Made by a program: the position numbers and the translations under genes
Assembly (NCBI GenBank): GCA_024637145.1
Contig: JAGXFQ010000040.1
Location: forward strand, 37,948-101,947
Reading direction: 5' to 3'
Length of the DNA: 64,000 bases
DNA from: Desulfobulbaceae bacterium
GTDB lineage: Bacteria > Desulfobacterota > Desulfobulbia > Desulfobulbales > SURF-16
The notes under the pieces: generated by a model
Told to the model about the DNA's origin: nothing
Database searches by the model: none
What the model saw: the letters and a program-made list of their open reading frames with translations, nothing else
Shown here: positions 1 to 64,000 of the stretch, one piece after another
Position numbering within the stretch: position 1 is the stretch's first letter
Layout: each line of letters opens with the position of its first letter

Positions 1-2
1 CC

Positions 3-305
3 AGTGGCTCCCGCCTCAAACTGCGCTATGAGCCGGGGGCGCCGCCGGTCTTGGCCGTGCGGATCCAGGAGATGTTCGGCATGGAGGACACACCGACGGT
101 CTGCCAGGGCAGGGTGCCGGTGCTGGTCCATCTCCTCTCGCCGGCCCAGCGCCCCATCCAGGTGACCCGGGACCTCCGGGGTTTCTGGCGCACCACCTAC
201 CAGGAGGTGAAAAAAGAGCTGAAGGGCCGCTATCCCAAACATTTTTGGCCGGACGACCCCCTTGTTGCCGAGGCACGGCGCGGAGTCAGGCCACGGAAGG
301 CGTAG
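3..305 (+). CDS. hrpB: ATP-dependent helicase HrpB, C-terminal fragment (gene starts before the window)
   Basis: Frame reads SGSRLKLRY..PVLAVRIQEMFG..LLSPAQRPIQVTRDLRGFW..Y..VKKELKGRYPKHFWPDDP, the HrpB_C signature. Confidence 0.93.
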   Translation, partial: SGSRLKLRYEPGAPPVLAVRIQEMFGMEDTPTVCQGRVPVLVHLLSPAQRPIQVTRDLRGFWRTTYQEVKKELKGRYPKHFWPDDPLVAEARRGVRPRKA

Positions 306-472
306 TTTTTTAACGGGCGGGGAACGCGCGGTGGGTTGAAAAAAAGGACACCATAGAGAGGTCTGGGGCGGTCAGGGCATATTTTTCGAGGGTGCCTCAA
401 CAGACCGGCGCAGAAAAAGAAAAAGGCACCGCCCGGAACACGAACCCGGCCCAGAGCTGCCCCTGGCCCGGG

Positions 473-1639
473 CTACTCCTTCTCCAGGTCCGGGTAATAT
501 TTTTTCAGGCACTTTTCGCAAATACCGTGGCTGAACTCGACACCGGCATGGTCATAAAGGTATTTTTCCAGCTTGTTCCAGTAGCCCTTGTCGTCACGAA
601 TCTCCTTGCAGTGCATACAGATGGGGATAATGCCCTGCAGGGTTTTTATTTCAGTCAGGGCCTTTTGCAGTTCATCGTTGGTGGCCTGCAGCTCCGAGGT
701 GCGTTCTCGCACCTTTTCCTCCAGATTATCCATGTGGTGCGAGAGTTTCAGGGACATGGTGTTGAAGGTGGTGGTCAGCTCCCTGAGCTCACGGGTGAGC
801 GGTAAGGCTATTTCCCTGTCGAGGAGCGCCTCATTTTCGCTGATCCGGCTGGCCTTGTCCTGCAGTCTGGTTATGGGCCTGATCACCAGAAAGCGATGGA
901 TAAGGTACTGGATGGCAAAGATGAGCAACAGGCTGAGGACAAAGATCTTGGAGAGATGACGGGAAAAGATGGCAGCCCGTTCATAGGCGGCGGAGAGCGG
1001 CACCCGGATTGAGATGGCCGAGATAACTTCGTTTTCATGGCGCTGAAAACTGCGCTCCGAGCCATAGGTGTCAACCAGGCCCTGCGGCGCCTGGTCCGGC
1101 GTGGAGTGGCAGCGCAGGCACGTCTTTTCCATAACCTCGCCGCGCCGCAGGGTCACATAATAATGCTGGCCGTTGATGTTGCGGATCAGGGAACGATAGT
1201 CAAGCTCCGGCGTGCTGTTTAACTCCTTGATAAACGCCCGTTCAAAGGCATCCGCCTCATTGGCTGGATTGCGGGCGTTAATGGCGCATTCCTTATAATA
1301 ATAATCTTCCTTGATTAACGATTTGAAGTGTTTGTCTATTTCACGAACGGCAAAGGTGGAAGACATCCAGGCCGGCTCAAAATAGCTGGTCGGCTGCTCG
1401 CTGCTGCGCAGGAGTTCAAAGACCTTGGGTTTCAGGGTGTGGGAGAAATAGGTGTGGGTTGCCAGGTTATGGTCCAGGATCAGTTCCGCTTTTTTTTCCG
1501 CCTCCAGAAGGGCCTGGCGCCGTTCCTCTTGCTGGACGGCATGGATCAGGTATAGGGCCAGAATCACCAGGACAAGGGCCAGGCCGAAATTCAGGTAGAG
1601 GCCGAGGCCGGGCCGAAAAGATTTTTTTTGCGTAGGCAT
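473..1639 (-). CDS. Membrane sensor: heme-c DUF3365 (Tll0287-like) periplasmic domain, HAMP, Cys-rich C-terminal domain
   Basis: Two TM segments around a region with NARNPANEADAFE and CLRCH; HAMP (RPITRL..ELRELTTTFNTM); tail IPICMHCKEIRDDKGYW..FSHGICEKC. Start uncertain (1639 or 1687). Confidence 0.8.
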   Translation of the reverse strand: MPTQKKSFRPGLGLYLNFGLALVLVILALYLIHAVQQEERRQALLEAEKKAELILDHNLATHTYFSHTLKPKVFELLRSSEQPTSYFEPAWMSSTFAVREIDKHFKSLIKEDYYYKECAINARNPANEADAFERAFIKELNSTPELDYRSLIRNINGQHYYVTLRRGEVMEKTCLRCHSTPDQAPQGLVDTYGSERSFQRHENEVISAISIRVPLSAAYERAAIFSRHLSKIFVLSLLLIFAIQYLIHRFLVIRPITRLQDKASRISENEALLDREIALPLTRELRELTTTFNTMSLKLSHHMDNLEEKVRERTSELQATNDELQKALTEIKTLQGIIPICMHCKEIRDDKGYWNKLEKYLYDHAGVEFSHGICEKCLKKYYPDLEKE

Positions 1640-1956
1640 TTCTTGTCCCGTGGTGGCGCGCTTTTTCGCCGCATTTTTTACTTTCAAGGGGCTGGGCGGC
1701 GCTGCTGTGCTTCTCCTGTGCAGGGCTGAGCTGTTTCAGGCCCTGCCGGACAAGGTGGTGATTGGCTCATTCCATGAGCTTTCCATGGACCATACCTGGC
1801 GGTGAAAAGCAAGGGTGAATAGATGGCCCGGGCCTTGCCATTGGCGCAGGGGCAGGGTAAGGTATCTACCCTGGCAGCGACAACGGTTTGCCGGCGCGCC
1901 GGCCGGAATTTTGTTGTATCGGTTCCCCCTCTTTGACCATGGTCCGCTACTCGTCC

Positions 1957-2247
1957 ATGCCCTATCTCACTGAAAATAAAGACGGTACGGTTGTCTTGCG
2001 TCTCTATATCCAGCCCAAGGCCTCGCAGAACAAGTTCTGCGGTCTGCATGGCGAGGAGCTGAAGCTGGCCATCACGGCCCCGCCGGTGGAGGGCCAGGCC
2101 AATAAGGCGGTGCAGGCCTTTGTGGCCAGGTTCTTCAAGGTTCCCAAGGCAGCGGTGATTCTGGCCAGCGGTCAGCAGAGCCGCCATAAGCGGCTGATCA
2201 TCAAAGGCATTGCCGGTGCAGAGGCGCGCCGCAAGATAGAGGGCTGA
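1957..2247 (+). CDS. DUF167 (YggU/UPF0235) family protein
   Basis: LYIQPKASQN..LKLAITAPPVEGQAN..SGQQSRHK. Confidence 0.9.
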   Translation: MPYLTENKDGTVVLRLYIQPKASQNKFCGLHGEELKLAITAPPVEGQANKAVQAFVARFFKVPKAAVILASGQQSRHKRLIIKGIAGAEARRKIEG

Positions 2248-2366
2248 AAAGGCAGCGTACCCTCTTTATTTTCTGTTGCCGGCCTTGAGATTTCAGGCCA
2301 CTTCGTTTATCTTTTCCCCCACCATCAAGCTCCTCTTCGACTCCTTCTCTTTAATGAGTGGTTCCC

Positions 2367-2855
2367 ATGAAGATCGGCGTTCTTTCCGATACCCATATCA
2401 GCGCGCCCACCAGGAGTTTTCTCAACCAGACCGCCCGCTGTTTTGCCCATTGTCAGGTGATCTTTCATGCCGGTGATCTCGTTGATCTTTCTGTGCTTGC
2501 CGCCTTTCAGGGCAAAGAGGTTTATGCCGTGCACGGCAATATGTGCCACTCCGCGGTGCGCCAGAAGCTGCCCGCCCAGACCGTGATTGAATTGGCCGGC
2601 TTTCGGTTTGGCCTCACCCATGGCATGTTGTACCGCCAGCACGTGGAGGAGAACCTGTACCGCGATTTCCCCCCGGTGGACTGCATTGTTTCCGGCCATA
2701 CCCATATCCCGGTCTGTCACCAGCTCTTTGGCGTCCTGTTTATGAACCCGGGCAGCTTCATGGGCAGCGGCCGCTTTGGCGCCGCCGGCACCTATGGCAT
2801 TATTGAGGTGGGGGAAACCATCCGCGGTCGGATCCTGGAGGTGCCCCCTGTCTGA
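2367..2855 (+). CDS. Metallophosphoesterase, YfcE/MJ0936 family
   Basis: Motifs SDTH, HAGD, GNM, THG, GHTH, NPGS. Confidence 0.92.
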   Translation: MKIGVLSDTHISAPTRSFLNQTARCFAHCQVIFHAGDLVDLSVLAAFQGKEVYAVHGNMCHSAVRQKLPAQTVIELAGFRFGLTHGMLYRQHVEENLYRDFPPVDCIVSGHTHIPVCHQLFGVLFMNPGSFMGSGRFGAAGTYGIIEVGETIRGRILEVPPV

Positions 2856-2995
2856 AGGGCCTTTGTGCCCTGCCGGCAGGATGCGGGCAAGACCTCTGCT
2901 TTCTGGTTGGGCCGCCCTCTGACCCGGAAGCCTTTAGGTGTGTGCAGTGGTGCAGATGCCGGACCAGAAATCAACAGAGTGAAATCAGAAAAGAG

Positions 2996-5668
2996 ATGAG
3001 CAAAAAGGCCCCCAAAATAACCCCCATGATGCAGCAGTATCTGGAGATCAAGCAGCAGCATCCGGATGCCATCCTCTTTTACCGGCTGGGGGATTTTTAC
3101 GAGATGTTCTTTGAGGACGCGGTCACCGCCTCCCGGGTGCTGGGTATCACCCTCACCTCCCGCAACCATAAGGATGACGATAACAAGATCCCTCTGTGCG
3201 GCGTCCCCCACCATGCTGCCCCCGCCTATCTGGCCCGGCTGGTGGAGGCCGGTTTCCGGGTGGCGGTCTGCGAGCAGGTGGAGGATCCTAAAACCGCCAA
3301 GGGCGTGGTGAGGCGTGAGGTGGCCCGGGTGGTGAGCCCGGGCGTGGTCACTGATGCCGCGGTGCTGGATGATAAGTGCAACCGCTATCTCGCCTCTATT
3401 GCCAGGGGTGAGGAGTGGGGCTACAGCCTCCTTGATATCTCCACCGGTGAATTTCTGGTGGCCCAGCAGCCAGAGCTCGCCGCCCTCTTTGACGAACTGG
3501 CCCGCCTGGGACCGGCGGAGATTCTCCTGCCCGACAACCTGCGCGACCAGGACGAGATACAGGAGGCTCTGGCCTGCCTGGGCACGGTCTGTCTGACCGT
3601 GCGGCCCAAAAACCTGTTCCATCCGGAAACCGCCGGCCAGGTGCTGCTGGAACATTTTCAGACCACCAGTATGGCCGGTTTCGGCTGCGCCCATCTCACC
3701 TCCGGCCTGGCCGCGGCCGGCGCCCTGCTCGCCTATGTCCAGGAGACCCAGAAATCGGGCCTTGCCCATATCGAGCGGCTCATCGCCATGGAGACCCAGG
3801 CGGTGCTCATGCTGGATGAGTCGTCCCGCCGCAACCTGGAGCTCACCAAGACCATTATCGGCGCCCAGCGCCAGGGTTCCCTGCTCCATACCCTCGACTT
3901 CACCAAGACCCCCATGGGCTCCCGTCTGCTGGCCAGAAATCTCCTCTTTCCGCTGCGGGACCCGGTGCAGATCAACAAGCGGCTGGAGACAGTGGCCTAT
4001 TTTCACGGCAACGAACCGGTGCAGGGTGATCTGCTCACCCGCCACAATGTCGCCACCGGCGCGGCCAGCCGCGAGGAGCTGCGGGAGCTGCTGGCCGGGG
4101 TCTATGACCTGGAGCGCTTAAACAGCCGGGTGGTTCTGGGCAGCGCCAATGGCCGCGACCTCATCGCCCTGAGCCACTCCCTGGCCCGCCTGCCCCGCCT
4201 TTGTGAGCTCTGTGCCACCAGCCACGGTATCCTGCAGGAGGAGAGCGGGGCCCTGGATCTGCTTACCGATATCCAGGCCCTGCTCTGCCAGGCCATCCGT
4301 GAGGACGCGCCGGTGGGCCTTCGGGAGGGCAGACTGATCAACAGAGGCTTTCACGCGGAGCTGGACGGTTACCTCGCCCTGCTGGTGGATGGCAAGAAGC
4401 TCATCCTGGGCCTTGAGGCCCAGGAGCGGCAAAGCAGCGGCATTGCCAAGCTCAAGATCGGCTTTAACAAGGTGTTCGGGTATTTTATCGAGGTCTCCAA
4501 GGCCCAGGCCGCCAAGGTGCCGGACCATTACATCCGCAAGCAGACCCTGGTCAATGCCGAGCGCTACATCACCCCGGAGCTCAAGGAGTTTGAGGAAAAG
4601 GTGCTGGTGGCTGAGGAAAAAAGACTGGAGCTGGAGTATCGCCTTTTTGTGGAGATCCGCAATCAGGTGGCCGCGGCCTCCTCGCGCATCTTGGCTGCCG
4701 CTTCCTTTGTGGCCCAGGCCGATTATTACACCTGCCTGGCCGAGGCGGCCCGGCGCTATCATTTCCGGCGGCCCCGGGTGGATGATGGTGACGAGATCAT
4801 CATCAAGGAGGGCCGCCATCCGGTGATCGAGGCCGCCATGGCTGCCGGTCGTTTTGTGCCCAATGACATCCATCTCGACCAGAGCAGTCAGGAGGTGTTG
4901 ATCATCACCGGCCCCAATATGGCGGGCAAATCCACGGTGCTGAGGCAGACGGCGCTTATCACCCTGATGGCTCAGATGGGTAGCTTTGTGCCGGCCCGGG
5001 AGGCCAGAATCGGCGTGGTGGACCGCATCTTCACCCGGGTGGGGGCCATGGATGATCTGCGCCGCGGCCAGTCTACCTTTATGGTGGAGATGAATGAGAC
5101 CGCCAATATCCTCAACAACGCCACGGAAAACAGCCTGGTGATCCTGGATGAGATCGGCCGCGGCACCTCCACCTTTGACGGCCTGGCCATTGCCTGGGCC
5201 GTCACCGAGGATCTGGTGGCTAAAAACGGCAAGGGCGTCAAGACTATCTTTGCCACCCACTACCATGAGCTCATCGAGCTGGCCCGCACCCATAAGCGGG
5301 TGAAGAATTTCCATATCGGCGTCCGGGAGTGGGATGATACCATCATCTTCCTCCACAAGCTGCTGCCCGGCGGCACCAGCCGCAGCTACGGCATCCAGGT
5401 GGCTGCCCTGGCCGGGGTGCCCCGGCATGTGGTGGAACGGGCCAAGGAGCTGCTCCATGATATTGAAAGCGGGGAATTCGCCACCCTGGGCCAGCCTCCC
5501 TTCAGCCCGGCCAAGGGCAAGAACAAGGGCCAGCCGAGCCAGCTGGATCTCTTCCCCGCGGCCATGGATGGCCTGCGTCAGCGCCTGGCTGCCCTGGACG
5601 TCAACAGCCTCACTCCCCTGGACGCCCTGCAGATGCTTTATACGCTTAAAGATGAGGCCCAGGGATGA
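2996..5668 (+). CDS. mutS: DNA mismatch repair protein MutS
   Basis: TPMMQQY..GDFYEMF N-terminus, Walker A TGPNMAGKST, STFMVEM, DEIGRGTST, SYGIQVA. Confidence 0.98.
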   Translation: MSKKAPKITPMMQQYLEIKQQHPDAILFYRLGDFYEMFFEDAVTASRVLGITLTSRNHKDDDNKIPLCGVPHHAAPAYLARLVEAGFRVAVCEQVEDPKTAKGVVRREVARVVSPGVVTDAAVLDDKCNRYLASIARGEEWGYSLLDISTGEFLVAQQPELAALFDELARLGPAEILLPDNLRDQDEIQEALACLGTVCLTVRPKNLFHPETAGQVLLEHFQTTSMAGFGCAHLTSGLAAAGALLAYVQETQKSGLAHIERLIAMETQAVLMLDESSRRNLELTKTIIGAQRQGSLLHTLDFTKTPMGSRLLARNLLFPLRDPVQINKRLETVAYFHGNEPVQGDLLTRHNVATGAASREELRELLAGVYDLERLNSRVVLGSANGRDLIALSHSLARLPRLCELCATSHGILQEESGALDLLTDIQALLCQAIREDAPVGLREGRLINRGFHAELDGYLALLVDGKKLILGLEAQERQSSGIAKLKIGFNKVFGYFIEVSKAQAAKVPDHYIRKQTLVNAERYITPELKEFEEKVLVAEEKRLELEYRLFVEIRNQVAAASSRILAAASFVAQADYYTCLAEAARRYHFRRPRVDDGDEIIIKEGRHPVIEAAMAAGRFVPNDIHLDQSSQEVLIITGPNMAGKSTVLRQTALITLMAQMGSFVPAREARIGVVDRIFTRVGAMDDLRRGQSTFMVEMNETANILNNATENSLVILDEIGRGTSTFDGLAIAWAVTEDLVAKNGKGVKTIFATHYHELIELARTHKRVKNFHIGVREWDDTIIFLHKLLPGGTSRSYGIQVAALAGVPRHVVERAKELLHDIESGEFATLGQPPFSPAKGKNKGQPSQLDLFPAAMDGLRQRLAALDVNSLTPLDALQMLYTLKDEAQG

Positions 5669-7380
5669 CCACTACCTCTCTTTATGGCGCGGCCCGCTTC
5701 CCGGCTGTGGCCTGCCTGGTCTGGGTCTGCCTGCTGCTGGGGCTCCTGACCCCGGCCTCTTCCCCGGCGGCGGCCCTTGATTTCGCGGCTAAGCGCTATA
5801 AACAGGCGGCCTCCTACTACAACAACAGCTGCAGCTTCAACAAGAGCGTGAGCCGCAACCAGTGGCAGGAATGTCTGCGCCTCTTTCAAAAGGCCCATGA
5901 GGCCGGGCCAGACCATCAGGAGGTGGCCCCCAAGAGTCTTTTCATGATGGCCAAGATCTACGGCAAGGCCTACGAGCAGTACGGCATGCGCGAGGACCTC
6001 AAGGCCTCGGCCACCTATTATGAGAAACTGACCCTCCTCTTTCCCCGCCATTCCCTGGCCGATGACGCCATGGTGGCCCTGGGCAAAATCGTGGTGAGTA
6101 CCAGGCAGAGCCGTGATGTGGTGGATGGCCAGGGTCTGTTGGACAAGGCCCTGGCGGTGTATGGTGCTGACCAGGCCATGGATGATACGGCCGGTTTTCT
6201 CCTCAACCGGCTGCAGGAGCATTCCGGCCAGCGGCACAGCGGCGCAGCTGAGGCCGGGCCCGCCGCTGGTAACGCCAGCCAGCCCGCCGCCCATGCTGCC
6301 CATATCAACCGGCCGGTGCGCTTCTGGTCCAACAAAAACTATACCCGGGTGGTCATCGAGACCTCAGCCCCGGTGCGCTTCAAGGAACATGTCTTAAAGG
6401 CCAATGGCGCTCTGCCGGCCCGCTTCTATGTGGATCTTTTTGACTGCCGCATTCCTCCCACCTATCAGAATCCGGTCACCATCCAGGACGGTCTTCTGAA
6501 GCGCTCCCGCGCCGCCCAGTATGACCCCTCCACTTCGCGGGTGGTGATTGATCTGGAAACCTTTGCCAAGTACAAGATCTTCAGCCTCGAGGAGCCCTTC
6601 CGGGTGGTGATTGACATCACCGGCCTCGAGGAGGACCCGGAAGTGCCTCTGCTCTTCCGCCAGCCCTGGGATAAAGGCAAAGAGTTTACCCTGGCTGAGC
6701 AGCTGGGGCTGGGAGTAAAGACCATTGTTATTGATGCCGGCCATGGGGGCAAGGACCCGGGCGCCATTGCCCGCACCGGTCTGCGCGAAAAGGATGTGGT
6801 GCTCAAGGTGGCCTTAAAGACCCGGGATCACTTGCTTAAGAAGGGCTACAAGGTGGTGCTGACCAGAAGTACGGATATCTTCCTGCCCCTGGAAGAGCGC
6901 ACCGCCATTGCCAACACTGAAAATGCCGATCTCTTTCTGTCCATCCATGTCAACGCCGCCCCCAATCGGCAGGCCCGCGGCCTGGAGACCTATTATCTGA
7001 GCCTGGCCACCACGGACGAAGAGAAACAGGCGGCAGCCATGGAAAACGCCGTCTCCTCTAAACAGCTTTCCGCCCTGCAGTCCATCCTCTCTGATATCAT
7101 GAATAATTCCAAGATTGAGGAGTCGCGCAAATTTTCCACTGCCGTGCAGAACTCCCTGGCCTCAGGCATGAACAAACGCTATGGTAACGTCAAAGATCTG
7201 GGGGTCAAAAAGGCGCCTTTTTTTGTCCTTATCGGGGCCCAGATGCCGGCGGTGCTGGCGGAACTTGCCTTCCTCTCCAACACGGGTGAGGAAAAAAGGC
7301 TGCGCAGCGAGGGCTACCTGGACGCCCTTGCCGCTGAGCTTGCCAATGGTGTGGATATGTACAGCCGCTCCCTGCACTAA
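5665..7380 (+). CDS. N-acetylmuramoyl-L-alanine amidase (TPR-like + AMIN + Amidase_3)
   Basis: Signal peptide; AMIN-like YTRVVIE; IVIDAGHGGKDPGA, LEERTAIAN, SIHVNA, PAVLAE; 4-bp overlap with mutS. Confidence 0.93.
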   Translation: MTTTSLYGAARFPAVACLVWVCLLLGLLTPASSPAAALDFAAKRYKQAASYYNNSCSFNKSVSRNQWQECLRLFQKAHEAGPDHQEVAPKSLFMMAKIYGKAYEQYGMREDLKASATYYEKLTLLFPRHSLADDAMVALGKIVVSTRQSRDVVDGQGLLDKALAVYGADQAMDDTAGFLLNRLQEHSGQRHSGAAEAGPAAGNASQPAAHAAHINRPVRFWSNKNYTRVVIETSAPVRFKEHVLKANGALPARFYVDLFDCRIPPTYQNPVTIQDGLLKRSRAAQYDPSTSRVVIDLETFAKYKIFSLEEPFRVVIDITGLEEDPEVPLLFRQPWDKGKEFTLAEQLGLGVKTIVIDAGHGGKDPGAIARTGLREKDVVLKVALKTRDHLLKKGYKVVLTRSTDIFLPLEERTAIANTENADLFLSIHVNAAPNRQARGLETYYLSLATTDEEKQAAAMENAVSSKQLSALQSILSDIMNNSKIEESRKFSTAVQNSLASGMNKRYGNVKDLGVKKAPFFVLIGAQMPAVLAELAFLSNTGEEKRLRSEGYLDALAAELANGVDMYSRSLH

Positions 7381-7464
7381 AATACCCTTTGTCCTGCTTC
7401 CCTGGAAAGGGTACGGGGCTCTATTTTTTATTTTAACTCTATAATCCTGAAGGTCTGAAGAGAG

Positions 7465-7866
7465 ATGAAGATACTTATTGCCGAGGACAATTTTGTGGCG
7501 CGAAATATTCTGCACAAGCAGCTGGCAGCTCTTGGTGAGGTGGATAGTGCCGGGAATGGCAGAGAGGCCTTGGAGGCGGTGAAGATAGCCCTGGAAGGGC
7601 ATGCACCCTATGGGCTGATTTGTCTGGATGTCACTATGCCCGAGTTGAGCGGCATCGGGGCCTTGCAGGGTATCCGCCGCCTGGAGATCCAGGGCGGCGT
7701 AAAAGAGCAGAACAGGGCCAAGATACTCATGACCACCGGTCATTCCGATCGGCAAAAGGTGCTGGCCTCTGCCAAGGCGGGCTGTGATGCTTATATGATC
7801 AAACCCATCACTCGGCTCCGCCTTTTTGAGGAGCTCAGCAAGCTCGGTATCGCAGCAACCGCATAG
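7465..7866 (+). CDS. Single-domain response regulator (CheY-like)
   Basis: ILIAED, LDVTMP, MTT, KP receiver motifs. Confidence 0.92.
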   Translation: MKILIAEDNFVARNILHKQLAALGEVDSAGNGREALEAVKIALEGHAPYGLICLDVTMPELSGIGALQGIRRLEIQGGVKEQNRAKILMTTGHSDRQKVLASAKAGCDAYMIKPITRLRLFEELSKLGIAATA

Positions 7867-7913
7867 AGCGGCAAAGAGTGGGCGCAGGTGAAAATCACCA
7901 GCAGCCAGGCGCC

Positions 7914-8645
7914 TTACAGCTCAAAGTCACAGACCATGGGGGCGTGGTCTGAGAAGTGGACATCCGGGATGTGAAAATTGGAGACTCTGAGCTCGGGGCT
8001 GTGGAGGATAAAGTCGAGCTGACGGTGGGGCATTTTGCTGGGATGGGAGGGCCTGCCCCCCTCATTGGCGCTTTTGAGACCGGTGGCGCCCAGGAAGAGG
8101 TTCAGTTCACGAGAGCCCCGGAAGCAGTTGAAGTCGCCGGCCACAATCACCGGTTTCTGCACCTTTTTGAGGAGACCGTAGAGGTCCTCGAGCTGATGTT
8201 GTCGGAGGCGGTACTTGAGGGCCAGATGGACCACAAAAATGGTGACATCGGGCAACTCTGCCTCAATGACCAGTCGTTTGACCCCCTCCTGAAAATAATG
8301 GAAATGGTGGCTGAGAAAGGCCTCCTTACTGATCAGGGCATTGCCCTGTTTTCGGAGGATAGGGGTTCTGGAGGCCAGGGAACCGTTACCGTATTTAGGC
8401 TCCACCAGGTGGGCGTGCTGCATGGCGTCGGCAATGGCAGCGGCCTGGCAGCACGCTTTCATCCGGTAGGAGCCGCAGTCCACCTCAACCAGGGCGGTGA
8501 TATCCGGTTCCTCTGATTTGATGAAGGAGGTGATGGCCTTCATATTGATGGTGCTGGACTTCAGCATGCCGGCATAGGGTAGCGGCAGGTGAAAGCGGGC
8601 GCCGCTGCCGGTGGCATAGCGTATGTTATAAAGAAGGAAGCGCAT
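7914..8645 (-). CDS. Endonuclease/exonuclease/phosphatase family protein
   Basis: YNI, LVEVD, VAGDFN, LDFI, SDHAP motifs. Confidence 0.9.
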   Translation of the reverse strand: MRFLLYNIRYATGSGARFHLPLPYAGMLKSSTINMKAITSFIKSEEPDITALVEVDCGSYRMKACCQAAAIADAMQHAHLVEPKYGNGSLASRTPILRKQGNALISKEAFLSHHFHYFQEGVKRLVIEAELPDVTIFVVHLALKYRLRQHQLEDLYGLLKKVQKPVIVAGDFNCFRGSRELNLFLGATGLKSANEGGRPSHPSKMPHRQLDFILHSPELRVSNFHIPDVHFSDHAPMVCDFEL

Positions 8646-8846
8646 TCAGGTATTGACTGGGAAAGAGGATGTTGTTGTCTGTAAAAACTATTTATTGTAA
8701 ATGGTTTTGGCAGGAATGTCACGGTCAGGGCAGGTTGGTTCCTTTCTTTCTGAACCAGGGCCCTGGCAAAAAGAGGGTGATCAGGTGAAAAAGTTCAAAA
8801 AAAATATTCTTTTGCCGGGCCTTTGCCGCTGCCGGGCCGGCAGGCT

Positions 8847-9953
8847 ATGATGGCGGCCAATTCCAGGGCGGCGCAGCAGGGCTGGTTGCGGCAGCTTGTC
8901 GCTGAACACCGGCAGATCTGCTGGCTCCATCGCCTGGATCTCACCTCCCCGGTCCTGGAGATTATGGAGGATAGCAGCAAAGCCGGCTCCTGGACGGCCG
9001 GTTTTGCCAGTCTGAAAATCGCTGACTGGCTGATCAGGGAGCACAGCTGGGATGTGGTCCTGGAGGTCCTCCGGCATGAGATGGCCCATCAATATGTCCA
9101 TGAGGTGATGGGGCAGGGGCACCAAAGGCCGCACGGCCCGGCCTTTCAAGAGGCGTGTCGCAAAGTGGGGGTCCATCCCCGGTTTTGCCGGGCCACGGGC
9201 ACCATTCCCCTTTTCCTCAAGGGTGCGGAGGCCGGGCCGCAGCCCGTGGCCATCCTTGCCAAGGTGGAAAAACTCTTCTCCCTGGCCCAAAGCACCAATG
9301 AGCATGAAGCCGCCCTGGCCATGGCCAAGGCCAATCTGCTGCTGCGCCGGCATAATATCAGCAGGCTTGAGCAACAGATCTCGGCCCGCTACGACTCTCT
9401 CATTATCAATGAGGGCCGGCAACAGATCACGGCCGTGCAGCGGGCCATGGCCGCCATCCTCAAGGATTTTTTCTATGTGCAGGTGGTTATCGGCCGCCAG
9501 TTTGACGCCGGCTCAGGGAAGAGCCACCGGGTTATCGAACTCCTGGGGGCGGCGGAAAATCTGGCAGTGGCCGAATATGTCTATTTTTTCCTCGGCCAGC
9601 GGCTGGAGGTCCTGTGGCAGGGGTTCCGGAGGCTGGGCGGGGTGCCGGGCCGGGAAAAAAGATCCTACCACCTGGGGGTGCTCAAGGGCTTTGAGGCCAG
9701 GCTGCGCGGCCAGGAACAACAGGCCATGGCCCACCCGGGCGCCCTGACTAATGCCCTGATCTGCAGCCAGGACCAGGGCCTTGTCTGCTTTTGCCGCCAG
9801 CGCCATCCCCGGCTGAGAAATGTCAGGCATAAAGGGGCAAAGCTCTATTGCGGCTCCTATGAGGCCGGTGCCGAAGAGGGCCAGAGACTGGTCATCCATA
9901 AGGCCGTGGCCTCCCGGGGCCGGAAGCGGGTCGGCCTTTTAGCGGGGAGCTGA
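8847..9953 (+). CDS. SprT-like zinc metalloprotease domain + DUF2786 protein
   Basis: LRHEMAHQ (HExxH), HGPAF; KVEKLFSLAQSTNEHEAALAMAKA. Confidence 0.85.
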   Translation: MMAANSRAAQQGWLRQLVAEHRQICWLHRLDLTSPVLEIMEDSSKAGSWTAGFASLKIADWLIREHSWDVVLEVLRHEMAHQYVHEVMGQGHQRPHGPAFQEACRKVGVHPRFCRATGTIPLFLKGAEAGPQPVAILAKVEKLFSLAQSTNEHEAALAMAKANLLLRRHNISRLEQQISARYDSLIINEGRQQITAVQRAMAAILKDFFYVQVVIGRQFDAGSGKSHRVIELLGAAENLAVAEYVYFFLGQRLEVLWQGFRRLGGVPGREKRSYHLGVLKGFEARLRGQEQQAMAHPGALTNALICSQDQGLVCFCRQRHPRLRNVRHKGAKLYCGSYEAGAEEGQRLVIHKAVASRGRKRVGLLAGS

Positions 9954-10007
9954 ACCGGGTCTCGGCCTTTGGCATAAGTCCCCAACCGGGCAGGCTGGGG
10001 AGGTTAT

Positions 10008-10051
10008 AAAAAAAGGCGGCGGCCAAGCTCCTCCTTAACCGCCGCTTTTTT
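10008..10051. terminator. Probable bidirectional intrinsic terminator
   Basis: AAAAAAAGGCGGCGG..CCGCCGCTTTTTT between convergent genes. Confidence 0.55.
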
Positions 10052-10086
10052 ATTGTTGTCTCCCGACCGGGAGAGGGTGTTTAGCG

Positions 10087-10485
10087 TCAGGCATTATCAT
10101 TGACGTCCCGGCTGTTTTTGCCCCAGCGGAAGAGATAATCGTTGACCATGAGCTGCTCATCCAGGGTCATGGAGTCCCAGGAGCCGTCCTGGGCACAGGG
10201 GGGATATTTCTGGCTGAAAACCCGGTTCCAGGCCTTGGCTGTTTTCGACTCCGCCCACAGAAAGGGAGCCCCCTGGTCATTGTCGCGGAAATGACAGCCC
10301 TGGCAGAGGCTTCTGAAGACCTTGCCGCCCTGGCCCCAGGCGCGGCTTTCCCATTCCAGGGGGCCGTGGTCCAGGGTGCGGCAGGTCTTGGTGGTCGCGT
10401 CATAACGTGTTTCAGGCCGGCCAAAGGCCGGAAGGGCTATCCCCATTACCAGCAAAATAACCAGCGCACTTGTTGCCTGTTTCAT
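10087..10485 (-). CDS. Secreted monoheme c-type cytochrome
   Basis: Signal peptide, single CQGCH, RBS GAGGAGG. Confidence 0.85.
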   Translation of the reverse strand: MKQATSALVILLVMGIALPAFGRPETRYDATTKTCRTLDHGPLEWESRAWGQGGKVFRSLCQGCHFRDNDQGAPFLWAESKTAKAWNRVFSQKYPPCAQDGSWDSMTLDEQLMVNDYLFRWGKNSRDVNDNA

Positions 10486-10545
10486 GGCACCTCCTCATAG
10501 GGCGCCACCTGAAAGCCTTGCAGCCTGTGGTGGCGGCAAAAATAA

Positions 10546-10616
10546 ATTGTACTAATCAGTACAATAAGATAACCTGTCTGGGCCAGGGGTCAAGTTTTTT
10601 GTAACGATCAGTAATA
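10546..10616. promoter_or_regulatory. Two TetR-type operators
   Basis: Palindrome ATTGTACT-AATC-AGTACAAT (10546-10565) and degenerate copy TTGTAACGATCAGTAATA (10599-10616) between the divergent cytochrome and tetR genes. Confidence 0.7.
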
Positions 10617-10638
10617 AAAAAGAGGGGCGCAGCACTTC

Positions 10639-11220
10639 ATGGGTAGAATGAGACAGTTTGACAAGGATAAGGCCCTGGCCGCGGCCATGTATCTTTTCTG
10701 GGCCCGGGGCTACAGCGCCACCTCCATCCAGGATCTGGAGCAGGCCACCGGCCTCAAGCGCTCCAGTATCTACAACACCTTCGGCAATAAGCGCAGCATC
10801 TTTCAAAAATGCCTGGCCCTCTACCGCCTCCAGGTGGAAGAGCTGCTGACGACCATTATGGCCGCGGCCCCCACCTGTCGGGAGGCCCTGGCCCGTTGGC
10901 TCAGCGCCGTCATCGCCATGCATTTCAGCGAGCAGACCCCGGGGGGCTGCCTGATGGTCCTCTCGGTGCTGGAGGGCGGCCAGCACGATGAGCAGACCCG
11001 GGAGATGGCGGCGGCCCTCTTTCATCAGGAGCGGGACATGGTCCAGGCCCGCCTGCAGAGAGGTGTTGCCCAGGGGGAGCTCCCCCCTGATTTTGATTGC
11101 CGGGCCGGGGCCGGGGCCATAGCCGCGGCCAGCTCCGGCATCATGGTTCTGGCCATGGCCAATTACCCGCGAGAGGCCCTGGAGGAGATCAGCCACGCCA
11201 CCCTGGCCCTGCTCGGCTAG
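10639..11220 (+). CDS. TetR/AcrR family regulator (NemR/ComR-like)
   Basis: MGRMRQFD..FWARGYSATSIQDL..GLKRSSIYNTFGNK HTH; GCLMV motif. Confidence 0.93.
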   Translation: MGRMRQFDKDKALAAAMYLFWARGYSATSIQDLEQATGLKRSSIYNTFGNKRSIFQKCLALYRLQVEELLTTIMAAAPTCREALARWLSAVIAMHFSEQTPGGCLMVLSVLEGGQHDEQTREMAAALFHQERDMVQARLQRGVAQGELPPDFDCRAGAGAIAAASSGIMVLAMANYPREALEEISHATLALLG

Positions 11221-11417
11221 TGCAGTGTATCACTTAAAGTTTCGTATATTTATGTAACTCTGTCTTTAACCACAAAGGCATTCTTTTTAATACCCCCTTG
11301 AGGGGTATAAAGACACGAAGAGCTTCTTGTTGTTATGTTTTTTCTTTGTGCCTTCGTGTCTTTGTGGTTCGAATACAATAACGAAATTCTACACGTACAT
11401 TTAAGTTTTACGGAGTA
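11221..11417. mobile_element. MITE family A, copy 1 (197 bp, CTAG duplication)
   Basis: Near-identical reverse-complement copies at 58225-58421 and 46784-46952; CTAG at 11217-20 and 11418-21; imperfect terminal inverted repeats TGCAGTGTATCACTTAAA / TACTCCGTAAAACTTAAA. Confidence 0.85.
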
Positions 11418-11594
11418 CTAGGATGCAGCAGCGCTTGCTTATGGCTGATGGACTCGTAAAAAGTCTATGATGACAGGGCGGAAATCCCCCTTTTTCAGGC
11501 CACAATAGAGTATGGTAGCCGGTCTGCAGCAAGAAGGAAGGCCAAGGCGGCTAGCCCCAGCTTTTTTTTCAACCCTTTTCCGCGGAGTCAGCAT

Positions 11595-12044
11595 ATGACC
11601 CTTTCACCGCAGCTTATCTGGTTTCTGCTGGGCGTGGCCTTTCTGGTGGGCGAGATGGCCCTGCCCGGCTTTATCCTCATCTTTTTTACGGTGGGCTGCT
11701 GGATTGCCGCCATCATTACCTGGGGGACAAACATCACTGTCACCGGCCAGGTCCTCGTCTTTGTGGCCATCTCCCTTGTTTCGCTCTTCAGCCTGCGCAA
11801 ATATAGCCTCAAGACCTTCAAGGGCTCCATCCGCCATGATGAAGATGATGGCGGTATGGAGTCGAAAATAGGCAAGACCGCCCAGGTGACCCAGGCCATA
11901 ACCCCCCATCTACCCGGCGAGATCAAGATGGGAGGTACTTTCTGGCGGGCCGTGGCTGATGAGGAAATCGCCAAAGAACAGAGTGTCATTATTGTGAGCC
12001 AGACCGCAGACGAGGGGCTCACCTTCAAAGTAAAACCCTTATAA
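11595..12044 (+). CDS. NfeD-like membrane protein (C-terminal OB fold)
   Basis: Three TM helices then IGKTAQV..GEIKMGGTFWRA; directly upstream of an SPFH gene. Confidence 0.9.
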   Translation: MTLSPQLIWFLLGVAFLVGEMALPGFILIFFTVGCWIAAIITWGTNITVTGQVLVFVAISLVSLFSLRKYSLKTFKGSIRHDEDDGGMESKIGKTAQVTQAITPHLPGEIKMGGTFWRAVADEEIAKEQSVIIVSQTADEGLTFKVKPL

Positions 12045-12065
12045 AAAGAGGGCAAAGGAGAAAAA

Positions 12066-13007
12066 ATGGGTGAATCATTAGTCGTGGTCGCTATCATCGC
12101 GGCCATTATCATTGTCTTATTGATCAAAACCGCCATTATCGTGCCCCAGCGCTCCGAGTTTATTGTGGAGCGGGTCGGCAAATACAGCCAGACCCTCAGT
12201 GCCGGCTTTCACATCCTGATCCCTTTTCTGGACAAGGTCGCCTACCGCCGCTCCCTTAAGGAACAGGTGGTGGATATCCCTTCCCAGGACTGTATTACCA
12301 CCGATAATGTCTCGGTCTCGGTGGATGGTTTACTCTACCTGCAAGTCATGGACAGCAAGCGGTCGGCCTATGGCATTGACGACTACCATTTCGCCGCCAG
12401 CCAGCTGGCCCAGACCTCCCTGCGTTCGGTGATCGGTAAGATTGAACTTGACCGCACCTTCGAGGAGCGGGAGCGCCTGAACCAGCAGGTGGTGGCTGCC
12501 ATTGACGAGGCGGCCCAGAACTGGGGAATCAAGGTGCTCCGTTATGAGATCAAGGACATTACGCCGCCCAAGAGCGTTATGGAGGCCATGGAAAAACAGA
12601 TGAAGGCCGAGCGGGAAAAACGGGCCACCATTGCCACCTCGGAAGGAGACAGGCAGTCGCGCATCAATCGGGCCGAAGGCCTGAAGCGGGAGGCCATTGC
12701 CGTCTCCGAGGGTGAAAAACAAAAGAGGATCAATGAGGCCGAGGGCTATGCCCGGGAGATTGAACTCATTGCCGAGGCCACTGCCGAGGGGATCAGGAAG
12801 ATTGCCGAGACCCTCACCCTGGACGGCGGTGAAACCGCTGCCAATCTGCGGGTGGCCGAGAAGTATATCGGAGAATTCGGCAAGCTGGCCAAAGAGACCA
12901 ATACCATGATCATCCCCGCCAACCTGGGCGATGTCGCCGGCATGGTGGCCACGGCCATGTCCGTCCTCGGTCAGGGCAAACAGGGGGAGAAACCCCGGCA
13001 GCTTTAA
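12066..13007 (+). CDS. SPFH/stomatin-like protein (QmcA/paraslipin)
   Basis: IVERVGKY, CITTDNV, LAQTSLRSVIG, AEREKRA, SEG..INRAEG. Confidence 0.95.
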   Translation: MGESLVVVAIIAAIIIVLLIKTAIIVPQRSEFIVERVGKYSQTLSAGFHILIPFLDKVAYRRSLKEQVVDIPSQDCITTDNVSVSVDGLLYLQVMDSKRSAYGIDDYHFAASQLAQTSLRSVIGKIELDRTFEERERLNQQVVAAIDEAAQNWGIKVLRYEIKDITPPKSVMEAMEKQMKAEREKRATIATSEGDRQSRINRAEGLKREAIAVSEGEKQKRINEAEGYAREIELIAEATAEGIRKIAETLTLDGGETAANLRVAEKYIGEFGKLAKETNTMIIPANLGDVAGMVATAMSVLGQGKQGEKPRQL

Positions 13008-13042
13008 GTGAGCGGTGGTCAGGGGTCACCGGGTGACCGGCA

Positions 13043-13076
13043 AGGGAGGGGCAGGGTTGTCGCCTCCCTTTTTTTA
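13043..13076. terminator. Intrinsic terminator after the SPFH operon
   Basis: AGGGAGGGGC..CGCCTCCCT followed by a T run. Confidence 0.55.
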
Positions 13077-13125
13077 TCTTTTTTTTGGAAGAACCCTGCG
13101 GTCAGCAAGGGCACCAGCAGCTGGT

Positions 13126-13728
13126 TCAGGGCGTGATGGCTGGTTTTTGGCGCTGCTGCTGGTCTGGCCTGGTCTTATGAAAAAAAACAGGGGCCGTGGC
13201 GATGCGGCGATACATGTGTATCTCCTGGCGATGGGGGGCCCAATTAATAAGCAGATTGGCAATGGCATACCAGAGGGAGACCCAGGCCGCCACATTGAGT
13301 CCTTCCGCAAAGACATCGGCAAGGACCGACTCCTGACCGGCATATTGTTGATTGATCCAGACGGAGAGGGAAAGGATGACCACGCCGATGGCAAAGAGGA
13401 TCAGGGAGGAGCGGGCCATGTGGGACAAGGTGCGCAACTCAAGATCAACGAGATAGAGAAAAAAATTGTGGATACTGGTTTTTACCTGCGAGGTCAGGCC
13501 GGGATCCGCGCTGGCGCTGATGTGCAATTGAATGACAAAATCTTTTTTGCCGATTTCCCTTGCTGATTCAATGAGGTAGGCCACCAGATTGGGATCAAGC
13601 TCTTTTTTCCGGTAGGGCGCATATTTGTCGAGATTATTGTAGAGATCCCCGATCTTTTCCGCCGCAATATCGATGATGACCTTTTTGTCTCTGGTGCGGC
13701 CGTAACGATTGAGGATATTTTCTTTCAT
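13126..13728 (-). CDS. Hypothetical membrane protein
   Basis: 200-aa ORF with two C-terminal TM segments. Confidence 0.75.
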   Translation of the reverse strand: MKENILNRYGRTRDKKVIIDIAAEKIGDLYNNLDKYAPYRKKELDPNLVAYLIESAREIGKKDFVIQLHISASADPGLTSQVKTSIHNFFLYLVDLELRTLSHMARSSLILFAIGVVILSLSVWINQQYAGQESVLADVFAEGLNVAAWVSLWYAIANLLINWAPHRQEIHMYRRIATAPVFFHKTRPDQQQRQKPAITP

Positions 13729-13856
13729 GGTCAGGATGCCGCCTTTTTTCAAGGAGTGAAGGCAGAGGGCAAGCATAAGCGGGCCACTTCTGTGCCGCCT
13801 TCAGGATAGCACGCTGCGGCCGCTGATATCCAGCAAAAGCCATTATCTCTAAAGGC

Positions 13857-14360
13857 TTAAGGCTGGCCCTGCTTCCACTGGAAGTCCTCTTTGCCGGCCG
13901 GCTCAGGGCGATATGTGCATTGCAGGCCCTTGAGGAAATGGCGCAGGACCTGATCCTTGCAGTCACGGTAGTGTTTGTGGTCCGGCTTCCGGAAAAAGGC
14001 GCTTAATTCGTGCTTGCTCATGGTCATCCGGGCCAGGTCCAGCAGCGCCAGGATATCTTCATCCTTCAGCTCCAGGGCGATTTTTAATTTTCTGATGATG
14101 ATGTTGTTGGTTAACCGCTTTTCGGGGGGGGGGGACGGCCCTTCTTTTTTGCCTCGTTTATCGGCAATGAGGCCATCAAGGAAGGCGGCCAGTTCCGGGT
14201 CGCTGCATTCCTGAGAGTCAGGGGCATCCTCTTTTTTCAGCCAATTGCTGATCTGGGCCCGGGTTACCGGCTGGCCGGCCAGGGCAAAGAGCGCCATCAT
14301 TTTGGAATCGTCAAGATCAAAGGTGTAACGCAGACGGCGTAAGATATCGTTATTGGTCAC
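13857..14360 (-). CDS. DUF1456 (YehS-like) protein
   Basis: GTG start; TNNDILRRLRY..LTNNIIIRKLKIAL..SKHELSAFFRKPDHKHYRDC.DQVLR.FL.GL. Confidence 0.9.
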   Translation of the reverse strand: MTNNDILRRLRYTFDLDDSKMMALFALAGQPVTRAQISNWLKKEDAPDSQECSDPELAAFLDGLIADKRGKKEGPSPPPEKRLTNNIIIRKLKIALELKDEDILALLDLARMTMSKHELSAFFRKPDHKHYRDCKDQVLRHFLKGLQCTYRPEPAGKEDFQWKQGQP

Positions 14361-14563
14361 GGGTATGTCCGGGGCTGAGCGGCAGCAAAGGTGCGACGAG
14401 GTGCGGCCTGGTAATTTGGGGGCTCTTCTTTGGTCTCTTCTGGCCTTAAGGGCCGCGCCCCCTGCCGGGATGGCAAGCAGGCTTTGCCTCTTCAGGGATA
14501 CTACTTCCCTGCTCTGGCCGGCGTCAACCTCTATGGGCCGGCAAGAGCAGGGCGGGCCACGGT

Positions 14564-15766
14564 TCAGGTGGCGGCTTGGGGGGTGCGGCCTCTGGCCTTG
14601 ATGAGAATGAGGATGGTGAGCACCAGCAGGGTGGAGAAGCCGGCCAGGGTCTGGTAGACGGCACCAAAGCCCCACCCCGCTTTGACCAGGCCCACCATCT
14701 TGACACTGAGCGCCCCCACTCCGAAGGTAAGGATGAACTTGATGCCGTAGGCGGCGCTCAAGAAGTTGGCCGGAGTGAGGCGGGCCACCAGGGTGTTTTC
14801 CAGGGGCTGCATGCCCAGCAGAAAAAAGGCATGGATCATGGCAAAAAAGACCAGCAGGCTGTTGGTGGTGGCGGCCATGAGCAGGGCCATGGGGATGGTG
14901 ATCAGGTGAAAGAGGAGGTAGCCGCTGGTGAGCTTGAACCGTTCCCCCATCACGCCGCCGGCATATTGACCTGCCATGCCCACGAAATAGATGAGGGAGG
15001 TGAAAAGAGTGGCCACCACATTGGCCGAGCCCAGGCCGCCGGTGAGATTGGTCAGCCCCTGGTAGAGGTCGCCGGTCTGCAGCTCAAGATAGGAGGGCAG
15101 GGTGATGGAGGTGGCGCGATAGACAATGCCGCCCAGGGTCATGGCCGCCAGCAGGAGGAGGAAGGCGGGGAGGGAGTTGGCCGTCTCTTTTTTCTTCTGC
15201 GGGGCGGAGGCGGGCGAAGTGGTTTTTATCCGGTGCAGGAGGAGCAGGCCGCTCAGGTTCATCAACCCCACCACCAGATAGACCATGGCGGCGCCCCACA
15301 GGTAGTTGATTGTGCCGGCCAGAAGGGGTGCCGTGGCCAGGCCGAGGTTGCCGAATATGCCGTTATAGGCCATGCCCCGGCTGGTCTGCGCCACCTCGCG
15401 GGCAATCCACCCCAGGCCGGCCGGATGGTAGATCCCGGAAAAAAGACCGATACCGGCCAGGGCCAGCCAGAGCTGCTCTGGATTGTTGATCTGCAAGGCG
15501 GCCCAGAAGGCGCAGAGACCGGCGCCCACATGGAAAAGGGCGAGCAGACGGCGGGGCCCGAAACGGTCGGCCGCCAGGCCCCAGGGCAGGGCGGTAAGGC
15601 CGAAGAGCAGATACATCCAGAAGGAAAGCGCCAGGGTGACGGTCATGGAGAGCCCCAGGGACCCAGCCAGGGGCAGGAGCAGGGCTGGAAAAACCAGCAT
15701 ATTAAAATGGCTCATGAAATGACCAAAGCAGGTCACGCCGAGGATGGAGCGTTCATGGGGATTCAT
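14564..15766 (-). CDS. MFS transporter
   Basis: About 12 TM segments; motif A GLAADRFGPRR; GIYHPAG. Confidence 0.92.
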   Translation of the reverse strand: MNPHERSILGVTCFGHFMSHFNMLVFPALLLPLAGSLGLSMTVTLALSFWMYLLFGLTALPWGLAADRFGPRRLLALFHVGAGLCAFWAALQINNPEQLWLALAGIGLFSGIYHPAGLGWIAREVAQTSRGMAYNGIFGNLGLATAPLLAGTINYLWGAAMVYLVVGLMNLSGLLLLHRIKTTSPASAPQKKKETANSLPAFLLLLAAMTLGGIVYRATSITLPSYLELQTGDLYQGLTNLTGGLGSANVVATLFTSLIYFVGMAGQYAGGVMGERFKLTSGYLLFHLITIPMALLMAATTNSLLVFFAMIHAFFLLGMQPLENTLVARLTPANFLSAAYGIKFILTFGVGALSVKMVGLVKAGWGFGAVYQTLAGFSTLLVLTILILIKARGRTPQAAT

Positions 15767-15908
15767 GGTTCCTCAGATAACGGCAAACGCCCTGGTTGTC
15801 CATGATTTTCTTGATGACCCGGGGGGCGGAACCTGGCATAATAATGGGTCGTTTCGAGGGGATTCTCAAGGTTTCCCTTAAATATCATCTTGTTCATTGT
15901 TGCTGCCC

Positions 15909-17018
15909 ATGATTGTCTCTGCTGCCCCTAAAACAGATCTGAAAAATCTCACCCTGCCCCAGCTCGCCGATTTTCTGGCCAGCCTGGGTCTCCCTCCGGG
16001 TCGGGCCCGGCATGTCATGGCCTGGCTCATGCGGCCCGGCAACCATGATCTCAGCGCCATGGCAACAGTCAAAAAAGAGATCCGAGATCGCCTCCGGGAA
16101 CAGGCCCGGATCTCCAGCCTGACGCCGGTCAAGGTGGAGGTCTCTGCCGATAATACCCGCAAGTATCTCTTTGTCCTGGAGGATGGCGCCCAGATTGAAA
16201 GTGTGCTCATCCCCGAAGGAGAGCGCCACACCCTCTGCCTCTCGTCCCAGGTGGGCTGTGCCATGGCCTGTGCCTTCTGCCTCACCGGCCGCCTGGGGCT
16301 GACACGAAACCTTTTGCCGGCTGAGATTGTCAATCAGGTACTGGCCGTTATCGAGGATATGGTGGCCAGGGGCATCAGCCGGGGCACCCATCGCGAGTTC
16401 ATCAATAACCTGGTTTTCATGGGTATGGGCGAGCCCCTGGCCAATTATGACAACCTGATCACGGCGCTGACCATCCTTATGGCCGAGGAGGGGTTGGGCC
16501 TCACCAGGCGGCGGATCACGGTCTCCACCTGCGGCCTGGTGCCGAGGATTGCCGATCTGGGTCGGACAGGTCTGGTCAACCTGGCCATTTCCCTCCATGC
16601 CGTGGATGATGCGATCCGCAGCCAGCTTATGCCGGTGAACAGAAGCTATGGGGTGGAGCGGCTGCTGGCCGCCTGTCGCGACTATCCCCTGGCCAAGAAG
16701 GGCGTTATTTTGGTTGAGTATATTCTGTTGCGGGATGTTAATGATACGCCGGAGCAGGCCCGCGCCCTGGCCGCCAGGCTCACCGGCCTTTCCTGCCGGA
16801 TCAATCTGTTGCCCTATAACGAATGTGCAGAGCTGCCCTATGGCCGCCCCGCTGAGGAGACGATCCTGGCCTTTCAGAAGGTGCTGCGGGATGCCGGCTA
16901 CAACACCCTGATCCGCCAGAGCCGGGGCAGCGATATCTCGGCCGCCTGCGGACAACTGGCCGGCCGGCATGATCTGGCTGACCAGCGGCTTGCCGCAGAA
17001 AGGGTGACCCCAAATTAA
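15909..17018 (+). CDS. rlmN: 23S rRNA (adenine2503-C2)-methyltransferase RlmN
   Basis: CLSSQVGCAMACAFCLTG radical-SAM motif, FMGMGEPL, DISAACGQL. Confidence 0.96.
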   Translation: MIVSAAPKTDLKNLTLPQLADFLASLGLPPGRARHVMAWLMRPGNHDLSAMATVKKEIRDRLREQARISSLTPVKVEVSADNTRKYLFVLEDGAQIESVLIPEGERHTLCLSSQVGCAMACAFCLTGRLGLTRNLLPAEIVNQVLAVIEDMVARGISRGTHREFINNLVFMGMGEPLANYDNLITALTILMAEEGLGLTRRRITVSTCGLVPRIADLGRTGLVNLAISLHAVDDAIRSQLMPVNRSYGVERLLAACRDYPLAKKGVILVEYILLRDVNDTPEQARALAARLTGLSCRINLLPYNECAELPYGRPAEETILAFQKVLRDAGYNTLIRQSRGSDISAACGQLAGRHDLADQRLAAERVTPN

Positions 17019-17041
17019 GAGACCAGAAGAAGGAGAAACAA

Positions 17042-17740
17042 ATGGCTGAAAAGAAGAAATTCTACGCCATTGCCGTCGGCCGCAAGCCGGGCATCTATAC
17101 CAGCTGGCCCGAGGCCCAGGCCCAGGTCATGACCTTTGCCGGGGCCAGATACAAGGGCTTTGCCACCAGGGCTGAGGCCGAGGCCTGGATCAAAAATCCC
17201 GTCTACCCGGGCCCGGCGCTGAAGGCCAAGGGCAGTGGCAAGACAAGGCCGGCCCCGGCCAAAGCGGCCCAGGAAGGGGAGATTGTCATCTATACCGATG
17301 GCGGGGCCCGGTTTAACCCCGGCCCCGGTGGTTTTGGCGTGGTGATGATGGAAAACGGCGAGCGCCGGGAATTTTCCGGGGGCTACCGGTTGACCACCAA
17401 TAACCGCATGGAGCTCATGGGCTGCATCGTGGCCCTGCGCAAGATCAAGGACAAGGGAAAGTCCATCAGCCTCTATTCCGATTCCCAGTATGTGGTGCAG
17501 GGTATCACCAAGGGCTGGGCCCGGAACTGGCGGCAAAGGGGCTGGCTCAAGGCGGACAAGCAGCCGGCCGTCAACCCGGACCTCTGGGCCGAGCTTCTGG
17601 AGCTCACCGAGGGGCTGAAAATTGATTTCAGATGGGTAAAGGGCCACGCCGGCAATGAGTTCAATGAGCGCTGCGACGAGCTGGCCGTTTCCTCAGCCGC
17701 CCAGGCCGATCTGCCGGTGGACAGGGGCTACAAAGGTTAA
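17042..17740 (+). CDS. rnhA: Ribonuclease HI with N-terminal hybrid-binding (Cauli_VI) domain
   Basis: KFYAIAVGRKPGIYTSW; YTDG, TTNNRMEL, SDSQY, WVKGHAG..NERCD. Confidence 0.95.
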   Translation: MAEKKKFYAIAVGRKPGIYTSWPEAQAQVMTFAGARYKGFATRAEAEAWIKNPVYPGPALKAKGSGKTRPAPAKAAQEGEIVIYTDGGARFNPGPGGFGVVMMENGERREFSGGYRLTTNNRMELMGCIVALRKIKDKGKSISLYSDSQYVVQGITKGWARNWRQRGWLKADKQPAVNPDLWAELLELTEGLKIDFRWVKGHAGNEFNERCDELAVSSAAQADLPVDRGYKG

Positions 17741-17866
17741 GTCATTGTCAAATAATATGGTCGTATAGGTGGCCAGATGGCATAAGGAGCCGTACAGTAA
17801 GGCAACATAACTGGGCATGTTGTTGCTGAACGGCTCCTAAGTAGAGGGGGCGTGGCCTTTGGAAAA

Positions 17867-18028
17867 TCATTCCTCAGGCTCAAAGGCACCCTTGCCGGCC
17901 CCGCACAGGGGGCAGACCCAGGTCTCAGGCAGGTCATCAAAGGCGGTGCCCGGCGCAATGCCGGCGTTTTCGTCACCAATCTCAGGATCATAGACATAGC
18001 CGCAGACAGTACAGACATATTTTTGCAT
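17867..18028 (-). CDS. Rubredoxin (53 aa; absent from the ORF track)
   Basis: Hand translation [53 protein letters not shown]; RBS AAGGAG. Confidence 0.96.
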
Positions 18029-18097
18029 GGGGTCTCCTTGGCAAAATTGTATGAGGTGTGCTTCTTATGATAGTGGTTCGGAGCGCAAAAGAAAAGA

Positions 18098-18253
18098 TAA
18101 CTGCTCACAGGGCACCGAATCTTCCCGCGAGCAGGCCGGCTTACGTATGACATATACGCTGCGCCTGTCTGCTCGCGAAAATCTCCGGCACCTTGCAAGC
18201 AGTTACAACTCAGGTGGTTATTGTAATTGAGGTGGCCATGGGGTGAGCAGTTA
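18098..18253. repeat. MITE-like intergenic element with 11-bp terminal inverted repeat
   Basis: TAACTGCTCAC .. GTGAGCAGTTA ends; internal hairpin CGCGAGCAGGC..GTCTGCTCGCG; single copy in this window. Confidence 0.55.
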
Positions 18254-18267
18254 CAATAAAAGAGTTC

Positions 18268-18471
18268 TTATTCACTCTCCGGGCTTTCCGTGATCATGCC
18301 CAGGAGATCCTCGCGGAAGGCCTCGTCCTGGATGAGTTTGGTGGCCAGGGCCTTGCAGATCTGGCCGGCCAGCCCCTCTTCCTGGTCAAAGGCAATATCC
18401 ACTTCGATATCCCCCTCGAAGGCGGTGAGGATGACAGCGGCCTGATTTTTCTCCAGTGTGAGTTCAGCCAT
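18268..18471 (-). CDS. Small acidic hypothetical protein
   Basis: 67 aa, strong RBS AAGGAG. Confidence 0.75.
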   Translation of the reverse strand: MAELTLEKNQAAVILTAFEGDIEVDIAFDQEEGLAGQICKALATKLIQDEAFREDLLGMITESPESE

Positions 18472-18520
18472 TTTTCTCCTTGGTCGGTTTTGGTTATTGA
18501 TGCTGGGCGCAGATATAAAA

Positions 18521-18967
18521 TCAGCCCATGCTGGCGGCGGTCACCGAGGCAATGAGGCCGTAACGCGCCAGTTTGCCGCTGAAGGTCAGCAGGGAAAAGC
18601 GAAAAAAGTTGAGACGCAGCGAGCCGCCCACCAGGCAGAGGGGATCGCCGATCACCGGCAGCCAGGAGAGCAGAAGAGACCAGGAACCATATCGTTGGTA
18701 GAGGCGGGTTGCCCTGGCCACCTGGTCAGGCCTGATGCGCAGGATTTTTTCCATAATAAAGGCGGAACCCCAGATGCCTATGGCGTAGGTGGTGCACGCC
18801 CCCAGGAAGTTGCCCAGGGTGGCCACGGCCACCAGATGGCCCACATCATGGGCCTGGAGGATCAGGGCCACCAGCAGCCACTCCGAGCCCAGGGGCAGGA
18901 TGGTGGCGGCCATAAAGCTGATCAAAAAAAGGGCGGGAAGAGCGTTCTGGAGGAGAAAATCCGGCAT
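18521..18967 (-). CDS. YqaA/DedA (VTT domain) membrane protein
   Basis: SFMAATILPLGSE..GNFLG..LLSWLPVIGDPL..GKLARY. Confidence 0.92.
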   Translation of the reverse strand: MPDFLLQNALPALFLISFMAATILPLGSEWLLVALILQAHDVGHLVAVATLGNFLGACTTYAIGIWGSAFIMEKILRIRPDQVARATRLYQRYGSWSLLLSWLPVIGDPLCLVGGSLRLNFFRFSLLTFSGKLARYGLIASVTAASMG

Positions 18968-19125
18968 GGTTTTCCAGGGGGGCAAAGGGGAAAGTTGGCC
19001 CTGTTAGGAGCGCTCTGATAATTTTTTTGTTAAAATGGGCGACAATGATTAGTATATATAATGAATTAAGCGCTATTTTTCACGCCTGTTTTTAGGGGTT
19101 GATCTTTCTTAAGGAGGGGTGCACC

Positions 19126-19524
19126 ATGGTTTCAGGAATCAACACGTCACTCTCTGCCCTTACCTCTCTGGCCACCAAGGTGCAGTCCACGGCCAATAAT
19201 GTCGCCAATGTGAACACCGAGGGCTACCAGGCCAGCCGCGTCACCCTGCAGGATGTCGCCAGCCAGGAGATTGCCACGGCCGCCGGCGCCAGTCAGGTGG
19301 GGCGGGGGGTTGCCGTGACTTCCGTGGAGCGCCCCACCTCTCCGGAGGTCCCTGGAAGCAGCGCTTCCCCGGGGTCTGCTCCTGATTTTGTGGAGAATTC
19401 CAATGTTGATCTGGCCAAGGAGTTCACCACCATGATGATTTCCAAGACCAGCTATAGGGCCAATATCAAGATGATCCAGGCCGGGGACGAGATGATCGGC
19501 AACCTGCTCGATATCAAGACCTGA
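19126..19524 (+). CDS. Short flagellar basal-body rod/hook-like protein (Flg_bb_rod + Flg_bbr_C only)
   Basis: ANNVANVNTEGY and SNVDLAKE..Y.AN.KMI..DEMIG.LLDI motifs. Confidence 0.85.
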   Translation: MVSGINTSLSALTSLATKVQSTANNVANVNTEGYQASRVTLQDVASQEIATAAGASQVGRGVAVTSVERPTSPEVPGSSASPGSAPDFVENSNVDLAKEFTTMMISKTSYRANIKMIQAGDEMIGNLLDIKT

Positions 19525-19547
19525 TCGCTTTTTGTCTGTTGCAATAC

Positions 19548-19589
19548 AAAAAGGCGGCAGAGGCCTCAAGGCGTCTGCCGCCTTTTTTT
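19548..19589. terminator. Bidirectional intrinsic terminator
   Basis: AAAAAGGCGGCAGA..TCTGCCGCCTTTTTTT between convergent genes. Confidence 0.7.
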
Positions 19590-19717
19590 GTGTTGATACC
19601 GGCCTGACCCCGGAGGTACTTTTTCCTTTACTCCGGCGGGAGGCAGAGAGAAAAAAGAGGTAAGGCGTCTTGAGACCTTTCTCGCGCTCTCTAGAGTGGC
19701 CTGAAGCGGGGCATCTG

Positions 19718-20293
19718 CTATTCTTTGCTCTCAATCTCGATTTTCTTGACCTGGGAGGTGGGAACGGCCTGGCGGGGAATGGTCAGGTTGAGGACGCCCT
19801 TTTTGAAAGAGGCCTTGATCTTGTCTTTTTCGGCATCCTCCGGCAGAGAGAGAACACGCTGAAAGGAACCGTAGCAGCGCTCCTCCCGATAAAAATTTTT
19901 CTCCTGTTCTTTTGTTTCCTGCTTTTTCTCGCCGCTGATGATCAGGTTGTTGCCGCTTACCTCGACCTTGACATCCTTGTCATCAACACCCGGCACCTCC
20001 ACCGTGATGGCATATTCTTTTTCTGAGGAGCTGATGTCCAGGCTGGGTTTGATCAGACCCTCCGGCAGACCCGGGATCCGCAGAGAGGGCAAGGGGCTGA
20101 GGCCGGCAAAGGGCGGGGAAAAGCCGCGGAAGAAATTGTTGAACATCCGGTCAATCTCGCTTTGCAGCTGCTGTAAGGGTTGCAAGGGCAGGCCCGGCAG
20201 GTGTTGCGCATGGTGCTGGACCGGGATGGTCTTACTCCTCTCCCCCTCTTCTTCGGCAAACCAGTTCCAGGGCACCATCTTTTTGAAATCCAT
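19718..20293 (-). CDS. Hsp20/alpha-crystallin small heat-shock protein
   Basis: PSLDI..VEVPGV..ISGEKK..ERCYGSFQRVLSLP..ASFKKGVL. Confidence 0.95.
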   Translation of the reverse strand: MDFKKMVPWNWFAEEEGERSKTIPVQHHAQHLPGLPLQPLQQLQSEIDRMFNNFFRGFSPPFAGLSPLPSLRIPGLPEGLIKPSLDISSSEKEYAITVEVPGVDDKDVKVEVSGNNLIISGEKKQETKEQEKNFYREERCYGSFQRVLSLPEDAEKDKIKASFKKGVLNLTIPRQAVPTSQVKKIEIESKE

Positions 20294-20538
20294 ATGTTAC
20301 CTCCATATATCTTGTTGTTGTTGGCCTTGACCGCCGGCAGTGCAGGTTTCTCATTTCGGGCAGCATCTCTTCTTTTTATCATAAGGAAGAGGGGCAGGAA
20401 AAATCTTTTTCGCCCCTTTTCAGGGGTCACAAAATCTTTACCAATCAATCCGGTTCGTTTGTTCACTATTGATTTGGGAAAAGGTACAATCATAAAAAGC
20501 TATGCCGTGCTAAGCGCATTTTCTGCTATGGAGAGGTG

Positions 20539-21033
20539 ATGACCAAAAAGATTACTGCCCTGGTTTTGGTCCTCTGCCTGGCCTTGGGGGGCTGGCTGGC
20601 CTTTTATTTTTCTGCGAAGCAGGTGATCAGGCGCCAGCTTGTTGACCTTGGCCAGGCCCTGAGCAAAGAGGAGATGGAGACGTCGTTGCAGATGGCCGTG
20701 AAGATGGGCCGGGTTAAAAAGATGGTGGCGGCCCGCTGTCAGGTTCTTATCCCGGAACGGGGATATGATCAGGCCCTGGAGCAGGATCTGATTATCCACT
20801 ATCTGCTCTATTACCGTCGGCACTATGCTGTTGTTAGCGTAGCCTTGGCGGATCTGGATGTGGCTATCCCGGTGAAGAATGAGGCCCGGGTGCAGGCCAC
20901 GGTCCATCTTCAGCGCCAGCAGGTAAATCAGGAGATGGTTGCCGAGGTGGCGCCGGCGACCCTTGTCCTGCACAAGGAGGAGAAAGAGTGGCTGATCAAC
21001 CGGGTCACCATGGCTGAGGCGCTGGTGGAGTAG
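20539..21033 (+). CDS. Membrane-anchored hypothetical protein (possibly NTF2-like fold)
   Basis: N-terminal TM, RBS GGAGAGG, C-terminal LVLHKEEKEWLI strand pattern. Confidence 0.7.
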   Translation: MTKKITALVLVLCLALGGWLAFYFSAKQVIRRQLVDLGQALSKEEMETSLQMAVKMGRVKKMVAARCQVLIPERGYDQALEQDLIIHYLLYYRRHYAVVSVALADLDVAIPVKNEARVQATVHLQRQQVNQEMVAEVAPATLVLHKEEKEWLINRVTMAEALVE

Positions 21034-21037
21034 GGAT

Positions 21038-21520
21038 ATGGATATTTTCAGTCACAGCCTCTGGGGCTATGGCCTCTTTGGTCGCCACCGGCCATGGTTG
21101 GCCATGGCCTTCGGCGCCATGCCCGATATGGTCAGTTTCGGGGCCTTTGCGGTTATCCGCCTGCTTAATGGCAATTATGTGGCAGGCAAGCCGCCTTTAG
21201 AGATCATCCCGGCCTGGTGTTTTCTGCTCTATGACCTCAGTCACAGCCTCCTCATTGCCCTGCTCGCCTGTCTGCTTCTGTTCTGGCAAAACAGGGCCCT
21301 GGCCTTTGTCATGCTGGCCTGGCCCTTTCATATTCTCCTCGATATCCCCTTTCATACCCGTCATTATTTCCCCACCAAGTTCTTTTATCCCCTCAGTGAT
21401 TATTTCTATGACGGTATTGCCTGGAGTACGCCCGTGGTCTGGCTGCCCAACATCGCCGGGGTGGTTGTGGTGGTTGGGTATCGGTTGTGGCAGAGGAAAA
21501 GGCTGGCCCGGAGCTGGTAA
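21038..21520 (+). CDS. Membrane-bound metal-dependent hydrolase (YdjM-like)
   Basis: MDIFSHSLW, MPD, SHSL, HILLDIPFH motifs. Confidence 0.75.
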   Translation: MDIFSHSLWGYGLFGRHRPWLAMAFGAMPDMVSFGAFAVIRLLNGNYVAGKPPLEIIPAWCFLLYDLSHSLLIALLACLLLFWQNRALAFVMLAWPFHILLDIPFHTRHYFPTKFFYPLSDYFYDGIAWSTPVVWLPNIAGVVVVVGYRLWQRKRLARSW

Positions 21521-21620
21521 GCGCGCCTTGGCCCCCTGTTTTGGCGCGGTTATCTGGCGGCGGGAAAAAGGGGGCAGGCAGGGTGGAACATTGCGGAGGC
21601 CGGGCCCCAAAAAGAGAAAA

Positions 21621-21654
21621 GAAAAGGCGGCAGAGTATTCTCTGCCGCCTTTTT
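21621..21654. terminator. Bidirectional intrinsic terminator
   Basis: GAAAAGGCGGCAGAG-TATT-CTCTGCCGCCTTTT(T). Confidence 0.7.
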
Positions 21655-21697
21655 CTGATTGCCGGATCAGCCGGCACTGTTTTTTTTCAAGGCTCTG

Positions 21698-22198
21698 TCA
21701 GGCAACCAGCTCAAAGATATGGGCCTTGGCGCCGCAGATGGGGCAGCGTTCCGGTGGGGTGCCCAGCTCGATATAGCCGCAGACCGGGCAGAGATAGAAG
21801 GCGGCGGTATCAAGGTCCACGCCGTTTTTGACGGCCTCCATGGCCTTGCTGTAGAGCTGGGCATGAACGGCCTCGGCCTTGGTGGCGAATTTGAACATCA
21901 CCTTGGCCTTATGGCCCTCCTCCTCGGCCTGTTTGATCATGGGCGGATACATGTCTTCAAACTCATGGGTCTCGCCGTTAATGGCCGCCTGGAGGTTGTC
22001 GACGGTTGAGCCCACCATGTCCAGGGCCTTCAGGTGGCCCTCCGCATGGATGCGCTCGGCCTCGGCAGTGGTGCGGAAGAGCTTGGCCACATTGGCAAAG
22101 CCCTCTTTTTCGGCCTTTCTGGCAAAGGCCCGGTATTTCTGATTGGCCTGGCTTTCGCCGGCAAAGGCATCCTTGAGATTGTCGGTGGTTGATGGCAT
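21698..22198 (-). CDS. rbr: Rubrerythrin
   Basis: AFAGESQAN, EAERIHA, ETHE, EAVH, C-terminal CPVCG..CPICG. Confidence 0.96.
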   Translation of the reverse strand: MPSTTDNLKDAFAGESQANQKYRAFARKAEKEGFANVAKLFRTTAEAERIHAEGHLKALDMVGSTVDNLQAAINGETHEFEDMYPPMIKQAEEEGHKAKVMFKFATKAEAVHAQLYSKAMEAVKNGVDLDTAAFYLCPVCGYIELGTPPERCPICGAKAHIFELVA

Positions 22199-22238
22199 GG
22201 CTCCTCCGTGTTGTGGGAATAAGGTATGATAAGGAATT

Positions 22239-22257
22239 GTTGATAATAGTTATTATT
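22239..22257. promoter_or_regulatory. Candidate Fur/PerR-family operator upstream of rbr
   Basis: GTTGATAATAGTTATTATT in an AT-rich region about 40 bp upstream of the rbr start. Confidence 0.5.
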
Positions 22258-22423
22258 TATTTATAGCAGATAAATAATAAAATTCAAGGAATAAAATATA
22301 ATTAAACCACGCTGATGGTCAAAGATTTTCAGTTCTTTCGACCCTTGGCCGGAAATGGTATTCTGAATAAAAAAGGGCCGGCAGCGCCGGCTGCAGATTT
22401 GAATCAGGGACAGGGAATTTTTT

Positions 22424-24199
22424 ATGTCTGAGCAGATGAACAAAGAGCTTGGGACCGGTGATGTCCTTTGGAATCTCACGGATCTTTACCAGGGGCCGGC
22501 TGATGAGCTGATCAAAGACGATATTGATCTCTGCCGGCAGGAGGCGGCCCTGCTCAAGGAGCTCTCTGGTGGTTTGGCGCAGCTGGAGCCGGCCCAGTTT
22601 GCCCGGGTGGTGCGCCGCCTGGAACGTATTGCCACCAATCTGGGTCGGGTGGCCACCTATGCCTATCTCAATTTTGCCACCCAAGTCACCGATGCCAAGG
22701 CCGGCGCTTTTTTGCAGGAGGTGAAGGAGGCGGCCAGCCGCATCAGCCGCGACACCGTCTTTTTTGATCTGGAGTGGGCCAAGATGGACGAGGAGGCGGC
22801 CCGGCCTTTTCTGGAATCTGCAGAAACCCTCCCCTATCACCATTATCTGGCCAGCATCAGGCGTTACGCCGATCATCTCCTCTCCCAGGTGGAGGAGACC
22901 CTGCTCATTGAGTTGAGCCCGGTGGGGGGCTCAAGCTGGACCAGCCTCTTCACCAAGGTGATGGGCAATCTCAAGTTTGGCGACACCCAGAGGGGCCAGG
23001 AAGAGGTGCTGGCCGATCTCCATAGCCCGGACCGCCAGGTGCGGATCCAGGCGGCCCAGGACTTAACGGCCGGACTCAAGAGCCAGCTCTATCTCTTTAC
23101 CCATATCTTCAATACCCTGCTGGCCGATAAGATGATTGATGACCGGCTGCGCGGCTATGCCACCTGGGACAGCTCCCGCCACCTCGCCAATGAGCTTGAC
23201 GAGGAGACCGTGGCTGCCCTGGTCTCAGCCACCACCGGGCGGTATGATATTGTCCAGCGCTATTATGGCCTGAAAAAGAGGCTGCTCGGCCTGGCGGAGC
23301 TCCATGATTACGACCGCTACGCCCCCCTGCCCAGCCTGCCCGCCAAGCGGCTCAGCTGGCAGGAGTCTCAGGAGATGGTGCTGGCCGGGTTCAGCGACTT
23401 TTCACCCCAGCTGGCGGAGATCGCCGGCCTCTTTTTTGAGCGGCAATGGATCCATGCCCCGGTGCAGGATGGCAAGCAGGGCGGCGCCTTTGCCCATCCC
23501 TGTGTGCCCGATGTCCACCCCTACGTCCTGGTCAATTACACCGGCAATCTGCGCGACGTCTCCACCGTGGCCCATGAACTTGGCCATGGCGTCCATCAAT
23601 ATCTGGCCCGGGACCAGGGCTATTTTAACGGCAACACCCCTCTGGTTCTGGCCGAGACCGCCTCGGTTTTTGCCGAACTCCTCATCTTTCACAAGCAGCT
23701 CGAGCTCCTCACCGATGCCGCCCAGCGCCGGGCCTTTATCTGTCAGAAGCTGGAATCGATCTTTGCCACTGTCTTCAGGCAGATCTCCATGAACCGTTTT
23801 GAGGATATGATGCACAACAGCCGCCGCCAGGAGGGGGAGCTTTCCAGTGCCAAGCTCTCTGAGCTGTGGCTCACCAGCCAGCGTGCCATGTTCGGCGATG
23901 CCGTCACCCTGAGTGCGGAGTATGGCATTTGGTGGTCCTACATTCCCCATTTTCTGCGCACCCCCGGCTATGTCTATGCCTATGCCTTTGGCGAGCTGCT
24001 GGTGCTGGCCCTCTACAAGCTGTACCAGGAGCAGGGCGCGGCTTTTGTCCCCAAATATCTGGAGCTCCTCAGTCAGGGGGGCAGCCAGTCGCCCTACGAG
24101 CTGCTCAAGCCCTTTGCCATTGATCTGCGCGATCCCGCCTTCTGGCAGGGGGGGCTTACGGTTATTGATGAGATGCTTTGTCAGGTGGAAGAGGCATAA
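22424..24199 (+). CDS. M3 family oligoendopeptidase (PepF-like)
   Basis: WNLTDLY, GKQGGAF, TVAHELGHGVH, LAETASVF.E, WSYIPHF. Confidence 0.95.
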   Translation: MSEQMNKELGTGDVLWNLTDLYQGPADELIKDDIDLCRQEAALLKELSGGLAQLEPAQFARVVRRLERIATNLGRVATYAYLNFATQVTDAKAGAFLQEVKEAASRISRDTVFFDLEWAKMDEEAARPFLESAETLPYHHYLASIRRYADHLLSQVEETLLIELSPVGGSSWTSLFTKVMGNLKFGDTQRGQEEVLADLHSPDRQVRIQAAQDLTAGLKSQLYLFTHIFNTLLADKMIDDRLRGYATWDSSRHLANELDEETVAALVSATTGRYDIVQRYYGLKKRLLGLAELHDYDRYAPLPSLPAKRLSWQESQEMVLAGFSDFSPQLAEIAGLFFERQWIHAPVQDGKQGGAFAHPCVPDVHPYVLVNYTGNLRDVSTVAHELGHGVHQYLARDQGYFNGNTPLVLAETASVFAELLIFHKQLELLTDAAQRRAFICQKLESIFATVFRQISMNRFEDMMHNSRRQEGELSSAKLSELWLTSQRAMFGDAVTLSAEYGIWWSYIPHFLRTPGYVYAYAFGELLVLALYKLYQEQGAAFVPKYLELLSQGGSQSPYELLKPFAIDLRDPAFWQGGLTVIDEMLCQVEEA

Positions 24200-24246
24200 C
24201 AGCCTGTTGAAAAACTACTGCGCTCGCTACCTTTTTCAACGGGCTG
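24200..24246. repeat. Repeat family B, short 47-bp form
   Basis: CAGCCTGTTGAAAAA..TTTTTCAACGGGCTG; equals the long copies minus a 93-bp interior. Confidence 0.8.
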
Positions 24247-24330
24247 ATAAGGCAAGAACCGCAGCGCCGCTTGCTGGCTCCGGCCGGAAAAGCGAGCTGT
24301 CTTGAAATACCCTTTTTGAAGGAGGAAGAT

Positions 24331-25020
24331 ATGAGCAGATATGTGGTGGCGAACTGGAAATCGCATAAGACTCTGGCCGAGGCCGGCCAGTGGCTGAGCC
24401 GGTTTCTCGAGCTGTACAAGCCCCAGGCCGGAGTCAAGGTTATCCTGGCCCCGGCCTTTCCCTTTTTGGGACCCCTGCAGCAGATGCTGGCAAAGGGCAA
24501 GAGCGGCGTGGAACTGGCCAGCCAGGATATCTCCGCCTTTCCGCTGGGATCCTATACCGGTGCCGTGGCAGCGGCTATGATTCAGGATCTGGTGGGCTAT
24601 AGCCTGGTGGGCCATTCCGAACGGCGGCGCTGGTTCCGGGAAACCGACCAGGAGGTGGCCAACAAGGTCCATGAGGCCCTGGCCGTGGGTATTACGCCCA
24701 TTATCTGCGTGGATCAGCCCTATATGCAGAGCCAGTTTGCCGCCCTTGCTGACCAGGAGGTGAAGGAGTGTCTGGTGGGCTATGGACCGGTGGAGGCCAT
24801 TGGCCTGGATATGTCGCCTGCTGTCGAGAGGGTTCAGGAGGCGATCAGCCAATTGCACATCCTGGCCCCTGATAGTCCCATCCTGTACGGCGGGGCCGTC
24901 CATGGGGAAAATGCCGCCGACTACATGCAGATTCCTGGGCTCTCCGGCCTCATGGTGGCCACGGCCAGCCTGGATCCTGAAAAATTTGTTGAGATCTGTC
25001 AACAGGTGGCGGCAAGCTGA
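24331..25020 (+). CDS. Triosephosphate-isomerase-like protein lacking the canonical catalytic Glu
   Basis: VANWK, GSYTG, GHSERR, ILYGG present; canonical AYEPVWAIG reads GYGPVEAIG. Confidence 0.85.
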   Translation: MSRYVVANWKSHKTLAEAGQWLSRFLELYKPQAGVKVILAPAFPFLGPLQQMLAKGKSGVELASQDISAFPLGSYTGAVAAAMIQDLVGYSLVGHSERRRWFRETDQEVANKVHEALAVGITPIICVDQPYMQSQFAALADQEVKECLVGYGPVEAIGLDMSPAVERVQEAISQLHILAPDSPILYGGAVHGENAADYMQIPGLSGLMVATASLDPEKFVEICQQVAAS

Positions 25021-25103
25021 AAAAAAGAGCACCCTGCCCGGCGGCAATGCCCGGCGCTCTTTTGGCAGGGAATTATTATCTCAGCAAGAGGCGTTAAGAG
25101 GCG

Positions 25104-26033
25104 TTAAGAGGCGTTGTTCCGGCCGGCAGGGGCCTTGGCCACCTGCTGGAGGACAAGGCTGGCCAGGGTAACCACCATGACCCCGGGCAGGATAATCAGC
25201 GGCGGCAGCCCCTTGCCGAAGAACCAGTTGATCAAGAGGACAAAGGCCGGATAAAAATAGCTATAGGCCATGACCCGGGTGGGTCCCAGGTGGAGGGTGG
25301 CAATATGGCTGAGATAAAAGGTGATGATGGTTGAAAATATGGCCAGGTAGATAATGCCGCTCCACACCGTGCTGGAGATCTCCTGCCACTGCACGTCGGC
25401 CAGACGGGGCAGGGCCAGGATCAGGAGCCAGCCCAGGCCGGTGACCAGGACCCAGAAGGTCATCACCACCATGGATTCCTGGCGGTGAAAGGTTTTTATC
25501 AGCGGTGTATAGGCGGCCATGAGAAAACAGCCGGCCAGAAAGAGCAGATCGCCATGGTTGACGTCCATGGCCAGCATGCGCCTTGGGTCGCCCCGGAAAA
25601 TGACCCACAGGGCGCCCACCATGCCGAAAAAGAGGGCCAGCTGCCGGAAGCGGCCCAGCCGTTCGTGCAGGAAGAGGGCGCTGTAGATCCCGGAAATGCC
25701 CGGCACCAGGGTGAAGATGATACTGGTATTGATGGCCGTGGTGTAGCGCAGGGCCTCAAACATGCACCAGAAAAAGCCCACCGTACTGGCGCTGACCAGG
25801 CTGTATCCTGCCAGCTGCCTGAAGGATGGCCGGCAGTGCCGGTAGCGCCACAGGATAAGGGGGGCGAGACAGAAGACGGCCACCAGATAACGGAGCAACA
25901 GGAGCACGGCCGGATCCAGGGCGCGGGTGATGGCCTCGCCCACGGTAAAGGAACTGGAGACGATCATGGCGGTACAGAGCATGAGGCTGTGCACCAGCCA
26001 CAGGGGCAAGGTTTTGTTGCTGGCTAGCGGCAT
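25104..26033 (-). CDS. DMT/EamA family transporter
   Basis: About 10 TM segments, two EamA repeats, ALFLHERL. Confidence 0.9.
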   Translation of the reverse strand: MPLASNKTLPLWLVHSLMLCTAMIVSSSFTVGEAITRALDPAVLLLLRYLVAVFCLAPLILWRYRHCRPSFRQLAGYSLVSASTVGFFWCMFEALRYTTAINTSIIFTLVPGISGIYSALFLHERLGRFRQLALFFGMVGALWVIFRGDPRRMLAMDVNHGDLLFLAGCFLMAAYTPLIKTFHRQESMVVMTFWVLVTGLGWLLILALPRLADVQWQEISSTVWSGIIYLAIFSTIITFYLSHIATLHLGPTRVMAYSYFYPAFVLLINWFFGKGLPPLIILPGVMVVTLASLVLQQVAKAPAGRNNAS

Positions 26034-26125
26034 AGGGGAGAATCTGCAAGGGGTGCGACTATTTTTCTGTTTCCGCTGAGGCTGGAAAGGCTTTTGCCCA
26101 ACAAGGGTGGGGCAAGGCAGTTTTC

Positions 26126-26461
26126 CTACTGGGGATTCTCAAAAAAGATGTAGGGGGTTGAATAGTCGCTGAACTCAAAATAGACCTTGTTCTCGCCCTT
26201 ATCCACCACCCCGTTGAGGTTGGCATCGAGTATGCCGTAGCCGAAACGATAGGGGCGGCTTCCTTTGCCGTCCGTGGCGGTAGCTGTGGAGAGTTTGTCG
26301 ATCTTTAAGAAGCGTTTGACCAGCTTGTCGCCGCCATAGACCTCAAGAACCCCGTCGGTACCGGTCCAGTTCTGGACGGCGCGGCCGAACTTGTTTTGCG
26401 TCTCCTGGGTGCAGCCGGCCGCAAAAAGGAGGGGAAGAAAAAGAAGGGCAGCTACTCTCAT
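26126..26461 (-). CDS. Hypothetical lipoprotein
   Basis: Lipobox FAAGC, RBS GAGG. Confidence 0.8.
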   Translation of the reverse strand: MRVAALLFLPLLFAAGCTQETQNKFGRAVQNWTGTDGVLEVYGGDKLVKRFLKIDKLSTATATDGKGSRPYRFGYGILDANLNGVVDKGENKVYFEFSDYSTPYIFFENPQ

Positions 26462-26624
26462 AACACTTTCCTCTGGGATAAATTGGCGCTGATAGGCATT
26501 GTTCAACAGCCAAAAATAACGCAAAGGGCGAGAAATAGCCAGGGGAGAAAAAAGGGGGATGGATTTAACAATCCATCCCCCTGCTATCCCCCCGAGCCTA
26601 CCGCACCTTGAGTCCGAGGGTTAT

Positions 26625-26764
26625 CAGCCCGTTGAAAAAGGTGGCGAGCGCAGCTGAGGCAAGGAAAAATGAGGCGAAAAAGCGCAATTTACATGTGGTA
26701 AATGAGCATTTTGAGCCGAATTTTGACGCCGCATCAGCAAGCGCAGTAGTTTTTCAACGGGCTG
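26625..26764. repeat. Repeat family B, long 140-bp form (MITE-like)
   Basis: 15-bp inverted ends CAGCCYGTTGAAAAA; near-identical copy at 60607-60746. Confidence 0.85.
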
Positions 26765-26781
26765 TTATGGGGTGCCTGAGC

Positions 26782-27855
26782 TTAATCGGTCAGGGCATGG
26801 AGGAAGGCGACAATGTCGTCAATCTCCTGACTGCTCAGGCCCATATTGCCTGTATCTGTGGTGTTGAGATTAGCGGCCACCTCGGGGGCCGGCCAGGCAG
26901 GGTCTACATCCCGGCTGTTGTGGAAGGAGACCATGGCGGTGAGGGTGGGGAAATAGCCGTTATGCGAGTAGGGCGCGGTCAGGGCCACATTGCGCAGGGT
27001 GGGCACCTTGAATTTGCCGTATTCGGCCGGATCACCCAGGAAGCCTCCCAGGCCGTTGTCCGGCACCGTGTAGACCGAATCGGGATCGTTGAGCAGGGTC
27101 TCGTTCACCGGCACGCCGATATTCTCGTAGCGATAGGTGGTAAAGAGGGCCGCCGGCGCCCCAAAGGTCTCCTGAACCCCATGACAGGTAGTGCAGTTGT
27201 CCACGACCAGGTTGAGGCCGCGGCGTTCCTGGCCGCTCAGCTTGCCGGTGTCGAAGCGGGAGGTGAAGGCGGTGATCTCGGCCGAACGTTCATAGGCGGC
27301 AATGGCCCGGCCGATATTGTCATAGGCCAGGTCCGGGTCGGCAAAGGCATCGGCGCCGAAGAGCTTGATGAATTGGGCGGCATAGTTGGCGGCGGCCACC
27401 CGCTCCACCACCGCTTCCTTGCTGGGCATATTCATCTCCACCGGGTTCAGCGGCGGACCCTGGGCCTGCTCGGCCAGCGGATCACCAAGGGTGTCCCCGG
27501 TGGCCCTGCCGTCCCAGAACATGCCGCCCTGCCAGGCGCCGTCGGCAGTCAGGCCGAGGATGGGGCTGTAGCCGGCATACGCCGCAGTGGGGGCGTTGCG
27601 GCCGCCCTTGGACACGCCGTCATCTCCCAGGGAGACCATGGTGTTATAAGGGTCGCGGCTGTTGGTCGGGTCGGCAAAGCCGTAGTTCTCGTGGTGGCAG
27701 GTGGCGCAGGACTGGCTGCTGTTGAGGGAGAGATCCTTGTCCATATAAATATGGCGGCCCAGCTCCTCTAGGGCGGTGAGGGTGGGAGCGGCCAGGGCCG
27801 CTCCGCTGATCAGTGTTGCGCTGCAAAATGCGGTCAAGAACACATACTTCTTCAT
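26782..27855 (-). CDS. Di-heme cytochrome c peroxidase (CCP/MauG family)
   Basis: Signal peptide; SCATCH and CTTCH; RNAPT, FWDGRA, NPVEM, FKVPTLRNVALTAPY.HNG. Confidence 0.93.
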   Translation of the reverse strand: MKKYVFLTAFCSATLISGAALAAPTLTALEELGRHIYMDKDLSLNSSQSCATCHHENYGFADPTNSRDPYNTMVSLGDDGVSKGGRNAPTAAYAGYSPILGLTADGAWQGGMFWDGRATGDTLGDPLAEQAQGPPLNPVEMNMPSKEAVVERVAAANYAAQFIKLFGADAFADPDLAYDNIGRAIAAYERSAEITAFTSRFDTGKLSGQERRGLNLVVDNCTTCHGVQETFGAPAALFTTYRYENIGVPVNETLLNDPDSVYTVPDNGLGGFLGDPAEYGKFKVPTLRNVALTAPYSHNGYFPTLTAMVSFHNSRDVDPAWPAPEVAANLNTTDTGNMGLSSQEIDDIVAFLHALTD

Positions 27856-28205
27856 GGTCTTCTCCTTTTTAAGAGGGTGAGGTGACTGATAGATTCTGAA
27901 TCTTGAATTGCGGTAAGCGGCGGAAAGTAGATCGAAACCTCCTTTTGTTATGGTTAATAGAAGAAAAAGGACCCCATAAAGTATAACAAACGGATGGTAC
28001 GAGAAAATGGTTCCCTTCCGGGGCTATTTTTTTTTAAGAGGCACGCAGAAGGTGCCGGCGGCGGGGTGCGCCAGGGAGGTCAGGCCCTGAATTCGGAGGG
28101 CAAAGAGGGGGGCTGGGCATAATATGAACCAAGCCATGCCACGGCTTGGCTTGGCGAAAGAGATTGTCCAACTGGGGTGGGTGGTTTAGATTAGGAGGAG
28201 CATAT

Positions 28206-29657
28206 ATGAAAGACTTTTCTCAAAAATACCTCCCTCTTTTTTCCGCCCGGAGGAGCAAAAAACTGTTCACCCCCCTGCTCCTGCTGGCTTTGTTACTGCC
28301 CGGCTGCGGAGAGTCGCCGGACACCCTGGCCCGGATCAAAAACAAGGGTGAGCTGGTGGTGGCCACCCGCAATAATGCCAACTGCTACTATCAGTACCAG
28401 GGCGAGCCGGTTGGTTTCGAATATGATCTGGCCAAGGCCTTCAGCGATTATCTGGGGGTCAGGCTCATTGTCAAGGTGGTGGAGTGGGAATCCCTGCTGG
28501 AGGCCATTGCCGCCGGCGAGGTGGACATGGCGGCGGCCGGACTCTCCATCACCCCGGAGCGGCGGCGCACGGTGGATTTTTCCCAGCCCTATATGGAGGT
28601 GCAGCCCCAGATCATAGTGCATCGGAGCGAGATGGAGATCGAGAGGGTGGCAGATCTCTACAATCGGGAGATCCATGTCCGTCAGGGCACCACCTATCAG
28701 AAAATCTTAGAGGATCTCAATAAAAAACTCCCCATTGGGATCAAGATCCGCCTCCACAGGGACGTCTCCACCGAAGAGCTGATCCGGCAGGTGGCCAGTA
28801 AGGAGATAGCCATTACCATGGCAGACTCCAACATCGCCCTCCTCAACCAGCTCTATCAGCCGGATATAGAGCTGGCCTTTGACCTGGGGCCCCATCATTC
28901 CCTGGGCTGGGCTGTGAAGAAAGGAGAGGGTCGTTTCAGGAATAAAATCAACGAGTTTCTCAAACATGCCAAGGAAAGCGGCCTCTATGACAATATCTAC
29001 AGCCGCTATTATGACGACGACCACATCTTTGATTATGTGGATCTGCAGATCTTTCATCGTCGTCTGCGCAGCCGGTTGCCCCGCTATGCCGGCTTGATCA
29101 AAAGAGAGGCGGCGGCCAATGATTTTGATTGGCGTCTGATTACGGCGGTGGTCTACCAGGAATCCCATTTTGATCCCCTGGCCCTCAGTTTTACCGGGGT
29201 GCGGGGCCTGATGCAGGTTACCCGGGATACGGCCCGGAGCATGGGGGTTGATAACCGGCTGGATCCAGACCAGAATGTCTATGCCGGTGTTAAATATCTG
29301 CGCAAACTCCAGGGCTACTGGTCCCATATAAGCGAGCCGGATCAGGCAAAATTTGCCCTGGCCAGTTATAATATCGGCCTGGGGCATGTCCGTGATGCCC
29401 AAAAAATTGCCAGGCAGCTCGATCTTCCTGATGACACATGGTCAGGTCTGCAGCAGGCCCTGCCCCTGCTGCAGGAGAAGAAATATTATCAAAAGAGCAG
29501 ATATGGCTATGCCCGTGGCAGGGAGGCGGTGCAGTATGTCAGCCGGATCTTTACCTATTATGAAATTCTGCGGCAGAAGGATCTTGACTGGCTGCCGGAG
29601 GAGCTCGTCCCGGCCCAGGTCAAGAAAAACCAGCAGAAGGACGGACCCCGGATTTAA
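28206..29657 (+). CDS. mltF: Membrane-bound lytic murein transglycosylase F
   Basis: Lipobox LPGC, SBP_bac_3 domain (GFEYDLA), SLT domain YQESHF..GVRGLMQ..ASYNIG.GHV.DA..YGYARG. Confidence 0.92.
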   Translation: MKDFSQKYLPLFSARRSKKLFTPLLLLALLLPGCGESPDTLARIKNKGELVVATRNNANCYYQYQGEPVGFEYDLAKAFSDYLGVRLIVKVVEWESLLEAIAAGEVDMAAAGLSITPERRRTVDFSQPYMEVQPQIIVHRSEMEIERVADLYNREIHVRQGTTYQKILEDLNKKLPIGIKIRLHRDVSTEELIRQVASKEIAITMADSNIALLNQLYQPDIELAFDLGPHHSLGWAVKKGEGRFRNKINEFLKHAKESGLYDNIYSRYYDDDHIFDYVDLQIFHRRLRSRLPRYAGLIKREAAANDFDWRLITAVVYQESHFDPLALSFTGVRGLMQVTRDTARSMGVDNRLDPDQNVYAGVKYLRKLQGYWSHISEPDQAKFALASYNIGLGHVRDAQKIARQLDLPDDTWSGLQQALPLLQEKKYYQKSRYGYARGREAVQYVSRIFTYYEILRQKDLDWLPEELVPAQVKKNQQKDGPRI

Positions 29658-29669
29658 GGCGCGGCCCCT

Positions 29670-30557
29670 TTATCCCGGGGTGGTTGTTGTGCAATCGCGC
29701 AGCGCCTCTTCCAGCTCGGGAAATTCAAAGGTGAAACCGCTCTCCAGCAACCTTTTGGGCACAGCCGCCTGACCGTCGGCCAGGATGGCGGCCCCCTCGC
29801 CAAAGACCATTTTCAGCATGAAGGTGGGGACCGGCAGAATGGTGGGCCTGTGGAGGACCTTGCCCAGGGTCTTGGTGAAATGATAATTGGTGGTGGGCCT
29901 GGGGGCGGTCATGTTGTAGATGCCCTTGAAGGAAGGGGACTCCAGGGCGGTCAAATGGGCCCGCAGCAGATCCGTGAGATGGACCCAGGAAAGGGCTTGT
30001 TTGCCGGTGCCGATGACGCCGCCCAGGCCGAGCTTGAAGGGCAGTACCATTTTCTGAAGGGCACCGCCGTTTTTGCTGAGGATAACGGCAAAGCGGAAAA
30101 TCACGGTACGGATGCCCAGCTCCTCGGCCCGCAGGGCCTCCCCTTCCCAATCTTCGGCCAGGTCGGCGAGAAAGCCCTGGCCTTTGCGGCCTTTTTCTTC
30201 ACTGTGCACGCAATGGGAGGCGTAATAGCCCACGGCCGAGGTGGAGATAAAGACTTCAGGCCTGGTGGCCATCTCGGCTATGGCCTTTACCAGGTTCCGG
30301 GTCAGGGTAATGCGGCTCTCGCGCATTCTCACCTTGTGGGCCTCGGACCAGCGGGCCAGAACCGGTGCCCCGGCCAGATTGATTACGGCCTCGGCCCCGG
30401 CCATCTTCTGCGCCAGCTCGGCAGGCCCCAGGGCCAGCTCAGCCCGGCCAAGGGTGGTCACCTGCCAGCCCGCCTGGGTCAGGGCGGCGCGGAGGTGGCT
30501 GCCGACAAAGCCGGTGGCGCCGGTCAGGGCGATTTTTTTAGGGTCTTTCTGCTCCAT
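29670..30557 (-). CDS. TIGR01777 family NAD-dependent epimerase-like protein
   Basis: TGATGFVG, INLAG, SAVGYY, PFKLGLGG.IG.G.Q..SWVH. Confidence 0.93.
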   Translation of the reverse strand: MEQKDPKKIALTGATGFVGSHLRAALTQAGWQVTTLGRAELALGPAELAQKMAGAEAVINLAGAPVLARWSEAHKVRMRESRITLTRNLVKAIAEMATRPEVFISTSAVGYYASHCVHSEEKGRKGQGFLADLAEDWEGEALRAEELGIRTVIFRFAVILSKNGGALQKMVLPFKLGLGGVIGTGKQALSWVHLTDLLRAHLTALESPSFKGIYNMTAPRPTTNYHFTKTLGKVLHRPTILPVPTFMLKMVFGEGAAILADGQAAVPKRLLESGFTFEFPELEEALRDCTTTTPG

Positions 30558-30684
30558 GGTTGCTCCCTTGGCGTCTGGCAGGCTGCGAAAAAAAAGGTGT
30601 GGACCGCCCGGCCCGGCGGGCAAGGGCACCGGCGGCCCTGGAGGTCTCTTGTCTTGGGCTGAGCACTACTGGGGGCGCTCTTGT

Positions 30685-30900
30685 TCAGGCAGTGGTGGAA
30701 ATACCCCGGGCGGCGAGATCCTTAAGAATCTTGGTAACCTGTTGGATATTGCAGTCATCTATTTGGTAGACGTTTTTCATGCCGTCCTGAAAATGGAGAA
30801 CAAAATGGCCCTGCTCATCCAGATGCGCCTTTCTGATATGGTCCTTGTCAAGCCAGGGCTGCATCTCTTCCATAAAATCAATTAAGCTGCATCTCTTCAT
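30685..30900 (-). CDS. Small hypothetical protein
   Basis: 71 aa, RBS GGAG, plausible composition. Confidence 0.7.
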   Translation of the reverse strand: MKRCSLIDFMEEMQPWLDKDHIRKAHLDEQGHFVLHFQDGMKNVYQIDDCNIQQVTKILKDLAARGISTTA

Positions 30901-31531
30901 TGCGGGTCTCCGGTGGGATGGACGTAGGCTTGGGGTCGGGCTCCTCTGTAGAGCCCCGGGCCAGGGCCGGGGCTGTGGCCCTGATTAACCCCAGATTATA
31001 GAACAATAGTAGCATGCAAGGGCCATAACTCCAAAACAAGATAAAGATCTTGTTTTGGAAAGGGGTCGCCGCACCCCAGCGGTGCCGGTCTCAGATTCCG
31101 CCCCGGCGGCTGGCCAGGGCCAGGGGCCGGTGTCTTATTTCTGGGCAGCTTTCTTCCTCTTCACGCTGAGCAGGCTGTCTCTTTTTTGGGCAGCCAAGGT
31201 GGCCTGGCCGGAGAGCAGAAGAGAATTTTTTAGAAAATATTTTATAATATCAAAATGTTAAATGGGATTTTCTCAGGAGAAGAGCTCATGGCACAGTCGC
31301 TGCAATTCCACCCTACCCAGCAGTTCATCGGCAAAGGAGATCCTGTGCTTTGCGACCGGCAGGGGATTTTTTTTGGCATTGCATGCAACTGTTATTTTTG
31401 CCCCAATGCAGCTATGATACGGAGACAAAAACGGCCAGCCCCTCCTTGTTGAGACCAGAGGGTGGCGGCTTCCTAAAAAAAACCACCTGCCCCCTTTGGC
31501 AGCAGGCCAGGCAGAAACAGGATACCCTTTG

Positions 31532-33268
31532 ATGATACCCAGGGCAGCACAGCCATTTAAGATCTCCAGAATCGCCCTCTCCTTGGTGGTGGCAAGTATT
31601 CTGCTGGCTCTTGTTGTGCTCACCATGACCACCAGCGGCTTTCGCCGGGAAGAGGCCCTGATGGAGAGGTTCTTCCTCAACGAAGGGCTCACCCTGATCC
31701 GCAGCTTTGAGGCCGGGGCCCGCACCTCCATGCGGCATTACCGGCAGGGTGAGGACCCCCTCACCACCCTGGTCAAGGAAACAACCAAGACAGAGGCCGT
31801 GGCCTATATCCATATTGTGGACGAGCAGGGCGAACTGGTAGCAGGGGCTGGAGAGTGGCCGCAGGCCGCAGAGCGCCCCGGGGTCAGCCAGGTGCTGGGC
31901 CGGGAAAGGCCGCTCACCACCCTGATCCCTGGCGCCAAGGTCTTTGAGATCGCCAGCCTTTTTCAACCCCTGGCCGGTTTCGGGCCCCGGGGCATGATGC
32001 GTCAGCGCTGGCAGCAGCTCAACAACGGGGAGCCGCTGCAGGTTTTTCCCCATGAAAAACCAGGCCGGCAGGTCATCTTTATCGGTTTGCGTACCTCGGA
32101 GTTTGACCAGATCCGCCATCAGGGGGTGAGGCATGGCTGGATTATGGCCGCCATCCTCTTTCTGGTGGGCAGCGCCGGCTTCTATTTTCTTTTTCTCTAC
32201 CAGGGGATCCGGGTCAGCCGTTCCACCTTGGCCAATATGGAGCTCTACACCGAAAACGTCATCAAGAGCATGCCGGCCGGTCTCATCACCCTGGACCGGC
32301 TGGGCCGCATCGTCTCCTGGAACGCCAAGGCGGCGGAACTGGCCGGCAGATCCTTTAGCTCCCTAGGCCACCAGAGGCTTGATGAGGTCTTTCCCCACTG
32401 GCCCTTGGACCTTCTGGATCATGATCCGCCTTTGCTGGAAGCCCCCCTGGAGTGTCTCCATGAACATGGGGAACGGATACCGGTGAAGGTGAGCGGCTCC
32501 CGGCTCAAGGACCAGGAGGGCAGGGAGATGGGTACGGTTCTGATCCTGCGTGACATCAGTGAGATACGGGCTCTGGAGAGGCAGGTGGAGCGTTCTCGCC
32601 GGCTGGCCGCCCTGGGTCAGATGGCGGCGGGTATTGCCCATGAGATCAGAAATCCCCTGGGCACCCTGCGCGGCTTTGCCCATTATTTCAAGGGGCAATG
32701 CGGAACTGATGAAAGCGGTAGGGAGTATGCCGAATTGATGATAGGCGAGGTGGATCGACTCAACCACATCATCTCCGCCCTCCTGCAATTTGCCCGGCCC
32801 AGGGAGCCCGATTTTCAGGAGATTGATCCCTGCGCCCTGCTGGCCAAGGCGGCCCAGCTTTTGGAGCACGATTTTGCCGCCAAAGGCCAGGCCCTGCAGC
32901 TGGCCTGTGCCGAAAAGATGACCCTGCAGGCAGACCCGGATCTGCTGCTCCAGGTCCTCATTAACCTGCTTAAAAACAGCATGGCCGCCACCCCGGCCGA
33001 GGGCGCCGTGGAGCTGGGCGCCTGCCGGGAAAAGGGCGGGATACGGATCTGGGTGCAGGACAGTGGCACGGGCATGAGCGAGGAGGAGCAGGAAAAGATG
33101 TTTGATCCCTTTTTTACCACCAAAAAAAGCGGCACCGGCCTGGGGCTGGCCGTCAGCCACCAGATCATCGAACAGCATCAGGGCCGTTTTGAGGTGCTAT
33201 CCGCCCCAACCAGGGGCACCCGCCTTGATATCCTCTTGCCGGCAGAGAGACCAAGGGGCCGTAAATGA
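31532..33268 (+). CDS. Sensor histidine kinase, ZraS/HydH-like
   Basis: Two TMs with LIRSFEAGART periplasmic start, PAS, AHEIRNPL H-box, N/G1/F/G2 boxes. Confidence 0.92.
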   Translation: MIPRAAQPFKISRIALSLVVASILLALVVLTMTTSGFRREEALMERFFLNEGLTLIRSFEAGARTSMRHYRQGEDPLTTLVKETTKTEAVAYIHIVDEQGELVAGAGEWPQAAERPGVSQVLGRERPLTTLIPGAKVFEIASLFQPLAGFGPRGMMRQRWQQLNNGEPLQVFPHEKPGRQVIFIGLRTSEFDQIRHQGVRHGWIMAAILFLVGSAGFYFLFLYQGIRVSRSTLANMELYTENVIKSMPAGLITLDRLGRIVSWNAKAAELAGRSFSSLGHQRLDEVFPHWPLDLLDHDPPLLEAPLECLHEHGERIPVKVSGSRLKDQEGREMGTVLILRDISEIRALERQVERSRRLAALGQMAAGIAHEIRNPLGTLRGFAHYFKGQCGTDESGREYAELMIGEVDRLNHIISALLQFARPREPDFQEIDPCALLAKAAQLLEHDFAAKGQALQLACAEKMTLQADPDLLLQVLINLLKNSMAATPAEGAVELGACREKGGIRIWVQDSGTGMSEEEQEKMFDPFFTTKKSGTGLGLAVSHQIIEQHQGRFEVLSAPTRGTRLDILLPAERPRGRK

Positions 33269-34632
33269 CACAACAGCGCACCACCATCCTCCTGGTCGAT
33301 GATGACCGGGCCCATCGCACCATGCTCAAGGCCAATCTGGCCGGGGAGGCCTTCACCATCCTGGAGGTGGCAGACGGTGATCAGGTTCTTGCCGCCCTGG
33401 CTGAGCATGACGTTGACCTGATCCTCCTTGATCTGAAGATGCAGCGCCTGGACGGCCTGGCCACCCTCTCTGCCCTTCAGGAGGCCGCTATCCGGGTGCC
33501 GGTCATTGTCATCACCGCCTTTTCTTCCGTGGAATCGGCGGTAATGGCCATGAAACGGGGGGCCTATGACTATGTCAGCAAGCCCATTGACATGGATGAG
33601 CTGCAGCTCATCATTGCCCGGGCCCTGCATGTGGAAAAACTGGAGCAGGAAAATATCCATCTCAAGGAGAGGCTCCAGGAGAATTTTGCCTTTGCCAATA
33701 TCATCGGCTCAAGCAAGGTGATGCAGGAGATGTTTGCTACCTTGCGTCTGGTGGCGCCTTCTGATGCCACGGTGCTTATCGGGGGCGAGTCGGGCACCGG
33801 CAAGGAGCTGATCGCCAATGCCCTCCATGAGAAGAGCTCAAGAAGGGAGGGGCCGTTTATCAAGGTCAACTGCGCCGCCCTCCATGAAAATCTCCTGGAA
33901 AGCGAACTTTTTGGCCATGAAAAGGGCGCCTTTACCGGTGCCACTGCGCAGCGCCGGGGCCGTTTTGAACAGGCCCATCGCGGCACTCTGTTTCTGGATG
34001 AAATCGGGGACATGACCCTGCCCACCCAGGCCAAGATCCTCCGGGTTTTGCAGGAGGGCGAGATTGAGCGGCTGGGGGGCAGCAAGACCATCAAGGTGGA
34101 TGTCCGTCTGGTGGCGGCCAGCCATCAGGACCTGGAGGCCATGGTGGCCCGGGGCAAGTTCCGGCAGGACCTCTTTTTCCGGCTCAGTGTGGTGCCCGTT
34201 ATCCTGCCGCCCCTGCGTGAGCGGGCCGGCGATATCCCTGATCTGGCCCGCTTTTTCCTCAAACGCTATGCCCGGAAAAACAAAAAGGATATCCGCACCA
34301 TCCAGCCCCAGGCCCTCAATCTCCTCATGCATCATCAGTGGCCCGGCAATATCCGGGAGCTGGAAAACTGCATGGAGCGGGCCGTCATCCTCTGTCAGGG
34401 GGAGCAGATCACCATGAGGGAACTCCCCCCGCCTCTTCAGCCCCAGGGCGCAGAGGATATGGAGACCCCTCCCCTGGCCACCGGCAGCGGCCTCACCCTG
34501 CGGGATATGGAGCGGGAAATGATCCGCACCACCCTGGCGGCAACGGCCGGTAATAAGTCCCAGACCGCCAGGGAGCTGGGAATCGCCCGTCAGACCCTGC
34601 TCAACAAGATCAAGGAGTATGGCCTGGATTAA
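33265..34632 (+). CDS. Sigma54-dependent response regulator, ZraR/NtrC-like
   Basis: Receiver, GESGTGKE, GAFTGA, Fis HTH. Confidence 0.95.
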   Translation: MTQQRTTILLVDDDRAHRTMLKANLAGEAFTILEVADGDQVLAALAEHDVDLILLDLKMQRLDGLATLSALQEAAIRVPVIVITAFSSVESAVMAMKRGAYDYVSKPIDMDELQLIIARALHVEKLEQENIHLKERLQENFAFANIIGSSKVMQEMFATLRLVAPSDATVLIGGESGTGKELIANALHEKSSRREGPFIKVNCAALHENLLESELFGHEKGAFTGATAQRRGRFEQAHRGTLFLDEIGDMTLPTQAKILRVLQEGEIERLGGSKTIKVDVRLVAASHQDLEAMVARGKFRQDLFFRLSVVPVILPPLRERAGDIPDLARFFLKRYARKNKKDIRTIQPQALNLLMHHQWPGNIRELENCMERAVILCQGEQITMRELPPPLQPQGAEDMETPPLATGSGLTLRDMEREMIRTTLAATAGNKSQTARELGIARQTLLNKIKEYGLD

Positions 34633-34646
34633 ATTCCCCGGCCAGA

Positions 34647-34821
34647 TGTCTCATCTCTAGATACCTGTCCCCCTGCTGCTTCCCCGGCCGCTGTCTCAAT
34701 TTGAGACAGCCAGGGCCCGTCATCCTGTAGCCCTCTGCTGTCACTTCTTTTTTAATTAAGTAATATCAAATAGTTATAAAATGAAGATCTTGCCCTCCGG
34801 CCCGGTGGCACGCCTTCTGCA
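34647..34821 (+). promoter_or_regulatory. Sigma54 promoter with enhancer palindromes and IHF site
   Basis: TGGCACGCCTTCTGCA at 34806-34821; palindrome TGTCTCAATTTGAGACA (~34692) and similar TGTCTCATCTCTAGATA (~34647); IHF consensus TATCAAATAGTTA (~34764). Confidence 0.8.
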
Positions 34822-34861
34822 TTATCTCCGGTAAGATCGAAACAACAACCGGAGGTAAAAA

Positions 34862-35014
34862 ATGAAACTCGTATTATTCGTCGCCCTTCTCCTGGCCCTG
34901 ACCATGGTGATAAGTGGTTGCGGCCCTTATTATGGGGGCCATGGCCGCGGCCATATGGTGGGTGAGACAACCGCCGTGACCCACCAGTCCACCACGCTCA
35001 AAGCTGGTTATTGA
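34862..35014 (+). CDS. Small His/Gly-rich lipoprotein (50 aa; absent from the ORF track)
   Basis: RBS GGAGGT; MKLVLFVALLLALTMVISGCGPYYGGHGRGHMVGETTAVTHQSTTLKAGY*, lipobox ISGC. Confidence 0.75.
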   Translation: MKLVLFVALLLALTMVISGCGPYYGGHGRGHMVGETTAVTHQSTTLKAGY

Positions 35015-35024
35015 GGTGGCCCCG

Positions 35025-35333
35025 ATGAGCTGCACATGGGGATGGCCGGGAACCGATTATCTGGCCCTGGGGCTCCTGCTGGTTCTGGCAGCCTGGCTGC
35101 TGATTTTCTTGCGGAGAAAGGCGATGTTGCCGCAGCGCACCATGAGCAGCTGTTCGGCCTGTGGCGGTTCCCTTGAGCCTGCCTATTTTCGTTGTCCCCA
35201 TTGTGGCAAGACCCTCAAGGGCCATTGCCCGAACTGCTCGGGAATTGTCGAGAGCAGGTGGCGTTACTGCCCGGATTGCGGGACACAAACAGCAACAACC
35301 AAACAAGAGTATAAAGGAGGAGCGGAGTCATGA
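35025..35333 (+). CDS. Membrane protein with double zinc ribbon
   Basis: TM helix then CSAC, CPHC, CPNC, CPDC. Confidence 0.85.
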   Translation: MSCTWGWPGTDYLALGLLLVLAAWLLIFLRRKAMLPQRTMSSCSACGGSLEPAYFRCPHCGKTLKGHCPNCSGIVESRWRYCPDCGTQTATTKQEYKGGAES

Positions 35334-35581
35334 TGCACTTTTCCGGTCATTATAATAACTTATTATGCGGACCCGGGGCCTTTTTCTCCGGCCCCCTGGG
35401 GATGATTGTTACCCTGCTCTTCTGGGGGCTTATCATCTATCTGGTGGTCAAGGCCGTGCAGGCTCTTTTCCGCTCCACCAAGGCTTCTTCGCCCACCAGC
35501 CTTGAACTGCTCAAAAGACGATATGCCAAGGGGGAGATCAGCGAAGAAGAGTTCAACCGCATCAAGGCGGAGCTGGAATAA
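35330..35581 (+). CDS. SHOCT domain membrane protein
   Basis: TM plus LELLKRRYAKGEISEEEF. Confidence 0.9.
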   Translation: MMHFSGHYNNLLCGPGAFFSGPLGMIVTLLFWGLIIYLVVKAVQALFRSTKASSPTSLELLKRRYAKGEISEEEFNRIKAELE

Positions 35582-35783
35582 AAGGCGGCCAGCTCAATAG
35601 GGAATATTATTGCCCTGGCAAATGGGCAGATCAATTTCCTTGACTCGCTTTGCCCTTGGCAGGGCATAATGGAGAGATGGGCACGGCCATAAGGCCCGAA
35701 ATAATCAGCCAGGCTGAAACGGCCATCCGGTGAAGAAACGGCGGATGGTTTTTAAAAACCACTATTTATAAGGAGTTACTGCA

Positions 35784-36266
35784 ATGAAAAAGACAATCTT
35801 CACAACGGTCCTCGCCCTCAGCATGACAGCAGCCGTTGCCATGGCCCAAGATAACATGGACATGGACATGGATATGGCGGATGGCCAGAATATGCAGCAG
35901 GGCCAGGGCATGATGTACGGCGGCATGGGTCAGGGTATGATGGGCGGCAGGGGCATGATGGGCGGCAAGGGCATGATGATGCAAGGCCGCCAGGGATGTA
36001 TGAATATGATGGAACCGGGCATGGGCCAGGGGATGATGAAGGGCGGTCGCATGATGACCAATATGTCTGCTGAAAAGCAGCAACAGTTCATGGATGAGAC
36101 CACGGAGACGCGCAAGAAAATGCATACCCTCCGTTTTGAATATATGGAGGCCAAGCGCAACCCCAAAACCACCCTCTCTGAACTGGCCGATATGGAGCAG
36201 AAGATGCTCGATATCCGTAAAGAGATGATGAAAAAAGCGGAGAAATATCAGGATAACAAGAAATAA
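35784..36266 (+). CDS. Periplasmic Met/Gly-rich protein (ZraP/Spy/CpxP-like)
   Basis: Signal peptide, GMMGG repeats, helical C-terminus; RBS AAGGAG. Confidence 0.8.
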   Translation: MKKTIFTTVLALSMTAAVAMAQDNMDMDMDMADGQNMQQGQGMMYGGMGQGMMGGRGMMGGKGMMMQGRQGCMNMMEPGMGQGMMKGGRMMTNMSAEKQQQFMDETTETRKKMHTLRFEYMEAKRNPKTTLSELADMEQKMLDIRKEMMKKAEKYQDNKK

Positions 36267-36542
36267 GGCAAGAGAGAGGAGGGAGATGGGTGCCGCCGGC
36301 CCCTTCTCTTTCTTCCCGTGGCAGTCAAGAGTATGGGGGAGGGCCTTTCCGGCAAGAGGGAAAGGCCCTCCCCTTTTTTTATGCACGCAGGCCAACCCTT
36401 GACCACCATGATCCCTCTCTTTGCCGCCACCAAGAACCGGGAGATTTTTTGTTTTTTTCGTGGCGTCGGGGGCGGGAAGGTTTATCTTAAGATACGGATT
36501 TTTAGCCGTAGAGACTTTAAGCCCCCAGATAAGGAGAAGCCC

Positions 36543-37439
36543 TTGATCGCCCTCACCCCCACCCAGCTCCGTCTTTTTTTCTTTGTCGCCATTCTGGTGC
36601 TGGTTGTCGGCTGGGAGCTGGTAGCCCCCAAACGAGCGCTCACCGTGGGAAAGGCGGGGCGCTGGTTCAATAACCTGGGCATTATCTTTCTGGGCTCTTT
36701 AGTGGTGCGGCTCCTCTTTCCCCTGGCGGCCTTGGGGGTGGCGGCGGCAGCCCGGGAGAGCGGCTGGGGCCTGTTTAGTCTCGTTGACCTGCCCTACTGG
36801 CTCAGCGTGCTGCTGGCCGTTCTCCTCCTTGATCTGGTCGTCTATCTGCAGCATGTGATGTTTCATACCCTGCCCATCCTCTGGCGCTTGCACATGGTAC
36901 ATCATGCTGATCTTGATATTGACGTGACCACTGGCCTGCGCTTTCATCCCCTGGAGATCATCATATCCATGTTCATCAAGATGGCAACCGTGGCCGCCCT
37001 TGGTCCGCCGCTCCTTGCCGTCTTGATCTTTGAGGTCGCCTTAAACGGCACGGCCATGTTCAACCACGGCAATATCCGTCTGCCGGCGGGGGTGGATCGT
37101 CTCCTGCGGCTGCTGGTGGTCACCCCTGATATGCACCGGGTCCATCACTCCGTGCTGATCCGCGAGACCAACAGTAATTTCGGCTTTAATTTCCCTTGGT
37201 GGGACCGGCTGTGCGGCACCTATCGCAGCCAGCCTGTTGCCGGCCACAAAGACATGGTTATCGGTCTCTCCCAATACCGCCACAAGGAGGAGGTGATCCT
37301 TTTCCGCCTGCTGCTCCTGCCCTTCATCGGCCGGCCGGGCCGCTACTCCATCAAATTCATAGGGGGCAATCCCCAACAGCCGGGCCAGGACAGGGGCATA
37401 AAAAAAGGAGCTGGAAATAAATCCAACTCCCTGAAATAA
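36543..37439 (+). CDS. Sterol desaturase/fatty-acid hydroxylase family protein
   Basis: TTG start after AAGGAG; His boxes HVMFH, HMVHH, RFHP, HRVHHS, NSNFG..WDRL.GTY. Confidence 0.9.
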   Translation: MIALTPTQLRLFFFVAILVLVVGWELVAPKRALTVGKAGRWFNNLGIIFLGSLVVRLLFPLAALGVAAAARESGWGLFSLVDLPYWLSVLLAVLLLDLVVYLQHVMFHTLPILWRLHMVHHADLDIDVTTGLRFHPLEIIISMFIKMATVAALGPPLLAVLIFEVALNGTAMFNHGNIRLPAGVDRLLRLLVVTPDMHRVHHSVLIRETNSNFGFNFPWWDRLCGTYRSQPVAGHKDMVIGLSQYRHKEEVILFRLLLLPFIGRPGRYSIKFIGGNPQQPGQDRGIKKGAGNKSNSLK

Positions 37440-37469
37440 CCATGGTGCGCCCGGCTGGATTCGAACCAG
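37432..37469. repeat. 38-bp direct repeat of the tRNA-Arg 3' end (island att site)
   Basis: TGAAATAACCATGGTGCGCCCGGCTGGATTCGAACCAG, identical to 51237-51274. Confidence 0.95.
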
Positions 37470-37617
37470 ATTTGACCATAACTCTCAAATCTGCCATAGG
37501 GGCCACACGCCCCTCTCCCCCGCTACAGGCATAGGCATTTTACCGCAATAACCACCCGTCTTAACAGAATAAACCCCTTGTACTACTTCCTGAGGTCAGA
37601 CATGAATAACTTAAAGG

Positions 37618-37929
37618 TCATGATAGGCAATAGATATAGGCAGGTTCCTGGAGATGGAGACTTTTCTTTAGCAGCGTCAACTTGGACCTGCAGTTCAGCG
37701 TGGATACCTTCCCTTCCGTGACAAGATGGGATATAAAGCGCTCAACGTCCTGTGCCCCAAGGGTATTCGGGTGTATCTTGCCGCCGAAATGATAAATGAA
37801 GTGCAGAATCCACTGGCAATAGGTCTGCTCAGTTCGATAGGCATAGTGACAATTCCGCAAGACCTCGCGGGTCTGGTCCATCAGTTTGAGCTCGGGATCA
37901 GGACGGAATTTCGGTTTATTTTCCACCAT
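37618..37929 (-). pseudogene. intI: Integron integrase, truncated after the N-terminal SAM-like domain
   Basis: KLMDQTREVLR..HYAYRTEQTYC.WI..FI..HP..LG..DVERFISHL..EGKVST; similarity stops near 37700 before the usual STQ.QAL.A; no catalytic domain; divergent from the cassettes. Confidence 0.88.
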
Positions 37930-38039
37930 AGCCCCTATAATAACGCAAGAAGTGGAAAAGATGCACACAATGGGTAATAAGTGGAAAAAAAAGAAGAATT
38001 TTCCACTTATTATGCTTTAAGATCACAATAAGCGGAAAA

Positions 38040-38098
38040 TCCGTCCACCTATAAGGGGTAATATAACGGACAAAATTTTACTTATTACACTGTTAGGC
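38040..38098 (+). other. attI-like site
   Basis: GTTAGGC at 38092-38098 between intI and the first cassette, exactly complementary to GCCTAAC at 38500. Confidence 0.7.
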
Positions 38099-38109
38099 GG
38101 CATAAAACT

Positions 38110-38490
38110 ATGAACCAAGATGAAGTAATCGAAATTGGAAAGCGTTATTTTGAGAGTCTTTTCCCTAGAAGCTGCCCAAATTGTCAACGGCAATTCCAAA
38201 CGCTTCGTGAGTATTTATCAGTTACTACCCGAACTGGATATGCTCATTCCTATGATGCTGAAGTTGGCGACTGGAAACCTGAGGACCCGATTGGGACGAT
38301 AATGTGTGCTAATTGCCCCTGCGGATCAACCCTCGCACTGACCACAGAACAAATGGTTTTTACCCAAAGTCTGGCATTGTTGGATTGGATTCGGCAAGAA
38401 ACACAAAGACGAGGTATAAGCCCATCAGAGTTATTGGAAAGGTTGCGAGATAAAGTGCGTCAGGTTGTTTTAGATAAATCAGATAAATGA
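38110..38490 (+). CDS. Cassette: hypothetical Cys-motif (putative Zn-binding) protein
   Basis: FPRSCPNC..CANCPCGSTL; bounded by GTTAGGC and GCCTAAC. Confidence 0.8.
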   Translation: MNQDEVIEIGKRYFESLFPRSCPNCQRQFQTLREYLSVTTRTGYAHSYDAEVGDWKPEDPIGTIMCANCPCGSTLALTTEQMVFTQSLALLDWIRQETQRRGISPSELLERLRDKVRQVVLDKSDK

Positions 38491-38499
38491 TATCCTATT

Positions 38500-38559
38500 G
38501 CCTAACAAGTTGTTGCAAAGGGGTGCGCTGACGAGCGCCTCTGAACATTGGCGTTGGGC
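38500..38559 (+). other. attC site (intact-looking, 60 bp)
   Basis: R'' GCCTAAC .. R' GTTGGGC with imperfect internal palindrome. Confidence 0.85.
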
Positions 38560-38608
38560 GCCTTAACATAGAGCGCGCAAGCTTGGCATGACTGTCGGAG
38601 ATGCTTTC

Positions 38609-38803
38609 ATGAGTCAGTTGAAACTGAGCAAGGCTTTTACCCTGATGGAATTAGGGCCTGTGGTCCTCGTGACAACCCATGATGGGAAGAAAGACAACAT
38701 CATGACTATCTCCTGGACCATGGTGATGGATTTCACACCGGTATTTGCTATCACCACGGGTGAATGGAATCACTCCTTCGCGGCGTTGCAAAGCAACGCT
38801 TGA
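38609..38803 (+). pseudogene. Cassette: truncated duplicate of the flavin reductase-like gene
   Basis: Near-identical to 42831 onward until ~38790, then unrelated short repeats. Confidence 0.9.
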
Positions 38804-38942
38804 GCAACGCTTGGGAGCACGCTTGGGGTCGGGCCACGCTAACTAACTGAAAATATTGGTGTTTATTGTAGTAAATAGGCCTTTTTTGGGGCTATATTGA
38901 TGTTTTTAATGCCAAAAACGTCAATATAGGGCCAGATAACTC

Positions 38943-38993
38943 ATGGCTAGAGCAAAAAGACATACTACCCCAGGACAGATATGGCATCTTACG
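38943..38993 (+). pseudogene. N-terminal remnant of a REP-associated (RAYT/Y1-like) transposase
   Basis: MARAKRHTTPGQIWHLT matches the MARxxRxxxPGxxxHxT start typical of this family; similarity then ends. Confidence 0.55.
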
Positions 38994-39050
38994 GTTGATG
39001 GCCGTATTCCACACTGCAATGTCACATTCCATGAAGGATTCAAAGCAAAT

Positions 39051-39142
39051 GGCCAACCAAACGCTTGACTTGAGTGGACGCGAAGAACTTCGGCGGCCTT
39101 ACGGGCAAGTTCCTTGGCGCGCCATTCAGCTCAACGTTATGC
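39051..39142 (+). other. attC site
   Basis: GGCCAAC-CAAACGCTTGA..GCCATTCAGCTCAAC-GTTATGC. Confidence 0.7.
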
Positions 39143-39282
39143 ATTGTGGAGCCTGCAAAATTTAAGTTACAAATCTCTGCCATTAACCCTAGCGCAGTTG
39201 ACCTTGAGGAAGCTGTTCTGTAATCTCTATACTGGGTAGTAACAGATCGACATTGACTCCAAGGATGAGGTGCTTTCGCCCC

Positions 39283-40221
39283 ATGGCTTTCGGTATCTAC
39301 GACAAAATTCCCGCTCCGGTGAGGCACTGGCTCAGCATCCTGGCTGCTGCGAGCAGGTATTGGCTGGCGAGCCAGGCCTTCATTTATGCCGCAGCGCTGG
39401 CGTTCTTTACCGTTTTCTCCATCGCGCCGATCCTGGTAGTGATTGTCACTCTGGTCGGGCTGGTTATTGGCGAGAGGGCTGTCCGGGGTGAACTCTTCGA
39501 GCAGCTCGAGGGGACTCTCGGTCCGGAAGCGGCAGGCGTGGTGCAGACAGCAGTGATCAATTCGCAGGTCGATCAGAGTGGCATCTGGCCGGCGTTGATA
39601 GGGATCGTCGCCACCATAGTCGGTGCCACCACGGTTTTCGCCCAGATGCAGCTGTCCCTGAATCAGATCTGGGACGTTGCGCCACGTCCTTCCAGAAGCA
39701 GCATGTGGGTCTTCGTCAAGAGGCGGGTGCTGTCGCTGACCATCATCCTGGCCATCGGGTTCACCCTGTTGGTCTCGTTAATATTGTCAGTGGCTTTGCG
39801 TGGCGTGATGGCGTTCGCGGAGGAATGGCTACCGGTTCCTGGTGGGACGATGGTGAGCATGGAGATATTCCTGTCGCTGCTCGTGGTCACGCTCCTGTTC
39901 GCGGCGATCTTCAAGATCCTGCCCGACGTGCTGCTGTCTTGGCGAGACGTCCTGCTCGGTGCGTTCATCACTGCATTGCTGTTCACGGTGGGCCGTTCCC
40001 TGATCTCCATCTATCTGGCCTATACTGCGACAGCATCGGCCTATGGCGCTGCCGGCTCTCTGGCGCTGCTCCTGCTCTGGGTGAACTATTCCTCCATGAT
40101 CCTCCTGTTCGGGGCTGCGTTTACGCGTGCGCACCTCGAAGGCAGAGGCATGCCCGTCTTGCCCAAGAGCACGGCGGTTCGTGTGCACCGAGAATTGATC
40201 GATGAAGTGCAGGAAAGCTGA
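39283..40221 (+). CDS. Cassette: YihY/virulence factor BrkB family membrane protein
   Basis: AAALAFFTVFSIAP..LNQIW..FKILPD..YGAAGSL..LLWVNYS. Confidence 0.93.
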   Translation: MAFGIYDKIPAPVRHWLSILAAASRYWLASQAFIYAAALAFFTVFSIAPILVVIVTLVGLVIGERAVRGELFEQLEGTLGPEAAGVVQTAVINSQVDQSGIWPALIGIVATIVGATTVFAQMQLSLNQIWDVAPRPSRSSMWVFVKRRVLSLTIILAIGFTLLVSLILSVALRGVMAFAEEWLPVPGGTMVSMEIFLSLLVVTLLFAAIFKILPDVLLSWRDVLLGAFITALLFTVGRSLISIYLAYTATASAYGAAGSLALLLLWVNYSSMILLFGAAFTRAHLEGRGMPVLPKSTAVRVHRELIDEVQES

Positions 40222-40306
40222 ACATGACGGAATGCCCGGACTGCGGCCTCAACTTCGGCTGTTGTTTGGCTGCAGAGTAGATGCGCATGAATGAGGTAGC
40301 GTCGTC

Positions 40307-41313
40307 ATGAGAGTACAGAATCTCAAAACATGGGTCCGCGTTCGTTCCAGTTTCTGGTTTATCCCGGCAGTCATGGCCAGTGGGGCGATGGTGTTGGCCT
40401 TCGCAACCGTCGCCCTGGATGAACCGGTGACGAACTGGTTGACGCTTAACTGGGGTTGGACTTTCACCGGCGGAGCGGAGGGGGCGAGCTCCTTGCTGGG
40501 GGTCATCGCCGGATCCATCACGTGTCCGTTTCTATCCAGGCCAACGAGATCGTGGCGCGGGTCGGAGCGGAGTTGATCGAGGGAATAGAGCGCCTGTTTC
40601 CGGAAAACATCGAACGGGGAGCACCACAGATTCCGAGGGAGCCACCCGACGCAGCCTTCCTCGACATGTTCGGTCGAGAGGCGCGTCCGATTGGGTCTGC
40701 CGGGGACGGCTATCTACAGCTCGTCGATGGGGGGGGTGATTGATTTGGCCATGCAAGAGGATATCGTTATTCGACTGGAGCGACGACCCGGCCCTATGTC
40801 GTTGCCACCCGCCTGCTAATGCTGGTCTGGCCAGGAAACAAGGTTGCCGACCAGCTTGTGAAGCGCATCAATTCCGCGTTCGCTTTGGGTAACCCGCGAA
40901 CTCCCGGTCAGGACATTGAGTTCGCGGTCAACCAACTTGTCGAAATCGCGATACAAGCCCTCTCCACCGGGGTGAATGACCCATTCACGACGATGACGTG
41001 TGTAGACCACTTTGGGTCGGTACTGTGCCGCTTGGCGCAACGAGATATGCCGTCGCCTTATCGATATGACCATCAGGATCAGCTTCGTGTCATTACGCCT
41101 GTCTTTACGTTCCGGGACGTCACGGACGCGGCGCTCAACCAGATCCGGCAATATGGTCGTTCCAGCACTGCGGTGACCATCCGTCTGCTGGAAACGATTG
41201 CCGAAGTTGCGGGATCCCTGCATCGGCTGGAAGACGAGGACCGCCAAGAGGTGGAAAAACGCTTTCAATCCGCGAACCAATTGTTGAGCGAGTCACCAGA
41301 TTCTAACCTCTGA
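40307..41313 (+). pseudogene. DUF2254 family membrane protein with internal deletion and frameshifts
   Basis: Fragments RSSFWFIPA..IAGS / HHVSVSIQ..GYLQ / RTPGQDIEF..QLVEIA..ALSTGVNDPFT in different frames. Confidence 0.85.
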
Positions 41314-41349
41314 ATGCACGTACTCAGCTAGCATTCCGATGCCAAATTG

Positions 41350-41408
41350 GCCGAACCATTCACTGGTGCGGACGCAAGAAGCCGCGCCGCACAGTTCAAA
41401 CGTTATAT
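41350..41408 (+). other. attC site
   Basis: GCCGAAC-CATTCACTGGTGCGG..CCGCACAGTTCAAAC-GTTATAT. Confidence 0.8.
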
Positions 41409-41820
41409 GAAAACATTCAAACACATCGATATGGTAATCATTGCAAGAAATTTACTGTTAATGGCGTCATTCTGCATTCTATCAGGCTGTGCTATCGTTC
41501 AGCCAGGTGCTGGAGGTGGCTGGATCGGATTTACTGAATCTGGGCAAGCCTCATACTATGCCGATAAGTTTCAGAACAGAAAGACTGCCAGTGGTGAGAT
41601 TTATAGGCATGATTTAAAAACTGCCGCTCATAAAAAATTGCCATTCGGAGCAAATGTAAAGGTTACCAACCGCAGTAATGGCAAAAGTGTCATTGTAAAA
41701 ATCAATGATCGCGGTCCCTTTGTTAAAGGCCGTGTTATTGATCTTTCAAGGTCTGCCTTCAGCAATATAGGCAAGACGTCAACTGGCCTAATCGACGTGA
41801 AAATTGAAGTTGTGCGGTAG
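41407..41820 (+). CDS. Cassette: RlpA-like (DPBB) lytic transglycosylase lipoprotein
   Basis: Lipobox LSGC; G.ASYY..TASGE..TAAH..LPFG..INDRGPF..RVIDLS; start 41407 or 41431. Confidence 0.93.
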   Translation: MKTFKHIDMVIIARNLLLMASFCILSGCAIVQPGAGGGWIGFTESGQASYYADKFQNRKTASGEIYRHDLKTAAHKKLPFGANVKVTNRSNGKSVIVKINDRGPFVKGRVIDLSRSAFSNIGKTSTGLIDVKIEVVR

Positions 41821-41837
41821 CACAGAAGAGGAAGAAG

Positions 41838-41903
41838 GGGACGTCCATAAGATTATAAGTTTCTCGAACGAGGGGCAGATTTTTATGATTTTATGGGCGT
41901 CCC
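41838..41903. repeat. 66-bp palindromic REP-like element C, copy 1
   Basis: GGGACGTCCATAAGATTATAA..TTATGATTTTATGGGCGTCCC. Confidence 0.9.
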
Positions 41904-42101
41904 GATTGCCCCCAGACAGAGCAGAAAAGCCGGGACACAGGCAAGCAAGTGGTGCAAAAAAATCCGTCCCCTCACCGCTGAACTATGCTAAACGGGTTTT
42001 TCTACAGACTCGTTAGTCCTCAAAAAGATAAAATTGCAAATTGCTACGTTATGAATTAATTTATAGTCACAATAGATTCATAGGTAACGGAGGGCAATAA
42101 A

Positions 42102-42320
42102 ATGGCAACAGCAGTAAGAATTTCGGAAAATCTCCTGACTGACGCAAGAAAATACAGCAAAGTAGAGCACAGGTCTATAACTGGGCAAATTGAACACTGG
42201 GCACGTATTGGAAAATGCGTAGAAGAAAACCCAGACTTAACCTATGACCTCATCAAAGAAATGCTCATTGGAATCCAAGAGTTAGATCAAGGTGAAAAAA
42301 CTGAATTCACTTTTGGGTAG
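42102..42320 (+). CDS. Cassette: ParD-like antitoxin
   Basis: MATAVRIS..A...S.VEHRSITGQIEHWARIGK..EENPDL. Confidence 0.9.
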   Translation: MATAVRISENLLTDARKYSKVEHRSITGQIEHWARIGKCVEENPDLTYDLIKEMLIGIQELDQGEKTEFTFG

Positions 42321-42325
42321 GCCCA

Positions 42326-42601
42326 ATGAAAATTTACCAATCGAGGTCATTCGCCCATAAAGTCAAAAAACTATCAAAACCAGAAAAAACTACCTTAGAT
42401 AAGGAAATTAAGAAAATCCTCAGTGATCCTGAAATTGGTACTGAGAAGAAAGGAGATCTGCGAGGCATTTTTGTCCACAAATTTAAAATTAAATCAAAAC
42501 AACATCTCCTGTCATACAGATTTAGCGAATCATCACTGGAACTAATCATGCTTGGATTGCATGAAAATTACTACCGCGACCTAAAAAAGCACCTAAAATA
42601 A
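42326..42601 (+). CDS. Cassette: RelE/ParE family toxin
   Basis: P.IG.EKKGDL.G.FVHKFK..LG.HENYYRDLK; basic; 5 bp after the antitoxin. Confidence 0.9.
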   Translation: MKIYQSRSFAHKVKKLSKPEKTTLDKEIKKILSDPEIGTEKKGDLRGIFVHKFKIKSKQHLLSYRFSESSLELIMLGLHENYYRDLKKHLK

Positions 42602-42666
42602 GGCTAATAACTCGCTACCTTTAGGTGGCATATGTATCGTTGACCGATTGAGTTGGTGGGAAGATA

Positions 42667-42732
42667 GGGACGTCCATAAGATTATAAGTTTCTCGAGCTA
42701 AGGGCAGATTTTTATGATTTTATGGACGTCCC
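42667..42732. repeat. 66-bp palindromic element C, copy 2
   Basis: Near-identical to 41838-41903; lies inside an attC-like region. Confidence 0.9.
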
Positions 42733-42830
42733 GACTGGCCCTAACTGCACTGAAGCGCGCCTCTGAACATTGGCGTTGGGCGCCTTAACATAGAGCGCGC
42801 AAGCTTGGCATGACTATCGGAGATGCTCTC

Positions 42831-43373
42831 ATGAGTCAGTTGAAACTGAGCAAGGCTTTTACCCTGATGGAATCAGGGCCTGTGGTCCTCGTGACAACCC
42901 ATGATGGGAAGAAAGATAACATCATGACTATCTCCTGGACCATGGTGATGGATTTCACGCCGGTATTTGCTATCACCACCGGTGAATGGAATCACTCCTT
43001 CGCGGCGTTGCGAAAGAATCGGGAGTGCGTCATTGCAATTCCCACCGTCGACCTATTGGATAAGGTGGTTGGCATAGGGACGTGCTCGGGCGCAGACACA
43101 GACAAGTTTGCCAAGTTCAAGCTCACACCGGTGCCGGCTAAACTCGTCAGGCCGCCCTTGATCAAGGAGTGCCTCGCCAACATTGAGTGCAAGGTCATCG
43201 ACATCGTTAAAAAGCACAACATTGTTGTGTTAGAGGCGGTTGCCGCCTACATCGATACCGCCCGCAAGGAGAAGCGCACGGTTCACGCGGTTGGTGACGG
43301 AACGTTCATCGTCGACGGGCGCAAGATTGACCGGAAGAAGATGATGGCCTCCAAGCTCCCCTCAGGCGTTTAG
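42831..43373 (+). CDS. Cassette: flavin reductase-like (flavoredoxin) protein
   Basis: GPVVLVTT..NIMTISW..ECVIAIP..G.CSG..DKF..PLIKEC.ANIECKV. Confidence 0.92.
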   Translation: MSQLKLSKAFTLMESGPVVLVTTHDGKKDNIMTISWTMVMDFTPVFAITTGEWNHSFAALRKNRECVIAIPTVDLLDKVVGIGTCSGADTDKFAKFKLTPVPAKLVRPPLIKECLANIECKVIDIVKKHNIVVLEAVAAYIDTARKEKRTVHAVGDGTFIVDGRKIDRKKMMASKLPSGV

Positions 43374-43429
43374 CGTTCATTGGCCAGCCAGGAGGAAGTC
43401 CTGGGAGCAAAAATGAAAAGCACGGCGGC

Positions 43430-43491
43430 GCTCAACAATTCGTTCAAGAGGCAGGGCCTGTCTGGTCTGCCGCCTAACTCAAACATTTGGT
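43430..43491 (+). other. attC site with mutated R' box
   Basis: GCTCAAC-AATTCGTTCAAG..GCCTAACTCAAAC-ATTTGGT (GTT lost). Confidence 0.7.
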
Positions 43492-43513
43492 CTGGGAATC
43501 TGGAGTGTCGATT

Positions 43514-44656
43514 GTGTTTTTGCGGTTTTCGCTCAAGCTAATTTTGTTGATTCTGGCGTGTGTCTCTGCTGGTGTGATTTGGCAGCAGGCACAGTTGTCT
43601 GTCTTGGCGCTCAGCCACATTGACCCGGTTCCTGAAGTCGAGGCTTTGGTTGCCGCGGAACGATACGCTGAGGCAGCCTATTACCTCGATTTTTTCCTGG
43701 AATACGACTATGTCCGTGACGATCCACAGGCTCAGGCGCTGCACGCCGAGATCGAAAGGGTGCGCAACTGTCTCTCCTACCAGACAAGCAAGCTTGGCGA
43801 AGGATTGCTTGTGGGTACCAGCGATGAAGGTATCGGCAAGACGGCGGGCCTGATCACGGATTTTTTTGTGGTCGGCGACATTCGTGATCTCGCCGCGCAG
43901 GGGACCAACTGGGCTCAGGGTGAAGATGTCGACGAGGTGGTTGCCGCTCTCGCCGGCATCGGCCTTGTAGCTACGGCTGCTCAGATCGCCAGCGGAGCAG
44001 CAACTGTTGGCACGGCGGGAGCCGCTGCTCCGGCCGTGGCGGGCAGCACGGCTGTCAAAGGCGGGGTCAGCATTCTGAAAGCCGCTCGCAAGCTCGGTAA
44101 GCTGCCGCCCTGGCTGGGTAAGACACTGATTAAAAACGCCAAAACCGTGCAGAAGACGAAGAAACTGGATTCTGTTACCGATCTGTTCAGCGATGTCTAC
44201 CGCCTTGCCCGCACGCCAGGTGGCTTGAATCTCTTGAGCAAGACTAGCGATGCCGCATCGTTAAGACGCATGGCGGCTGCTGCCGAGACATTTGGCGATT
44301 CGACGGCCACGCTCTACCGGATCGGTGGTCAGACGTTCCTGAAAACGGCCGGCCGGGCGAGTCAGCTTGGAACCGATAGCATCAAGCTAGCCTCGACCTA
44401 TGGCCCTAAAGGTCTGCGGGTGCTGGACAAGATCGGACCGACACGATTCATTAAATATTCCGCCCGGGCAGCGAAGATCGCCTACAAAGGTGATTTGTTC
44501 GACCTGATTGCTCGCTTCCTTGCCATGTTGCCGAGATGGATCCTTTATCTGCTGTTCAGTCTGGGTATCGTAGTCTGGATTCCGTGGCGATGGCTCAGGC
44601 GGCTTGGTCAGTCGGTCATTTCCGGTAAAAGAGTTATAGTCAAATCTGGTGTTTGA
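43514..44656 (+). CDS. Cassette: hypothetical membrane protein
   Basis: ~380 aa, N- and C-terminal TMs, Gly/Ala-rich central hydrophobic stretch; GTG start after GGAG (uncertain). Confidence 0.8.
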   Translation: MFLRFSLKLILLILACVSAGVIWQQAQLSVLALSHIDPVPEVEALVAAERYAEAAYYLDFFLEYDYVRDDPQAQALHAEIERVRNCLSYQTSKLGEGLLVGTSDEGIGKTAGLITDFFVVGDIRDLAAQGTNWAQGEDVDEVVAALAGIGLVATAAQIASGAATVGTAGAAAPAVAGSTAVKGGVSILKAARKLGKLPPWLGKTLIKNAKTVQKTKKLDSVTDLFSDVYRLARTPGGLNLLSKTSDAASLRRMAAAAETFGDSTATLYRIGGQTFLKTAGRASQLGTDSIKLASTYGPKGLRVLDKIGPTRFIKYSARAAKIAYKGDLFDLIARFLAMLPRWILYLLFSLGIVVWIPWRWLRRLGQSVISGKRVIVKSGV

Positions 44657-44841
44657 GAAAATTGTCATCAAATAATAACCCTGTTCAGTTCGCCTTCTTC
44701 TTGTAAAGGGTCTATCCGTAAGAAGACCGAACCCTGAGTGCCAAGAAAGGGTGTGGCAGAGAGGCACGGCCGCCCAACGGTGCCCAGCGGACTGCTGGCG
44801 CCGAAAAAAGTTGCGGCATAATTCATAATCAGGAGCTTAAA

Positions 44842-45093
44842 ATGGCTCAGAGTGTAATCGTGAAAAAAGAAGAAAAGATTGCGTCAGTGATATCAACATT
44901 GCTTCCAGATTTTACGGAAGCTCAGTTCATTGAGGCGTTCATTGAAAAATATCCAAAAGAATGGGATAGAGTCCAGAAAATTTATAGGGAACATGAGCTT
45001 CGAACAAAACCAGGGAAGAGCCACCCCATGCCAGAGCCAAGAAAATATTTAATCACTGCATTAACAATATGGAAAAAGAAAAATACCAAATAG
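44842..45093 (+). CDS. Cassette: small hypothetical protein
   Basis: 83 aa, RBS AGGAG, AT-rich, followed by attC. Confidence 0.8.
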   Translation: MAQSVIVKKEEKIASVISTLLPDFTEAQFIEAFIEKYPKEWDRVQKIYREHELRTKPGKSHPMPEPRKYLITALTIWKKKNTK

Positions 45094-45107
45094 GAACAAA
45101 AGTAATC

Positions 45108-45210
45108 GCCCAACCAAATAATGCACCGGACGGGGAGACACTTATGATTCTCGATAAGCTCAGTGGTACTCCCAAGTCTCTGCGCCGCCGGTGATGATCA
45201 TCTGTTAGCC
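45108..45210 (+). other. attC site
   Basis: GCCCAAC-CAAATAATGCACCGG..CCGGTGATGATCATCT-GTTAGCC. Confidence 0.8.
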
Positions 45211-45223
45211 ATATGAAACCGAA

Positions 45224-45850
45224 ATGAATATAGAAAATGGCATCATATCAAATTGGAATGAAGAAAAGGGTTTTGGTTTCATAACCCCAACCTCTGGCGG
45301 CAAATCATTATTTTTCCATATAAATGGCTATAGCCATCGTCATAAACGTCCCTTTAAAAATTTAGAAGTACAATACTTTACGTCAACCGATCCAAAAGGG
45401 CGGATATGTGCCATTGATGTTGCTCCTTTAAAAGGACATAAAAATAATGGGAAGGAAATAAGGCAAAAGTTCCGCTCTTTACTTCTGTTCAGTATCTGTT
45501 CAGTCGTTCTTTATTACCTGTTTGAATTAAAACTCATCCCGCTTGAGCTCGTTTTTCTATATGCAATCATGAGTGTCTTGGCATTTATAATGTACGCAAA
45601 AGACAAAAAAGCGGCGGAGTGGGGCAATTGGCGAACTCCTGAAAGTACTTTACATACATTATCACTGTTAGGTGGTTGGCCAGGTGCCAAAATTGCACAA
45701 AGTTTTTTAAGGCACAAATCCTCAAAATTATCATTCCGAGTCACATATTGGGCAACAGTAGTAGCTAATTGTTGCGCATTATCTTGGTTGATAACCCAAA
45801 AAGGCAGTAAATGGCTTCAAAGCATATTGGTAAATATAAATTTTGGTTAA
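45224..45850 (+). CDS. Cassette: cold-shock domain + DUF1294 membrane protein
   Basis: WNEEKGFGFI..FFHI; YAKDK.AA..WRTPE.TLH..GGWPGA..RHK. Confidence 0.93.
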   Translation: MNIENGIISNWNEEKGFGFITPTSGGKSLFFHINGYSHRHKRPFKNLEVQYFTSTDPKGRICAIDVAPLKGHKNNGKEIRQKFRSLLLFSICSVVLYYLFELKLIPLELVFLYAIMSVLAFIMYAKDKKAAEWGNWRTPESTLHTLSLLGGWPGAKIAQSFLRHKSSKLSFRVTYWATVVANCCALSWLITQKGSKWLQSILVNINFG

Positions 45851-45860
45851 TGAAAAAAAG

Positions 45861-45980
45861 GCATAACAATTCGCTGCCTTTAGGCGAACGAGCACGCTGG
45901 TTTTATCGGCTTCGGTCACCTAAATAAACTCGAATTTACTCAGCCTTGGCTAGGCGCGCGTCTTAGCTTTGCCGTAGGTG
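45861..45980 (+). other. attC site, degenerate R'
   Basis: GCATAAC-AATTCGCTG..TTAGCTTTGCC-GTAGGTG (one T short of GTTAGG). Confidence 0.6.
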
Positions 45981-45997
45981 CAGAGAGAAAATAAACT

Positions 45998-46783
45998 ATG
46001 ATCAATCACGCAGATATATTTTTATTTTTCCTGTTAAGCTTCTTCAAGTTTGTAGTGCCAGTCTTAATTCTTGGTGCCATAGTAAAATCTGCCACATTTA
46101 AAGGATTTATTGGCGAATTAATTGTTAAAATTTCAGCTAAGTTACTTCTCGCCAAAAACAAATATTCAATTTTTCACAATGTCACCCTGTCCACTGAAGA
46201 TGGCACAACCCAAATTGACCACATTGTAGTGTCCAGATACGGGGTATTTGTTATTGAAACTAAAAACATGAAAGGCTGGATTTTTGGCGCAGAACATCAA
46301 GAACAATGGACGCAAAAAATATTTAAACACACAACCAAATTTCAAAACCCCTTGCGCCAAAACTACAAACACACCAAGACACTTGCCGACCTCTTAAACA
46401 TTGATCTCTGTAAATTATTTTCTGTGGTGGTATTCGTCGGAGATACAACCTTTAAAACTCCTATGCCCCCCAACGTTACAGAGGGCGGCGGTTACATAAA
46501 GTTCATTAAAAGCAAAAAGGAAATAATCTTTAGCCAGCCCGAAGTAAATTCAATCATTGCAGCTATAAGAAGCGGGAAACTCAAAAACAATCTCAAGACC
46601 CACGTCAACCATATAAACCATGTGAGAAGCATAAAAGAGCAAAAGAGCGACACTAATATTCGCTCATGCCCAAAGTGTGGGAATGAAATGGTTTTGAGGA
46701 AGGCAACTAAAGGTAAAAATGCAGGAAACACCTTTTGGGGTTGCAGCCAATTCCCAAAATGTAGAACAATATTAAGCATCTAG
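45998..46783 (+). CDS. Cassette: NERD nuclease-related domain + topoisomerase-type C4 zinc finger
   Basis: TTQIDHIVVS..VIETKNM.GWIFG..FQNPLRQN; CPKCG.EMVLR..FWGCS.FPKCR. Confidence 0.93.
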   Translation: MINHADIFLFFLLSFFKFVVPVLILGAIVKSATFKGFIGELIVKISAKLLLAKNKYSIFHNVTLSTEDGTTQIDHIVVSRYGVFVIETKNMKGWIFGAEHQEQWTQKIFKHTTKFQNPLRQNYKHTKTLADLLNIDLCKLFSVVVFVGDTTFKTPMPPNVTEGGGYIKFIKSKKEIIFSQPEVNSIIAAIRSGKLKNNLKTHVNHINHVRSIKEQKSDTNIRSCPKCGNEMVLRKATKGKNAGNTFWGCSQFPKCRTILSI

Positions 46784-46952
46784 TACGCCGTAAAACTTAA
46801 ATGTACGTGTAGAATTTTGTTATTGCATACGAACCACAAAGACACGAAGGCACAAAGAAAAACATAAAAACAAGAAGCACTTCGTGCCTTTGTGCCTTTG
46901 TGGTTAAAGGCATATTTGCATAAATATACAAAACTTTAAGTGATACACTGCA
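46784..46952. mobile_element. MITE family A, copy 2 (169 bp), inserted in the R'' box of an attC
   Basis: CTAG at 46780-83 and 46953-56; lacks the 27-bp inner insert of the other copies. Confidence 0.85.
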
Positions 46953-47132
46953 CTAGCAATTAGCTACCTTTAGGCGGCAGATGTATCGCTGACCGAGTGA
47001 GCTGGCAACTCAAAGCAGATCTTGTCTACCAGAAGGATCTGTAGTTCGGCGCTTAATTGGAACCGATGGGAGAGAATCTGCAGCATGGAACGGCACTCGC
47101 TACCCCCGATGAGGTTCATTTCATCAGACAAA

Positions 47133-48023
47133 ATGGTGAGTCACAGTACGGCCTTCGTGGCACTGGCAGCGTTATGCTGGGGGCTGTCAGGCGGGATCGG
47201 CGGGATGCTCATGGCCAAGGGCTGGGACTCGCTCGTGGTGTCGTTCTGCCGGGGCGCCATCGGGCTGTTGTTTGTTCTCGTCTGGCTTGCGTTGCGTCCG
47301 CGCGGCAGCGGACTGGCCAGTCGCCGATTATGGTTCTGGTCGGTGATTGCCGGTCTCGGCGTAGCCGGCAACTTCGCTTTTTATTTCGTGAGCATCGCGG
47401 CGGGCAGTGTTGCGGTTGCGGCGACGCTGATGTATTGCGCCCCGGTGTTCGTCTATCTGGTGTCCTTCACACTCAAGCTCGAAAGACCCACTCTGCTGAA
47501 GTGGGCAGCGATTGCGATGGTAATGTTTGGCATTGTGCTGCTTACCCGTATTTACGAGATTGGGGCGGGCGGCATCACGCCGATGGGCGCCGGTGCCGGA
47601 CTGCTTGCCGGGCTCTCCTATGCGGTATTCATTTTCGGCTTTAAGTATGCGGCACCGCACGGCAGCCCGCAGGCGATTCTCGTGATAGCGTTCGCGTCCC
47701 TTGTCACCATACTTATCTGGCTGGTCGATGTCGACCAGGCCGTGGCAGTGCTGAGCACGCCGAGTTGGCCGCTGTTCGCCGTACTGGGGGTGTTTGGCGC
47801 TGGATTGTCGTTCATTCTCTATATTGTCGGCCTGAACCATACCGCGCCGGCCGTGGCCTCAATTGTGGCAATGGTCGAGCCGGTCACCGCGTCACTCTTC
47901 GGCGTCGTGGTTTTAGATGAAAGTTTGGTCGGTCTACAGATCTTCGGCATGGGACTGATTTTGGTCACAGTTACTGCGCTGAGCGTATATTCGAGCGCTC
48001 AAAATAAAGCACTTGCTGAGTAG
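47133..48023 (+). CDS. Cassette: EamA/DMT transporter
   Basis: AALCWG, Y.APVFV, VAMVEPV; about 10 TMs; start uncertain. Confidence 0.9.
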   Translation: MVSHSTAFVALAALCWGLSGGIGGMLMAKGWDSLVVSFCRGAIGLLFVLVWLALRPRGSGLASRRLWFWSVIAGLGVAGNFAFYFVSIAAGSVAVAATLMYCAPVFVYLVSFTLKLERPTLLKWAAIAMVMFGIVLLTRIYEIGAGGITPMGAGAGLLAGLSYAVFIFGFKYAAPHGSPQAILVIAFASLVTILIWLVDVDQAVAVLSTPSWPLFAVLGVFGAGLSFILYIVGLNHTAPAVASIVAMVEPVTASLFGVVVLDESLVGLQIFGMGLILVTVTALSVYSSAQNKALAE

Positions 48024-48040
48024 CGCCGGGGTAGAAGATG

Positions 48041-48106
48041 GGGACGCCCATAAGATTATAAGTTTCTCGAACTAAGGGCAGATTTTTATGATTTTATGGA
48101 CGTCCC
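48041..48106. repeat. 66-bp palindromic element C, copy 3
   Basis: Near-identical to the other copies; sits where the attC left arm is expected. Confidence 0.9.
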
Positions 48107-48167
48107 GATTGCCTCCTTTAACAACGCGCGTCACTCGGTTGGCGTTAGGCAACAAAGAGAGGAAAGC

Positions 48168-48638
48168 ATGGAGCCAATTCAAGAACCAATTACCGGTAAC
48201 GAAGACCAAGGTGGACTGACATCGCCCTATCAAGCGCTTGTTCAGTTTTATTGCGCGTTCAACCGCGGCGATCTCTCGATGATGGAGGCGAACTGGACAA
48301 ATACAGATGATATTGCAATGGATAATCCGCTTGGAGGAATAAAGCGAGGGTGGCAAGAGATACGGCCAGTATACGAGCGCATTTTTAACGGCCCGGCTGA
48401 GGTATATGTCGAGTACTATGATTACACAGTTCACGAAACGGCAGACATGTTTTATGCGGTGGGAAGAGAGCGCGGCTATTTCCGCCTTGAAGGCGATGAA
48501 GTGAAATTGGCAGTCCGTACTTCTCGCGTTTTTCAGAAGGTGTCTGGCAAATGGCGGCAGGTACACCATCATGGATCAATTGACGAGCCAAAGCTATTGG
48601 CAAGGTATCAGTCTGCGGTCCTTGGCAAGCGGGTATAG
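48168..48638 (+). CDS. Cassette: SnoaL/NTF2-like protein
   Basis: FY.AFN.GD..NW..GW.EI..WRQVHHHGS; bounded by GTTAGGCAAC (48144) and GTTGCCTAAC. Confidence 0.88.
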   Translation: MEPIQEPITGNEDQGGLTSPYQALVQFYCAFNRGDLSMMEANWTNTDDIAMDNPLGGIKRGWQEIRPVYERIFNGPAEVYVEYYDYTVHETADMFYAVGRERGYFRLEGDEVKLAVRTSRVFQKVSGKWRQVHHHGSIDEPKLLARYQSAVLGKRV

Positions 48639-48640
48639 TT

Positions 48641-48706
48641 GCCTAACGCCGCGCTGGAGAGAGACGCCGCAAAAAGCACGGCGCCCATCAGCTTGAGACG
48701 TTAACG
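48641..48706 (+). other. attC site
   Basis: GCCTAAC-GCCGCGCTGGAG..CCATCAGCTTGAGAC-GTTAACG. Confidence 0.85.
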
Positions 48707-48732
48707 TCTCAGGAAAGGCATTCGTTGAGATT

Positions 48733-49644
48733 ATGGCAATAACGAAGATGAAAACGGTATCTCTCGTTCTGGGGAGTGGCGGCGCTCGAGGTTTAGCACA
48801 TATTGGCGTAATTCATTGGCTTGAAGAAAACGATTATGAAATACGATCAATAGTCGGTTGCTCAATCGGTGCAGTCATCGGGGGGATATATGCGGCCGGC
48901 AAACTGGATGTCTATGAGCAATGGGTGCGTTCCCTCACGAAAGTTGACATCGTCACTCTCCTGGATCTTTCCTGGGATAAGAGCGGACTGGTAAGGGGCG
49001 ACAAACTCATTAACACCCTTATCAAGCTGGTGGGAGCGCAATTAATCGAAGATCTTCCCTTTGCCTATACGGCTGTTGCGACCGATATAAAAGGCCAGAA
49101 GGAAATATGGCTAAAGTCGGGTAGTCTCTTTGAGGCCATGCGAGCGTCTTTCGCAATACCGCTTCTCTTTACCCCCTTCAAGTACAAGGGGAGAGATCTT
49201 GTGGATGGAGGAGTTTTAAATCCTGTGCCTATTGCGCCGACGTTTGGTGATGAAACCGACATTACTATTGCCGTAAATCTGGGGGGCCTCGCCCATAATC
49301 CGGAAGAGCGGAGCACCTTGAATGCTGCTCCAGCGTCTCCTGCCTCGCCGTTACGTGCAAGGATTAATCGCTTCATAAATCAACACCAACAATCCGTGAC
49401 CAGCAGGGGCAGTGGAGATTGGGGGGCGTACGATATCGCCATTCAGGCGTTTGAGACTATGCAGAGTACCATCGCGCGCCAAAAGCTTGCCGCTTACCCG
49501 CCGGACATAGTCATAGAAATTGCCAGGAATGCCTGTCGTACATTAGAGTTTGATCGGGCATCCGAGATGATTGAATTGGGATATCGGCGGGCGAAAGAAT
49601 GCCTATCTAAAGCTAAGAAGCCGGGGCGTAATGATGCACTGTAA
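48733..49644 (+). CDS. Cassette: patatin-like phospholipase
   Basis: LGSGGARG.AHIG, GCSIG, DGG..NPVP. Confidence 0.95.
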   Translation: MAITKMKTVSLVLGSGGARGLAHIGVIHWLEENDYEIRSIVGCSIGAVIGGIYAAGKLDVYEQWVRSLTKVDIVTLLDLSWDKSGLVRGDKLINTLIKLVGAQLIEDLPFAYTAVATDIKGQKEIWLKSGSLFEAMRASFAIPLLFTPFKYKGRDLVDGGVLNPVPIAPTFGDETDITIAVNLGGLAHNPEERSTLNAAPASPASPLRARINRFINQHQQSVTSRGSGDWGAYDIAIQAFETMQSTIARQKLAAYPPDIVIEIARNACRTLEFDRASEMIELGYRRAKECLSKAKKPGRNDAL

Positions 49645-49726
49645 CGAGGCGCTCAACCGGACGACGGTTACGTCCTGCGATTGCCACAAGCGCCTCGGCC
49701 CGCCGTCGGTTAGCTTGCTGTTCGGC
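49639..49726 (+). other. attC site
   Basis: TAACGAGGCGCTCAACCGGACG..CGTCGGTTAGCTTGCT-GTTCGGC. Confidence 0.8.
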
Positions 49727-49766
49727 GGCAGAAAGGCTTCCGGGGGAAGCTAACGAGGGAAATCCG

Positions 49767-50600
49767 ATGAGTGACAAGGGCACGAACGAAAATTCTGACG
49801 CGAACTCCACGGATGCGGAGGAGCTGAAACGGGAGCGATACGAGCTGCTCCAGCGTTTGGAGGGCGGGCTGGAGACGCCGATGCTCGTTCTGGCGTTCGT
49901 GTGGCTGGTGCTATTGATAGTGGAGCTGATTCAGGGCGAGAGTCTGCTGTTCTATTTTCTCGGCACGACTATCTGGGTTATCTTCATTATCGATTTCGCT
50001 GTGAAGTTGGTCCTGGCCCCGGACAAGGTCGTTTACCTCAAGGGTCACTGGCTGACCGCCATTTCGCTGCTGCTCCCCGCGCTGCGGATCTTCCGCGTCT
50101 TCCGCGCGTTTCGGCTGCTCCGCCTGGCCAGGGCGGGGCGGGGGTTGCGGCTGGTCCGCGTTGTCAGTTCGCTGAACCGCGGGATGAAGGCCCTGGGCGC
50201 GAGTCTGAGCCGACGGGGCTTCGGGTATGTGATCGCCCTCACAGTGCTGGTCACGTTCGCCGGCGCGGCCGGGATGTACGCTTTCGAGAACGAGGCAGCC
50301 GGCGGCCCGAACAGCTACGGCGAGTCGCTGTGGTGGACCGCCATGATCATGACAACCATGGGCTCGGAGTACTGGCCGCAGACGCTGGAGGGGCGTGTAT
50401 TGTGCGTCTTTCTGGCCCTATACGCCTTCGGTGTTTTCGGCTACGTGACAGCGGCGCTCGCCACCTTCTTCGTCGGCCGCGACGCCGATAGTAGCGACGC
50501 CGAAGTGGCAGGGGCCAAACAACTGGCCGCGGTCCTGGATGAGGTGAGTGCCTTACGCGATGAGATCCGCGCCCTGTCGCGACAACCGCCGGAGTTGTGA
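49767..50600 (+). CDS. Cassette: voltage-gated-type ion channel (ion transporter)
   Basis: S4-like LRIFRVFRAFRLLRLAR; pore WW...MTTMGSEYWP.T.EGR (filter TTMGSE instead of TTVGYG). Confidence 0.9.
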   Translation: MSDKGTNENSDANSTDAEELKRERYELLQRLEGGLETPMLVLAFVWLVLLIVELIQGESLLFYFLGTTIWVIFIIDFAVKLVLAPDKVVYLKGHWLTAISLLLPALRIFRVFRAFRLLRLARAGRGLRLVRVVSSLNRGMKALGASLSRRGFGYVIALTVLVTFAGAAGMYAFENEAAGGPNSYGESLWWTAMIMTTMGSEYWPQTLEGRVLCVFLALYAFGVFGYVTAALATFFVGRDADSSDAEVAGAKQLAAVLDEVSALRDEIRALSRQPPEL

Positions 50601-50626
50601 AACGTCTTCCAGGAACATAAAGGCAC

Positions 50627-50724
50627 GCCGCACCAAACGCTCCAGCAGACCGGGGCCGCGTGACGGCTTTCGGTGGTTCATTGCCGCTCTGGTGGCCCCG
50701 GCTGCTGAGCGGGGACGGTTGGTC
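50627..50724 (+). other. attC site, degenerate R''
   Basis: GCCGCAC-CAAACGCTCCAGCAGACCGGGGCC..GGCCCCGGCTGCTGAGC..GTTGGTC. Confidence 0.8.
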
Positions 50725-50744
50725 TGAAGATGAACGAGAATCGC

Positions 50745-51239
50745 ATGAATCCTACAATCATAATCAGGAACGAGACGAAAGACGATATCAGCACCATCAC
50801 CGAGGTGACCGTCGAGGCATTCAAAACATTAGAGGTCAGCAACCAAACGGAACAATATCTCATCGAGGCATTACGTGCCGCTAACGCCCTGACTCTATCG
50901 CTGGTTGCAGAAGTCGGTGGCAACGTGGTCGGACATATCGCATTCTCTCCCGTGACCATCTTGGACGGCACTAGGCACTGGTATGGCCTCGGTCCCGTTT
51001 CGGTACTACCTGAGTACCAGCAGAAGGGTATTGGCAAAGCCTTAATTCAAGAAGGGCTATCAAGATTAAAAGATATAGGCGCCAAAGGCTGTCGTTTAGT
51101 AGGACATCCGCGATACTACAGAAAATTCGGCTTTGAGAATGTTGCCGGACTTACCCTCGAAGGGGTTCCTCAAGAATTTGGGCACAAGCCATATTTAGGT
51201 GAGAAAAAAAGAGAGGGGGAGACGGAGCTAACTGCTTGA
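50745..51239 (+). CDS. Cassette: GNAT N-acetyltransferase (YhbS-like), probably 3'-truncated at the island end
   Basis: VVGHIAFSPV..GLGPVSVLP.YQ.KGIG..LVGHP.YY.KFGF; family-like sequence stops at VPQEF (~51180); no attC follows. Confidence 0.85.
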   Translation: MNPTIIIRNETKDDISTITEVTVEAFKTLEVSNQTEQYLIEALRAANALTLSLVAEVGGNVVGHIAFSPVTILDGTRHWYGLGPVSVLPEYQQKGIGKALIQEGLSRLKDIGAKGCRLVGHPRYYRKFGFENVAGLTLEGVPQEFGHKPYLGEKKREGETELTA

Positions 51240-51247
51240 AATAACCA

Positions 51248-51324
51248 TGGTGCGCCCGGCTGGATTCGAACCAGCGACTCTCGGCTTCGAAGGCCGATGC
51301 TCTATCCAGCTGAGCTACGGGCGC
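51248..51324 (-). tRNA. tRNA-Arg (anticodon UCG)
   Basis: GCGCCCGTAGCTCAGCTGGATAGAGCATCGGCCTTCGAAGCCGAGAGTCGCTGGTTCGAATCCAGCCGGGCGCACCA; full cloverleaf, CCA encoded. Confidence 0.97.
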
Positions 51325-51403
51325 CTGGATGTCTTTAGAGTGTATAGAGTATTTGGCGGGAAGATGCAAAGAAAGAGGCGCTGCTCTTCTAGGTTTTTCT
51401 TTG

Positions 51404-52720
51404 TCAGAAGGAATAACCGAGGCTGAGGCTGGTCACCGTTCTGCTGTAATCATAAAGAGAATGGGTGGAGTCGTTGTTGGTATGGCGGATAAGGGCGCTG
51501 GCCTCCCATTTTTGTGTCAGGGCATAGCCCAGGCGCAGGGAGGCCTCGTAGCGATCATCATTACGCTCTTGGTTGCCGGCCAGATCATAGGTGCTGTGCC
51601 GGTAACTGGCAGCCACCATTGCCGTGAGGCGGGCCAGGGGCGGCAGCTCAAGAGTGACGCGGAAGAGATGGCGGCGCGGTGAGAATTCTTTGTCGCGGCG
51701 GTGGTTTTCCTCCAGGCTGTATCCCAGGAGGAGGCGGGAGGGGCCTGTGGCGGTGGAAAATTCCGCTGTGGCCCGCTGTTGCCCGCCTTGCAGGTAATCA
51801 TAGTCTGGATTGAGCATATCAAGATAGGCGTATTGGTAGGCGAGGCGAAAGAAGGAGCTGTCGCTGATGAAGCGTCTGGCCTGCAGGATGAACAAAGGGC
51901 TTTGGGAGTAGCCCCCATGATCCCAGTACACATAGTTGTATGCCGTGCCGCCTTCCAGCTGGAAGTCGCCGCTGTTATGGCGGTAGCGGCCCTCCAGCTG
52001 CAGCGCTCCGGTGTCATACTCATTGAGAGCGGTATAGTCGCGAATGGAAAGGCTTCCTTGCAGGTAGGGGCCCTGGCCGGCGGAATCCCCCCAAAAGGGC
52101 GTGCGAGCAAAGGCGAAGAGGTCTGTAAAGCTGTCTCCTTCCTCACTGGCTAATTGCAGGTCATTATTCTCCACCATGGTGACATTGTCGTCATAGCCCA
52201 GACCCAGGGAGGCAAAACCCAGCCACGGCCCCCTCTGGCCCTGGCGGCTTTCGATTCTGCTGAGAGCGGTTTGGGCCAGGAGGACGAGCTTCCTGTCCTT
52301 TTTGTCGGCCGTGGCCAGGGATTTTTGGAGCCAGGCCCTGGCTGCCTCTGGATCTCCCTGTTTGTCCGCCACCAAGGCCAGATTATAAGAGGCCAGCGGC
52401 GCCATCTGTGCAAAGGTTGCCGCCTGCAGGAAGGCCTGGCGCGCCTCTTCGTAGCGGCCCAGCTTATAGGCACAGACCCCGATATTATGGTAGAGGGCCG
52501 GTTTATCAAGGCCTGCTGCCTTGGCCTCTTTGAAAAGGGTCAAGGCCTCTTCGTACTCCTTGGCCACAAAGGCGTTCTGGCCCGCCTGGAAGGAGGAGGC
52601 GGTAAGATGTTCAGCACTGCGCCCCTGGTTGGGGGTGAGGCCGACCAAGAGGAACAGGGCCAGGGCCATGAGAAGAGCAGGCCGCTTTAAGGTGTGGGTT
52701 GGGAGCAAAATAAGGGGCAA
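51404..52720 (-). CDS. TPR-containing outer-membrane beta-barrel protein
   Basis: Signal peptide, TPR helices (LYHNIGVCAYKLG), LGLGYDDNV barrel start, C-terminal LGYSF; start uncertain (52669-52807). Confidence 0.85.
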   Translation of the reverse strand: MPLILLPTHTLKRPALLMALALFLLVGLTPNQGRSAEHLTASSFQAGQNAFVAKEYEEALTLFKEAKAAGLDKPALYHNIGVCAYKLGRYEEARQAFLQAATFAQMAPLASYNLALVADKQGDPEAARAWLQKSLATADKKDRKLVLLAQTALSRIESRQGQRGPWLGFASLGLGYDDNVTMVENNDLQLASEEGDSFTDLFAFARTPFWGDSAGQGPYLQGSLSIRDYTALNEYDTGALQLEGRYRHNSGDFQLEGGTAYNYVYWDHGGYSQSPLFILQARRFISDSSFFRLAYQYAYLDMLNPDYDYLQGGQQRATAEFSTATGPSRLLLGYSLEENHRRDKEFSPRRHLFRVTLELPPLARLTAMVAASYRHSTYDLAGNQERNDDRYEASLRLGYALTQKWEASALIRHTNNDSTHSLYDYSRTVTSLSLGYSF

Positions 52721-52900
52721 GATAGTTGTTTCCAATTGCAGAATTTCGCTGAAAGACTTTCTTATGGTACACCAACAGATTGTTGCAGATTGCGGCGTCT
52801 TTGGCAATGGTTACAGGGGCTGGACAACAAAAAAAAGCCATGGGTCCTCCCTTGGCGGGATATGGCCCCATGGCTCTCAGAAAAGAAAGGGCAGCCCGGC

Positions 52901-53317
52901 TTAGCGCCCCTTTTTCGCACCCATATCTCCCTCGGCATGGCGCTGGGCGTCTTGAGCCTGCTGCCGGGACTCTTGAACCTGCTGCCGGGACTCCTGGATC
53001 TGATGGGTGACCTCATTCTGGATGGCGTTTGGTGACCCCTCTTCCTGGCGGAGCGAAAGAGCGCTGCTCTGTTGGCCTATGCGGTGCTGATTGCGGATCT
53101 GTTCCTGGTGCATCTCCTGCACCGGCAGGTCAATGATGTGGACAATGTCTGCTGAAGATTGGGCATCCTCGTCAAGCATCTCCATGGTCACATCCAGCTC
53201 AACGTCATTGCTGGCCAGCACCAGAACAGGAGCCGGGTCGGTAACATCTGCCGCCATGGTGGTGCCGGCGCCCAGGATAAAAAGCAGGGCTGGGAAAAGA
53301 TAGATAAGGACTTTCAT
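52901..53317 (-). CDS. Secreted hypothetical protein, Gln-rich C-terminus
   Basis: Signal peptide, LDVTM motif, QESRQQ repeats; RBS GAGG. Confidence 0.8.
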   Translation of the reverse strand: MKVLIYLFPALLFILGAGTTMAADVTDPAPVLVLASNDVELDVTMEMLDEDAQSSADIVHIIDLPVQEMHQEQIRNQHRIGQQSSALSLRQEEGSPNAIQNEVTHQIQESRQQVQESRQQAQDAQRHAEGDMGAKKGR

Positions 53318-53352
53318 CTGATACCTCTCTTGACAAAACAGTCTGTCATGGC

Positions 53353-54033
53353 CTAGGCCATAGCGGGGCTGCTCTGTCCTCTTTTGGTTAACTCGTCATG
53401 GAAAACTTGCATGACAAGGGAGAGCATTTTGCTCTTATTTTCATGATGGATATGGGTGATAAGCTCAGCCATGCCGCCGCTCTTGGCGATGAGGGGCAGG
53501 TTGAGCAGGTTCCGGCCTTTCCGGAGATCAGTGGTCCATTCTATTTCTCGGCGACCCGGAAACCCGGCCACCTCTAATTGGGGCGGCAGCTCAATAACCA
53601 GAGCGGCCTGCAACATATCCCGCGGGACATTAACCATCACCTGCACAAGGCGCTGTTCGTTGATCTTGAGGCTGATGGTTTGCCGGCCGGGCCGTTCATC
53701 TTCAGGAGTTATGGGGCCGGGGGCACCGGCCACCATGAGCCAGAGGGCGACTCCGGCGGCCACCGCCCCTCCCCACAGGGAGATGGCGGACCGGCTCCGT
53801 TTCTTTTCTTGATGGCCGGCCCGGGCCAGGGCAAAAGAACGGCTGACAAAATCCTTGCTGGGCGGCGGCACCGGCAGGGTGCGCAGGGCTGCCAGCAGCC
53901 TTTTTTCCTGATCATATTCTTGGCAACAGCGGCCACAGCCGGCCAGATGCGCCTGGAGCTCTCTTGTTTCCAGGCGGTTCAGGGTATTGCCCTCAAGGTC
54001 ATTTATGTTTTGGCGTGCTTCTTGACAATTCAT
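53353..54033 (-). CDS. Anti-sigma factor with zf-HC2 (ZAS) domain
   Basis: MNC..AHLAGCGRC, single TM, periplasmic domain. Confidence 0.9.
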   Translation of the reverse strand: MNCQEARQNINDLEGNTLNRLETRELQAHLAGCGRCCQEYDQEKRLLAALRTLPVPPPSKDFVSRSFALARAGHQEKKRSRSAISLWGGAVAAGVALWLMVAGAPGPITPEDERPGRQTISLKINEQRLVQVMVNVPRDMLQAALVIELPPQLEVAGFPGRREIEWTTDLRKGRNLLNLPLIAKSGGMAELITHIHHENKSKMLSLVMQVFHDELTKRGQSSPAMA

Positions 54034-54051
54034 TTTTTGTTACCTCTACAA

Positions 54052-54630
54052 CTATAACGACTCATCATGAAGAAAGGTTCCCTTGTTCATAAAATTCCGT
54101 AAGTTATCTCGAGACCGGTGGAGCCGTGATTTCAGGGTTCCCATGGGGGTTTCGAGGATTTCCGTAAGCTCTGCCAGGGTATAGCCCTCAACATAATAAA
54201 GCAGGCAGAGATGGCGCTGCGCCTCGTTCAGGGAGTTGATGGCGGCCTGCACGCGTCTGCTGCTTTCCTTCTTTTCCGTACCCTCCTCAGGCCCTGGTTC
54301 CTGGCTGGCCATGATATCCAGCATCTCCAGGCTGTTGTCGTGGGACGTGGCCACCAGGTGCAGAGGGGAGCGCTTGTTGCGGCGCTGCTGATCCAGAAAG
54401 GTTCGATAGAGGATCTTGGCCAGCCACGGTCCCGGCTTTTCTATGGCCAACAACTGGCGGCGCCTGGGATAGAGCTTGACCAGCACGTCTTGAACCAGAT
54501 CTTCGGCGTCCGGTCCGCTGCCGGTGAGACGAAAGGCCAGGCGATAGAGCCGCAGCATGTGGGGTTTTATTGTCGACTCAAAGTCAGCGGTCTTGCTGAA
54601 ATAAGTTATGAGGCTGATGACTTTTTCCAT
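54052..54630 (-). CDS. ECF RNA polymerase sigma factor
   Basis: LYRLAFRLTG..DAEDLVQD..WL..I; EGYT..E....P.GTLKSRLHR. Confidence 0.95.
   Translation of the reverse strand: MEKVISLITYFSKTADFESTIKPHMLRLYRLAFRLTGSGPDAEDLVQDVLVKLYPRRRQLLAIEKPGPWLAKILYRTFLDQQRRNKRSPLHLVATSHDNSLEMLDIMASQEPGPEEGTEKKESSRRVQAAINSLNEAQRHLCLLYYVEGYTLAELTEILETPMGTLKSRLHRSRDNLRNFMNKGTFLHDESL
54054..54081 (-). promoter_or_regulatory. Putative ECF promoter for the anti-sigma operon (inside the sigma gene 3' end)
   Basis: GGAACC-N16-CGTTAT on the minus strand. Confidence 0.7.
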
Positions 54631-54643
54631 AAATGGTCTCTTC

Positions 54644-54671
54644 ATAACGGCCACAGCAATGAAATGGTTCC
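54644..54671 (-). promoter_or_regulatory. Putative autoregulatory ECF promoter
   Basis: GGAACC-N16-CGTTAT ending 13 bp before ATG 54630. Confidence 0.7.
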
Positions 54672-54740
54672 ATGCCAATCAACAAAAAGAGAAGTTTTTT
54701 CTTTGTGTTGGCCACCCCTGGCAAAAAAATAAAGGGACAA

Positions 54741-54768
54741 GGAACCTTTTATGATGGTTGATCGTGTT
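54741..54768 (+). promoter_or_regulatory. Putative ECF promoter for the DR-repeat gene
   Basis: GGAACC-N16-CGTGTT. Confidence 0.65.
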
Positions 54769-54876
54769 TAATAAATAAAGAAAAAGCAGCCCCGGCAAAG
54801 CAAAAAAATGGATGAGGCATGAGGCCACGTAGCCTGCGCGGTGCGGGAAAAAAATAACAATCCAAGGAGCACTGTT

Positions 54877-55242
54877 ATGAAAAGAAAAAAGATATGCGCC
54901 ATGATCATTTTTTGCGCCCTTACCCTGCCTGCCACCTCGGCCATGGCCCGCGGCGGCGGGGGTGGGGGCGGTCAAGGGGGGAGCCAGGGCGGCAGTTTGG
55001 GTGGCGGCTCTGTTTCTGAAAGTGCCCCCGGAATGAGTCAAAGCCAAGAACAACAGCGTTATGAGCACCAGAATGAGTACCGGACAAATGGCGAGCAACT
55101 GGGCGATATGGATCGCGATAGGGATCGCGATCGCGATAGGGACCTGGATAGGGACCGGGACCTGGACCGGGACCTGAATCGGGACCAGGATGTGGAATAT
55201 CGGGACCGGGATACGGATCGGAACAAGGACAGGGCCCAGTAA
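54877..55242 (+). CDS. Secreted low-complexity protein with Gly tract and Asp-Arg repeats
   Basis: RBS AAGGAG, signal peptide ending SAMA, RGGGGGG, DRDRDRDRDRDLDRDRD. Confidence 0.85.
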   Translation: MKRKKICAMIIFCALTLPATSAMARGGGGGGGQGGSQGGSLGGGSVSESAPGMSQSQEQQRYEHQNEYRTNGEQLGDMDRDRDRDRDRDLDRDRDLDRDLNRDQDVEYRDRDTDRNKDRAQ

Positions 55243-55324
55243 AAGGCCAAGCAGAAACTGGCTGATCAATAAAACACCACGACGAGAAATTGCGGGTTCC
55301 ATTTCCCCCAGGGGAATTTCTTTT

Positions 55325-55361
55325 AGGCGGCAGTCCTGATTAAGGGCTGCCGCCTTTTTTT
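55325..55361 (+). terminator. Intrinsic terminator
   Basis: AGGCGGCAGTCC..GGGCTGCCGCCT plus T run. Confidence 0.75.
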
Positions 55362-55765
55362 GTTGTACTGTCTGGGGAGATGCAGAGTATTTTAACTATA
55401 AAAGAAGCAAAGAACGGTTGCGGGAGGTTTTGCCCGGAAATTTTTGAGAAAGCAGGAGGTCTGCCATGCAATTTTTAACACAGGCAAGCTGTGAGGCGTG
55501 TAAAATCGGGGCGCCCCTGCTCACCGAGTGGGACAGTGTCGAGGTCTCCTGGTGGTCCCATAAGATAAAGGGCTTACATAAAAATGATTTTATCATGGCG
55601 GCCAAAACGGATGCGCTCTTCAACACCTGAGGCAACAGGGGTCCTGTGTCAAAAGAGGGGGCGGCAAAAGCTGAAACAATTTTTCCTTTGACTCTTGCCA
55701 AAGGAGCAAGGCAACATAGGGGTATGGACTGTTCTGGCGTTAATCAACAGCAAAGGGGAGCAAGC

Positions 55766-56107
55766 ATGCCGCTTAGAAATTTTCCGCAAGGCGTGAAAGT
55801 CTTTGCCCTTCAGGCCTATGTGCGGCCCAAGGAAAGAAGTCAGCTGCGTGAAACCCATGTGGCCTTCACCGGCACGCCCCAGAAGCATTATTATGACCCG
55901 GACAAGGTTATTTTGGTCTCCGATCTCTTTTCCACCAACACCTTTTATTATGAATTTCTCACCAAGGATATCTCCTTTGTGGAAGAAATGGGCACCACCG
56001 TCAATCTCGATGGCGAGGCCCTGCCCATGATGCGGCTCTGGGTAAAGAAAAAGAGTATCGGTGTGCGCTGCACCCCTTTTGTGGTGGCGGAGACCTTTAT
56101 CCCCTGA
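55766..56107 (+). CDS. Hypothetical cytoplasmic protein
   Basis: 113 aa, RBS GGGGAG; HVAFTG.P.KH..D..K..L..D..S.NTFYYEF. Confidence 0.8.
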   Translation: MPLRNFPQGVKVFALQAYVRPKERSQLRETHVAFTGTPQKHYYDPDKVILVSDLFSTNTFYYEFLTKDISFVEEMGTTVNLDGEALPMMRLWVKKKSIGVRCTPFVVAETFIP

Positions 56108-56427
56108 GCTCTTCCCCCTCTCTCTTTGCTCCACGGCAAGATTTCCCGCAGTAACATCTCCCCCCCCCTTTTTTCCCTGACCACGGCCTGCTGGACCCCG
56201 GGCTGACGGATCACGCTTGACACCAACCTGACGGTCTCCCGTCCCGGGCCCTGGAGGCGCCATCTAGCTTCTCTTGCCCTTTCATTCCCTACTCTCTTCT
56301 TGGCGCCGGCCGGCTCCCCTGGCTCCGGCCCATCTCAAGATAATCTCCTCCTCAGACAGGGCCCGGCCCTCTCCTCCCCCTTCTTTTTCCCGGGGTATTT
56401 CTCAAAAGCACTGCTCTAGCATCATGA

Positions 56428-56565
56428 TTGCAGATCTGCAATGAGCCACAACGGCGGGCATTGCAAGGCCGCAAGGAGGCTGGAGCTGTCCTGGCGGTAT
56501 TTTCTCTATAATTATTTGAAATTAAAGGAAATATATTGCAAGGGCCTGGTGGCATACAAAGTGTA
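56428..56565 (+). promoter_or_regulatory. Paired enhancer sites and variant sigma54 promoter
   Basis: TTGCAGATCTGCAA (56428) and TTGCAAGGCCGCAA (56461); TGGCATACAAAGTGTA (56550-56565, -12 GT). Confidence 0.65.
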
Positions 56566-56628
56566 GACCTCCCTGCGGATGGCAAAGATGAAAAAATCGC
56601 CCATAAAGAGCTGCCCTGGAGGAGATCT

Positions 56629-57210
56629 ATGAATGAGGCATCCTGTCATATCCCGGCAGCAGACATTCTCGAGAGCCTGGCTGAAGCCGTATTTACGGTG
56701 GATAGCGCCTGGCGGATCACCTCTTTTAATAGGGGGGCGGAAAGGGTCACCGGCAAACGGCGCCAGGAGGTCATGGGGCAACTCTGCCATGAGGTGTTTC
56801 GTTCCAGCCTCTGCGCCCAGGATTGTCCTCTCCAAAAAGCCCTGGCCGGCGGCATTGCCATCTTAGTGAGTCGGGCTTTTATCGCCACCAGTGAAGGCCG
56901 GCAGGTGCCGGTCAATGTCTCGGCAGCGGTGTTGCGCAATGGCCGGCATGAGGTGGTGGGCGGCATCGAAACATTTCAGGATCTCCGTCTTCCCGGCGCG
57001 GCCACCGGCACTATGGAGCGGGCAGTGCAGGCCCTCCAGGCCCAGGCCATTATTGCCGCTCTCCGCCGCAATAATAATAACCGCTCAGCCGCCGCCCATG
57101 AGCTGGGTATGCATAAGAGCACTTTTTTCAGGAAGGTCAAAAATCTGGGCATTGACCTGCCGCCGGGTGATGGCCGATGCCGTACCAGCAAGCAGGACAA
57201 CACCCTCTAA
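56629..57210 (+). CDS. PAS + Fis-type HTH protein without AAA+ domain
   Basis: PAS (AVFTVD..WRITSFN.GAE..C.EVF.S.LC..CPL) joined directly to NRSAAAHELGMHKSTFFRK; RBS GGAGG. Confidence 0.88.
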   Translation: MNEASCHIPAADILESLAEAVFTVDSAWRITSFNRGAERVTGKRRQEVMGQLCHEVFRSSLCAQDCPLQKALAGGIAILVSRAFIATSEGRQVPVNVSAAVLRNGRHEVVGGIETFQDLRLPGAATGTMERAVQALQAQAIIAALRRNNNNRSAAAHELGMHKSTFFRKVKNLGIDLPPGDGRCRTSKQDNTL

Positions 57211-57220
57211 AGGGAAAGCA

Positions 57221-57358
57221 TTGCAGTAATGCAATGATGAGCAGAAATATTGTTGCAGGGGAGCAATCGGGCCCAGGGGCGGTGTCCGCGCCTCTTGATG
57301 GCAACATATTGATTTTAGGTAATTAAATAAAAAAAATGTTGCTGGCACACTCCCTGCT
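57221..57358 (+). promoter_or_regulatory. Paired enhancer sites, IHF site and sigma54 promoter
   Basis: TTGCAGTAATGCAA (57221), TTGCAGGGGAGCAA (57253), IHF CAACATATTGATT (57302), TGGCACACTCCCTGCT (57343). Confidence 0.85.
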
Positions 57359-57467
57359 TTTCCTCTTGGTAACCTTAGGCAGATATGATTGGTGCCCGCT
57401 CCAGACTATCTCTGCAAGCAAGGGCGCTTTTTGCGGCTTGATAACCATTTTGAAGGAGGATACGGCC

Positions 57468-57896
57468 ATGACTCAATACCTGATACTTTTAGCAATCATC
57501 CCGCTCTCTGTTTTCAATCTTACCAAGATGTTCGTACCGCGCCGGCGCTGGCTGCTGTCCGGCCTGGCCACCGGCCTGGTGATCGCCCCGGTGAGCATGG
57601 GGCTCATCGCCTTCACCTATGTCCCCATCATCGGCAAGGCCATGGGGCTTGTGGGGCTGATCGGCAATCTGATCCACGGCTCTGTGGGCTACTTCTTCCT
57701 GGTGAGCTTCGGCGGCATGGAGCCCGGCGTCCTCCTGGCCCCTGCCCAGCTGGTTACCATCAGTGTGGTCAATGCGTTCATCTGGGGCTCTTATTACGGT
57801 ATGGTGGGCTATCATATTGATGCCAAACTTGCCACGGAGAAGCAGCCTGCCAAGGCCCTGGCCGGCCAAAGGGCAATGAAGCAGAGAGTTGTCTGA
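57468..57896 (+). CDS. Hypothetical integral membrane protein
   Basis: RBS AAGGAGG, about 4 TM segments. Confidence 0.85.
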   Translation: MTQYLILLAIIPLSVFNLTKMFVPRRRWLLSGLATGLVIAPVSMGLIAFTYVPIIGKAMGLVGLIGNLIHGSVGYFFLVSFGGMEPGVLLAPAQLVTISVVNAFIWGSYYGMVGYHIDAKLATEKQPAKALAGQRAMKQRVV

Positions 57897-57993
57897 CAGA
57901 TAGACCCAGGGCCGGCAGCGCTGGAGAAGCAAGGCGCTGCCGGCTGCCTGAAAATTATGAATGCTCTTTTTAAAGAGAAATGGAGAAACGGTC

Positions 57994-58224
57994 ATGGCAG
58001 AATTAGCAGGCGTTAAAATCAAAAATGAGCAGGCTTCCCTGACAAAGAGCCCGCAGCGGGCCGCTAAGAGTGAGGATATGAGTCTTGCCGGCATGACGGT
58101 TGTGGTAACCCTTGCCAGCTTTATGGGCCTCTGGGGCCTGGCCTGTCTGGTCTCCGGGCTGGTGCACAGCGACGGTCTCCTTGCCTTGGGCACTTCCTGG
58201 CTCACGGCTGTTTTCGGCTTCTAG
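57994..58224 (+). CDS. Small membrane protein
   Basis: RBS GGAG; GLWGLACLVSGL..W.TAV.G. Confidence 0.8.
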   Translation: MAELAGVKIKNEQASLTKSPQRAAKSEDMSLAGMTVVVTLASFMGLWGLACLVSGLVHSDGLLALGTSWLTAVFGF

Positions 58225-58421
58225 TACTCCGTAAAACTTAAATGTATGTGTAGAATTTCGTTATTGTATTCGAACCACAAAGACACGAAGGCACAAAGAA
58301 AAAACATAAAAACAAGAAGCTCTTCGTGTCTTTGTACCCCTCAAGGGGGTATTAAAAAGAATGCCTTTGTGGTTAAAGGCAGAGTTACATAAATATACGA
58401 AACTTTAAGTGATACACTGCA
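58225..58421. mobile_element. MITE family A, copy 3 (197 bp)
   Basis: CTAG at 58221-24 and 58422-25; reverse complement of 11221-11417. Confidence 0.85.
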
Positions 58422-58564
58422 CTAGGGCCAGCCGGCCCCTTTCTTGTTCATCCCCACGCCACCCCTGCCGTCTTTATACAGGAGAGTGCCCCTTGCTGGT
58501 CCGGGGCCCTTTCCTGCCCGACAATGGGCAACCTTTCCAGGGCAACACCAGGCCCTTGCTCAGG

Positions 58565-58704
58565 TTGCAATAATGCAACTATGCCCCGGGGCTACAGTTG
58601 CGGATATGCAACCATAGAGGCGCTTTCCTGGTCGCGGTTTCTCGTACAACATCTTGATTTTACATTACTTATTTTAAAAATAACGACCTGGCACACAAGA
58701 TGCT
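58565..58704 (+). promoter_or_regulatory. Paired enhancer sites, IHF site and sigma54 promoter
   Basis: TTGCAATAATGCAA (58565), TTGCGGATATGCAA (58598), IHF CAACATCTTGATT (58647), TGGCACACAAGATGCT (58689). Confidence 0.85.
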
Positions 58705-58783
58705 ACTGCAGCCTTATAAGGGTTTTTTTGACGGCAAAGGGCTGGGGGATACCAAGAAAATATTTAAGGAGCGCAGGAATAAA

Positions 58784-59878
58784 ATGAAAAAATTAAAAAA
58801 AAGAACAAGGTCCATGGGCATCGCTTTTCTTTTCGCCTTTTGGCTGTGGCCGGCCCTGGGCCTGGCCATGGATAATGGCGAATGTCTGGATTGTCATAAT
58901 GACGAAGGTCTGACCAGAGAGCAGGGCAGGGGCTCTCTCTTTGTTGATGCGGCACAATTCCACGATTCAGCCCACCATGGCCAGGGCATTATGTGCATTG
59001 ACTGCCATGCCGACATTGCGGAGCTCAATTATGATAACGACGTTCCCCATGCCAAAAATCTGGCCCCAGTGGCCTGCTCCTCCTGCCATGAGGCAGAGCA
59101 GGACGCCTTTGCCAACAGTGTGCATACCCAGATCAGCAGCAAGGGCATCACCATGACCTGCTACGCCTGCCATGATTATCATTATGCCACCCCTTTGGCC
59201 GCGGCATCCGTTGGCCAGCGGGATAATAATTTCTGCGCCAAATGCCATAATCCCTATCAGAGCCATGACTGGTTGCCCAAGAAAGAGGAACATTTCGCCT
59301 TTGTGGAATGTACGGTGTGCCATGTCCCTGAGGTCCAGCGCCACATCCACCTGAAGTTTTTCGATCTGGTCACCAACCAGTTTTATAAGGGCGAGGATAT
59401 CCTGGCCATCCTGGGTCTTGGCTCTGATCAGTTCATGCCCATGATCGACACCGACAACGATGGCACCATAAGCAGGCCTGAGTTTGAGATCTTGGAGCTC
59501 ATGCTCCGCCAGAAAAATGTCCATGCCATTTTCCATGCCGAGCTGGTGGCGGAGATGGCACCGGTGGCCCATCAGGTCATGAGAGGGGGGGCGGAAAGGA
59601 ACTGCGAGAAATGTCACACCGCTGAATCCCCCTATTTCGAGGCCGTATCCATTGTCCTCACCAAGGAGGATGGCGGTGTCGACCATCATCAGGTGGACCG
59701 GGGTGTTCTCAAGAGCTACAGCCTCAGCCATTTTTACCTCTATGCCGGCACCAGGGTGAAGCTCCTGGATATGATCGGCATACTCCTTATCGGCGGAGCG
59801 GGCTGCGGTGTGCTGGGCCATCTGGCCATCCGGATTGTCACCCTCCGCGGCCGCCGTCAGAAAAAGGAGAAATCGTAA
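58784..59878 (+). CDS. Membrane-anchored heptaheme cytochrome c with EF-hand-like loop
   Basis: Seven CxxCH (CLDCH, CIDCH, CSSCH, CYACH, CAKCH, CTVCH, CEKCH), DTDNDGTISRPE, C-terminal TM containing His. Confidence 0.92.
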   Translation: MKKLKKRTRSMGIAFLFAFWLWPALGLAMDNGECLDCHNDEGLTREQGRGSLFVDAAQFHDSAHHGQGIMCIDCHADIAELNYDNDVPHAKNLAPVACSSCHEAEQDAFANSVHTQISSKGITMTCYACHDYHYATPLAAASVGQRDNNFCAKCHNPYQSHDWLPKKEEHFAFVECTVCHVPEVQRHIHLKFFDLVTNQFYKGEDILAILGLGSDQFMPMIDTDNDGTISRPEFEILELMLRQKNVHAIFHAELVAEMAPVAHQVMRGGAERNCEKCHTAESPYFEAVSIVLTKEDGGVDHHQVDRGVLKSYSLSHFYLYAGTRVKLLDMIGILLIGGAGCGVLGHLAIRIVTLRGRRQKKEKS

Positions 59879-59988
59879 CCAGCCGCCGCAGGGCTGATGA
59901 GCGAAATTCAGCGCCCTGGCGACGGGAAAGAGACGGAAATCTGCCAACCGCATGGTTGCCATTAAATGGAAGAAGAGGAGGAACTGTG

Positions 59989-60606
59989 ATGAGCAAGAAA
60001 CTGATATACATCCACCCGGCCCCGGTCCGGGTCTGGCACTGGATCCAGGCAGCCGGCATTGTCCTGCTGGTTTTGACCGGCTTTCAAATCCGCTATGCCG
60101 AGATGGTGGGGATCATGGCTCTCAAAAATGCCATTACCCTCCATAATTATGTGGGTTTCGTGGTGATAGCCAACTATTTCCTCTGGCTCATCTATTATCT
60201 GGGCACCGGTAAGATCAAGATCTATTTCCCTGATCTGCGCACCTTTGTGCCCGATGCCTTCCGGCAGGCGAAGTATTATGGCTTTGGCATCTTCAAGGGG
60301 GACCCCAATCCCCATGTGATGACCCCTGACAACAAATTCAATGCCCTTCAGCAAAAGGCCTATCTGGGGTTGATGTTCCTGCTCTTGCCGGCCCAGATGA
60401 TCTCCGGGGTCTTTCTGTGGCGGGTCAAGGGGTATGCCGACTATGTCCATTACCTGGGTGGCATCAAGATCATTGACACCATCCATGTCATTCTCTTTTT
60501 CTTCTTCGCCGCCTTCCTCATTGCCCACTGCTACCTGGCCACCCTGGGCCATACCCCCCTGGCCCATTTAAAGGCCATGTTCACCGGTTATGAGGAGGAG
60601 CATTAA
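59989..60606 (+). CDS. Di-heme cytochrome b (hydrogenase cyt b / PhsC-like)
   Basis: RVWHW..TG, LHNYVG, KFNALQQ.AY, IH..HCYLAT.G. Confidence 0.92.
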   Translation: MSKKLIYIHPAPVRVWHWIQAAGIVLLVLTGFQIRYAEMVGIMALKNAITLHNYVGFVVIANYFLWLIYYLGTGKIKIYFPDLRTFVPDAFRQAKYYGFGIFKGDPNPHVMTPDNKFNALQQKAYLGLMFLLLPAQMISGVFLWRVKGYADYVHYLGGIKIIDTIHVILFFFFAAFLIAHCYLATLGHTPLAHLKAMFTGYEEEH

Positions 60607-60746
60607 CAGCCTGTTGAAAAAGGTAGCGAGCGCAGCTGAGGCAAGAAAAAATGAGGCGAAAAAGCGCAGTTTACATGTTGTAAATGAGCATTTTGAGCCG
60701 AATTTTGACGCAGCATCAGCAAGCGCAGTAGTTTTTCAACGGGCTG
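60607..60746. repeat. Repeat family B, long form, copy 2
   Basis: Near-identical to 26625-26764; starts right after the TAA stop. Confidence 0.85.
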
Positions 60747-60779
60747 TTAGGCAGAGAGCCAGAAAAGGCGAAAACCCAT

Positions 60780-60825
60780 AAAAAAGAGGCGTTGACTTCA
60801 GACTGGAAGTCAACGCCTCTTTTTT
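60780..60825. terminator. Bidirectional intrinsic terminator
   Basis: AAAAAAGAGGCGTTGACTTC-AGACTG-GAAGTCAACGCCTCTTTTTT. Confidence 0.8.
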
Positions 60826-60852
60826 ATGCTCGCCGCACGTTCCGGCCGGCGG

Positions 60853-63324
60853 TTATCTCTTTTTGGCCACTGGAAAGTCGATCTGGTACTTCTTCATCTT
60901 CCGCCACAGGGTGGTCTTTTCGATGCCCAGGTGGGCTGCGGTCTTGCCTCTGTTGCCGGCAAATTTCTGCAGGGCGGCCTGGATGGTGCTGGCTTCGGCA
61001 TTAGAGAGGGGGGTGGCTGTTTCTGCGGCCATGGCCGGCAGGGGCTCCTCCTGCAGGGATTCGCTGAACCCCTCAGGCAGGCACTCCGCCTCGATGACGC
61101 CGGCATGGCAGAGGACAAAACAATATTCAATGATGTTTTCAAGTTCCCGGATATTGCCGGGGAAATCATGGCGCATGAGAATGCTCACCACCTCCGGGGA
61201 GGCGGAATCGATGTTCTTTTGCTTCAGGTTGTTGAATTTACAAATAAAATGATCAACAAGGAGGGGGATGTCCTCCCTCCTCTCCGCCAGGGGCGGCAGA
61301 TTGATCTTGATGACATTGAGCCGGAAGAAGAGGTCTTCGCGGAAGATGCCCTGCTCAACAAGTTCCTGCAGGTTCTTATTGGTGGCGGCTAGGACCCGGA
61401 CATCCGACTTCACCGTGGTGGTACCCCCCAGCGGTTCATACTCCTTCTCCTGGAGAACGCGGAGAAGCTTGAGCTGCAGGGCCGGGGAAATGTCGCCGAT
61501 TTCGTCAAGGAAAAGGGTGCCTCCTTTGGCCAGGGCAAAGCGCCCTGGTTTGTCGGTCTTGGCCCCGGTAAAGGCCCCCTTCTTGTAGCCGAAGAGCTCC
61601 GATTCCAGCAGGGTGTCGGGCAGGGCCGCGCAGTTTAAGGCCACATACCTGCCCGCTCTTTCCGAGAGGGTATGGATGGCCTTGGCAAAAAGCTCCTTGC
61701 CGGAACCGCTGGGGCCCTCGATGAGCACGGTGCTGTCGCTTTTGGCGATATTAGGCAGGATGGCAAAGATATTCCGGATCTTGTGATTCTTGCTGATGAT
61801 GTCCTGGAAGCTGTATTTGTCGTTAATCTCCTTGCGCAGCTCTTCAAGGGCGGAGCAGTCGCGAAAGGTCTCAACGCCGCCCAGGGCAAGACCATCCTCG
61901 TCGCGCAGGGCAGAGGTGGTGACATTAATGGGAATCAGCCGCCCTTCTTTGTTGGTGATGGTGACCTTGAGATTGGTCACTTCATCACCGCTCGCCATGG
62001 ATTTCTTCAGGGCACAGGTATCTTTGCAGATGGTGGCCTTGAAAATATCATAACATTTCTGACCGATGGCCTCCCGCCTCTGGAAGCCGGTTATCTGTTC
62101 GGCAGCCAGGTTAAAGGAGGTGATGTGCCACTGCTTGTCCACGGTAAAGGCGCCGTCACCGATGGAGTTGAGAATGCAGTCGCTCAGGGAGAGATCCTTG
62201 CGCAGCCCCTCAAGGGTGGACGTGTCCCGGAAGATCTCCACCCCGCCCCTGATCGCCCCCTCCTCATTGCGCAGCACGCAGGTGTTGACTCGAATGGGCA
62301 CCTGGTCGCCCTCGATATCCTCGATGGTGACCTTGACGTCATGGACATCCAGGCCGGTTTCCATGGATTTTTTCAGGGCGCAGGATGATTTGCAGATATC
62401 GGCCCGAAAGACATCATAGCATTTCATGCCAATGGCCTTGGAGCGGTGGATGCCGGTGATGTCTTCCGCTGATTTGTTAAAGGAGGTGATGTGCCACTCA
62501 TGGTCCACAGAAAAGGCGCCGTCAGCAATGGAGTCAAGGACAATGTCGCTGAGGGAAATATCGCGCCGCAGTTTTTCCAGGGCCGAGATATCGCGGAAGG
62601 TCTCCACCCCGCCGATCACCTCAAATTTTTCGTTACGCAACACCGAGGTGGTGACCATGATGGGGACCTTGTCCCCCTCGATATCCTGAATGGTGACCTT
62701 GAGATTGGTAACATCGCGGCCGGTGGCAATGGACTGCTTCAGGGCGCACTCCGACATGCAGATATCGGCCTTGAAGACCTGGTAGCATTTCTGGCCGATG
62801 GCGTCGCTGCGGTGGATGCCGGTTATCTCCTCGGCCGCCTTGTTAAACGAGGTGATGCGCCAGTCATGGTCCACGGAAAAGGCGCCATCAGCGATGGATT
62901 CGAGAATACTATTGCTGAGGTTGTTTTGGTCCTGCGCAGGAGCGGTTTCTGCCGTGGGTCGGAAGGTTTCCACGCCGCCGGCAAACTCCCCTTCAGGGTC
63001 AAAGAGGGCAGTGGTGTAGGCAATCACGGGCAGCTCCAGGCCCAGACCATTATGTAAGGCGATATTGTGGCTTACCAGCTTTTCGCCAAGCTTTCGGGAC
63101 TGCTTGAGGGCGCAGGAGGATTGGCAGATGCTGGTCTGGAAGATGTCATAACATTTTTTGCCCACCACATCCCAGCGCTTGCGGCCGGTCATGCTTTCCG
63201 CCGCCCGGTTAAAGGAAGTAATGTTAAACACTTTGTCCACGGTAAAGGCGGGATCCGTAATGGAGTTGAGGGAGGTGCTGTTGAAGATGGTCGCGCTATT
63301 TTGGGGGACGGAGGGAGTATGCAT
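60853..63324 (-). CDS. Sigma54-dependent transcriptional activator with four tandem PAS domains
   Basis: Four ITSFN.AAE..TG..KCY..F...IC...CALK repeats; GPSGSGKE, GAFTGA, Fis HTH. Confidence 0.95.
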   Translation of the reverse strand: MHTPSVPQNSATIFNSTSLNSITDPAFTVDKVFNITSFNRAAESMTGRKRWDVVGKKCYDIFQTSICQSSCALKQSRKLGEKLVSHNIALHNGLGLELPVIAYTTALFDPEGEFAGGVETFRPTAETAPAQDQNNLSNSILESIADGAFSVDHDWRITSFNKAAEEITGIHRSDAIGQKCYQVFKADICMSECALKQSIATGRDVTNLKVTIQDIEGDKVPIMVTTSVLRNEKFEVIGGVETFRDISALEKLRRDISLSDIVLDSIADGAFSVDHEWHITSFNKSAEDITGIHRSKAIGMKCYDVFRADICKSSCALKKSMETGLDVHDVKVTIEDIEGDQVPIRVNTCVLRNEEGAIRGGVEIFRDTSTLEGLRKDLSLSDCILNSIGDGAFTVDKQWHITSFNLAAEQITGFQRREAIGQKCYDIFKATICKDTCALKKSMASGDEVTNLKVTITNKEGRLIPINVTTSALRDEDGLALGGVETFRDCSALEELRKEINDKYSFQDIISKNHKIRNIFAILPNIAKSDSTVLIEGPSGSGKELFAKAIHTLSERAGRYVALNCAALPDTLLESELFGYKKGAFTGAKTDKPGRFALAKGGTLFLDEIGDISPALQLKLLRVLQEKEYEPLGGTTTVKSDVRVLAATNKNLQELVEQGIFREDLFFRLNVIKINLPPLAERREDIPLLVDHFICKFNNLKQKNIDSASPEVVSILMRHDFPGNIRELENIIEYCFVLCHAGVIEAECLPEGFSESLQEEPLPAMAAETATPLSNAEASTIQAALQKFAGNRGKTAAHLGIEKTTLWRKMKKYQIDFPVAKKR

Positions 63325-63437
63325 GGGCACTATCCAGGCAGGGGGAGAGGAAGGGGCAGCTGTGACTATTTCATTAATTATTTAAGCACCGGGGCTGGAG
63401 AGGAAGCAAGGAAAAGCTGGCCCCTTTCTTTGTTTGT

Positions 63438-63484
63438 TTGCGGTTCTGCAATGCAAGTGCGAAGCGGCAATTGCAGATGCGCAA
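63438..63484. promoter_or_regulatory. Paired TTGCR-N4-YGCAA sites upstream of the activator gene
   Basis: TTGCGGTTCTGCAA (63438) and TTGCAGATGCGCAA (63471). Confidence 0.7.
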
Positions 63485-63625
63485 GCTTACGCCGTCATGA
63501 TGGCGGTCAAAAGGAGGGCCAGACCAGCGGCTCTGCTCGAGCAGTTGACAGCGGCGCCGCCCATTCCCTATAGTTAAATATCACTGCCCCCATGCGGGGC
63601 CATCAAGGGAATTGGAGCGTCAATC

Positions 63626-64000
63626 ATGACTGTGTATTCCACCATTCTTTTCGATTTCGGCGGGGTGCTCTCTGCCGAGGGTTTTCGCCACGGCCTTGAG
63701 GCCATCGGCCGCGAACAGGGGCTTGATCCCGCCGAGACCGTCCGCCTGGGGAAGGAAATCGTCTTCAACAGCGGCTATGTGGTGGGGGCGGCAGAGGAGG
63801 CCTCTTTCTGGGAGGCATTCCGGCGCCGCACCGGTATTACCGCTGCCGACCAAGAGCTGCGCCGCCAGATTCTCAACCGCTTTGTGCCTTTTCCCGAAAT
63901 GATGGCCGCCGTAAAGCGCCTCCGGGCGCTGGGCTTCACGCTGGCCATTGTCAGCGATCAGACCAATTGGCTGGACGAACTGGATGAGCGCCACCACTTC
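63626..64000 (+). CDS. HAD family hydrolase, runs off the window end (absent from the ORF track)
   Basis: MTVYSTILFDFGGVL..LAIVSDQ; RBS GGAG. Confidence 0.9.
   Translation, partial: MTVYSTILFDFGGVLSAEGFRHGLEAIGREQGLDPAETVRLGKEIVFNSGYVVGAAEEASFWEAFRRRTGITAADQELRRQILNRFVPFPEMMAAVKRLRALGFTLAIVSDQTNWLDELDERHHF

Follow-up and report, generated by a model that had tools for sequence, protein, structure and literature searches.

Known cassette clusters and tRNA islands

Clusters of attC sites which lack an integron-integrase are known as CALINs (Cury et al. 2016, PMC4889954). As reported in that source, intI pseudogenes lie near 15 of 279 CALINs, with loss of intI and rearrangements found among the listed origins. 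Islands associated with tyrosine integrases, for their part, may use the T-loop or the anticodon-loop as att sublocations within tRNA genes (10.1101/2020.11.02.365908), and an Alteromonas island, for example, is bounded by a 52-nt tRNA-Leu repeat (PMC4119200). Poorly documented are the arrival of chromosomal integrons, their movement between sites, and the origin of integrase-less cassette clusters.

The locus considered here is found within a 64,000-nt stretch of DNA (the window, from whose first letter positions are counted), which belongs to an uncultured sulfur-cycle bacterium, i.e., to a 41-contig MAG of 2.86 Mb that is 86% complete (G000). The segment between two 38-bp repeats there is probably a fossil integrative island of tRNA-Arg(TCG) that had a chromosomal-type integron as its cargo. 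Its present state is probably, too, that of a CALIN plus an intI pseudogene, and immobile. The relic is clear but fairly ordinary, and is no working mobile element.

As with the CALINs outlined in PMC4889954, the cassettes have no working intI, and a recognisable intI remnant adjoins them. Unlike with those, the whole array here lies between tRNA 3'-end direct repeats. The two also differ in how they were recognised: the remnant here is N-terminal only whereas the search described in that source used the C-terminal IntI domain, and attC sites here were judged by eye rather than with a covariance model.

The locus resembles tRNA islands as characterised in 10.1101/2020.11.02.365908 and PMC4119200 in having a tRNA 3'-end repeat that pairs an intact tRNA with a partial copy at the opposite end, in its foreign composition, and in occupying a hotspot which has different cargo in relatives. 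Reaching from the T-arm past the CCA, the repeat is of the T-loop type of the former source. The locus differs from the islands these sources describe in having no integrase, almost no arm DNA, no known empty site, and an integron as its only cargo. Islands of the SGI1 type, which are integrative and mobilizable, are similar in being site-specific with an integron in their accessory load, although SGI1 inserts at trmE and retains its integrase and mobilisation genes (PMC8409611). The present locus, instead, keeps nothing mobile. SGI1 carries a mobile class 1 integron, unlike the integron here, which is of the sedentary chromosomal kind and is related to integrons of neighbouring genera.

What results is a dated, two-species example. 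An integron seems to have reached a tRNA gene as the cargo of an island, both recombinases were subsequently lost, and decay is proceeding by way of microhomology deletions, the insertion of MITEs, and a rearrangement which split a cassette. Loss of intI and rearrangement, two origins already published for CALINs, are thereby supported, and no new mechanism is revealed. The cassettes carry accessory genes of a sulfur-cycle bacterium from the environment, and the array now is at most a store of such genes.

The tRNA-Arg repeat and its flanks

An earlier note, written from the sequence of the window, had claimed 38-bp repeats of a tRNA 3' end around some 13.8 kb, and this is indeed what is seen. 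The two copies are identical over 38/38 positions, their starts are 13805 bp apart, and no further copy exists in the 2.86-Mb assembly. The features at the two ends are these:

36318..37439, plus strand: fatty-acid hydroxylase family gene of the left chromosomal flank (PF04116, 5.5e-27), its stop within the first bases of the repeat
37405..37432, minus strand: terminator-like hairpin of 11 pairs with a T-run, directly after the partial tRNA copy
37432..37469: left 38-bp repeat (distal att scar), composed of 11 nt and the displaced 3'-terminal 27 nt of tRNA-Arg
37470..37492: 23 bp between left repeat and integron end module, unique to the locus and common to the sister species (G006)
51177..51236: remaining tRNA-proximal island arm, ~60 bp
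51237..51274: right 38-bp repeat, making the functional tRNA 3' end
51248..51324, minus strand: intact tRNA-Arg, anticodon TCG (ARAGORN; Rfam, 73.5 bits)

The repeat thus consists of the 3' 27 nt of tRNA-Arg(TCG) and 11 nt downstream, beginning at the T-arm and extending beyond the CCA. That is, a direct repeat of a tRNA 3' end bounds the segment and starts at a known att sublocation, as expected of a tRNA island. The island layout put forward in the earlier note is borne out as well by the distal position of the partial copy with its hairpin and by other islands at the same tRNA in relatives. The hairpin is read as the native tRNA-Arg terminator; no such hairpin or T-run was found after the intact tRNA-Arg. 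Among three Rfam matches at E<=0.1 within 36000-53000, the tRNA alone exceeds its gathering score. Terminal inverted repeats between the two island ends, considered as transposon ends, scored 10 in G000, which 59 of 300 shuffles reached, and 15 in G006 (3 of 300 shuffles; the alignment is gappy), and were rejected.

Between the repeats are the intI remnant, attI, approximately 18 co-oriented cassettes, and no intact recombinase. Little besides the array is present, just as had been claimed, with non-array DNA amounting to at most 23 bp on the left and ~60 bp on the right.

The intI remnant, attI, and end module

The intI-proximal end of the integron consists of the following:

37493..37633, minus strand: conserved, intI-distal integron end module, 85% identical to C3:4475-4615 (contig C3 of the same genome)
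37646..37705, minus strand: 60-bp internal intI remnant, 33/36 and 20/20 identical to C3:3881-3936, within the intI fragment of C3
37669..37929, minus strand: intI N-terminal remnant, ~82 homologous codons (tblastn range 37669-37923; ATG read at 37929-37927)
37930..38098, plus strand: attI region, ending in GTTAGGC (38092-38098)

A minus-strand ORF at 37618-37968 matches PF13495 (5.5e-16) and also integron-integrase models, at model positions 2-64. With the IntI of an intact relative as tblastn query, residues 7-91 align at 69% identity, and likeness is good to about codon 82. This is close to the ~77 codons given in the earlier note, but the simple stop described there is instead two internal microhomology deletions. 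The 60-bp internal remnant corresponds, by estimate, to codons 190-210; the N-terminal tblastn range overlaps it, and their junction was placed, by reading, near 37706. An intact IntI-type tyrosine recombinase adjoining the array, as seen with complete integrons, is absent, its catalytic domain being gone; as with CALINs, no functional intI is found near the cluster. An intI fragment on contig C22 was considered as the missing half of this intI and rejected, being 52% identical to the reference IntI versus 80% for the C3 type, to which the remnants belong.

The end module sits 23 bp from the left repeat, and at the paralogous C3 locus it is found ~150-290 bp downstream of the intI stop. The left integron boundary, that is, is intact, with intI internally deleted rather than cut by the island edge, and the integron consequently is not 'cut at both ends' as the earlier note had it. 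G006 too has the module at both loci, tRNA-Arg and C3-type. At these two unrelated loci, one a tRNA-Arg scar and the other beside an oxidoreductase-like gene, the module bounds integron DNA at the same outer edge in both species. It is conceivable, though unlikely, that the platform together with a ~150-bp end module is a unit which moves between chromosomal sites, and that tRNA-Arg islands with similar arm repeats make up a small family whose main cargo was integrons. If true, 'sedentary' integrons would have here a means of changing address. A structured RNA at the module gains no support, with 1 of 47 predicted pairs covarying among 3 sequences.

Likeness of the platform to the intI-attI regions of two relatives (73%) stops at 38097/38098. 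There, at the intI-proximal end, GTTAGGC fits the GTTRRRY crossover box of a putative attI.

Cassettes, MITEs, and attC sites

The array, with the exception of the split GNAT cassette considered below, is made up as follows:

38110..38559, plus strand: cassette 1, 126-aa ORF of no family, with canonical attC at 38500-38559 (GCCTAAC...GTTGGGC)
38524..38803, plus strand: 5' part of a flavin-reductase cassette, truncated duplicate (96% identity to 42746-43014; PF01613)
38816..38992: MITE-like repeat 'MITE2', its last 6 nt (TCTTAC) overlapping the GNAT 3' piece
39253-40221, plus strand: BrkB/YihY-like cassette
~40281-41328, plus strand: DUF2254 pseudogene cassette, in three ORF pieces
41347-41820, plus strand: DPBB/RlpA-like cassette
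42102-42601, plus strand: ParD-ParE cassette
42810-43373, plus strand: flavin reductase cassette, in the cassette block 42604..48023
within 42604..48023, plus strand: cassettes with 389-aa and 83-aa ORFs of no named family
45224-45850, plus strand: CSD-DUF1294 cassette
45998-46783, plus strand: cassette with NERD and Zn ribbon
46780-46956: inserted MITE, 177 bp
47022-48023, plus strand: EamA cassette
48020-48116: 97-nt hairpin repeat, with other copies at 41817 and 42646
within 48020..50724, plus strand: SnoaL-like, patatin-like, and ion-channel cassettes, with attCs at 49651-49715 and 50632-50724

The identification as an integron rests on the IntI N-terminus, the end of the platform likeness at GTTAGGC, ORFs of a common orientation that are separated by AAC...GTT hairpins, and heterogeneous GC, the last ranging from 0.38 to 0.62 in the array versus 0.55-0.61 in the flanks. 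The truncated flavin-reductase duplicate terminates in a fold-back and a triplicated 12-nt junction. MITE2 has a 93% identical copy at C12:107933-108105 of the same genome and further copies in relatives. A more complete paralogue of the DUF2254 gene is found at C2:101498-102886. The NERD, EamA, and flavin reductase cassettes are common to G006, and the MITE at 46780-46956 is missing from G006 and is skipped by contigs in X3 and X5.

An attC site is an imperfect hairpin with R''=RYYYAAC and R'=GTTRRRY, such sites bounding co-oriented cassettes, and by eye 38500-38559, 39056-39142, 45108-45210, 49651-49715, and 50632-50724 fit that pattern. A strict scan gave 2 matches in the array, one of them judged spurious, and none outside. 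A loose scan divided 12 plus-strand matches into 5 in the 13.3 kb of the array and 7 in the remaining 50.7 kb, and 12 minus-strand matches into 7 in the array and 5 outside; it does not discriminate array from background. Upon folding of 12 candidate sites as single-strand DNA, 50632-50722 alone stood out (z -4.15; others z -1.9 to +0.6), and seven sites chosen by eye, two with wrong start coordinates, aligned poorly with MAFFT. Resistance gene models gave no match at cut-off, the GNAT scoring 21 bits versus AAC(6')-Ia with a cut-off of 265.

The split GNAT cassette and the soundness of the assembly

A single GNAT cassette is represented by two pieces at opposite ends of the array:

50730..51176, plus strand: GNAT 5' piece of 149 codons, broken after ...GVPQE
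38988..39142, plus strand: displaced GNAT 3' end, i.e., 26 codons and stop (38988-39068) with attC 39056-39142

Homology of the 5' piece ends at ~51176, 60-62 bp ahead of the right repeat, and no attC is found between the piece and that repeat. In these respects the earlier description of a last cassette broken shortly before the repeat is accurate. The break is not, however, a simple cut, as the 3' end with its attC is found at 38988-39142; the array has therefore been rearranged and not merely truncated. The 3' piece aligns to the C-termini of two homologues starting 4 residues past the end of the 5' piece, and a contig from run X1 joins 51175 to 38987 via 12 letters. Three histories of this split were considered, namely a tandem duplication with two deletions, block transposition, and a break in the arm at which a linearised cassette circle was captured, but none could be singled out.

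Misassembly had been named in the earlier note as one finding that would undo its reading, and a chimeric join at a short repeat may be suspected given a 41-contig MAG, X1 contigs that break inside both repeats, and the co-occurrence of a second strain whose GNAT junction is intact. Independent metagenome contigs from two other studies, however, cross the left junction (37155-37577, in X4) and the right one (50680-51265, in X3), which argues against misassembly. In addition, the sister genome, independently assembled, has both junctions, and a 6-bp overlap does not explain the MITE2-GNAT join. An assembly artefact thus is extremely improbable.

The sister species and other relatives

Both junctions are found in G006, which is ~92% identical. 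The left repeat there is decayed, agreeing with the right copy of the same genome at 34/38 positions, and relative to G000 there are 3 mismatches in the left repeat and 1 in the right. It has no intI at the locus, hipBA precedes the tRNA, and a longer tRNA-proximal arm is kept, with three GGCACA repeats. These observations indicate an insertion that is old and inherited, and they show that it predates the split of the two species. As a separate matter, the end of MITE2 and the G006 arm share an unexplained 18-nt match.

The doubled 38-mer was found by pattern search in 2 of 40 family genomes. The hydroxylase flank gene is conserved (92% in G006, ~85% in G003 and G004), but an empty site, i.e., this gene adjoining the tRNA, was seen in none of 40 relatives, for which reason we infer the insertion rather than show it. 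In the relatives checked the two flanks are on separate contigs, with the hydroxylase homologues of G003, G004, and G010 at contig ends or beside other DNA. Two metagenome scans for an empty site or for an intact island elsewhere gave no match, and genome-contig scans gave only the contigs of one sister-type MAG. At the same tRNA, a 1525-aa NTPase is the cargo in G004, and G001 has, by reading, toxin-antitoxin-like small ORFs.

Recombinases and mobility

The earlier note had claimed that no intact recombinase is present, and PF00589 indeed has no match within the 64-kb window. Its 5 matches in the genome are all on other contigs: XerC, XerD, two intI fragments, and one IS91-linked gene. A search of the genome for an intact intI or for an integrase that uses this att was likewise negative, the recombinases of the assembly being only XerC, XerD, the IS91-linked recombinase, and four intI fragments. 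An island-encoded tyrosine or serine integrase is likewise missing, both from the DNA that the G000 repeats enclose and from the junctions of G006.

The island layout and integron cargo of the earlier interpretation are supported, whereas its proposal of a minimal, integrase-less cassette carrier, still excisable or movable by a helper integrase, is not. 'Hitcher' elements, which have no integrase, are indeed recognised as a class (PMC11389934), and in G000 the repeats remain identical at 38/38 positions. Nevertheless, no candidate helper is visible in this 86%-complete assembly; decay of the left repeat in G006 implies no selection on the repeat; only ~23 bp plus ~60 bp of arm DNA is left; and the locus has been vertically inherited in two species. 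Weaker evidence is that an excision or empty-site joint, i.e., 37469 to 51275, is absent among the 15 joints listed of 25 in contigs of four runs, as contigs drop rare forms. Excision in trans is unsupported, and a still-movable carrier is quite improbable. Loss of the array, we think it likely, can only occur via rare homologous recombination between the 38-bp repeats.

A proposed history

With the fossil-island reading, a tyrosine-integrase element would have integrated by recombination within the T-arm, supplying a new tRNA 3' end of 27 nt plus 11 nt and displacing the original one, along with the terminator, by 13.8 kb. The changes that followed can for the most part be seen directly. No island integrase is left, and intI was destroyed, with two microhomology deletions in G000 and complete absence in the sister species. 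MITEs came in, and the cassette arrays of the two species diverged. A two-breakpoint rearrangement in G000 split the GNAT cassette and removed arm DNA which in the sister species still carries hipBA. The integrase step is pure inference as neither species has an integrase at the locus. With the assembly 86% complete, an integrase could sit in the missing part.

From a different perspective, the integron of a related lineage, found downstream of that lineage's own tRNA-Arg, might have recombined in without site-specific integration, i.e., through homology-facilitated illegitimate recombination. The conserved tRNA/TPR side would be the homologous anchor, with an illegitimate join within the resident tRNA at the opposite end, leaving the resident 3' end as a partial duplicate. 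Consistent with such splicing, likeness of the element-side flank of the intact tRNA to the resident terminator region continues, more weakly, ~30 nt beyond the exact repeat (a 70-nt family, 83%), with the T-run equidistant, and all other array junctions carry microhomology or template-switch signatures. The breakpoint, however, coincides precisely with the T-arm, the site of action of T-loop-type integrases (as given in 10.1101/2020.11.02.365908), whereas an illegitimate join could fall anywhere. Splicing is fairly unlikely, and the fossil island is preferred. Also favoring the latter, G005 has, on another contig, a second type of repeat at the same tRNA, 48 nt and anticodon-loop-type, with AAA_21 and RloB as cargo, from which it follows that site-specific elements use this tRNA gene in the genus.

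tRNA-Arg Gene and Direct Repeat

The window, part of contig C12 of a source assembly of 2.86 Mb (41 contigs, 86% complete), possesses a single tRNA gene, called by ARAGORN with Rfam concordant (73.5 bits). An earlier note had described 38-bp direct repeats of a tRNA 3' end, and these indeed exist as an exactly matching pair, with no further copies in the genome:

37432-37469, left repeat, a partial tRNA copy
51237-51274, right repeat, within and beyond the intact tRNA gene
51248-51324, minus strand, tRNA-Arg(tcg)

The right repeat consists of the tRNA's 3'-terminal 27 nt, i.e., the T-arm minus one base, the acceptor 3' strand, and CCA, plus 11 nt downstream. A terminator-like hairpin (11 pairs) and T-run follow the left, partial copy only, with no such hairpin seen downstream of the intact tRNA-Arg at the right repeat. 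That is the layout expected given element insertion into a tRNA 3' end, where the inserting element would supply a new 3' end, thereby displacing the old 3' end along with its terminator. Repeats starting at the T-loop or anticodon loop mark the recognised sublocations of tRNA-targeting integrases (10.1101/2020.11.02.365908).

Most probably, the locus is the fossil of a tRNA-Arg island that formerly carried an integron as its cargo, and which now is a cluster of attC sites lacking integron-integrase (CALIN) but with an intI pseudogene, a class defined by Cury et al. (PMC4889954). As the main alternative, another lineage's tRNA-Arg-plus-integron locus might have been spliced in via homology-facilitated illegitimate recombination. 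Consistent with such splicing, alignment finds lower similarity extending ~30 nt past the exact 38 bp, and junctions of the array are of a microhomology style; the breakpoint sits at the T-arm, however, and we view splicing as unlikely.

Nor do the junctions appear to be misassembled, as the earlier note had raised as a possibility, since both are spanned by independent contigs from other studies: the left by one of metagenome run X4 (37155-37577, 19 differences) and the right by one of run X3 (50680-51265, 27 differences, no gaps). Contigs of run X1, the probable source sample, break within both repeats and are uninformative in either direction.

Integron Cargo

The cargo found between the repeats is an integron. 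On its attI side, two relatives have intI-attI regions with 73% DNA similarity to the window, and this similarity ends at 38097/38098, where a GTTAGGC box closes, as an attI would predict. Every credible ORF over 38110-51176 then is on the plus strand, these ORFs being short and of unrelated functions:

38110-51176, plus strand, cassette ORFs: BrkB-like, DUF2254, DPBB, ParDE, flavin reductase, CSD-DUF1294, NERD, EamA, SnoaL, patatin, ion channel, GNAT, and three unknowns

GC ranges from 0.38 to 0.62 across the array vs. 0.55 to 0.61 in the flanks. Several intercassette gaps contain imperfect hairpins bounded by AAC...GTT, which are candidate attC sites; these were assigned by eye as attC pattern scans achieved no discrimination. 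A literature search at the level of listings found no published description of a tRNA-bounded island containing nothing but a chromosomal-type integron.

The DUF2254 cassette (40281-41328) has become a pseudogene, broken into three ORF pieces and missing ~270 bp. Contig C2 has, close to its end (101498-102886), a more complete paralogue, 86-88% identical, perhaps in another array.

Remnants of intI

Four intI fragments are present in the genome:

window, ~37669-37929, minus strand, IntI N-terminus
C3:3677-4321, model positions 101-315
C22:7018-7776, model positions 63-315
C13:216621-216914, model positions 15-112, with stops

The window remnant matches PF13495 (5.5e-16) as well as integron-integrase models (positions 2-64), and shares 69% identity across 85 residues with the intact IntI of a genus relative (G003). 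Beyond it, 37493-37633 is 85% identical to C3:4475-4615, a stretch located 150-290 bp past the stop of the C3 intI, and 37646-37705 matches C3:3881-3936, which is intI interior. The window intI therefore has suffered two internal deletions, whose junctions, by our reading of the alignments, carry the short shared strings ATCC and ACCTG. Rather than the integron being cut at its left end, as previously claimed, its outer end module is preserved, 23 bp from the left repeat. The same module, its outer edge identical, also bounds the C3-type locus, and both loci have it in the sister genome, too. In run X1 a second strain's remnant lacks a 4-nt insertion (over 37599-37663).

On contig C3 (3400-4324), the IntI fragment is joined on its 5' side to an attC in inverted orientation, with the fusion at a GTT of that attC's R'' complement, and adjoins an IS91-like transposase that has a tyrosine recombinase of its own. 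This intI possibly was broken by an attC-by-secondary-site event.

Recombinases and Mobility

Five PF00589 matches are found in the assembly, of which two are intI fragments, one is an IS91-linked gene, and two are Xer recombinases:

C9, XerD, 353.9 bits vs. cut-off of 329.6
C23, XerC, 342.7 bits vs. cut-off of 335.15

No island-type integrase is among these five in this 86%-complete assembly, nor did PF00589 and integron-integrase model searches reveal an intact IntI. All five lie on contigs other than that of the window, in agreement with the suggestion that no intact recombinase is present between the repeats. Excision in trans, as also proposed, is unsupported given an assembly without an island-type integrase. 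The IntI cut-off is exceeded in 25 of 41 genomes examined, with the source assembly included via a partial match only; within the genus, those above it are G001-G004, of which G002 has one internal stop, while no such match exists in G005-G007. One 2.86-Mb genome carries four separate intI pseudogenes (C3, C13, C22, window) and no intact intI, and integron decay seems to be lineage-wide.

Split GNAT Cassette

The last cassette had been described as cut and lacking an attC. It is broken, with similarity of the GNAT ORF to homologues extending as far as ...GVPQE, at 51176, but the missing 3' end and attC are present at the other end of the array:

38988-39065, encodes LTVDGRIPHCNVTFHEGFKANGQPNA, aligning to C-termini of two GNAT homologues, beginning four residues later
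39056-39142, attC (by eye)

In run X1, a co-occurring second strain of similar depth (~127-128) has this junction intact, its contig linking 51175 to 38987 via 12 letters which keep frame. Compared with an intact GNAT, the 12.2-kb block of 38988-51176 consequently shows a circular permutation, and the array ends on the right at one of the breakpoints of a rearrangement. The left breakpoint adjoins a MITE-like repeat, with 6-nt overlap, and the junction beside it displays a fold-back and a triplicated 12-mer.

Relatives and Repeated Elements

The sister species (G006, same genus, ~92% flank identity) possesses both junctions with repeat copies. Its repeats differ from those of the window at 3/38 (left) and 1/38 (right) positions, its own two copies being identical at 34/38 (our count). 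No intI piece was found at its locus, attC directly following the end module. Flavin reductase, NERD, and EamA are common to both arrays, which otherwise differ; from EamA, the last shared cassette, to the tRNA, the sister has hipBA on the opposite strand and a longer arm, i.e., remaining island DNA, with three GGCACA repeats. The doubled 38-mer is found in only these 2 of 40 family genomes. Other genus members have different cargo after the same tRNA-Arg:

G005, AAA_21 and RloB; a 48-nt tRNA repeat lies on a different contig
G004, 1525-aa NTPase
G001, small toxin-antitoxin-like ORFs (our reading, without a family scan)

The previously proposed comparison yielded no empty site in the relatives checked, where homologues of the left-flanking hydroxylase gene lie at contig ends or adjoin other DNA. 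In G002 (L021:2960-3030), a tRNA-Arg(TCG) homologue beside a TPR gene looks degenerate, missing its 3' acceptor end and with no ARAGORN call.

A 177-bp MITE-like repeat (46780-46956) has dozens of copies in the assembly, many at contig ends. As the copy at this position is absent in G006 and skipped by contigs of runs X3 and X5, it was inserted recently and is polymorphic. Another element, of 97 nt, forms a long imperfect hairpin (GGGACG...CGTCCC), is not a canonical attC, and occurs almost only in cassette arrays (41817-41913, 42646-42742, 48020-48116, and C24:60056-60124). Its edges (42657/8, 41912, 48036, 48113) coincide with the start or end of many joints in other samples' contigs, and arrays may have in it a unit that is mobile or prone to recombination. 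Lastly, a MITE-like repeat end at 38975-38992 (CCAGGACAGATATGGCA) matches the G006 island arm at 17/18 nt (L018:4214-4232), with related GATATGG / ACAATG-TGGG motifs found downstream of the tRNA in G004 and G005.

What the first reader, a model, noticed from the sequence alone, without database searches (positions are those of the whole stretch)
41830..48150. A 66-bp palindrome found only at attC positions of the array: possible second cassette-joining system
Seen: three near-identical copies (41838, 42667, 48041), same orientation, each preceded by GAAGAW(G) and followed by GAYTG, and none elsewhere in the 64 kb. Copies 1 and 3 begin 17 bp after a cassette stop codon, where R'' should be, and are followed by an orphan attC right end (GTTAGTC 42012, GTTAGGC 48144). 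Copy 2 joins the left arm of one attC to a right arm matching that of the first cassette's attC. Inference: a REP-like hairpin targets attC hairpins, which are also single-strand substrates, and marks deletion or rejoining points. That would be an IntI-independent way to remodel cassette arrays, possibly run by a RAYT-type HUH enzyme. I know of attC-targeting IS1111 elements and group IIC introns, but not of this element.
Basis: partly seen in the sequence, partly recalled or inferred. Interest (0 to 1): 0.78.

Follow-up and report, generated by a model that had tools for sequence, protein, structure and literature searches.

The report
Transposon-end palindromes at integron cassette junctions
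The three 66-base palindromes are gene-less miniature copies of a small hairpin-cutting transposon found in many bacterial phyla; in this lineage they sit only at integron cassette junctions, where cassette order differs between related populations.

Summary
Three same-strand copies lie at 41838, 42667 and 48041. A fourth, truncated copy ends contig C24 in another cassette run.

They are not a new recombination site. Each is the 5' and 3' terminal inverted repeat (starting GGGGACGTCC) of a 'TIRtron': an IS200-like Y1/HUH transposase gene (TIRYT, RAYT-related) bracketed by these repeats. The gene is deleted, so the two repeats lie head to head. Six full-length TIRtrons with these ends and a series of deletion forms occur in other genomes. 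The right-arm 20-mer occurs unchanged in MAGs of many phyla. In other genera the palindromes lie in ordinary intergenic DNA, so the family is not attC-specific.

In this genus every copy lies at a cassette junction. Next to copies 2 and 3 only the 3' part of an attC remains. Synteny with a sister genome breaks at the element's left end in 2 of 2 comparisons. Contigs from two other studies join the palindrome to further cassette contexts.

No cognate transposase gene and no full-length intI were found in this 86%-complete genome. I read the copies as transposon relics that serve as recombination and deletion points in a decaying integron. Active attC targeting is possible but unproven.

The parts
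41827..41915 (+). Copy 1: core palindrome 41838-41903 plus weaker outer extensions (left GAGGAAGAAG, right GATTGCCCCCAG)
42659..42744 (+). Copy 2: core 42667-42732 plus extensions. It starts 2 nt after the R'-like GTTGGTG of the ParE cassette's attC-type site
48029..48118 (+). Copy 3: core 48041-48106 plus extensions. Homology to the EamA cassette of G006 stops at 48032
42746..42781 (+). 3' part (apical stem, L', R' GTTGGGC) of an attC like the one at 38500-38559; its 5' part is missing
   Evidence: (D1, 96%); no hairpin fold
48119..48150 (+). Short attC remnant ending in GTTAGGC, in front of the SnoaL cassette
   Evidence: no fold (z +0.66)
41955..42018 (+). Block ending in GTTAGTC in front of the ParD/ParE cassette. 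It is 84% identical to C29:3228-3296. One contig of run X3 uses it as a cassette boundary
   Evidence: joint 42011 to 45204
42604..42660 (+). attC-type site of the ParDE cassette (same type as at 46953-47005 and 45852-45880)
   Evidence: (D3)
38500..38559 (+). Canonical 60-nt attC of the first cassette, used as the reference for the half site at 42746
37618..37968 (-). Remnant of the integron integrase gene (model positions 2-63, then internal deletions); GTTAGGC of attI at about 38094

Best explanation
Identity (about 0.85). Each palindrome is a miniature, gene-less derivative of a TIRtron. A TIRtron is an IS200-like Y1/HUH transposase gene (TIRYT; TnpA-REP subclass 2.1 type, with an extra C-terminal helix-turn-helix part) bracketed by 22-26 bp terminal inverted repeats that begin GGGGACGTCC. 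Internal deletion has left the 5' repeat plus about 12 nt and about 8 nt plus the 3' repeat. The two repeats lie head to head in their native polarity, so the single strand folds into one long hairpin. Such copies would be moved in trans by the transposase on single-stranded DNA; this step is inferred from the IS200/IS605 and REP-RAYT families and was not tested here.

Why they sit here (about 0.5). This genome has no cognate transposase gene and no full-length intI gene. The copies are therefore relics in the spacers of a decaying chromosomal integron. As 88-nt direct repeats and long hairpins they act as points of homologous and microhomology-driven recombination and deletion. This has removed the 5' parts of neighbouring attC sites and re-paired left and right cassette contexts without IntI. 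On this reading it is a by-product of repeats in a permissive region, not a dedicated cassette-joining machine.
For: Relatives and copy numbers. Among 61 relatives, 18 have a match at E<=0.001. Full palindromes occur in G006 (same genus), G032, G033 and G021; arms are conserved and loops vary. Arm counts are 8, 8, 21, 7 and 4 in G000, G006, G032, G033 and G021, against 0, 0, 2, 0, 0 for the reversed-pattern control.

Link to the transposase gene. Six distinct full-length genes (55-76% identical to the L024 protein, or that protein itself) are flanked by inverted arms: L024, L050=L082, L080, L085, L105, L107. They come from Desulfobulbaceae, other Thermodesulfobacteriota, Desulfobacteraceae and Methylomirabilota. 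The proteins hit PF01797 (E 3e-8 and 9e-11) and carry H-hydrophobic-H and the NRYKS tyrosine.

Deletion series between the arms: about 1070 nt; 320 nt (L098, still coding residues 1-78); 190, 99 and 96 nt; about 45 nt.

Polarity. In 4 of 6 TIRtrons the 3' repeat carries ...AATCATAA... and the 5' repeat ...AATTATAA.... The window copies have the 5' type on the left and the 3' type on the right. Their loop starts GTTTC, like the 5' leader in the G006 stub.

Other points. Single arms do not fold alone. The right-arm 20-mer occurs exactly in 44 stretches from MAGs of many phyla. G006 keeps one arm plus the first codons of a TIRYT gene.

Location. 4 of 4 copies in G000 lie in cassette runs. attC remnants beside copies 2 and 3 are 3' parts only. 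G006 holds the reciprocal: an attC 5' half joined to the element's left end. G006's copy beside the flavin-reductase cassette has copy 3's left-arm and loop variants and copy 2's right flank. Synteny breaks at the left end in 2 of 2 comparisons.
Against: All 4 copies in this genome lie in regions that make up roughly 0.5% of it. Random insertion followed by decay does not explain that by itself.

Counting, there are at least 7 different left contexts. That needs several independent insertion or illegitimate-joining events inside arrays, which favours some regional preference.

An unrelated 170-nt repeat with 40 or more copies is spread over the whole genome. The array is therefore not the only place where small repeats survive.

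No copy shows a simple insertion with matching left and right flanks, so the insertion step itself was never seen.

The genome is 86% complete, so a cognate transposase gene may simply be unassembled.

The TIR start GGGGACGT fits the published GGGGWSAS motif in only 6 of 8 positions.
Confidence: 0.6

Rival explanations
1. First reader's reading, updated. The element is an active parasite of integron arrays. Its Y1/HUH transposase inserts it into single-stranded attC hairpins or just 5' of them. Its own cutting and joining reshuffles cassettes independently of IntI.
For: 4 of 4 copies in G000 and all copies in G006 lie in two cassette or variable loci. In two other studies, contigs join the palindrome to other cassette contexts. 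The joints run after 43401 (X3), after 44699 and 44718 (X5, X4), and from the right end into the attC interior at 45866 (X3 and X5). Junctions fall inside attC sites: a 3' part at copy 2 and a 5' half in G006. Variable junctions lie at the element's own ends, not at R' sites. Another TIRtron's end abuts a truncated intI at C22:7040. GC skew suggests the + strand is the lagging-strand template, the strand IS200-type elements use.
Against: Outside this genus the same family lies in ordinary intergenic DNA: beside APS kinase, PsiE, RHS, PEP-CTERM and CitMHS genes. None lies on the integrase contigs of G032 and G033. No cognate transposase gene was found in G000 or G006. In a cassette array nearly all intergenic DNA is attC, so position alone cannot show targeting. 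No clean insertion into an attC was seen for this element. The joints rest on one contig each, at a likeness threshold of 88, where the tool warns of repeats and other organisms.
Confidence: 0.22
2. The palindrome rides as the content of small ORF-less cassettes, or as part of the upstream cassette's 3' end. On this reading IntI moved it, not a transposase or homologous recombination.
For: The copy 2 unit is bounded by R'-like sites on both sides: GTTGGTG and GTTGGGC here, GTTGGAC and GTTGGGC in G006. IntI-type R'-to-R' junction variants exist in the population (42011 to 45204 and 43484 to 45204, run X3).
Against: Between this genome and G006, the shared sequence starts at the element's left end, not at the R' crossover point. 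G006 has 46 extra nt there. The attC piece of the unit does not fold. Population junctions lie at the element's ends.
Confidence: 0.08
3. The copies are kept because the transcribed hairpin acts on the mRNA of the upstream cassette, as a 3' stabiliser or terminator, as proposed for many REPs.
For: All copies are co-oriented with the cassette ORFs and start 10-17 nt after stop codons. The + strand hairpin is 1.7-4.9 kcal/mol more stable than the - strand hairpin.
Against: The strand asymmetry is explained by the difference between the 5' and 3' repeats of the parent element. No Rfam family matched. The only terminator-like site flagged within a palindrome was a small loop hairpin in copy 1, and none was flagged for copies 2 or 3. 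No RNA data were available.
Confidence: 0.05

Closest known systems
[quoted passage not shown] 2013, PMC3733652 (passages read); TnpA-REP subclass 2.1 of Quentin et al. 2018, PMC6006769 (passages read)
   Same: A Y1/HUH gene related to RAYTs is flanked by long terminal inverted repeats rather than REP hairpins. The repeats start with a G-rich motif and overlap the gene's 3' end. There is a C-terminal DnaA_C-like HTH part. Repeat copies elsewhere in the genome are often arranged as dimers.
   Different: The repeat sequence (GGGGACGTCCATAAAATTATAA) is not given in the passages I read and fits GGGGWSAS in 6 of 8 positions. The 20-mer is conserved across phyla. In this genus the dimers are confined to integron cassette junctions, which neither paper mentions in the passages read.
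REPIN-RAYT systems (Bertels and Rainey 2011, PMC3116915, abstract seen in a search listing) and E. coli REP/BIME with TnpA-REP (PMC3333891 and PMC8266576, abstracts; attC and integron passages of the latter read)
   Same: Non-autonomous doublets of inverted repeats form a hairpin and are tied to a single-copy Y1 transposase gene that they flank.
   Different: Each arm here is not itself a hairpin and has no GTAG-tagged stem-loop. Copy number is very low (4). No cognate gene was found in this genome.
attC-targeting mobile elements: the IS1111-attC group and group IIC-attC introns (recalled, not read here)
   Same: Mobile DNA found inside integron attC sites.
   Different: Those carry their own DDE-type transposase or reverse transcriptase and insert at a fixed attC position, leaving both halves. 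Here there is no gene, no fixed position and only half sites.
Integron attC sites
   Same: Imperfect palindromes between cassettes that are single-strand substrates.
   Different: The palindrome has no R''/R' core (RYYYAAC / GTTRRRY). The same sequence flanks a transposase gene and occurs in non-integron DNA.

Membership tests
TIRtron-derived TIR repeats (TIRYT) | The same repeats flank a Y1 transposase gene in inverted orientation | tested here: met
   Six distinct full-length loci in other genomes (L024, L050=L082, L080, L085, L105, L107), plus truncated ones (L098, L084, L106, the G006 stub)
TIRtron-derived TIR repeats (TIRYT) | The protein is an IS200-like Y1/HUH enzyme (PF01797, HUH motif, catalytic Tyr) | tested here: met
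   PF01797 at E 3.2e-8 (L024) and 8.6e-11 (C22 paralogue), both over the cut-off. HFH/HVH and NRYKS are visible. No PDB sequence match at E<=0.01.
TIRtron-derived TIR repeats (TIRYT) | C-terminal HTH of Bac_DnaA_C / HTH_23 / HTH_28 type (subclass 2.1) | tested here: inconclusive
   Bac_DnaA_C at E 1.7e-4, 22 bits, below the 31.5-bit cut-off, for the C22 paralogue only. No hit for L024.
TIRtron-derived TIR repeats (TIRYT) | TIR motif GGGGWSAS | tested here: not met
   The arms start GGGGACGT, 6 of 8 positions. The paper gives the motif for some TIRs only, not all. Two other repeats in this genome do fit it: GGGGTCAG at C29 and GGGGACAC at the C24 end.
TIRtron-derived TIR repeats (TIRYT) | Cognate transposase gene in the same genome | tested here: not met
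   The best match in G000 is a 48%-identical paralogue with different repeats (C22). G006 has only a stub. G000 is 86% complete.
Classical REP / REPIN | Each unit is itself a short stem-loop with a GTAG or CGTC tag | tested here: not met
   Single arms fold at 0 to -0.9 kcal/mol with z 0.1 to 1.0
Integron attC | R''/R' cores (RYYYAAC ... GTTRRRY) pairing at the base of the hairpin | tested here: not met
   No such cores in or at the base of the palindrome
Integron attC | Occurrence confined to integrons or attC clusters | tested here: not met
   Palindromes of the family lie between ordinary genes in G032, G033 and G021
MITE | Terminal inverted repeats of a parent element, no coding capacity, intermediate deletion forms | tested here: met
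MITE | Target-site duplication | tested here: not met
   None seen at any copy. This is as expected for Y1 elements.

The most novel reading that the evidence does not exclude
In this Desulfurivibrionaceae lineage a miniature Y1-transposon hairpin has become a resident of integron cassette junctions. It enters or replaces the 5' arm of attC sites. Through its own ends it re-pairs cassettes in arrays whose integrase is dead. That would be an IntI-independent way of cassette shuffling, either transposase-driven or by recombination between the copies.
Probability: 0.3. Interest if true: 0.7.

Novelty: new member of a known kind. Interest (0 to 1): 0.5.

Why it matters
Integron cassette arrays are thought to be rearranged by IntI at attC sites. 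Apart from IS1111-type elements and group IIC introns, little is known about other mobile DNA that lives in attC sites.

This locus shows a REP-like transposon derivative sitting at cassette seams, beside half attC sites, in a genome where no full-length integrase gene was found. The seams differ between related populations at the element's ends. If that is more than decay, it offers a route by which 'dead' arrays keep changing.

It also gives the poorly studied TIRYT enzymes a clean, cross-phylum conserved 20-22 bp substrate for biochemistry.

If it is only decay, the finding is an ordinary small repeat in a permissive region.

Tried and rejected
Rfam: gathering threshold on the window gave only a tRNA. 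E<=0.1 on five loci gave nothing relevant.

Promoter idea (the arms contain TATAAT/TATGAT-like hexamers): the consensus scan found no promoter at any copy.

My own attC heuristic (AAC/GTT cores plus fold) was too crude. It found 230 mostly spurious sites in the genome. It did not separate palindrome neighbourhoods from noise: 10 of 23 dimers had a 'hit', and only one hit was convincing. It found no complete attC within 300 nt of the three window copies. I therefore make no quantitative enrichment claim with it.

The metagenome scan with the 19-mer of the left arm plus loop start gave 33 stretches. 24 of them have an arm within 4 mismatches. It found two distinct dimers, each present in two records. 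It found no copy of this genus's subtype and nothing informative on attC.

The DPBB cassette of copy 1 has no close relative (best 59% amino-acid identity). No uninterrupted version could be compared. The right flanks of copies 1 and 3 were not found in G006, G003 or G001.

PDB sequence search with the C22 paralogue gave no match at E<=0.01.

Sequencing runs: no RNA holder listed. Parts of the stretch without cover in X3-X5 are not interpreted.

I first read the sequence left of the G006 copy as an intI remnant. It is a canonical 63-nt attC of an HNH cassette.

I considered that the right extension GATTGCC... might be an R'' box or a target. It recurs in copies with unrelated flanks, and mirrored on the left side, so it belongs to the element.

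Earlier notes of this scan held nothing for this place or sequence.

Supplementary files of PMC3733652 (lists and alignments of TIRYTs and TIRs) could not be seen. They might already hold this repeat.


Full report
THE OBSERVATION

The window holds exactly three copies of the palindrome, all on the + strand. Their cores are at 41838-41903, 42667-42732 and 48041-48106. A 21-nt arm pattern with up to three mismatches hits nowhere else in the 64 kb, and none is expected by chance. As single-stranded DNA the + strand folds at -11.7 to -16.4 kcal/mol, and the - strand folds 1.7-4.9 kcal/mol more weakly.

The whole assembly (G000; 2.86 Mb, 41 contigs, 86% complete) holds one more copy at C24:60067-60135. 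That copy is cut within its right arm by the end of a multi-copy IS-like repeat.

An alignment of the four copies with three from the sister genome G006 shows conservation beyond the 66-nt core. There are about 11 nt on the left (GGGTRGAAGAT) and 12 nt on the right (GATTGCCCCCAG), so the element is about 88 nt long.

THE SETTING

The region 38.1-51.3 kb is a one-directional run of unrelated small genes: BrkB, a split DUF2254, DPBB, ParD/ParE, flavin reductase, CSD-DUF1294, NERD, EamA, SnoaL, patatin, an ion channel and GNAT. It starts at an integrase remnant (37618-37968, minus strand; model positions 2-63 only), followed by a GTTAGGC attI core and a canonical 60-nt attC at 38500-38559.

The array is decaying. 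No full-length intI was found in G000. The fragments cover model positions 63-315 (C22), 101-315 (C3), 15-112 with two stops (C13) and 2-63 (the window). Several cassettes are broken.

The C24 copy also follows a cassette ORF, 470 nt after a canonical 75-nt attC.

WHAT THE PALINDROME IS

In 61 related genomes, 18 have a match at E<=0.001. Complete palindromes with conserved arms and variable loops occur in G006, G032, G033 and G021.

Single arms led to the answer. In L024 two arms in inverted orientation, about 1070 nt apart, bracket a 338-aa gene. That gene hits Pfam Y1_Tnp (IS200-like) and carries the HUH motif and the NRYKS tyrosine.

A scan of species-representative genomes with the right-arm 20-mer gave 44 stretches. 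They come from MAGs labelled Desulfobulbaceae, Desulfobacteraceae, Syntrophaceae, Nitrospirota, NC10/Methylomirabilota, Gemmatimonadota, Zixibacteria, Pseudomonadota and Clostridia.

Among these stretches and the relatives, six distinct full-length genes are flanked by the arms. There is also a graded series of internal deletions: 320 nt (still coding residues 1-78), 190, 99, 96 and about 45 nt between the arms.

The two ends of the parent element differ slightly. The 5' repeat has ...AATTATAA... and, in 4 of 6 elements, the 3' repeat has ...AATCATAA.... The window copies carry the 5' type on the left and the 3' type on the right. Their loop begins like the 5' leader seen in G006. This difference also explains the G-T 'wobbles' that make the + strand hairpin the stronger one.

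A single arm does not fold by itself. So these are terminal inverted repeats, not REP hairpins.

WHAT IS KNOWN

This arrangement is in print as 'TIRtron' and 'TIRYT'. RAYT-like Y1 genes are flanked by long TIRs, some of which form moderately abundant repeat families organised as dimers (PMC3733652, passages read). The group corresponds to TnpA-REP subclass 2.1, which has a DnaA_C-like C-terminal HTH (PMC6006769, passages read).

Only these two works hold the words TIRYT or TIRtron in the library searched. A search for RAYT together with attC or integron found no paper linking them. The one REP paper that mentions attC does so only as an analogy. A search on attC, MITE and cassette array listed only reviews and resistance-plasmid papers by title.

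IS IT attC-SPECIFIC?

As a family, it is not. I looked at 9 dimers in 7 loci of G032, G033 and G021. Their neighbours are a PEGA protein and APS kinase, PsiE and a PRiA4-like protein, RHS-repeat proteins, a PEP-CTERM protein, and a CitMHS transporter. Others have no Pfam match. None of the arms lies on the contigs that carry an integron integrase over the cut-off (G032:C16 and G033:C38). One caveat applies: G032:C16 ends 330 nt beyond intI, so its array is not assembled there. In one Desulfobulbaceae MAG, single arms sit between polysaccharide-synthesis-type genes.

In this genus the picture differs. All 4 copies of G000 are in the two cassette runs. In G006 one copy lies in the orthologous integron locus. 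Two full copies and one partial copy lie in the variable locus that corresponds to the C24 end of G000.

WHAT LIES AT THE JUNCTIONS

Copy 2: its right flank is the 3' part of an attC like the one at 38500, followed by a second copy of the flavin-reductase cassette (96% over 269 nt). The 5' part of that attC is missing. The left flank is the end of the ParE cassette's attC-type site.

G006 has the same element, half attC and flavin-reductase block, but behind a different cassette (HNH, with an intact 63-nt attC). The homology starts at the element's left end. That G006 copy shares copy 3's left-arm and loop variants and copy 2's right flank. This hints at crossover between copies, although only a few sites are informative.

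Copy 3: the EamA cassette of G006 is 92% identical in protein and shares its 3' end up to 10 nt past the stop. It then diverges exactly where the element begins (48032). A homologue in another family (G040) keeps the same 3' leader and a normal attC about 95 nt downstream.

The pieces right of copies 1-3 do not fold as hairpins.

G006 also holds the reciprocal product. An attC 5' half (R'' and L'' up to the loop) is joined to the element's left extension and its first 10 nt, followed by an IS-like end.

POPULATION DATA

Contigs of four public runs were laid on 41300-48700 at a likeness threshold of 88.

X1 holds 0.94 of the sampled words and is probably the source sample. It shows no alternative joints.

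Runs from two other studies show the palindrome's left end joined behind 43401 (X3; 1 contig, side 32), behind 44699 (X5; 1 contig, side 36) and behind 44718 (X4; listed only among the between-letters rows). Its right end is joined to 45866, inside the attC in front of the NERD cassette. That joint comes from position 41912 in X3 (1 contig, side 41) and from 48113 in X5 (between-letters row).

Classical R'-to-R' variants also appear: 42011 to 45204 and 43484 to 45204 (X3, one contig each). These suggest that GTTAGTC at 42012 has served as a cassette boundary.

Each joint rests on one contig. The tool warns that joints below a likeness of 95 can stem from repeats or other organisms. I treat them as suggestive only.

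A CONTROL IN THE SAME ARRAY

A 170-nt repeat at 46783-46952 is absent at that place in G006 and in contigs of X3, X4 and X5. It sits inside the R'' core of the NERD cassette's attC, with a CTAG duplication and both attC halves kept. It has 40 or more copies spread over the genome.

This shows what a plain insertion into an attC looks like. It also shows that small repeats are not restricted to the array, which makes the palindromes' restriction notable.

HOW IT MOST LIKELY WORKS

Shown here: the palindromes are the two ends of a Y1 transposon with the gene deleted.

Inferred from the IS200/IS605 and REP-RAYT literature: such copies are moved in trans as single strands.

G000 has no cognate gene. 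Its closest gene (C22:4166-5182; 48% identity) is flanked by different repeats, which share only the start GGGGACGT. G006 keeps only a stub. The copies are therefore probably relics.

I think that direct 88-nt repeats and long hairpins in a region with little selection best explain the pattern. That pattern is the half attC sites, the microhomologies at left junctions (GGGGT at copy 3, GGAAG at 43394-43398) and the re-paired flanks.

The alternative is that the element truly prefers attC or cassette DNA. That would account better for its restriction to arrays and for the many distinct contexts. I give it about 0.2-0.3. The positive GC skew of the + strand (9 of 10 ten-kb bins) fits the strand rule of IS200-type elements, but this is weak evidence.

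VERDICT

The claims of an unknown element and of attC specificity for the family are not supported. A 'second cassette-joining system' is not shown, but in this lineage the copies do mark IntI-independent rejoining points.

Noticed in passing
window 46783-46952 (palindromic core 46832-46905): A 170-nt repeat with CACAAAG-type arm repeats is inserted into the R'' core of the NERD cassette's attC, with a CTAG duplication. The site is empty in G006 and in contigs of runs X3-X5. The repeat has 40 or more copies (170-198 nt) across G000, many at contig ends.
   Followed up: partly
G000:C22:4166-7780 (loci L043, L005): A resident TIRtron: a 338-aa Y1 gene flanked by perfect 21-bp inverted repeats (GGGACGTAGTTGATTTGTTGA). 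A HipA/HipB-like pair sits next to it. A second copy of its 47-nt right end directly abuts an integron integrase gene that lacks its first 60-75 codons.
   Followed up: partly
G000 contigs C3, C13, C22 and window 37618-37968: Four integron-integrase fragments and no full-length gene in the 86%-complete assembly. The window's copy is an internally deleted relative (85-88% DNA identity) of the C3 copy.
   Followed up: partly
G000:C24:60124-60328; also the ends of C35 and C39, and C30:20283-20316: A multi-copy IS-like element cuts the fourth palindrome copy. Its end carries GGGGACAC (which fits GGGGWSAS), preceded by short GAGTTCCGG repeats. A similar end follows a 10-nt stump of the palindrome in G006.
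   Followed up: partly
G000:C29:2223-3300 (locus L042) and window 41955-42018: A second, apparently frameshifted TIRYT-like gene has GGGGTCAGGC-type repeats. It is followed by a 72-nt block 84% identical to the block between copy 1 and ParDE, and then by a HigB/HigA pair. By eye the block resembles the attI-proximal sequence at 38030-38098.
   Followed up: partly
window 38792-39250: The first flavin-reductase copy is truncated at 38792 by a repeat that recurs at C12:107933-108105 (93%) and on C17, C39, C11 and C38. The repeat starts with the first codons of another IS200-like protein (MARAKRHTTPGQIWHLT...).
   Followed up: no
loci L075, L079, L080, L095, L103 (one 115-kb contig of a Desulfobulbaceae MAG) and L074: There are at least 14 single right arms on that one contig, and seven same-strand arms in L074. 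They are spaced 0.4-2 kb apart. Some abut ATG start codons and some are preceded by a lineage-specific hairpin or low-complexity repeat. These are single-arm composite repeats, not dimers.
   Followed up: no
loci L015, L017, L018, L031: Single right arms directly follow a conserved structured segment of about 90 nt that ends in GTTCGGC or GTTAGGC. It had no Rfam match.
   Followed up: no
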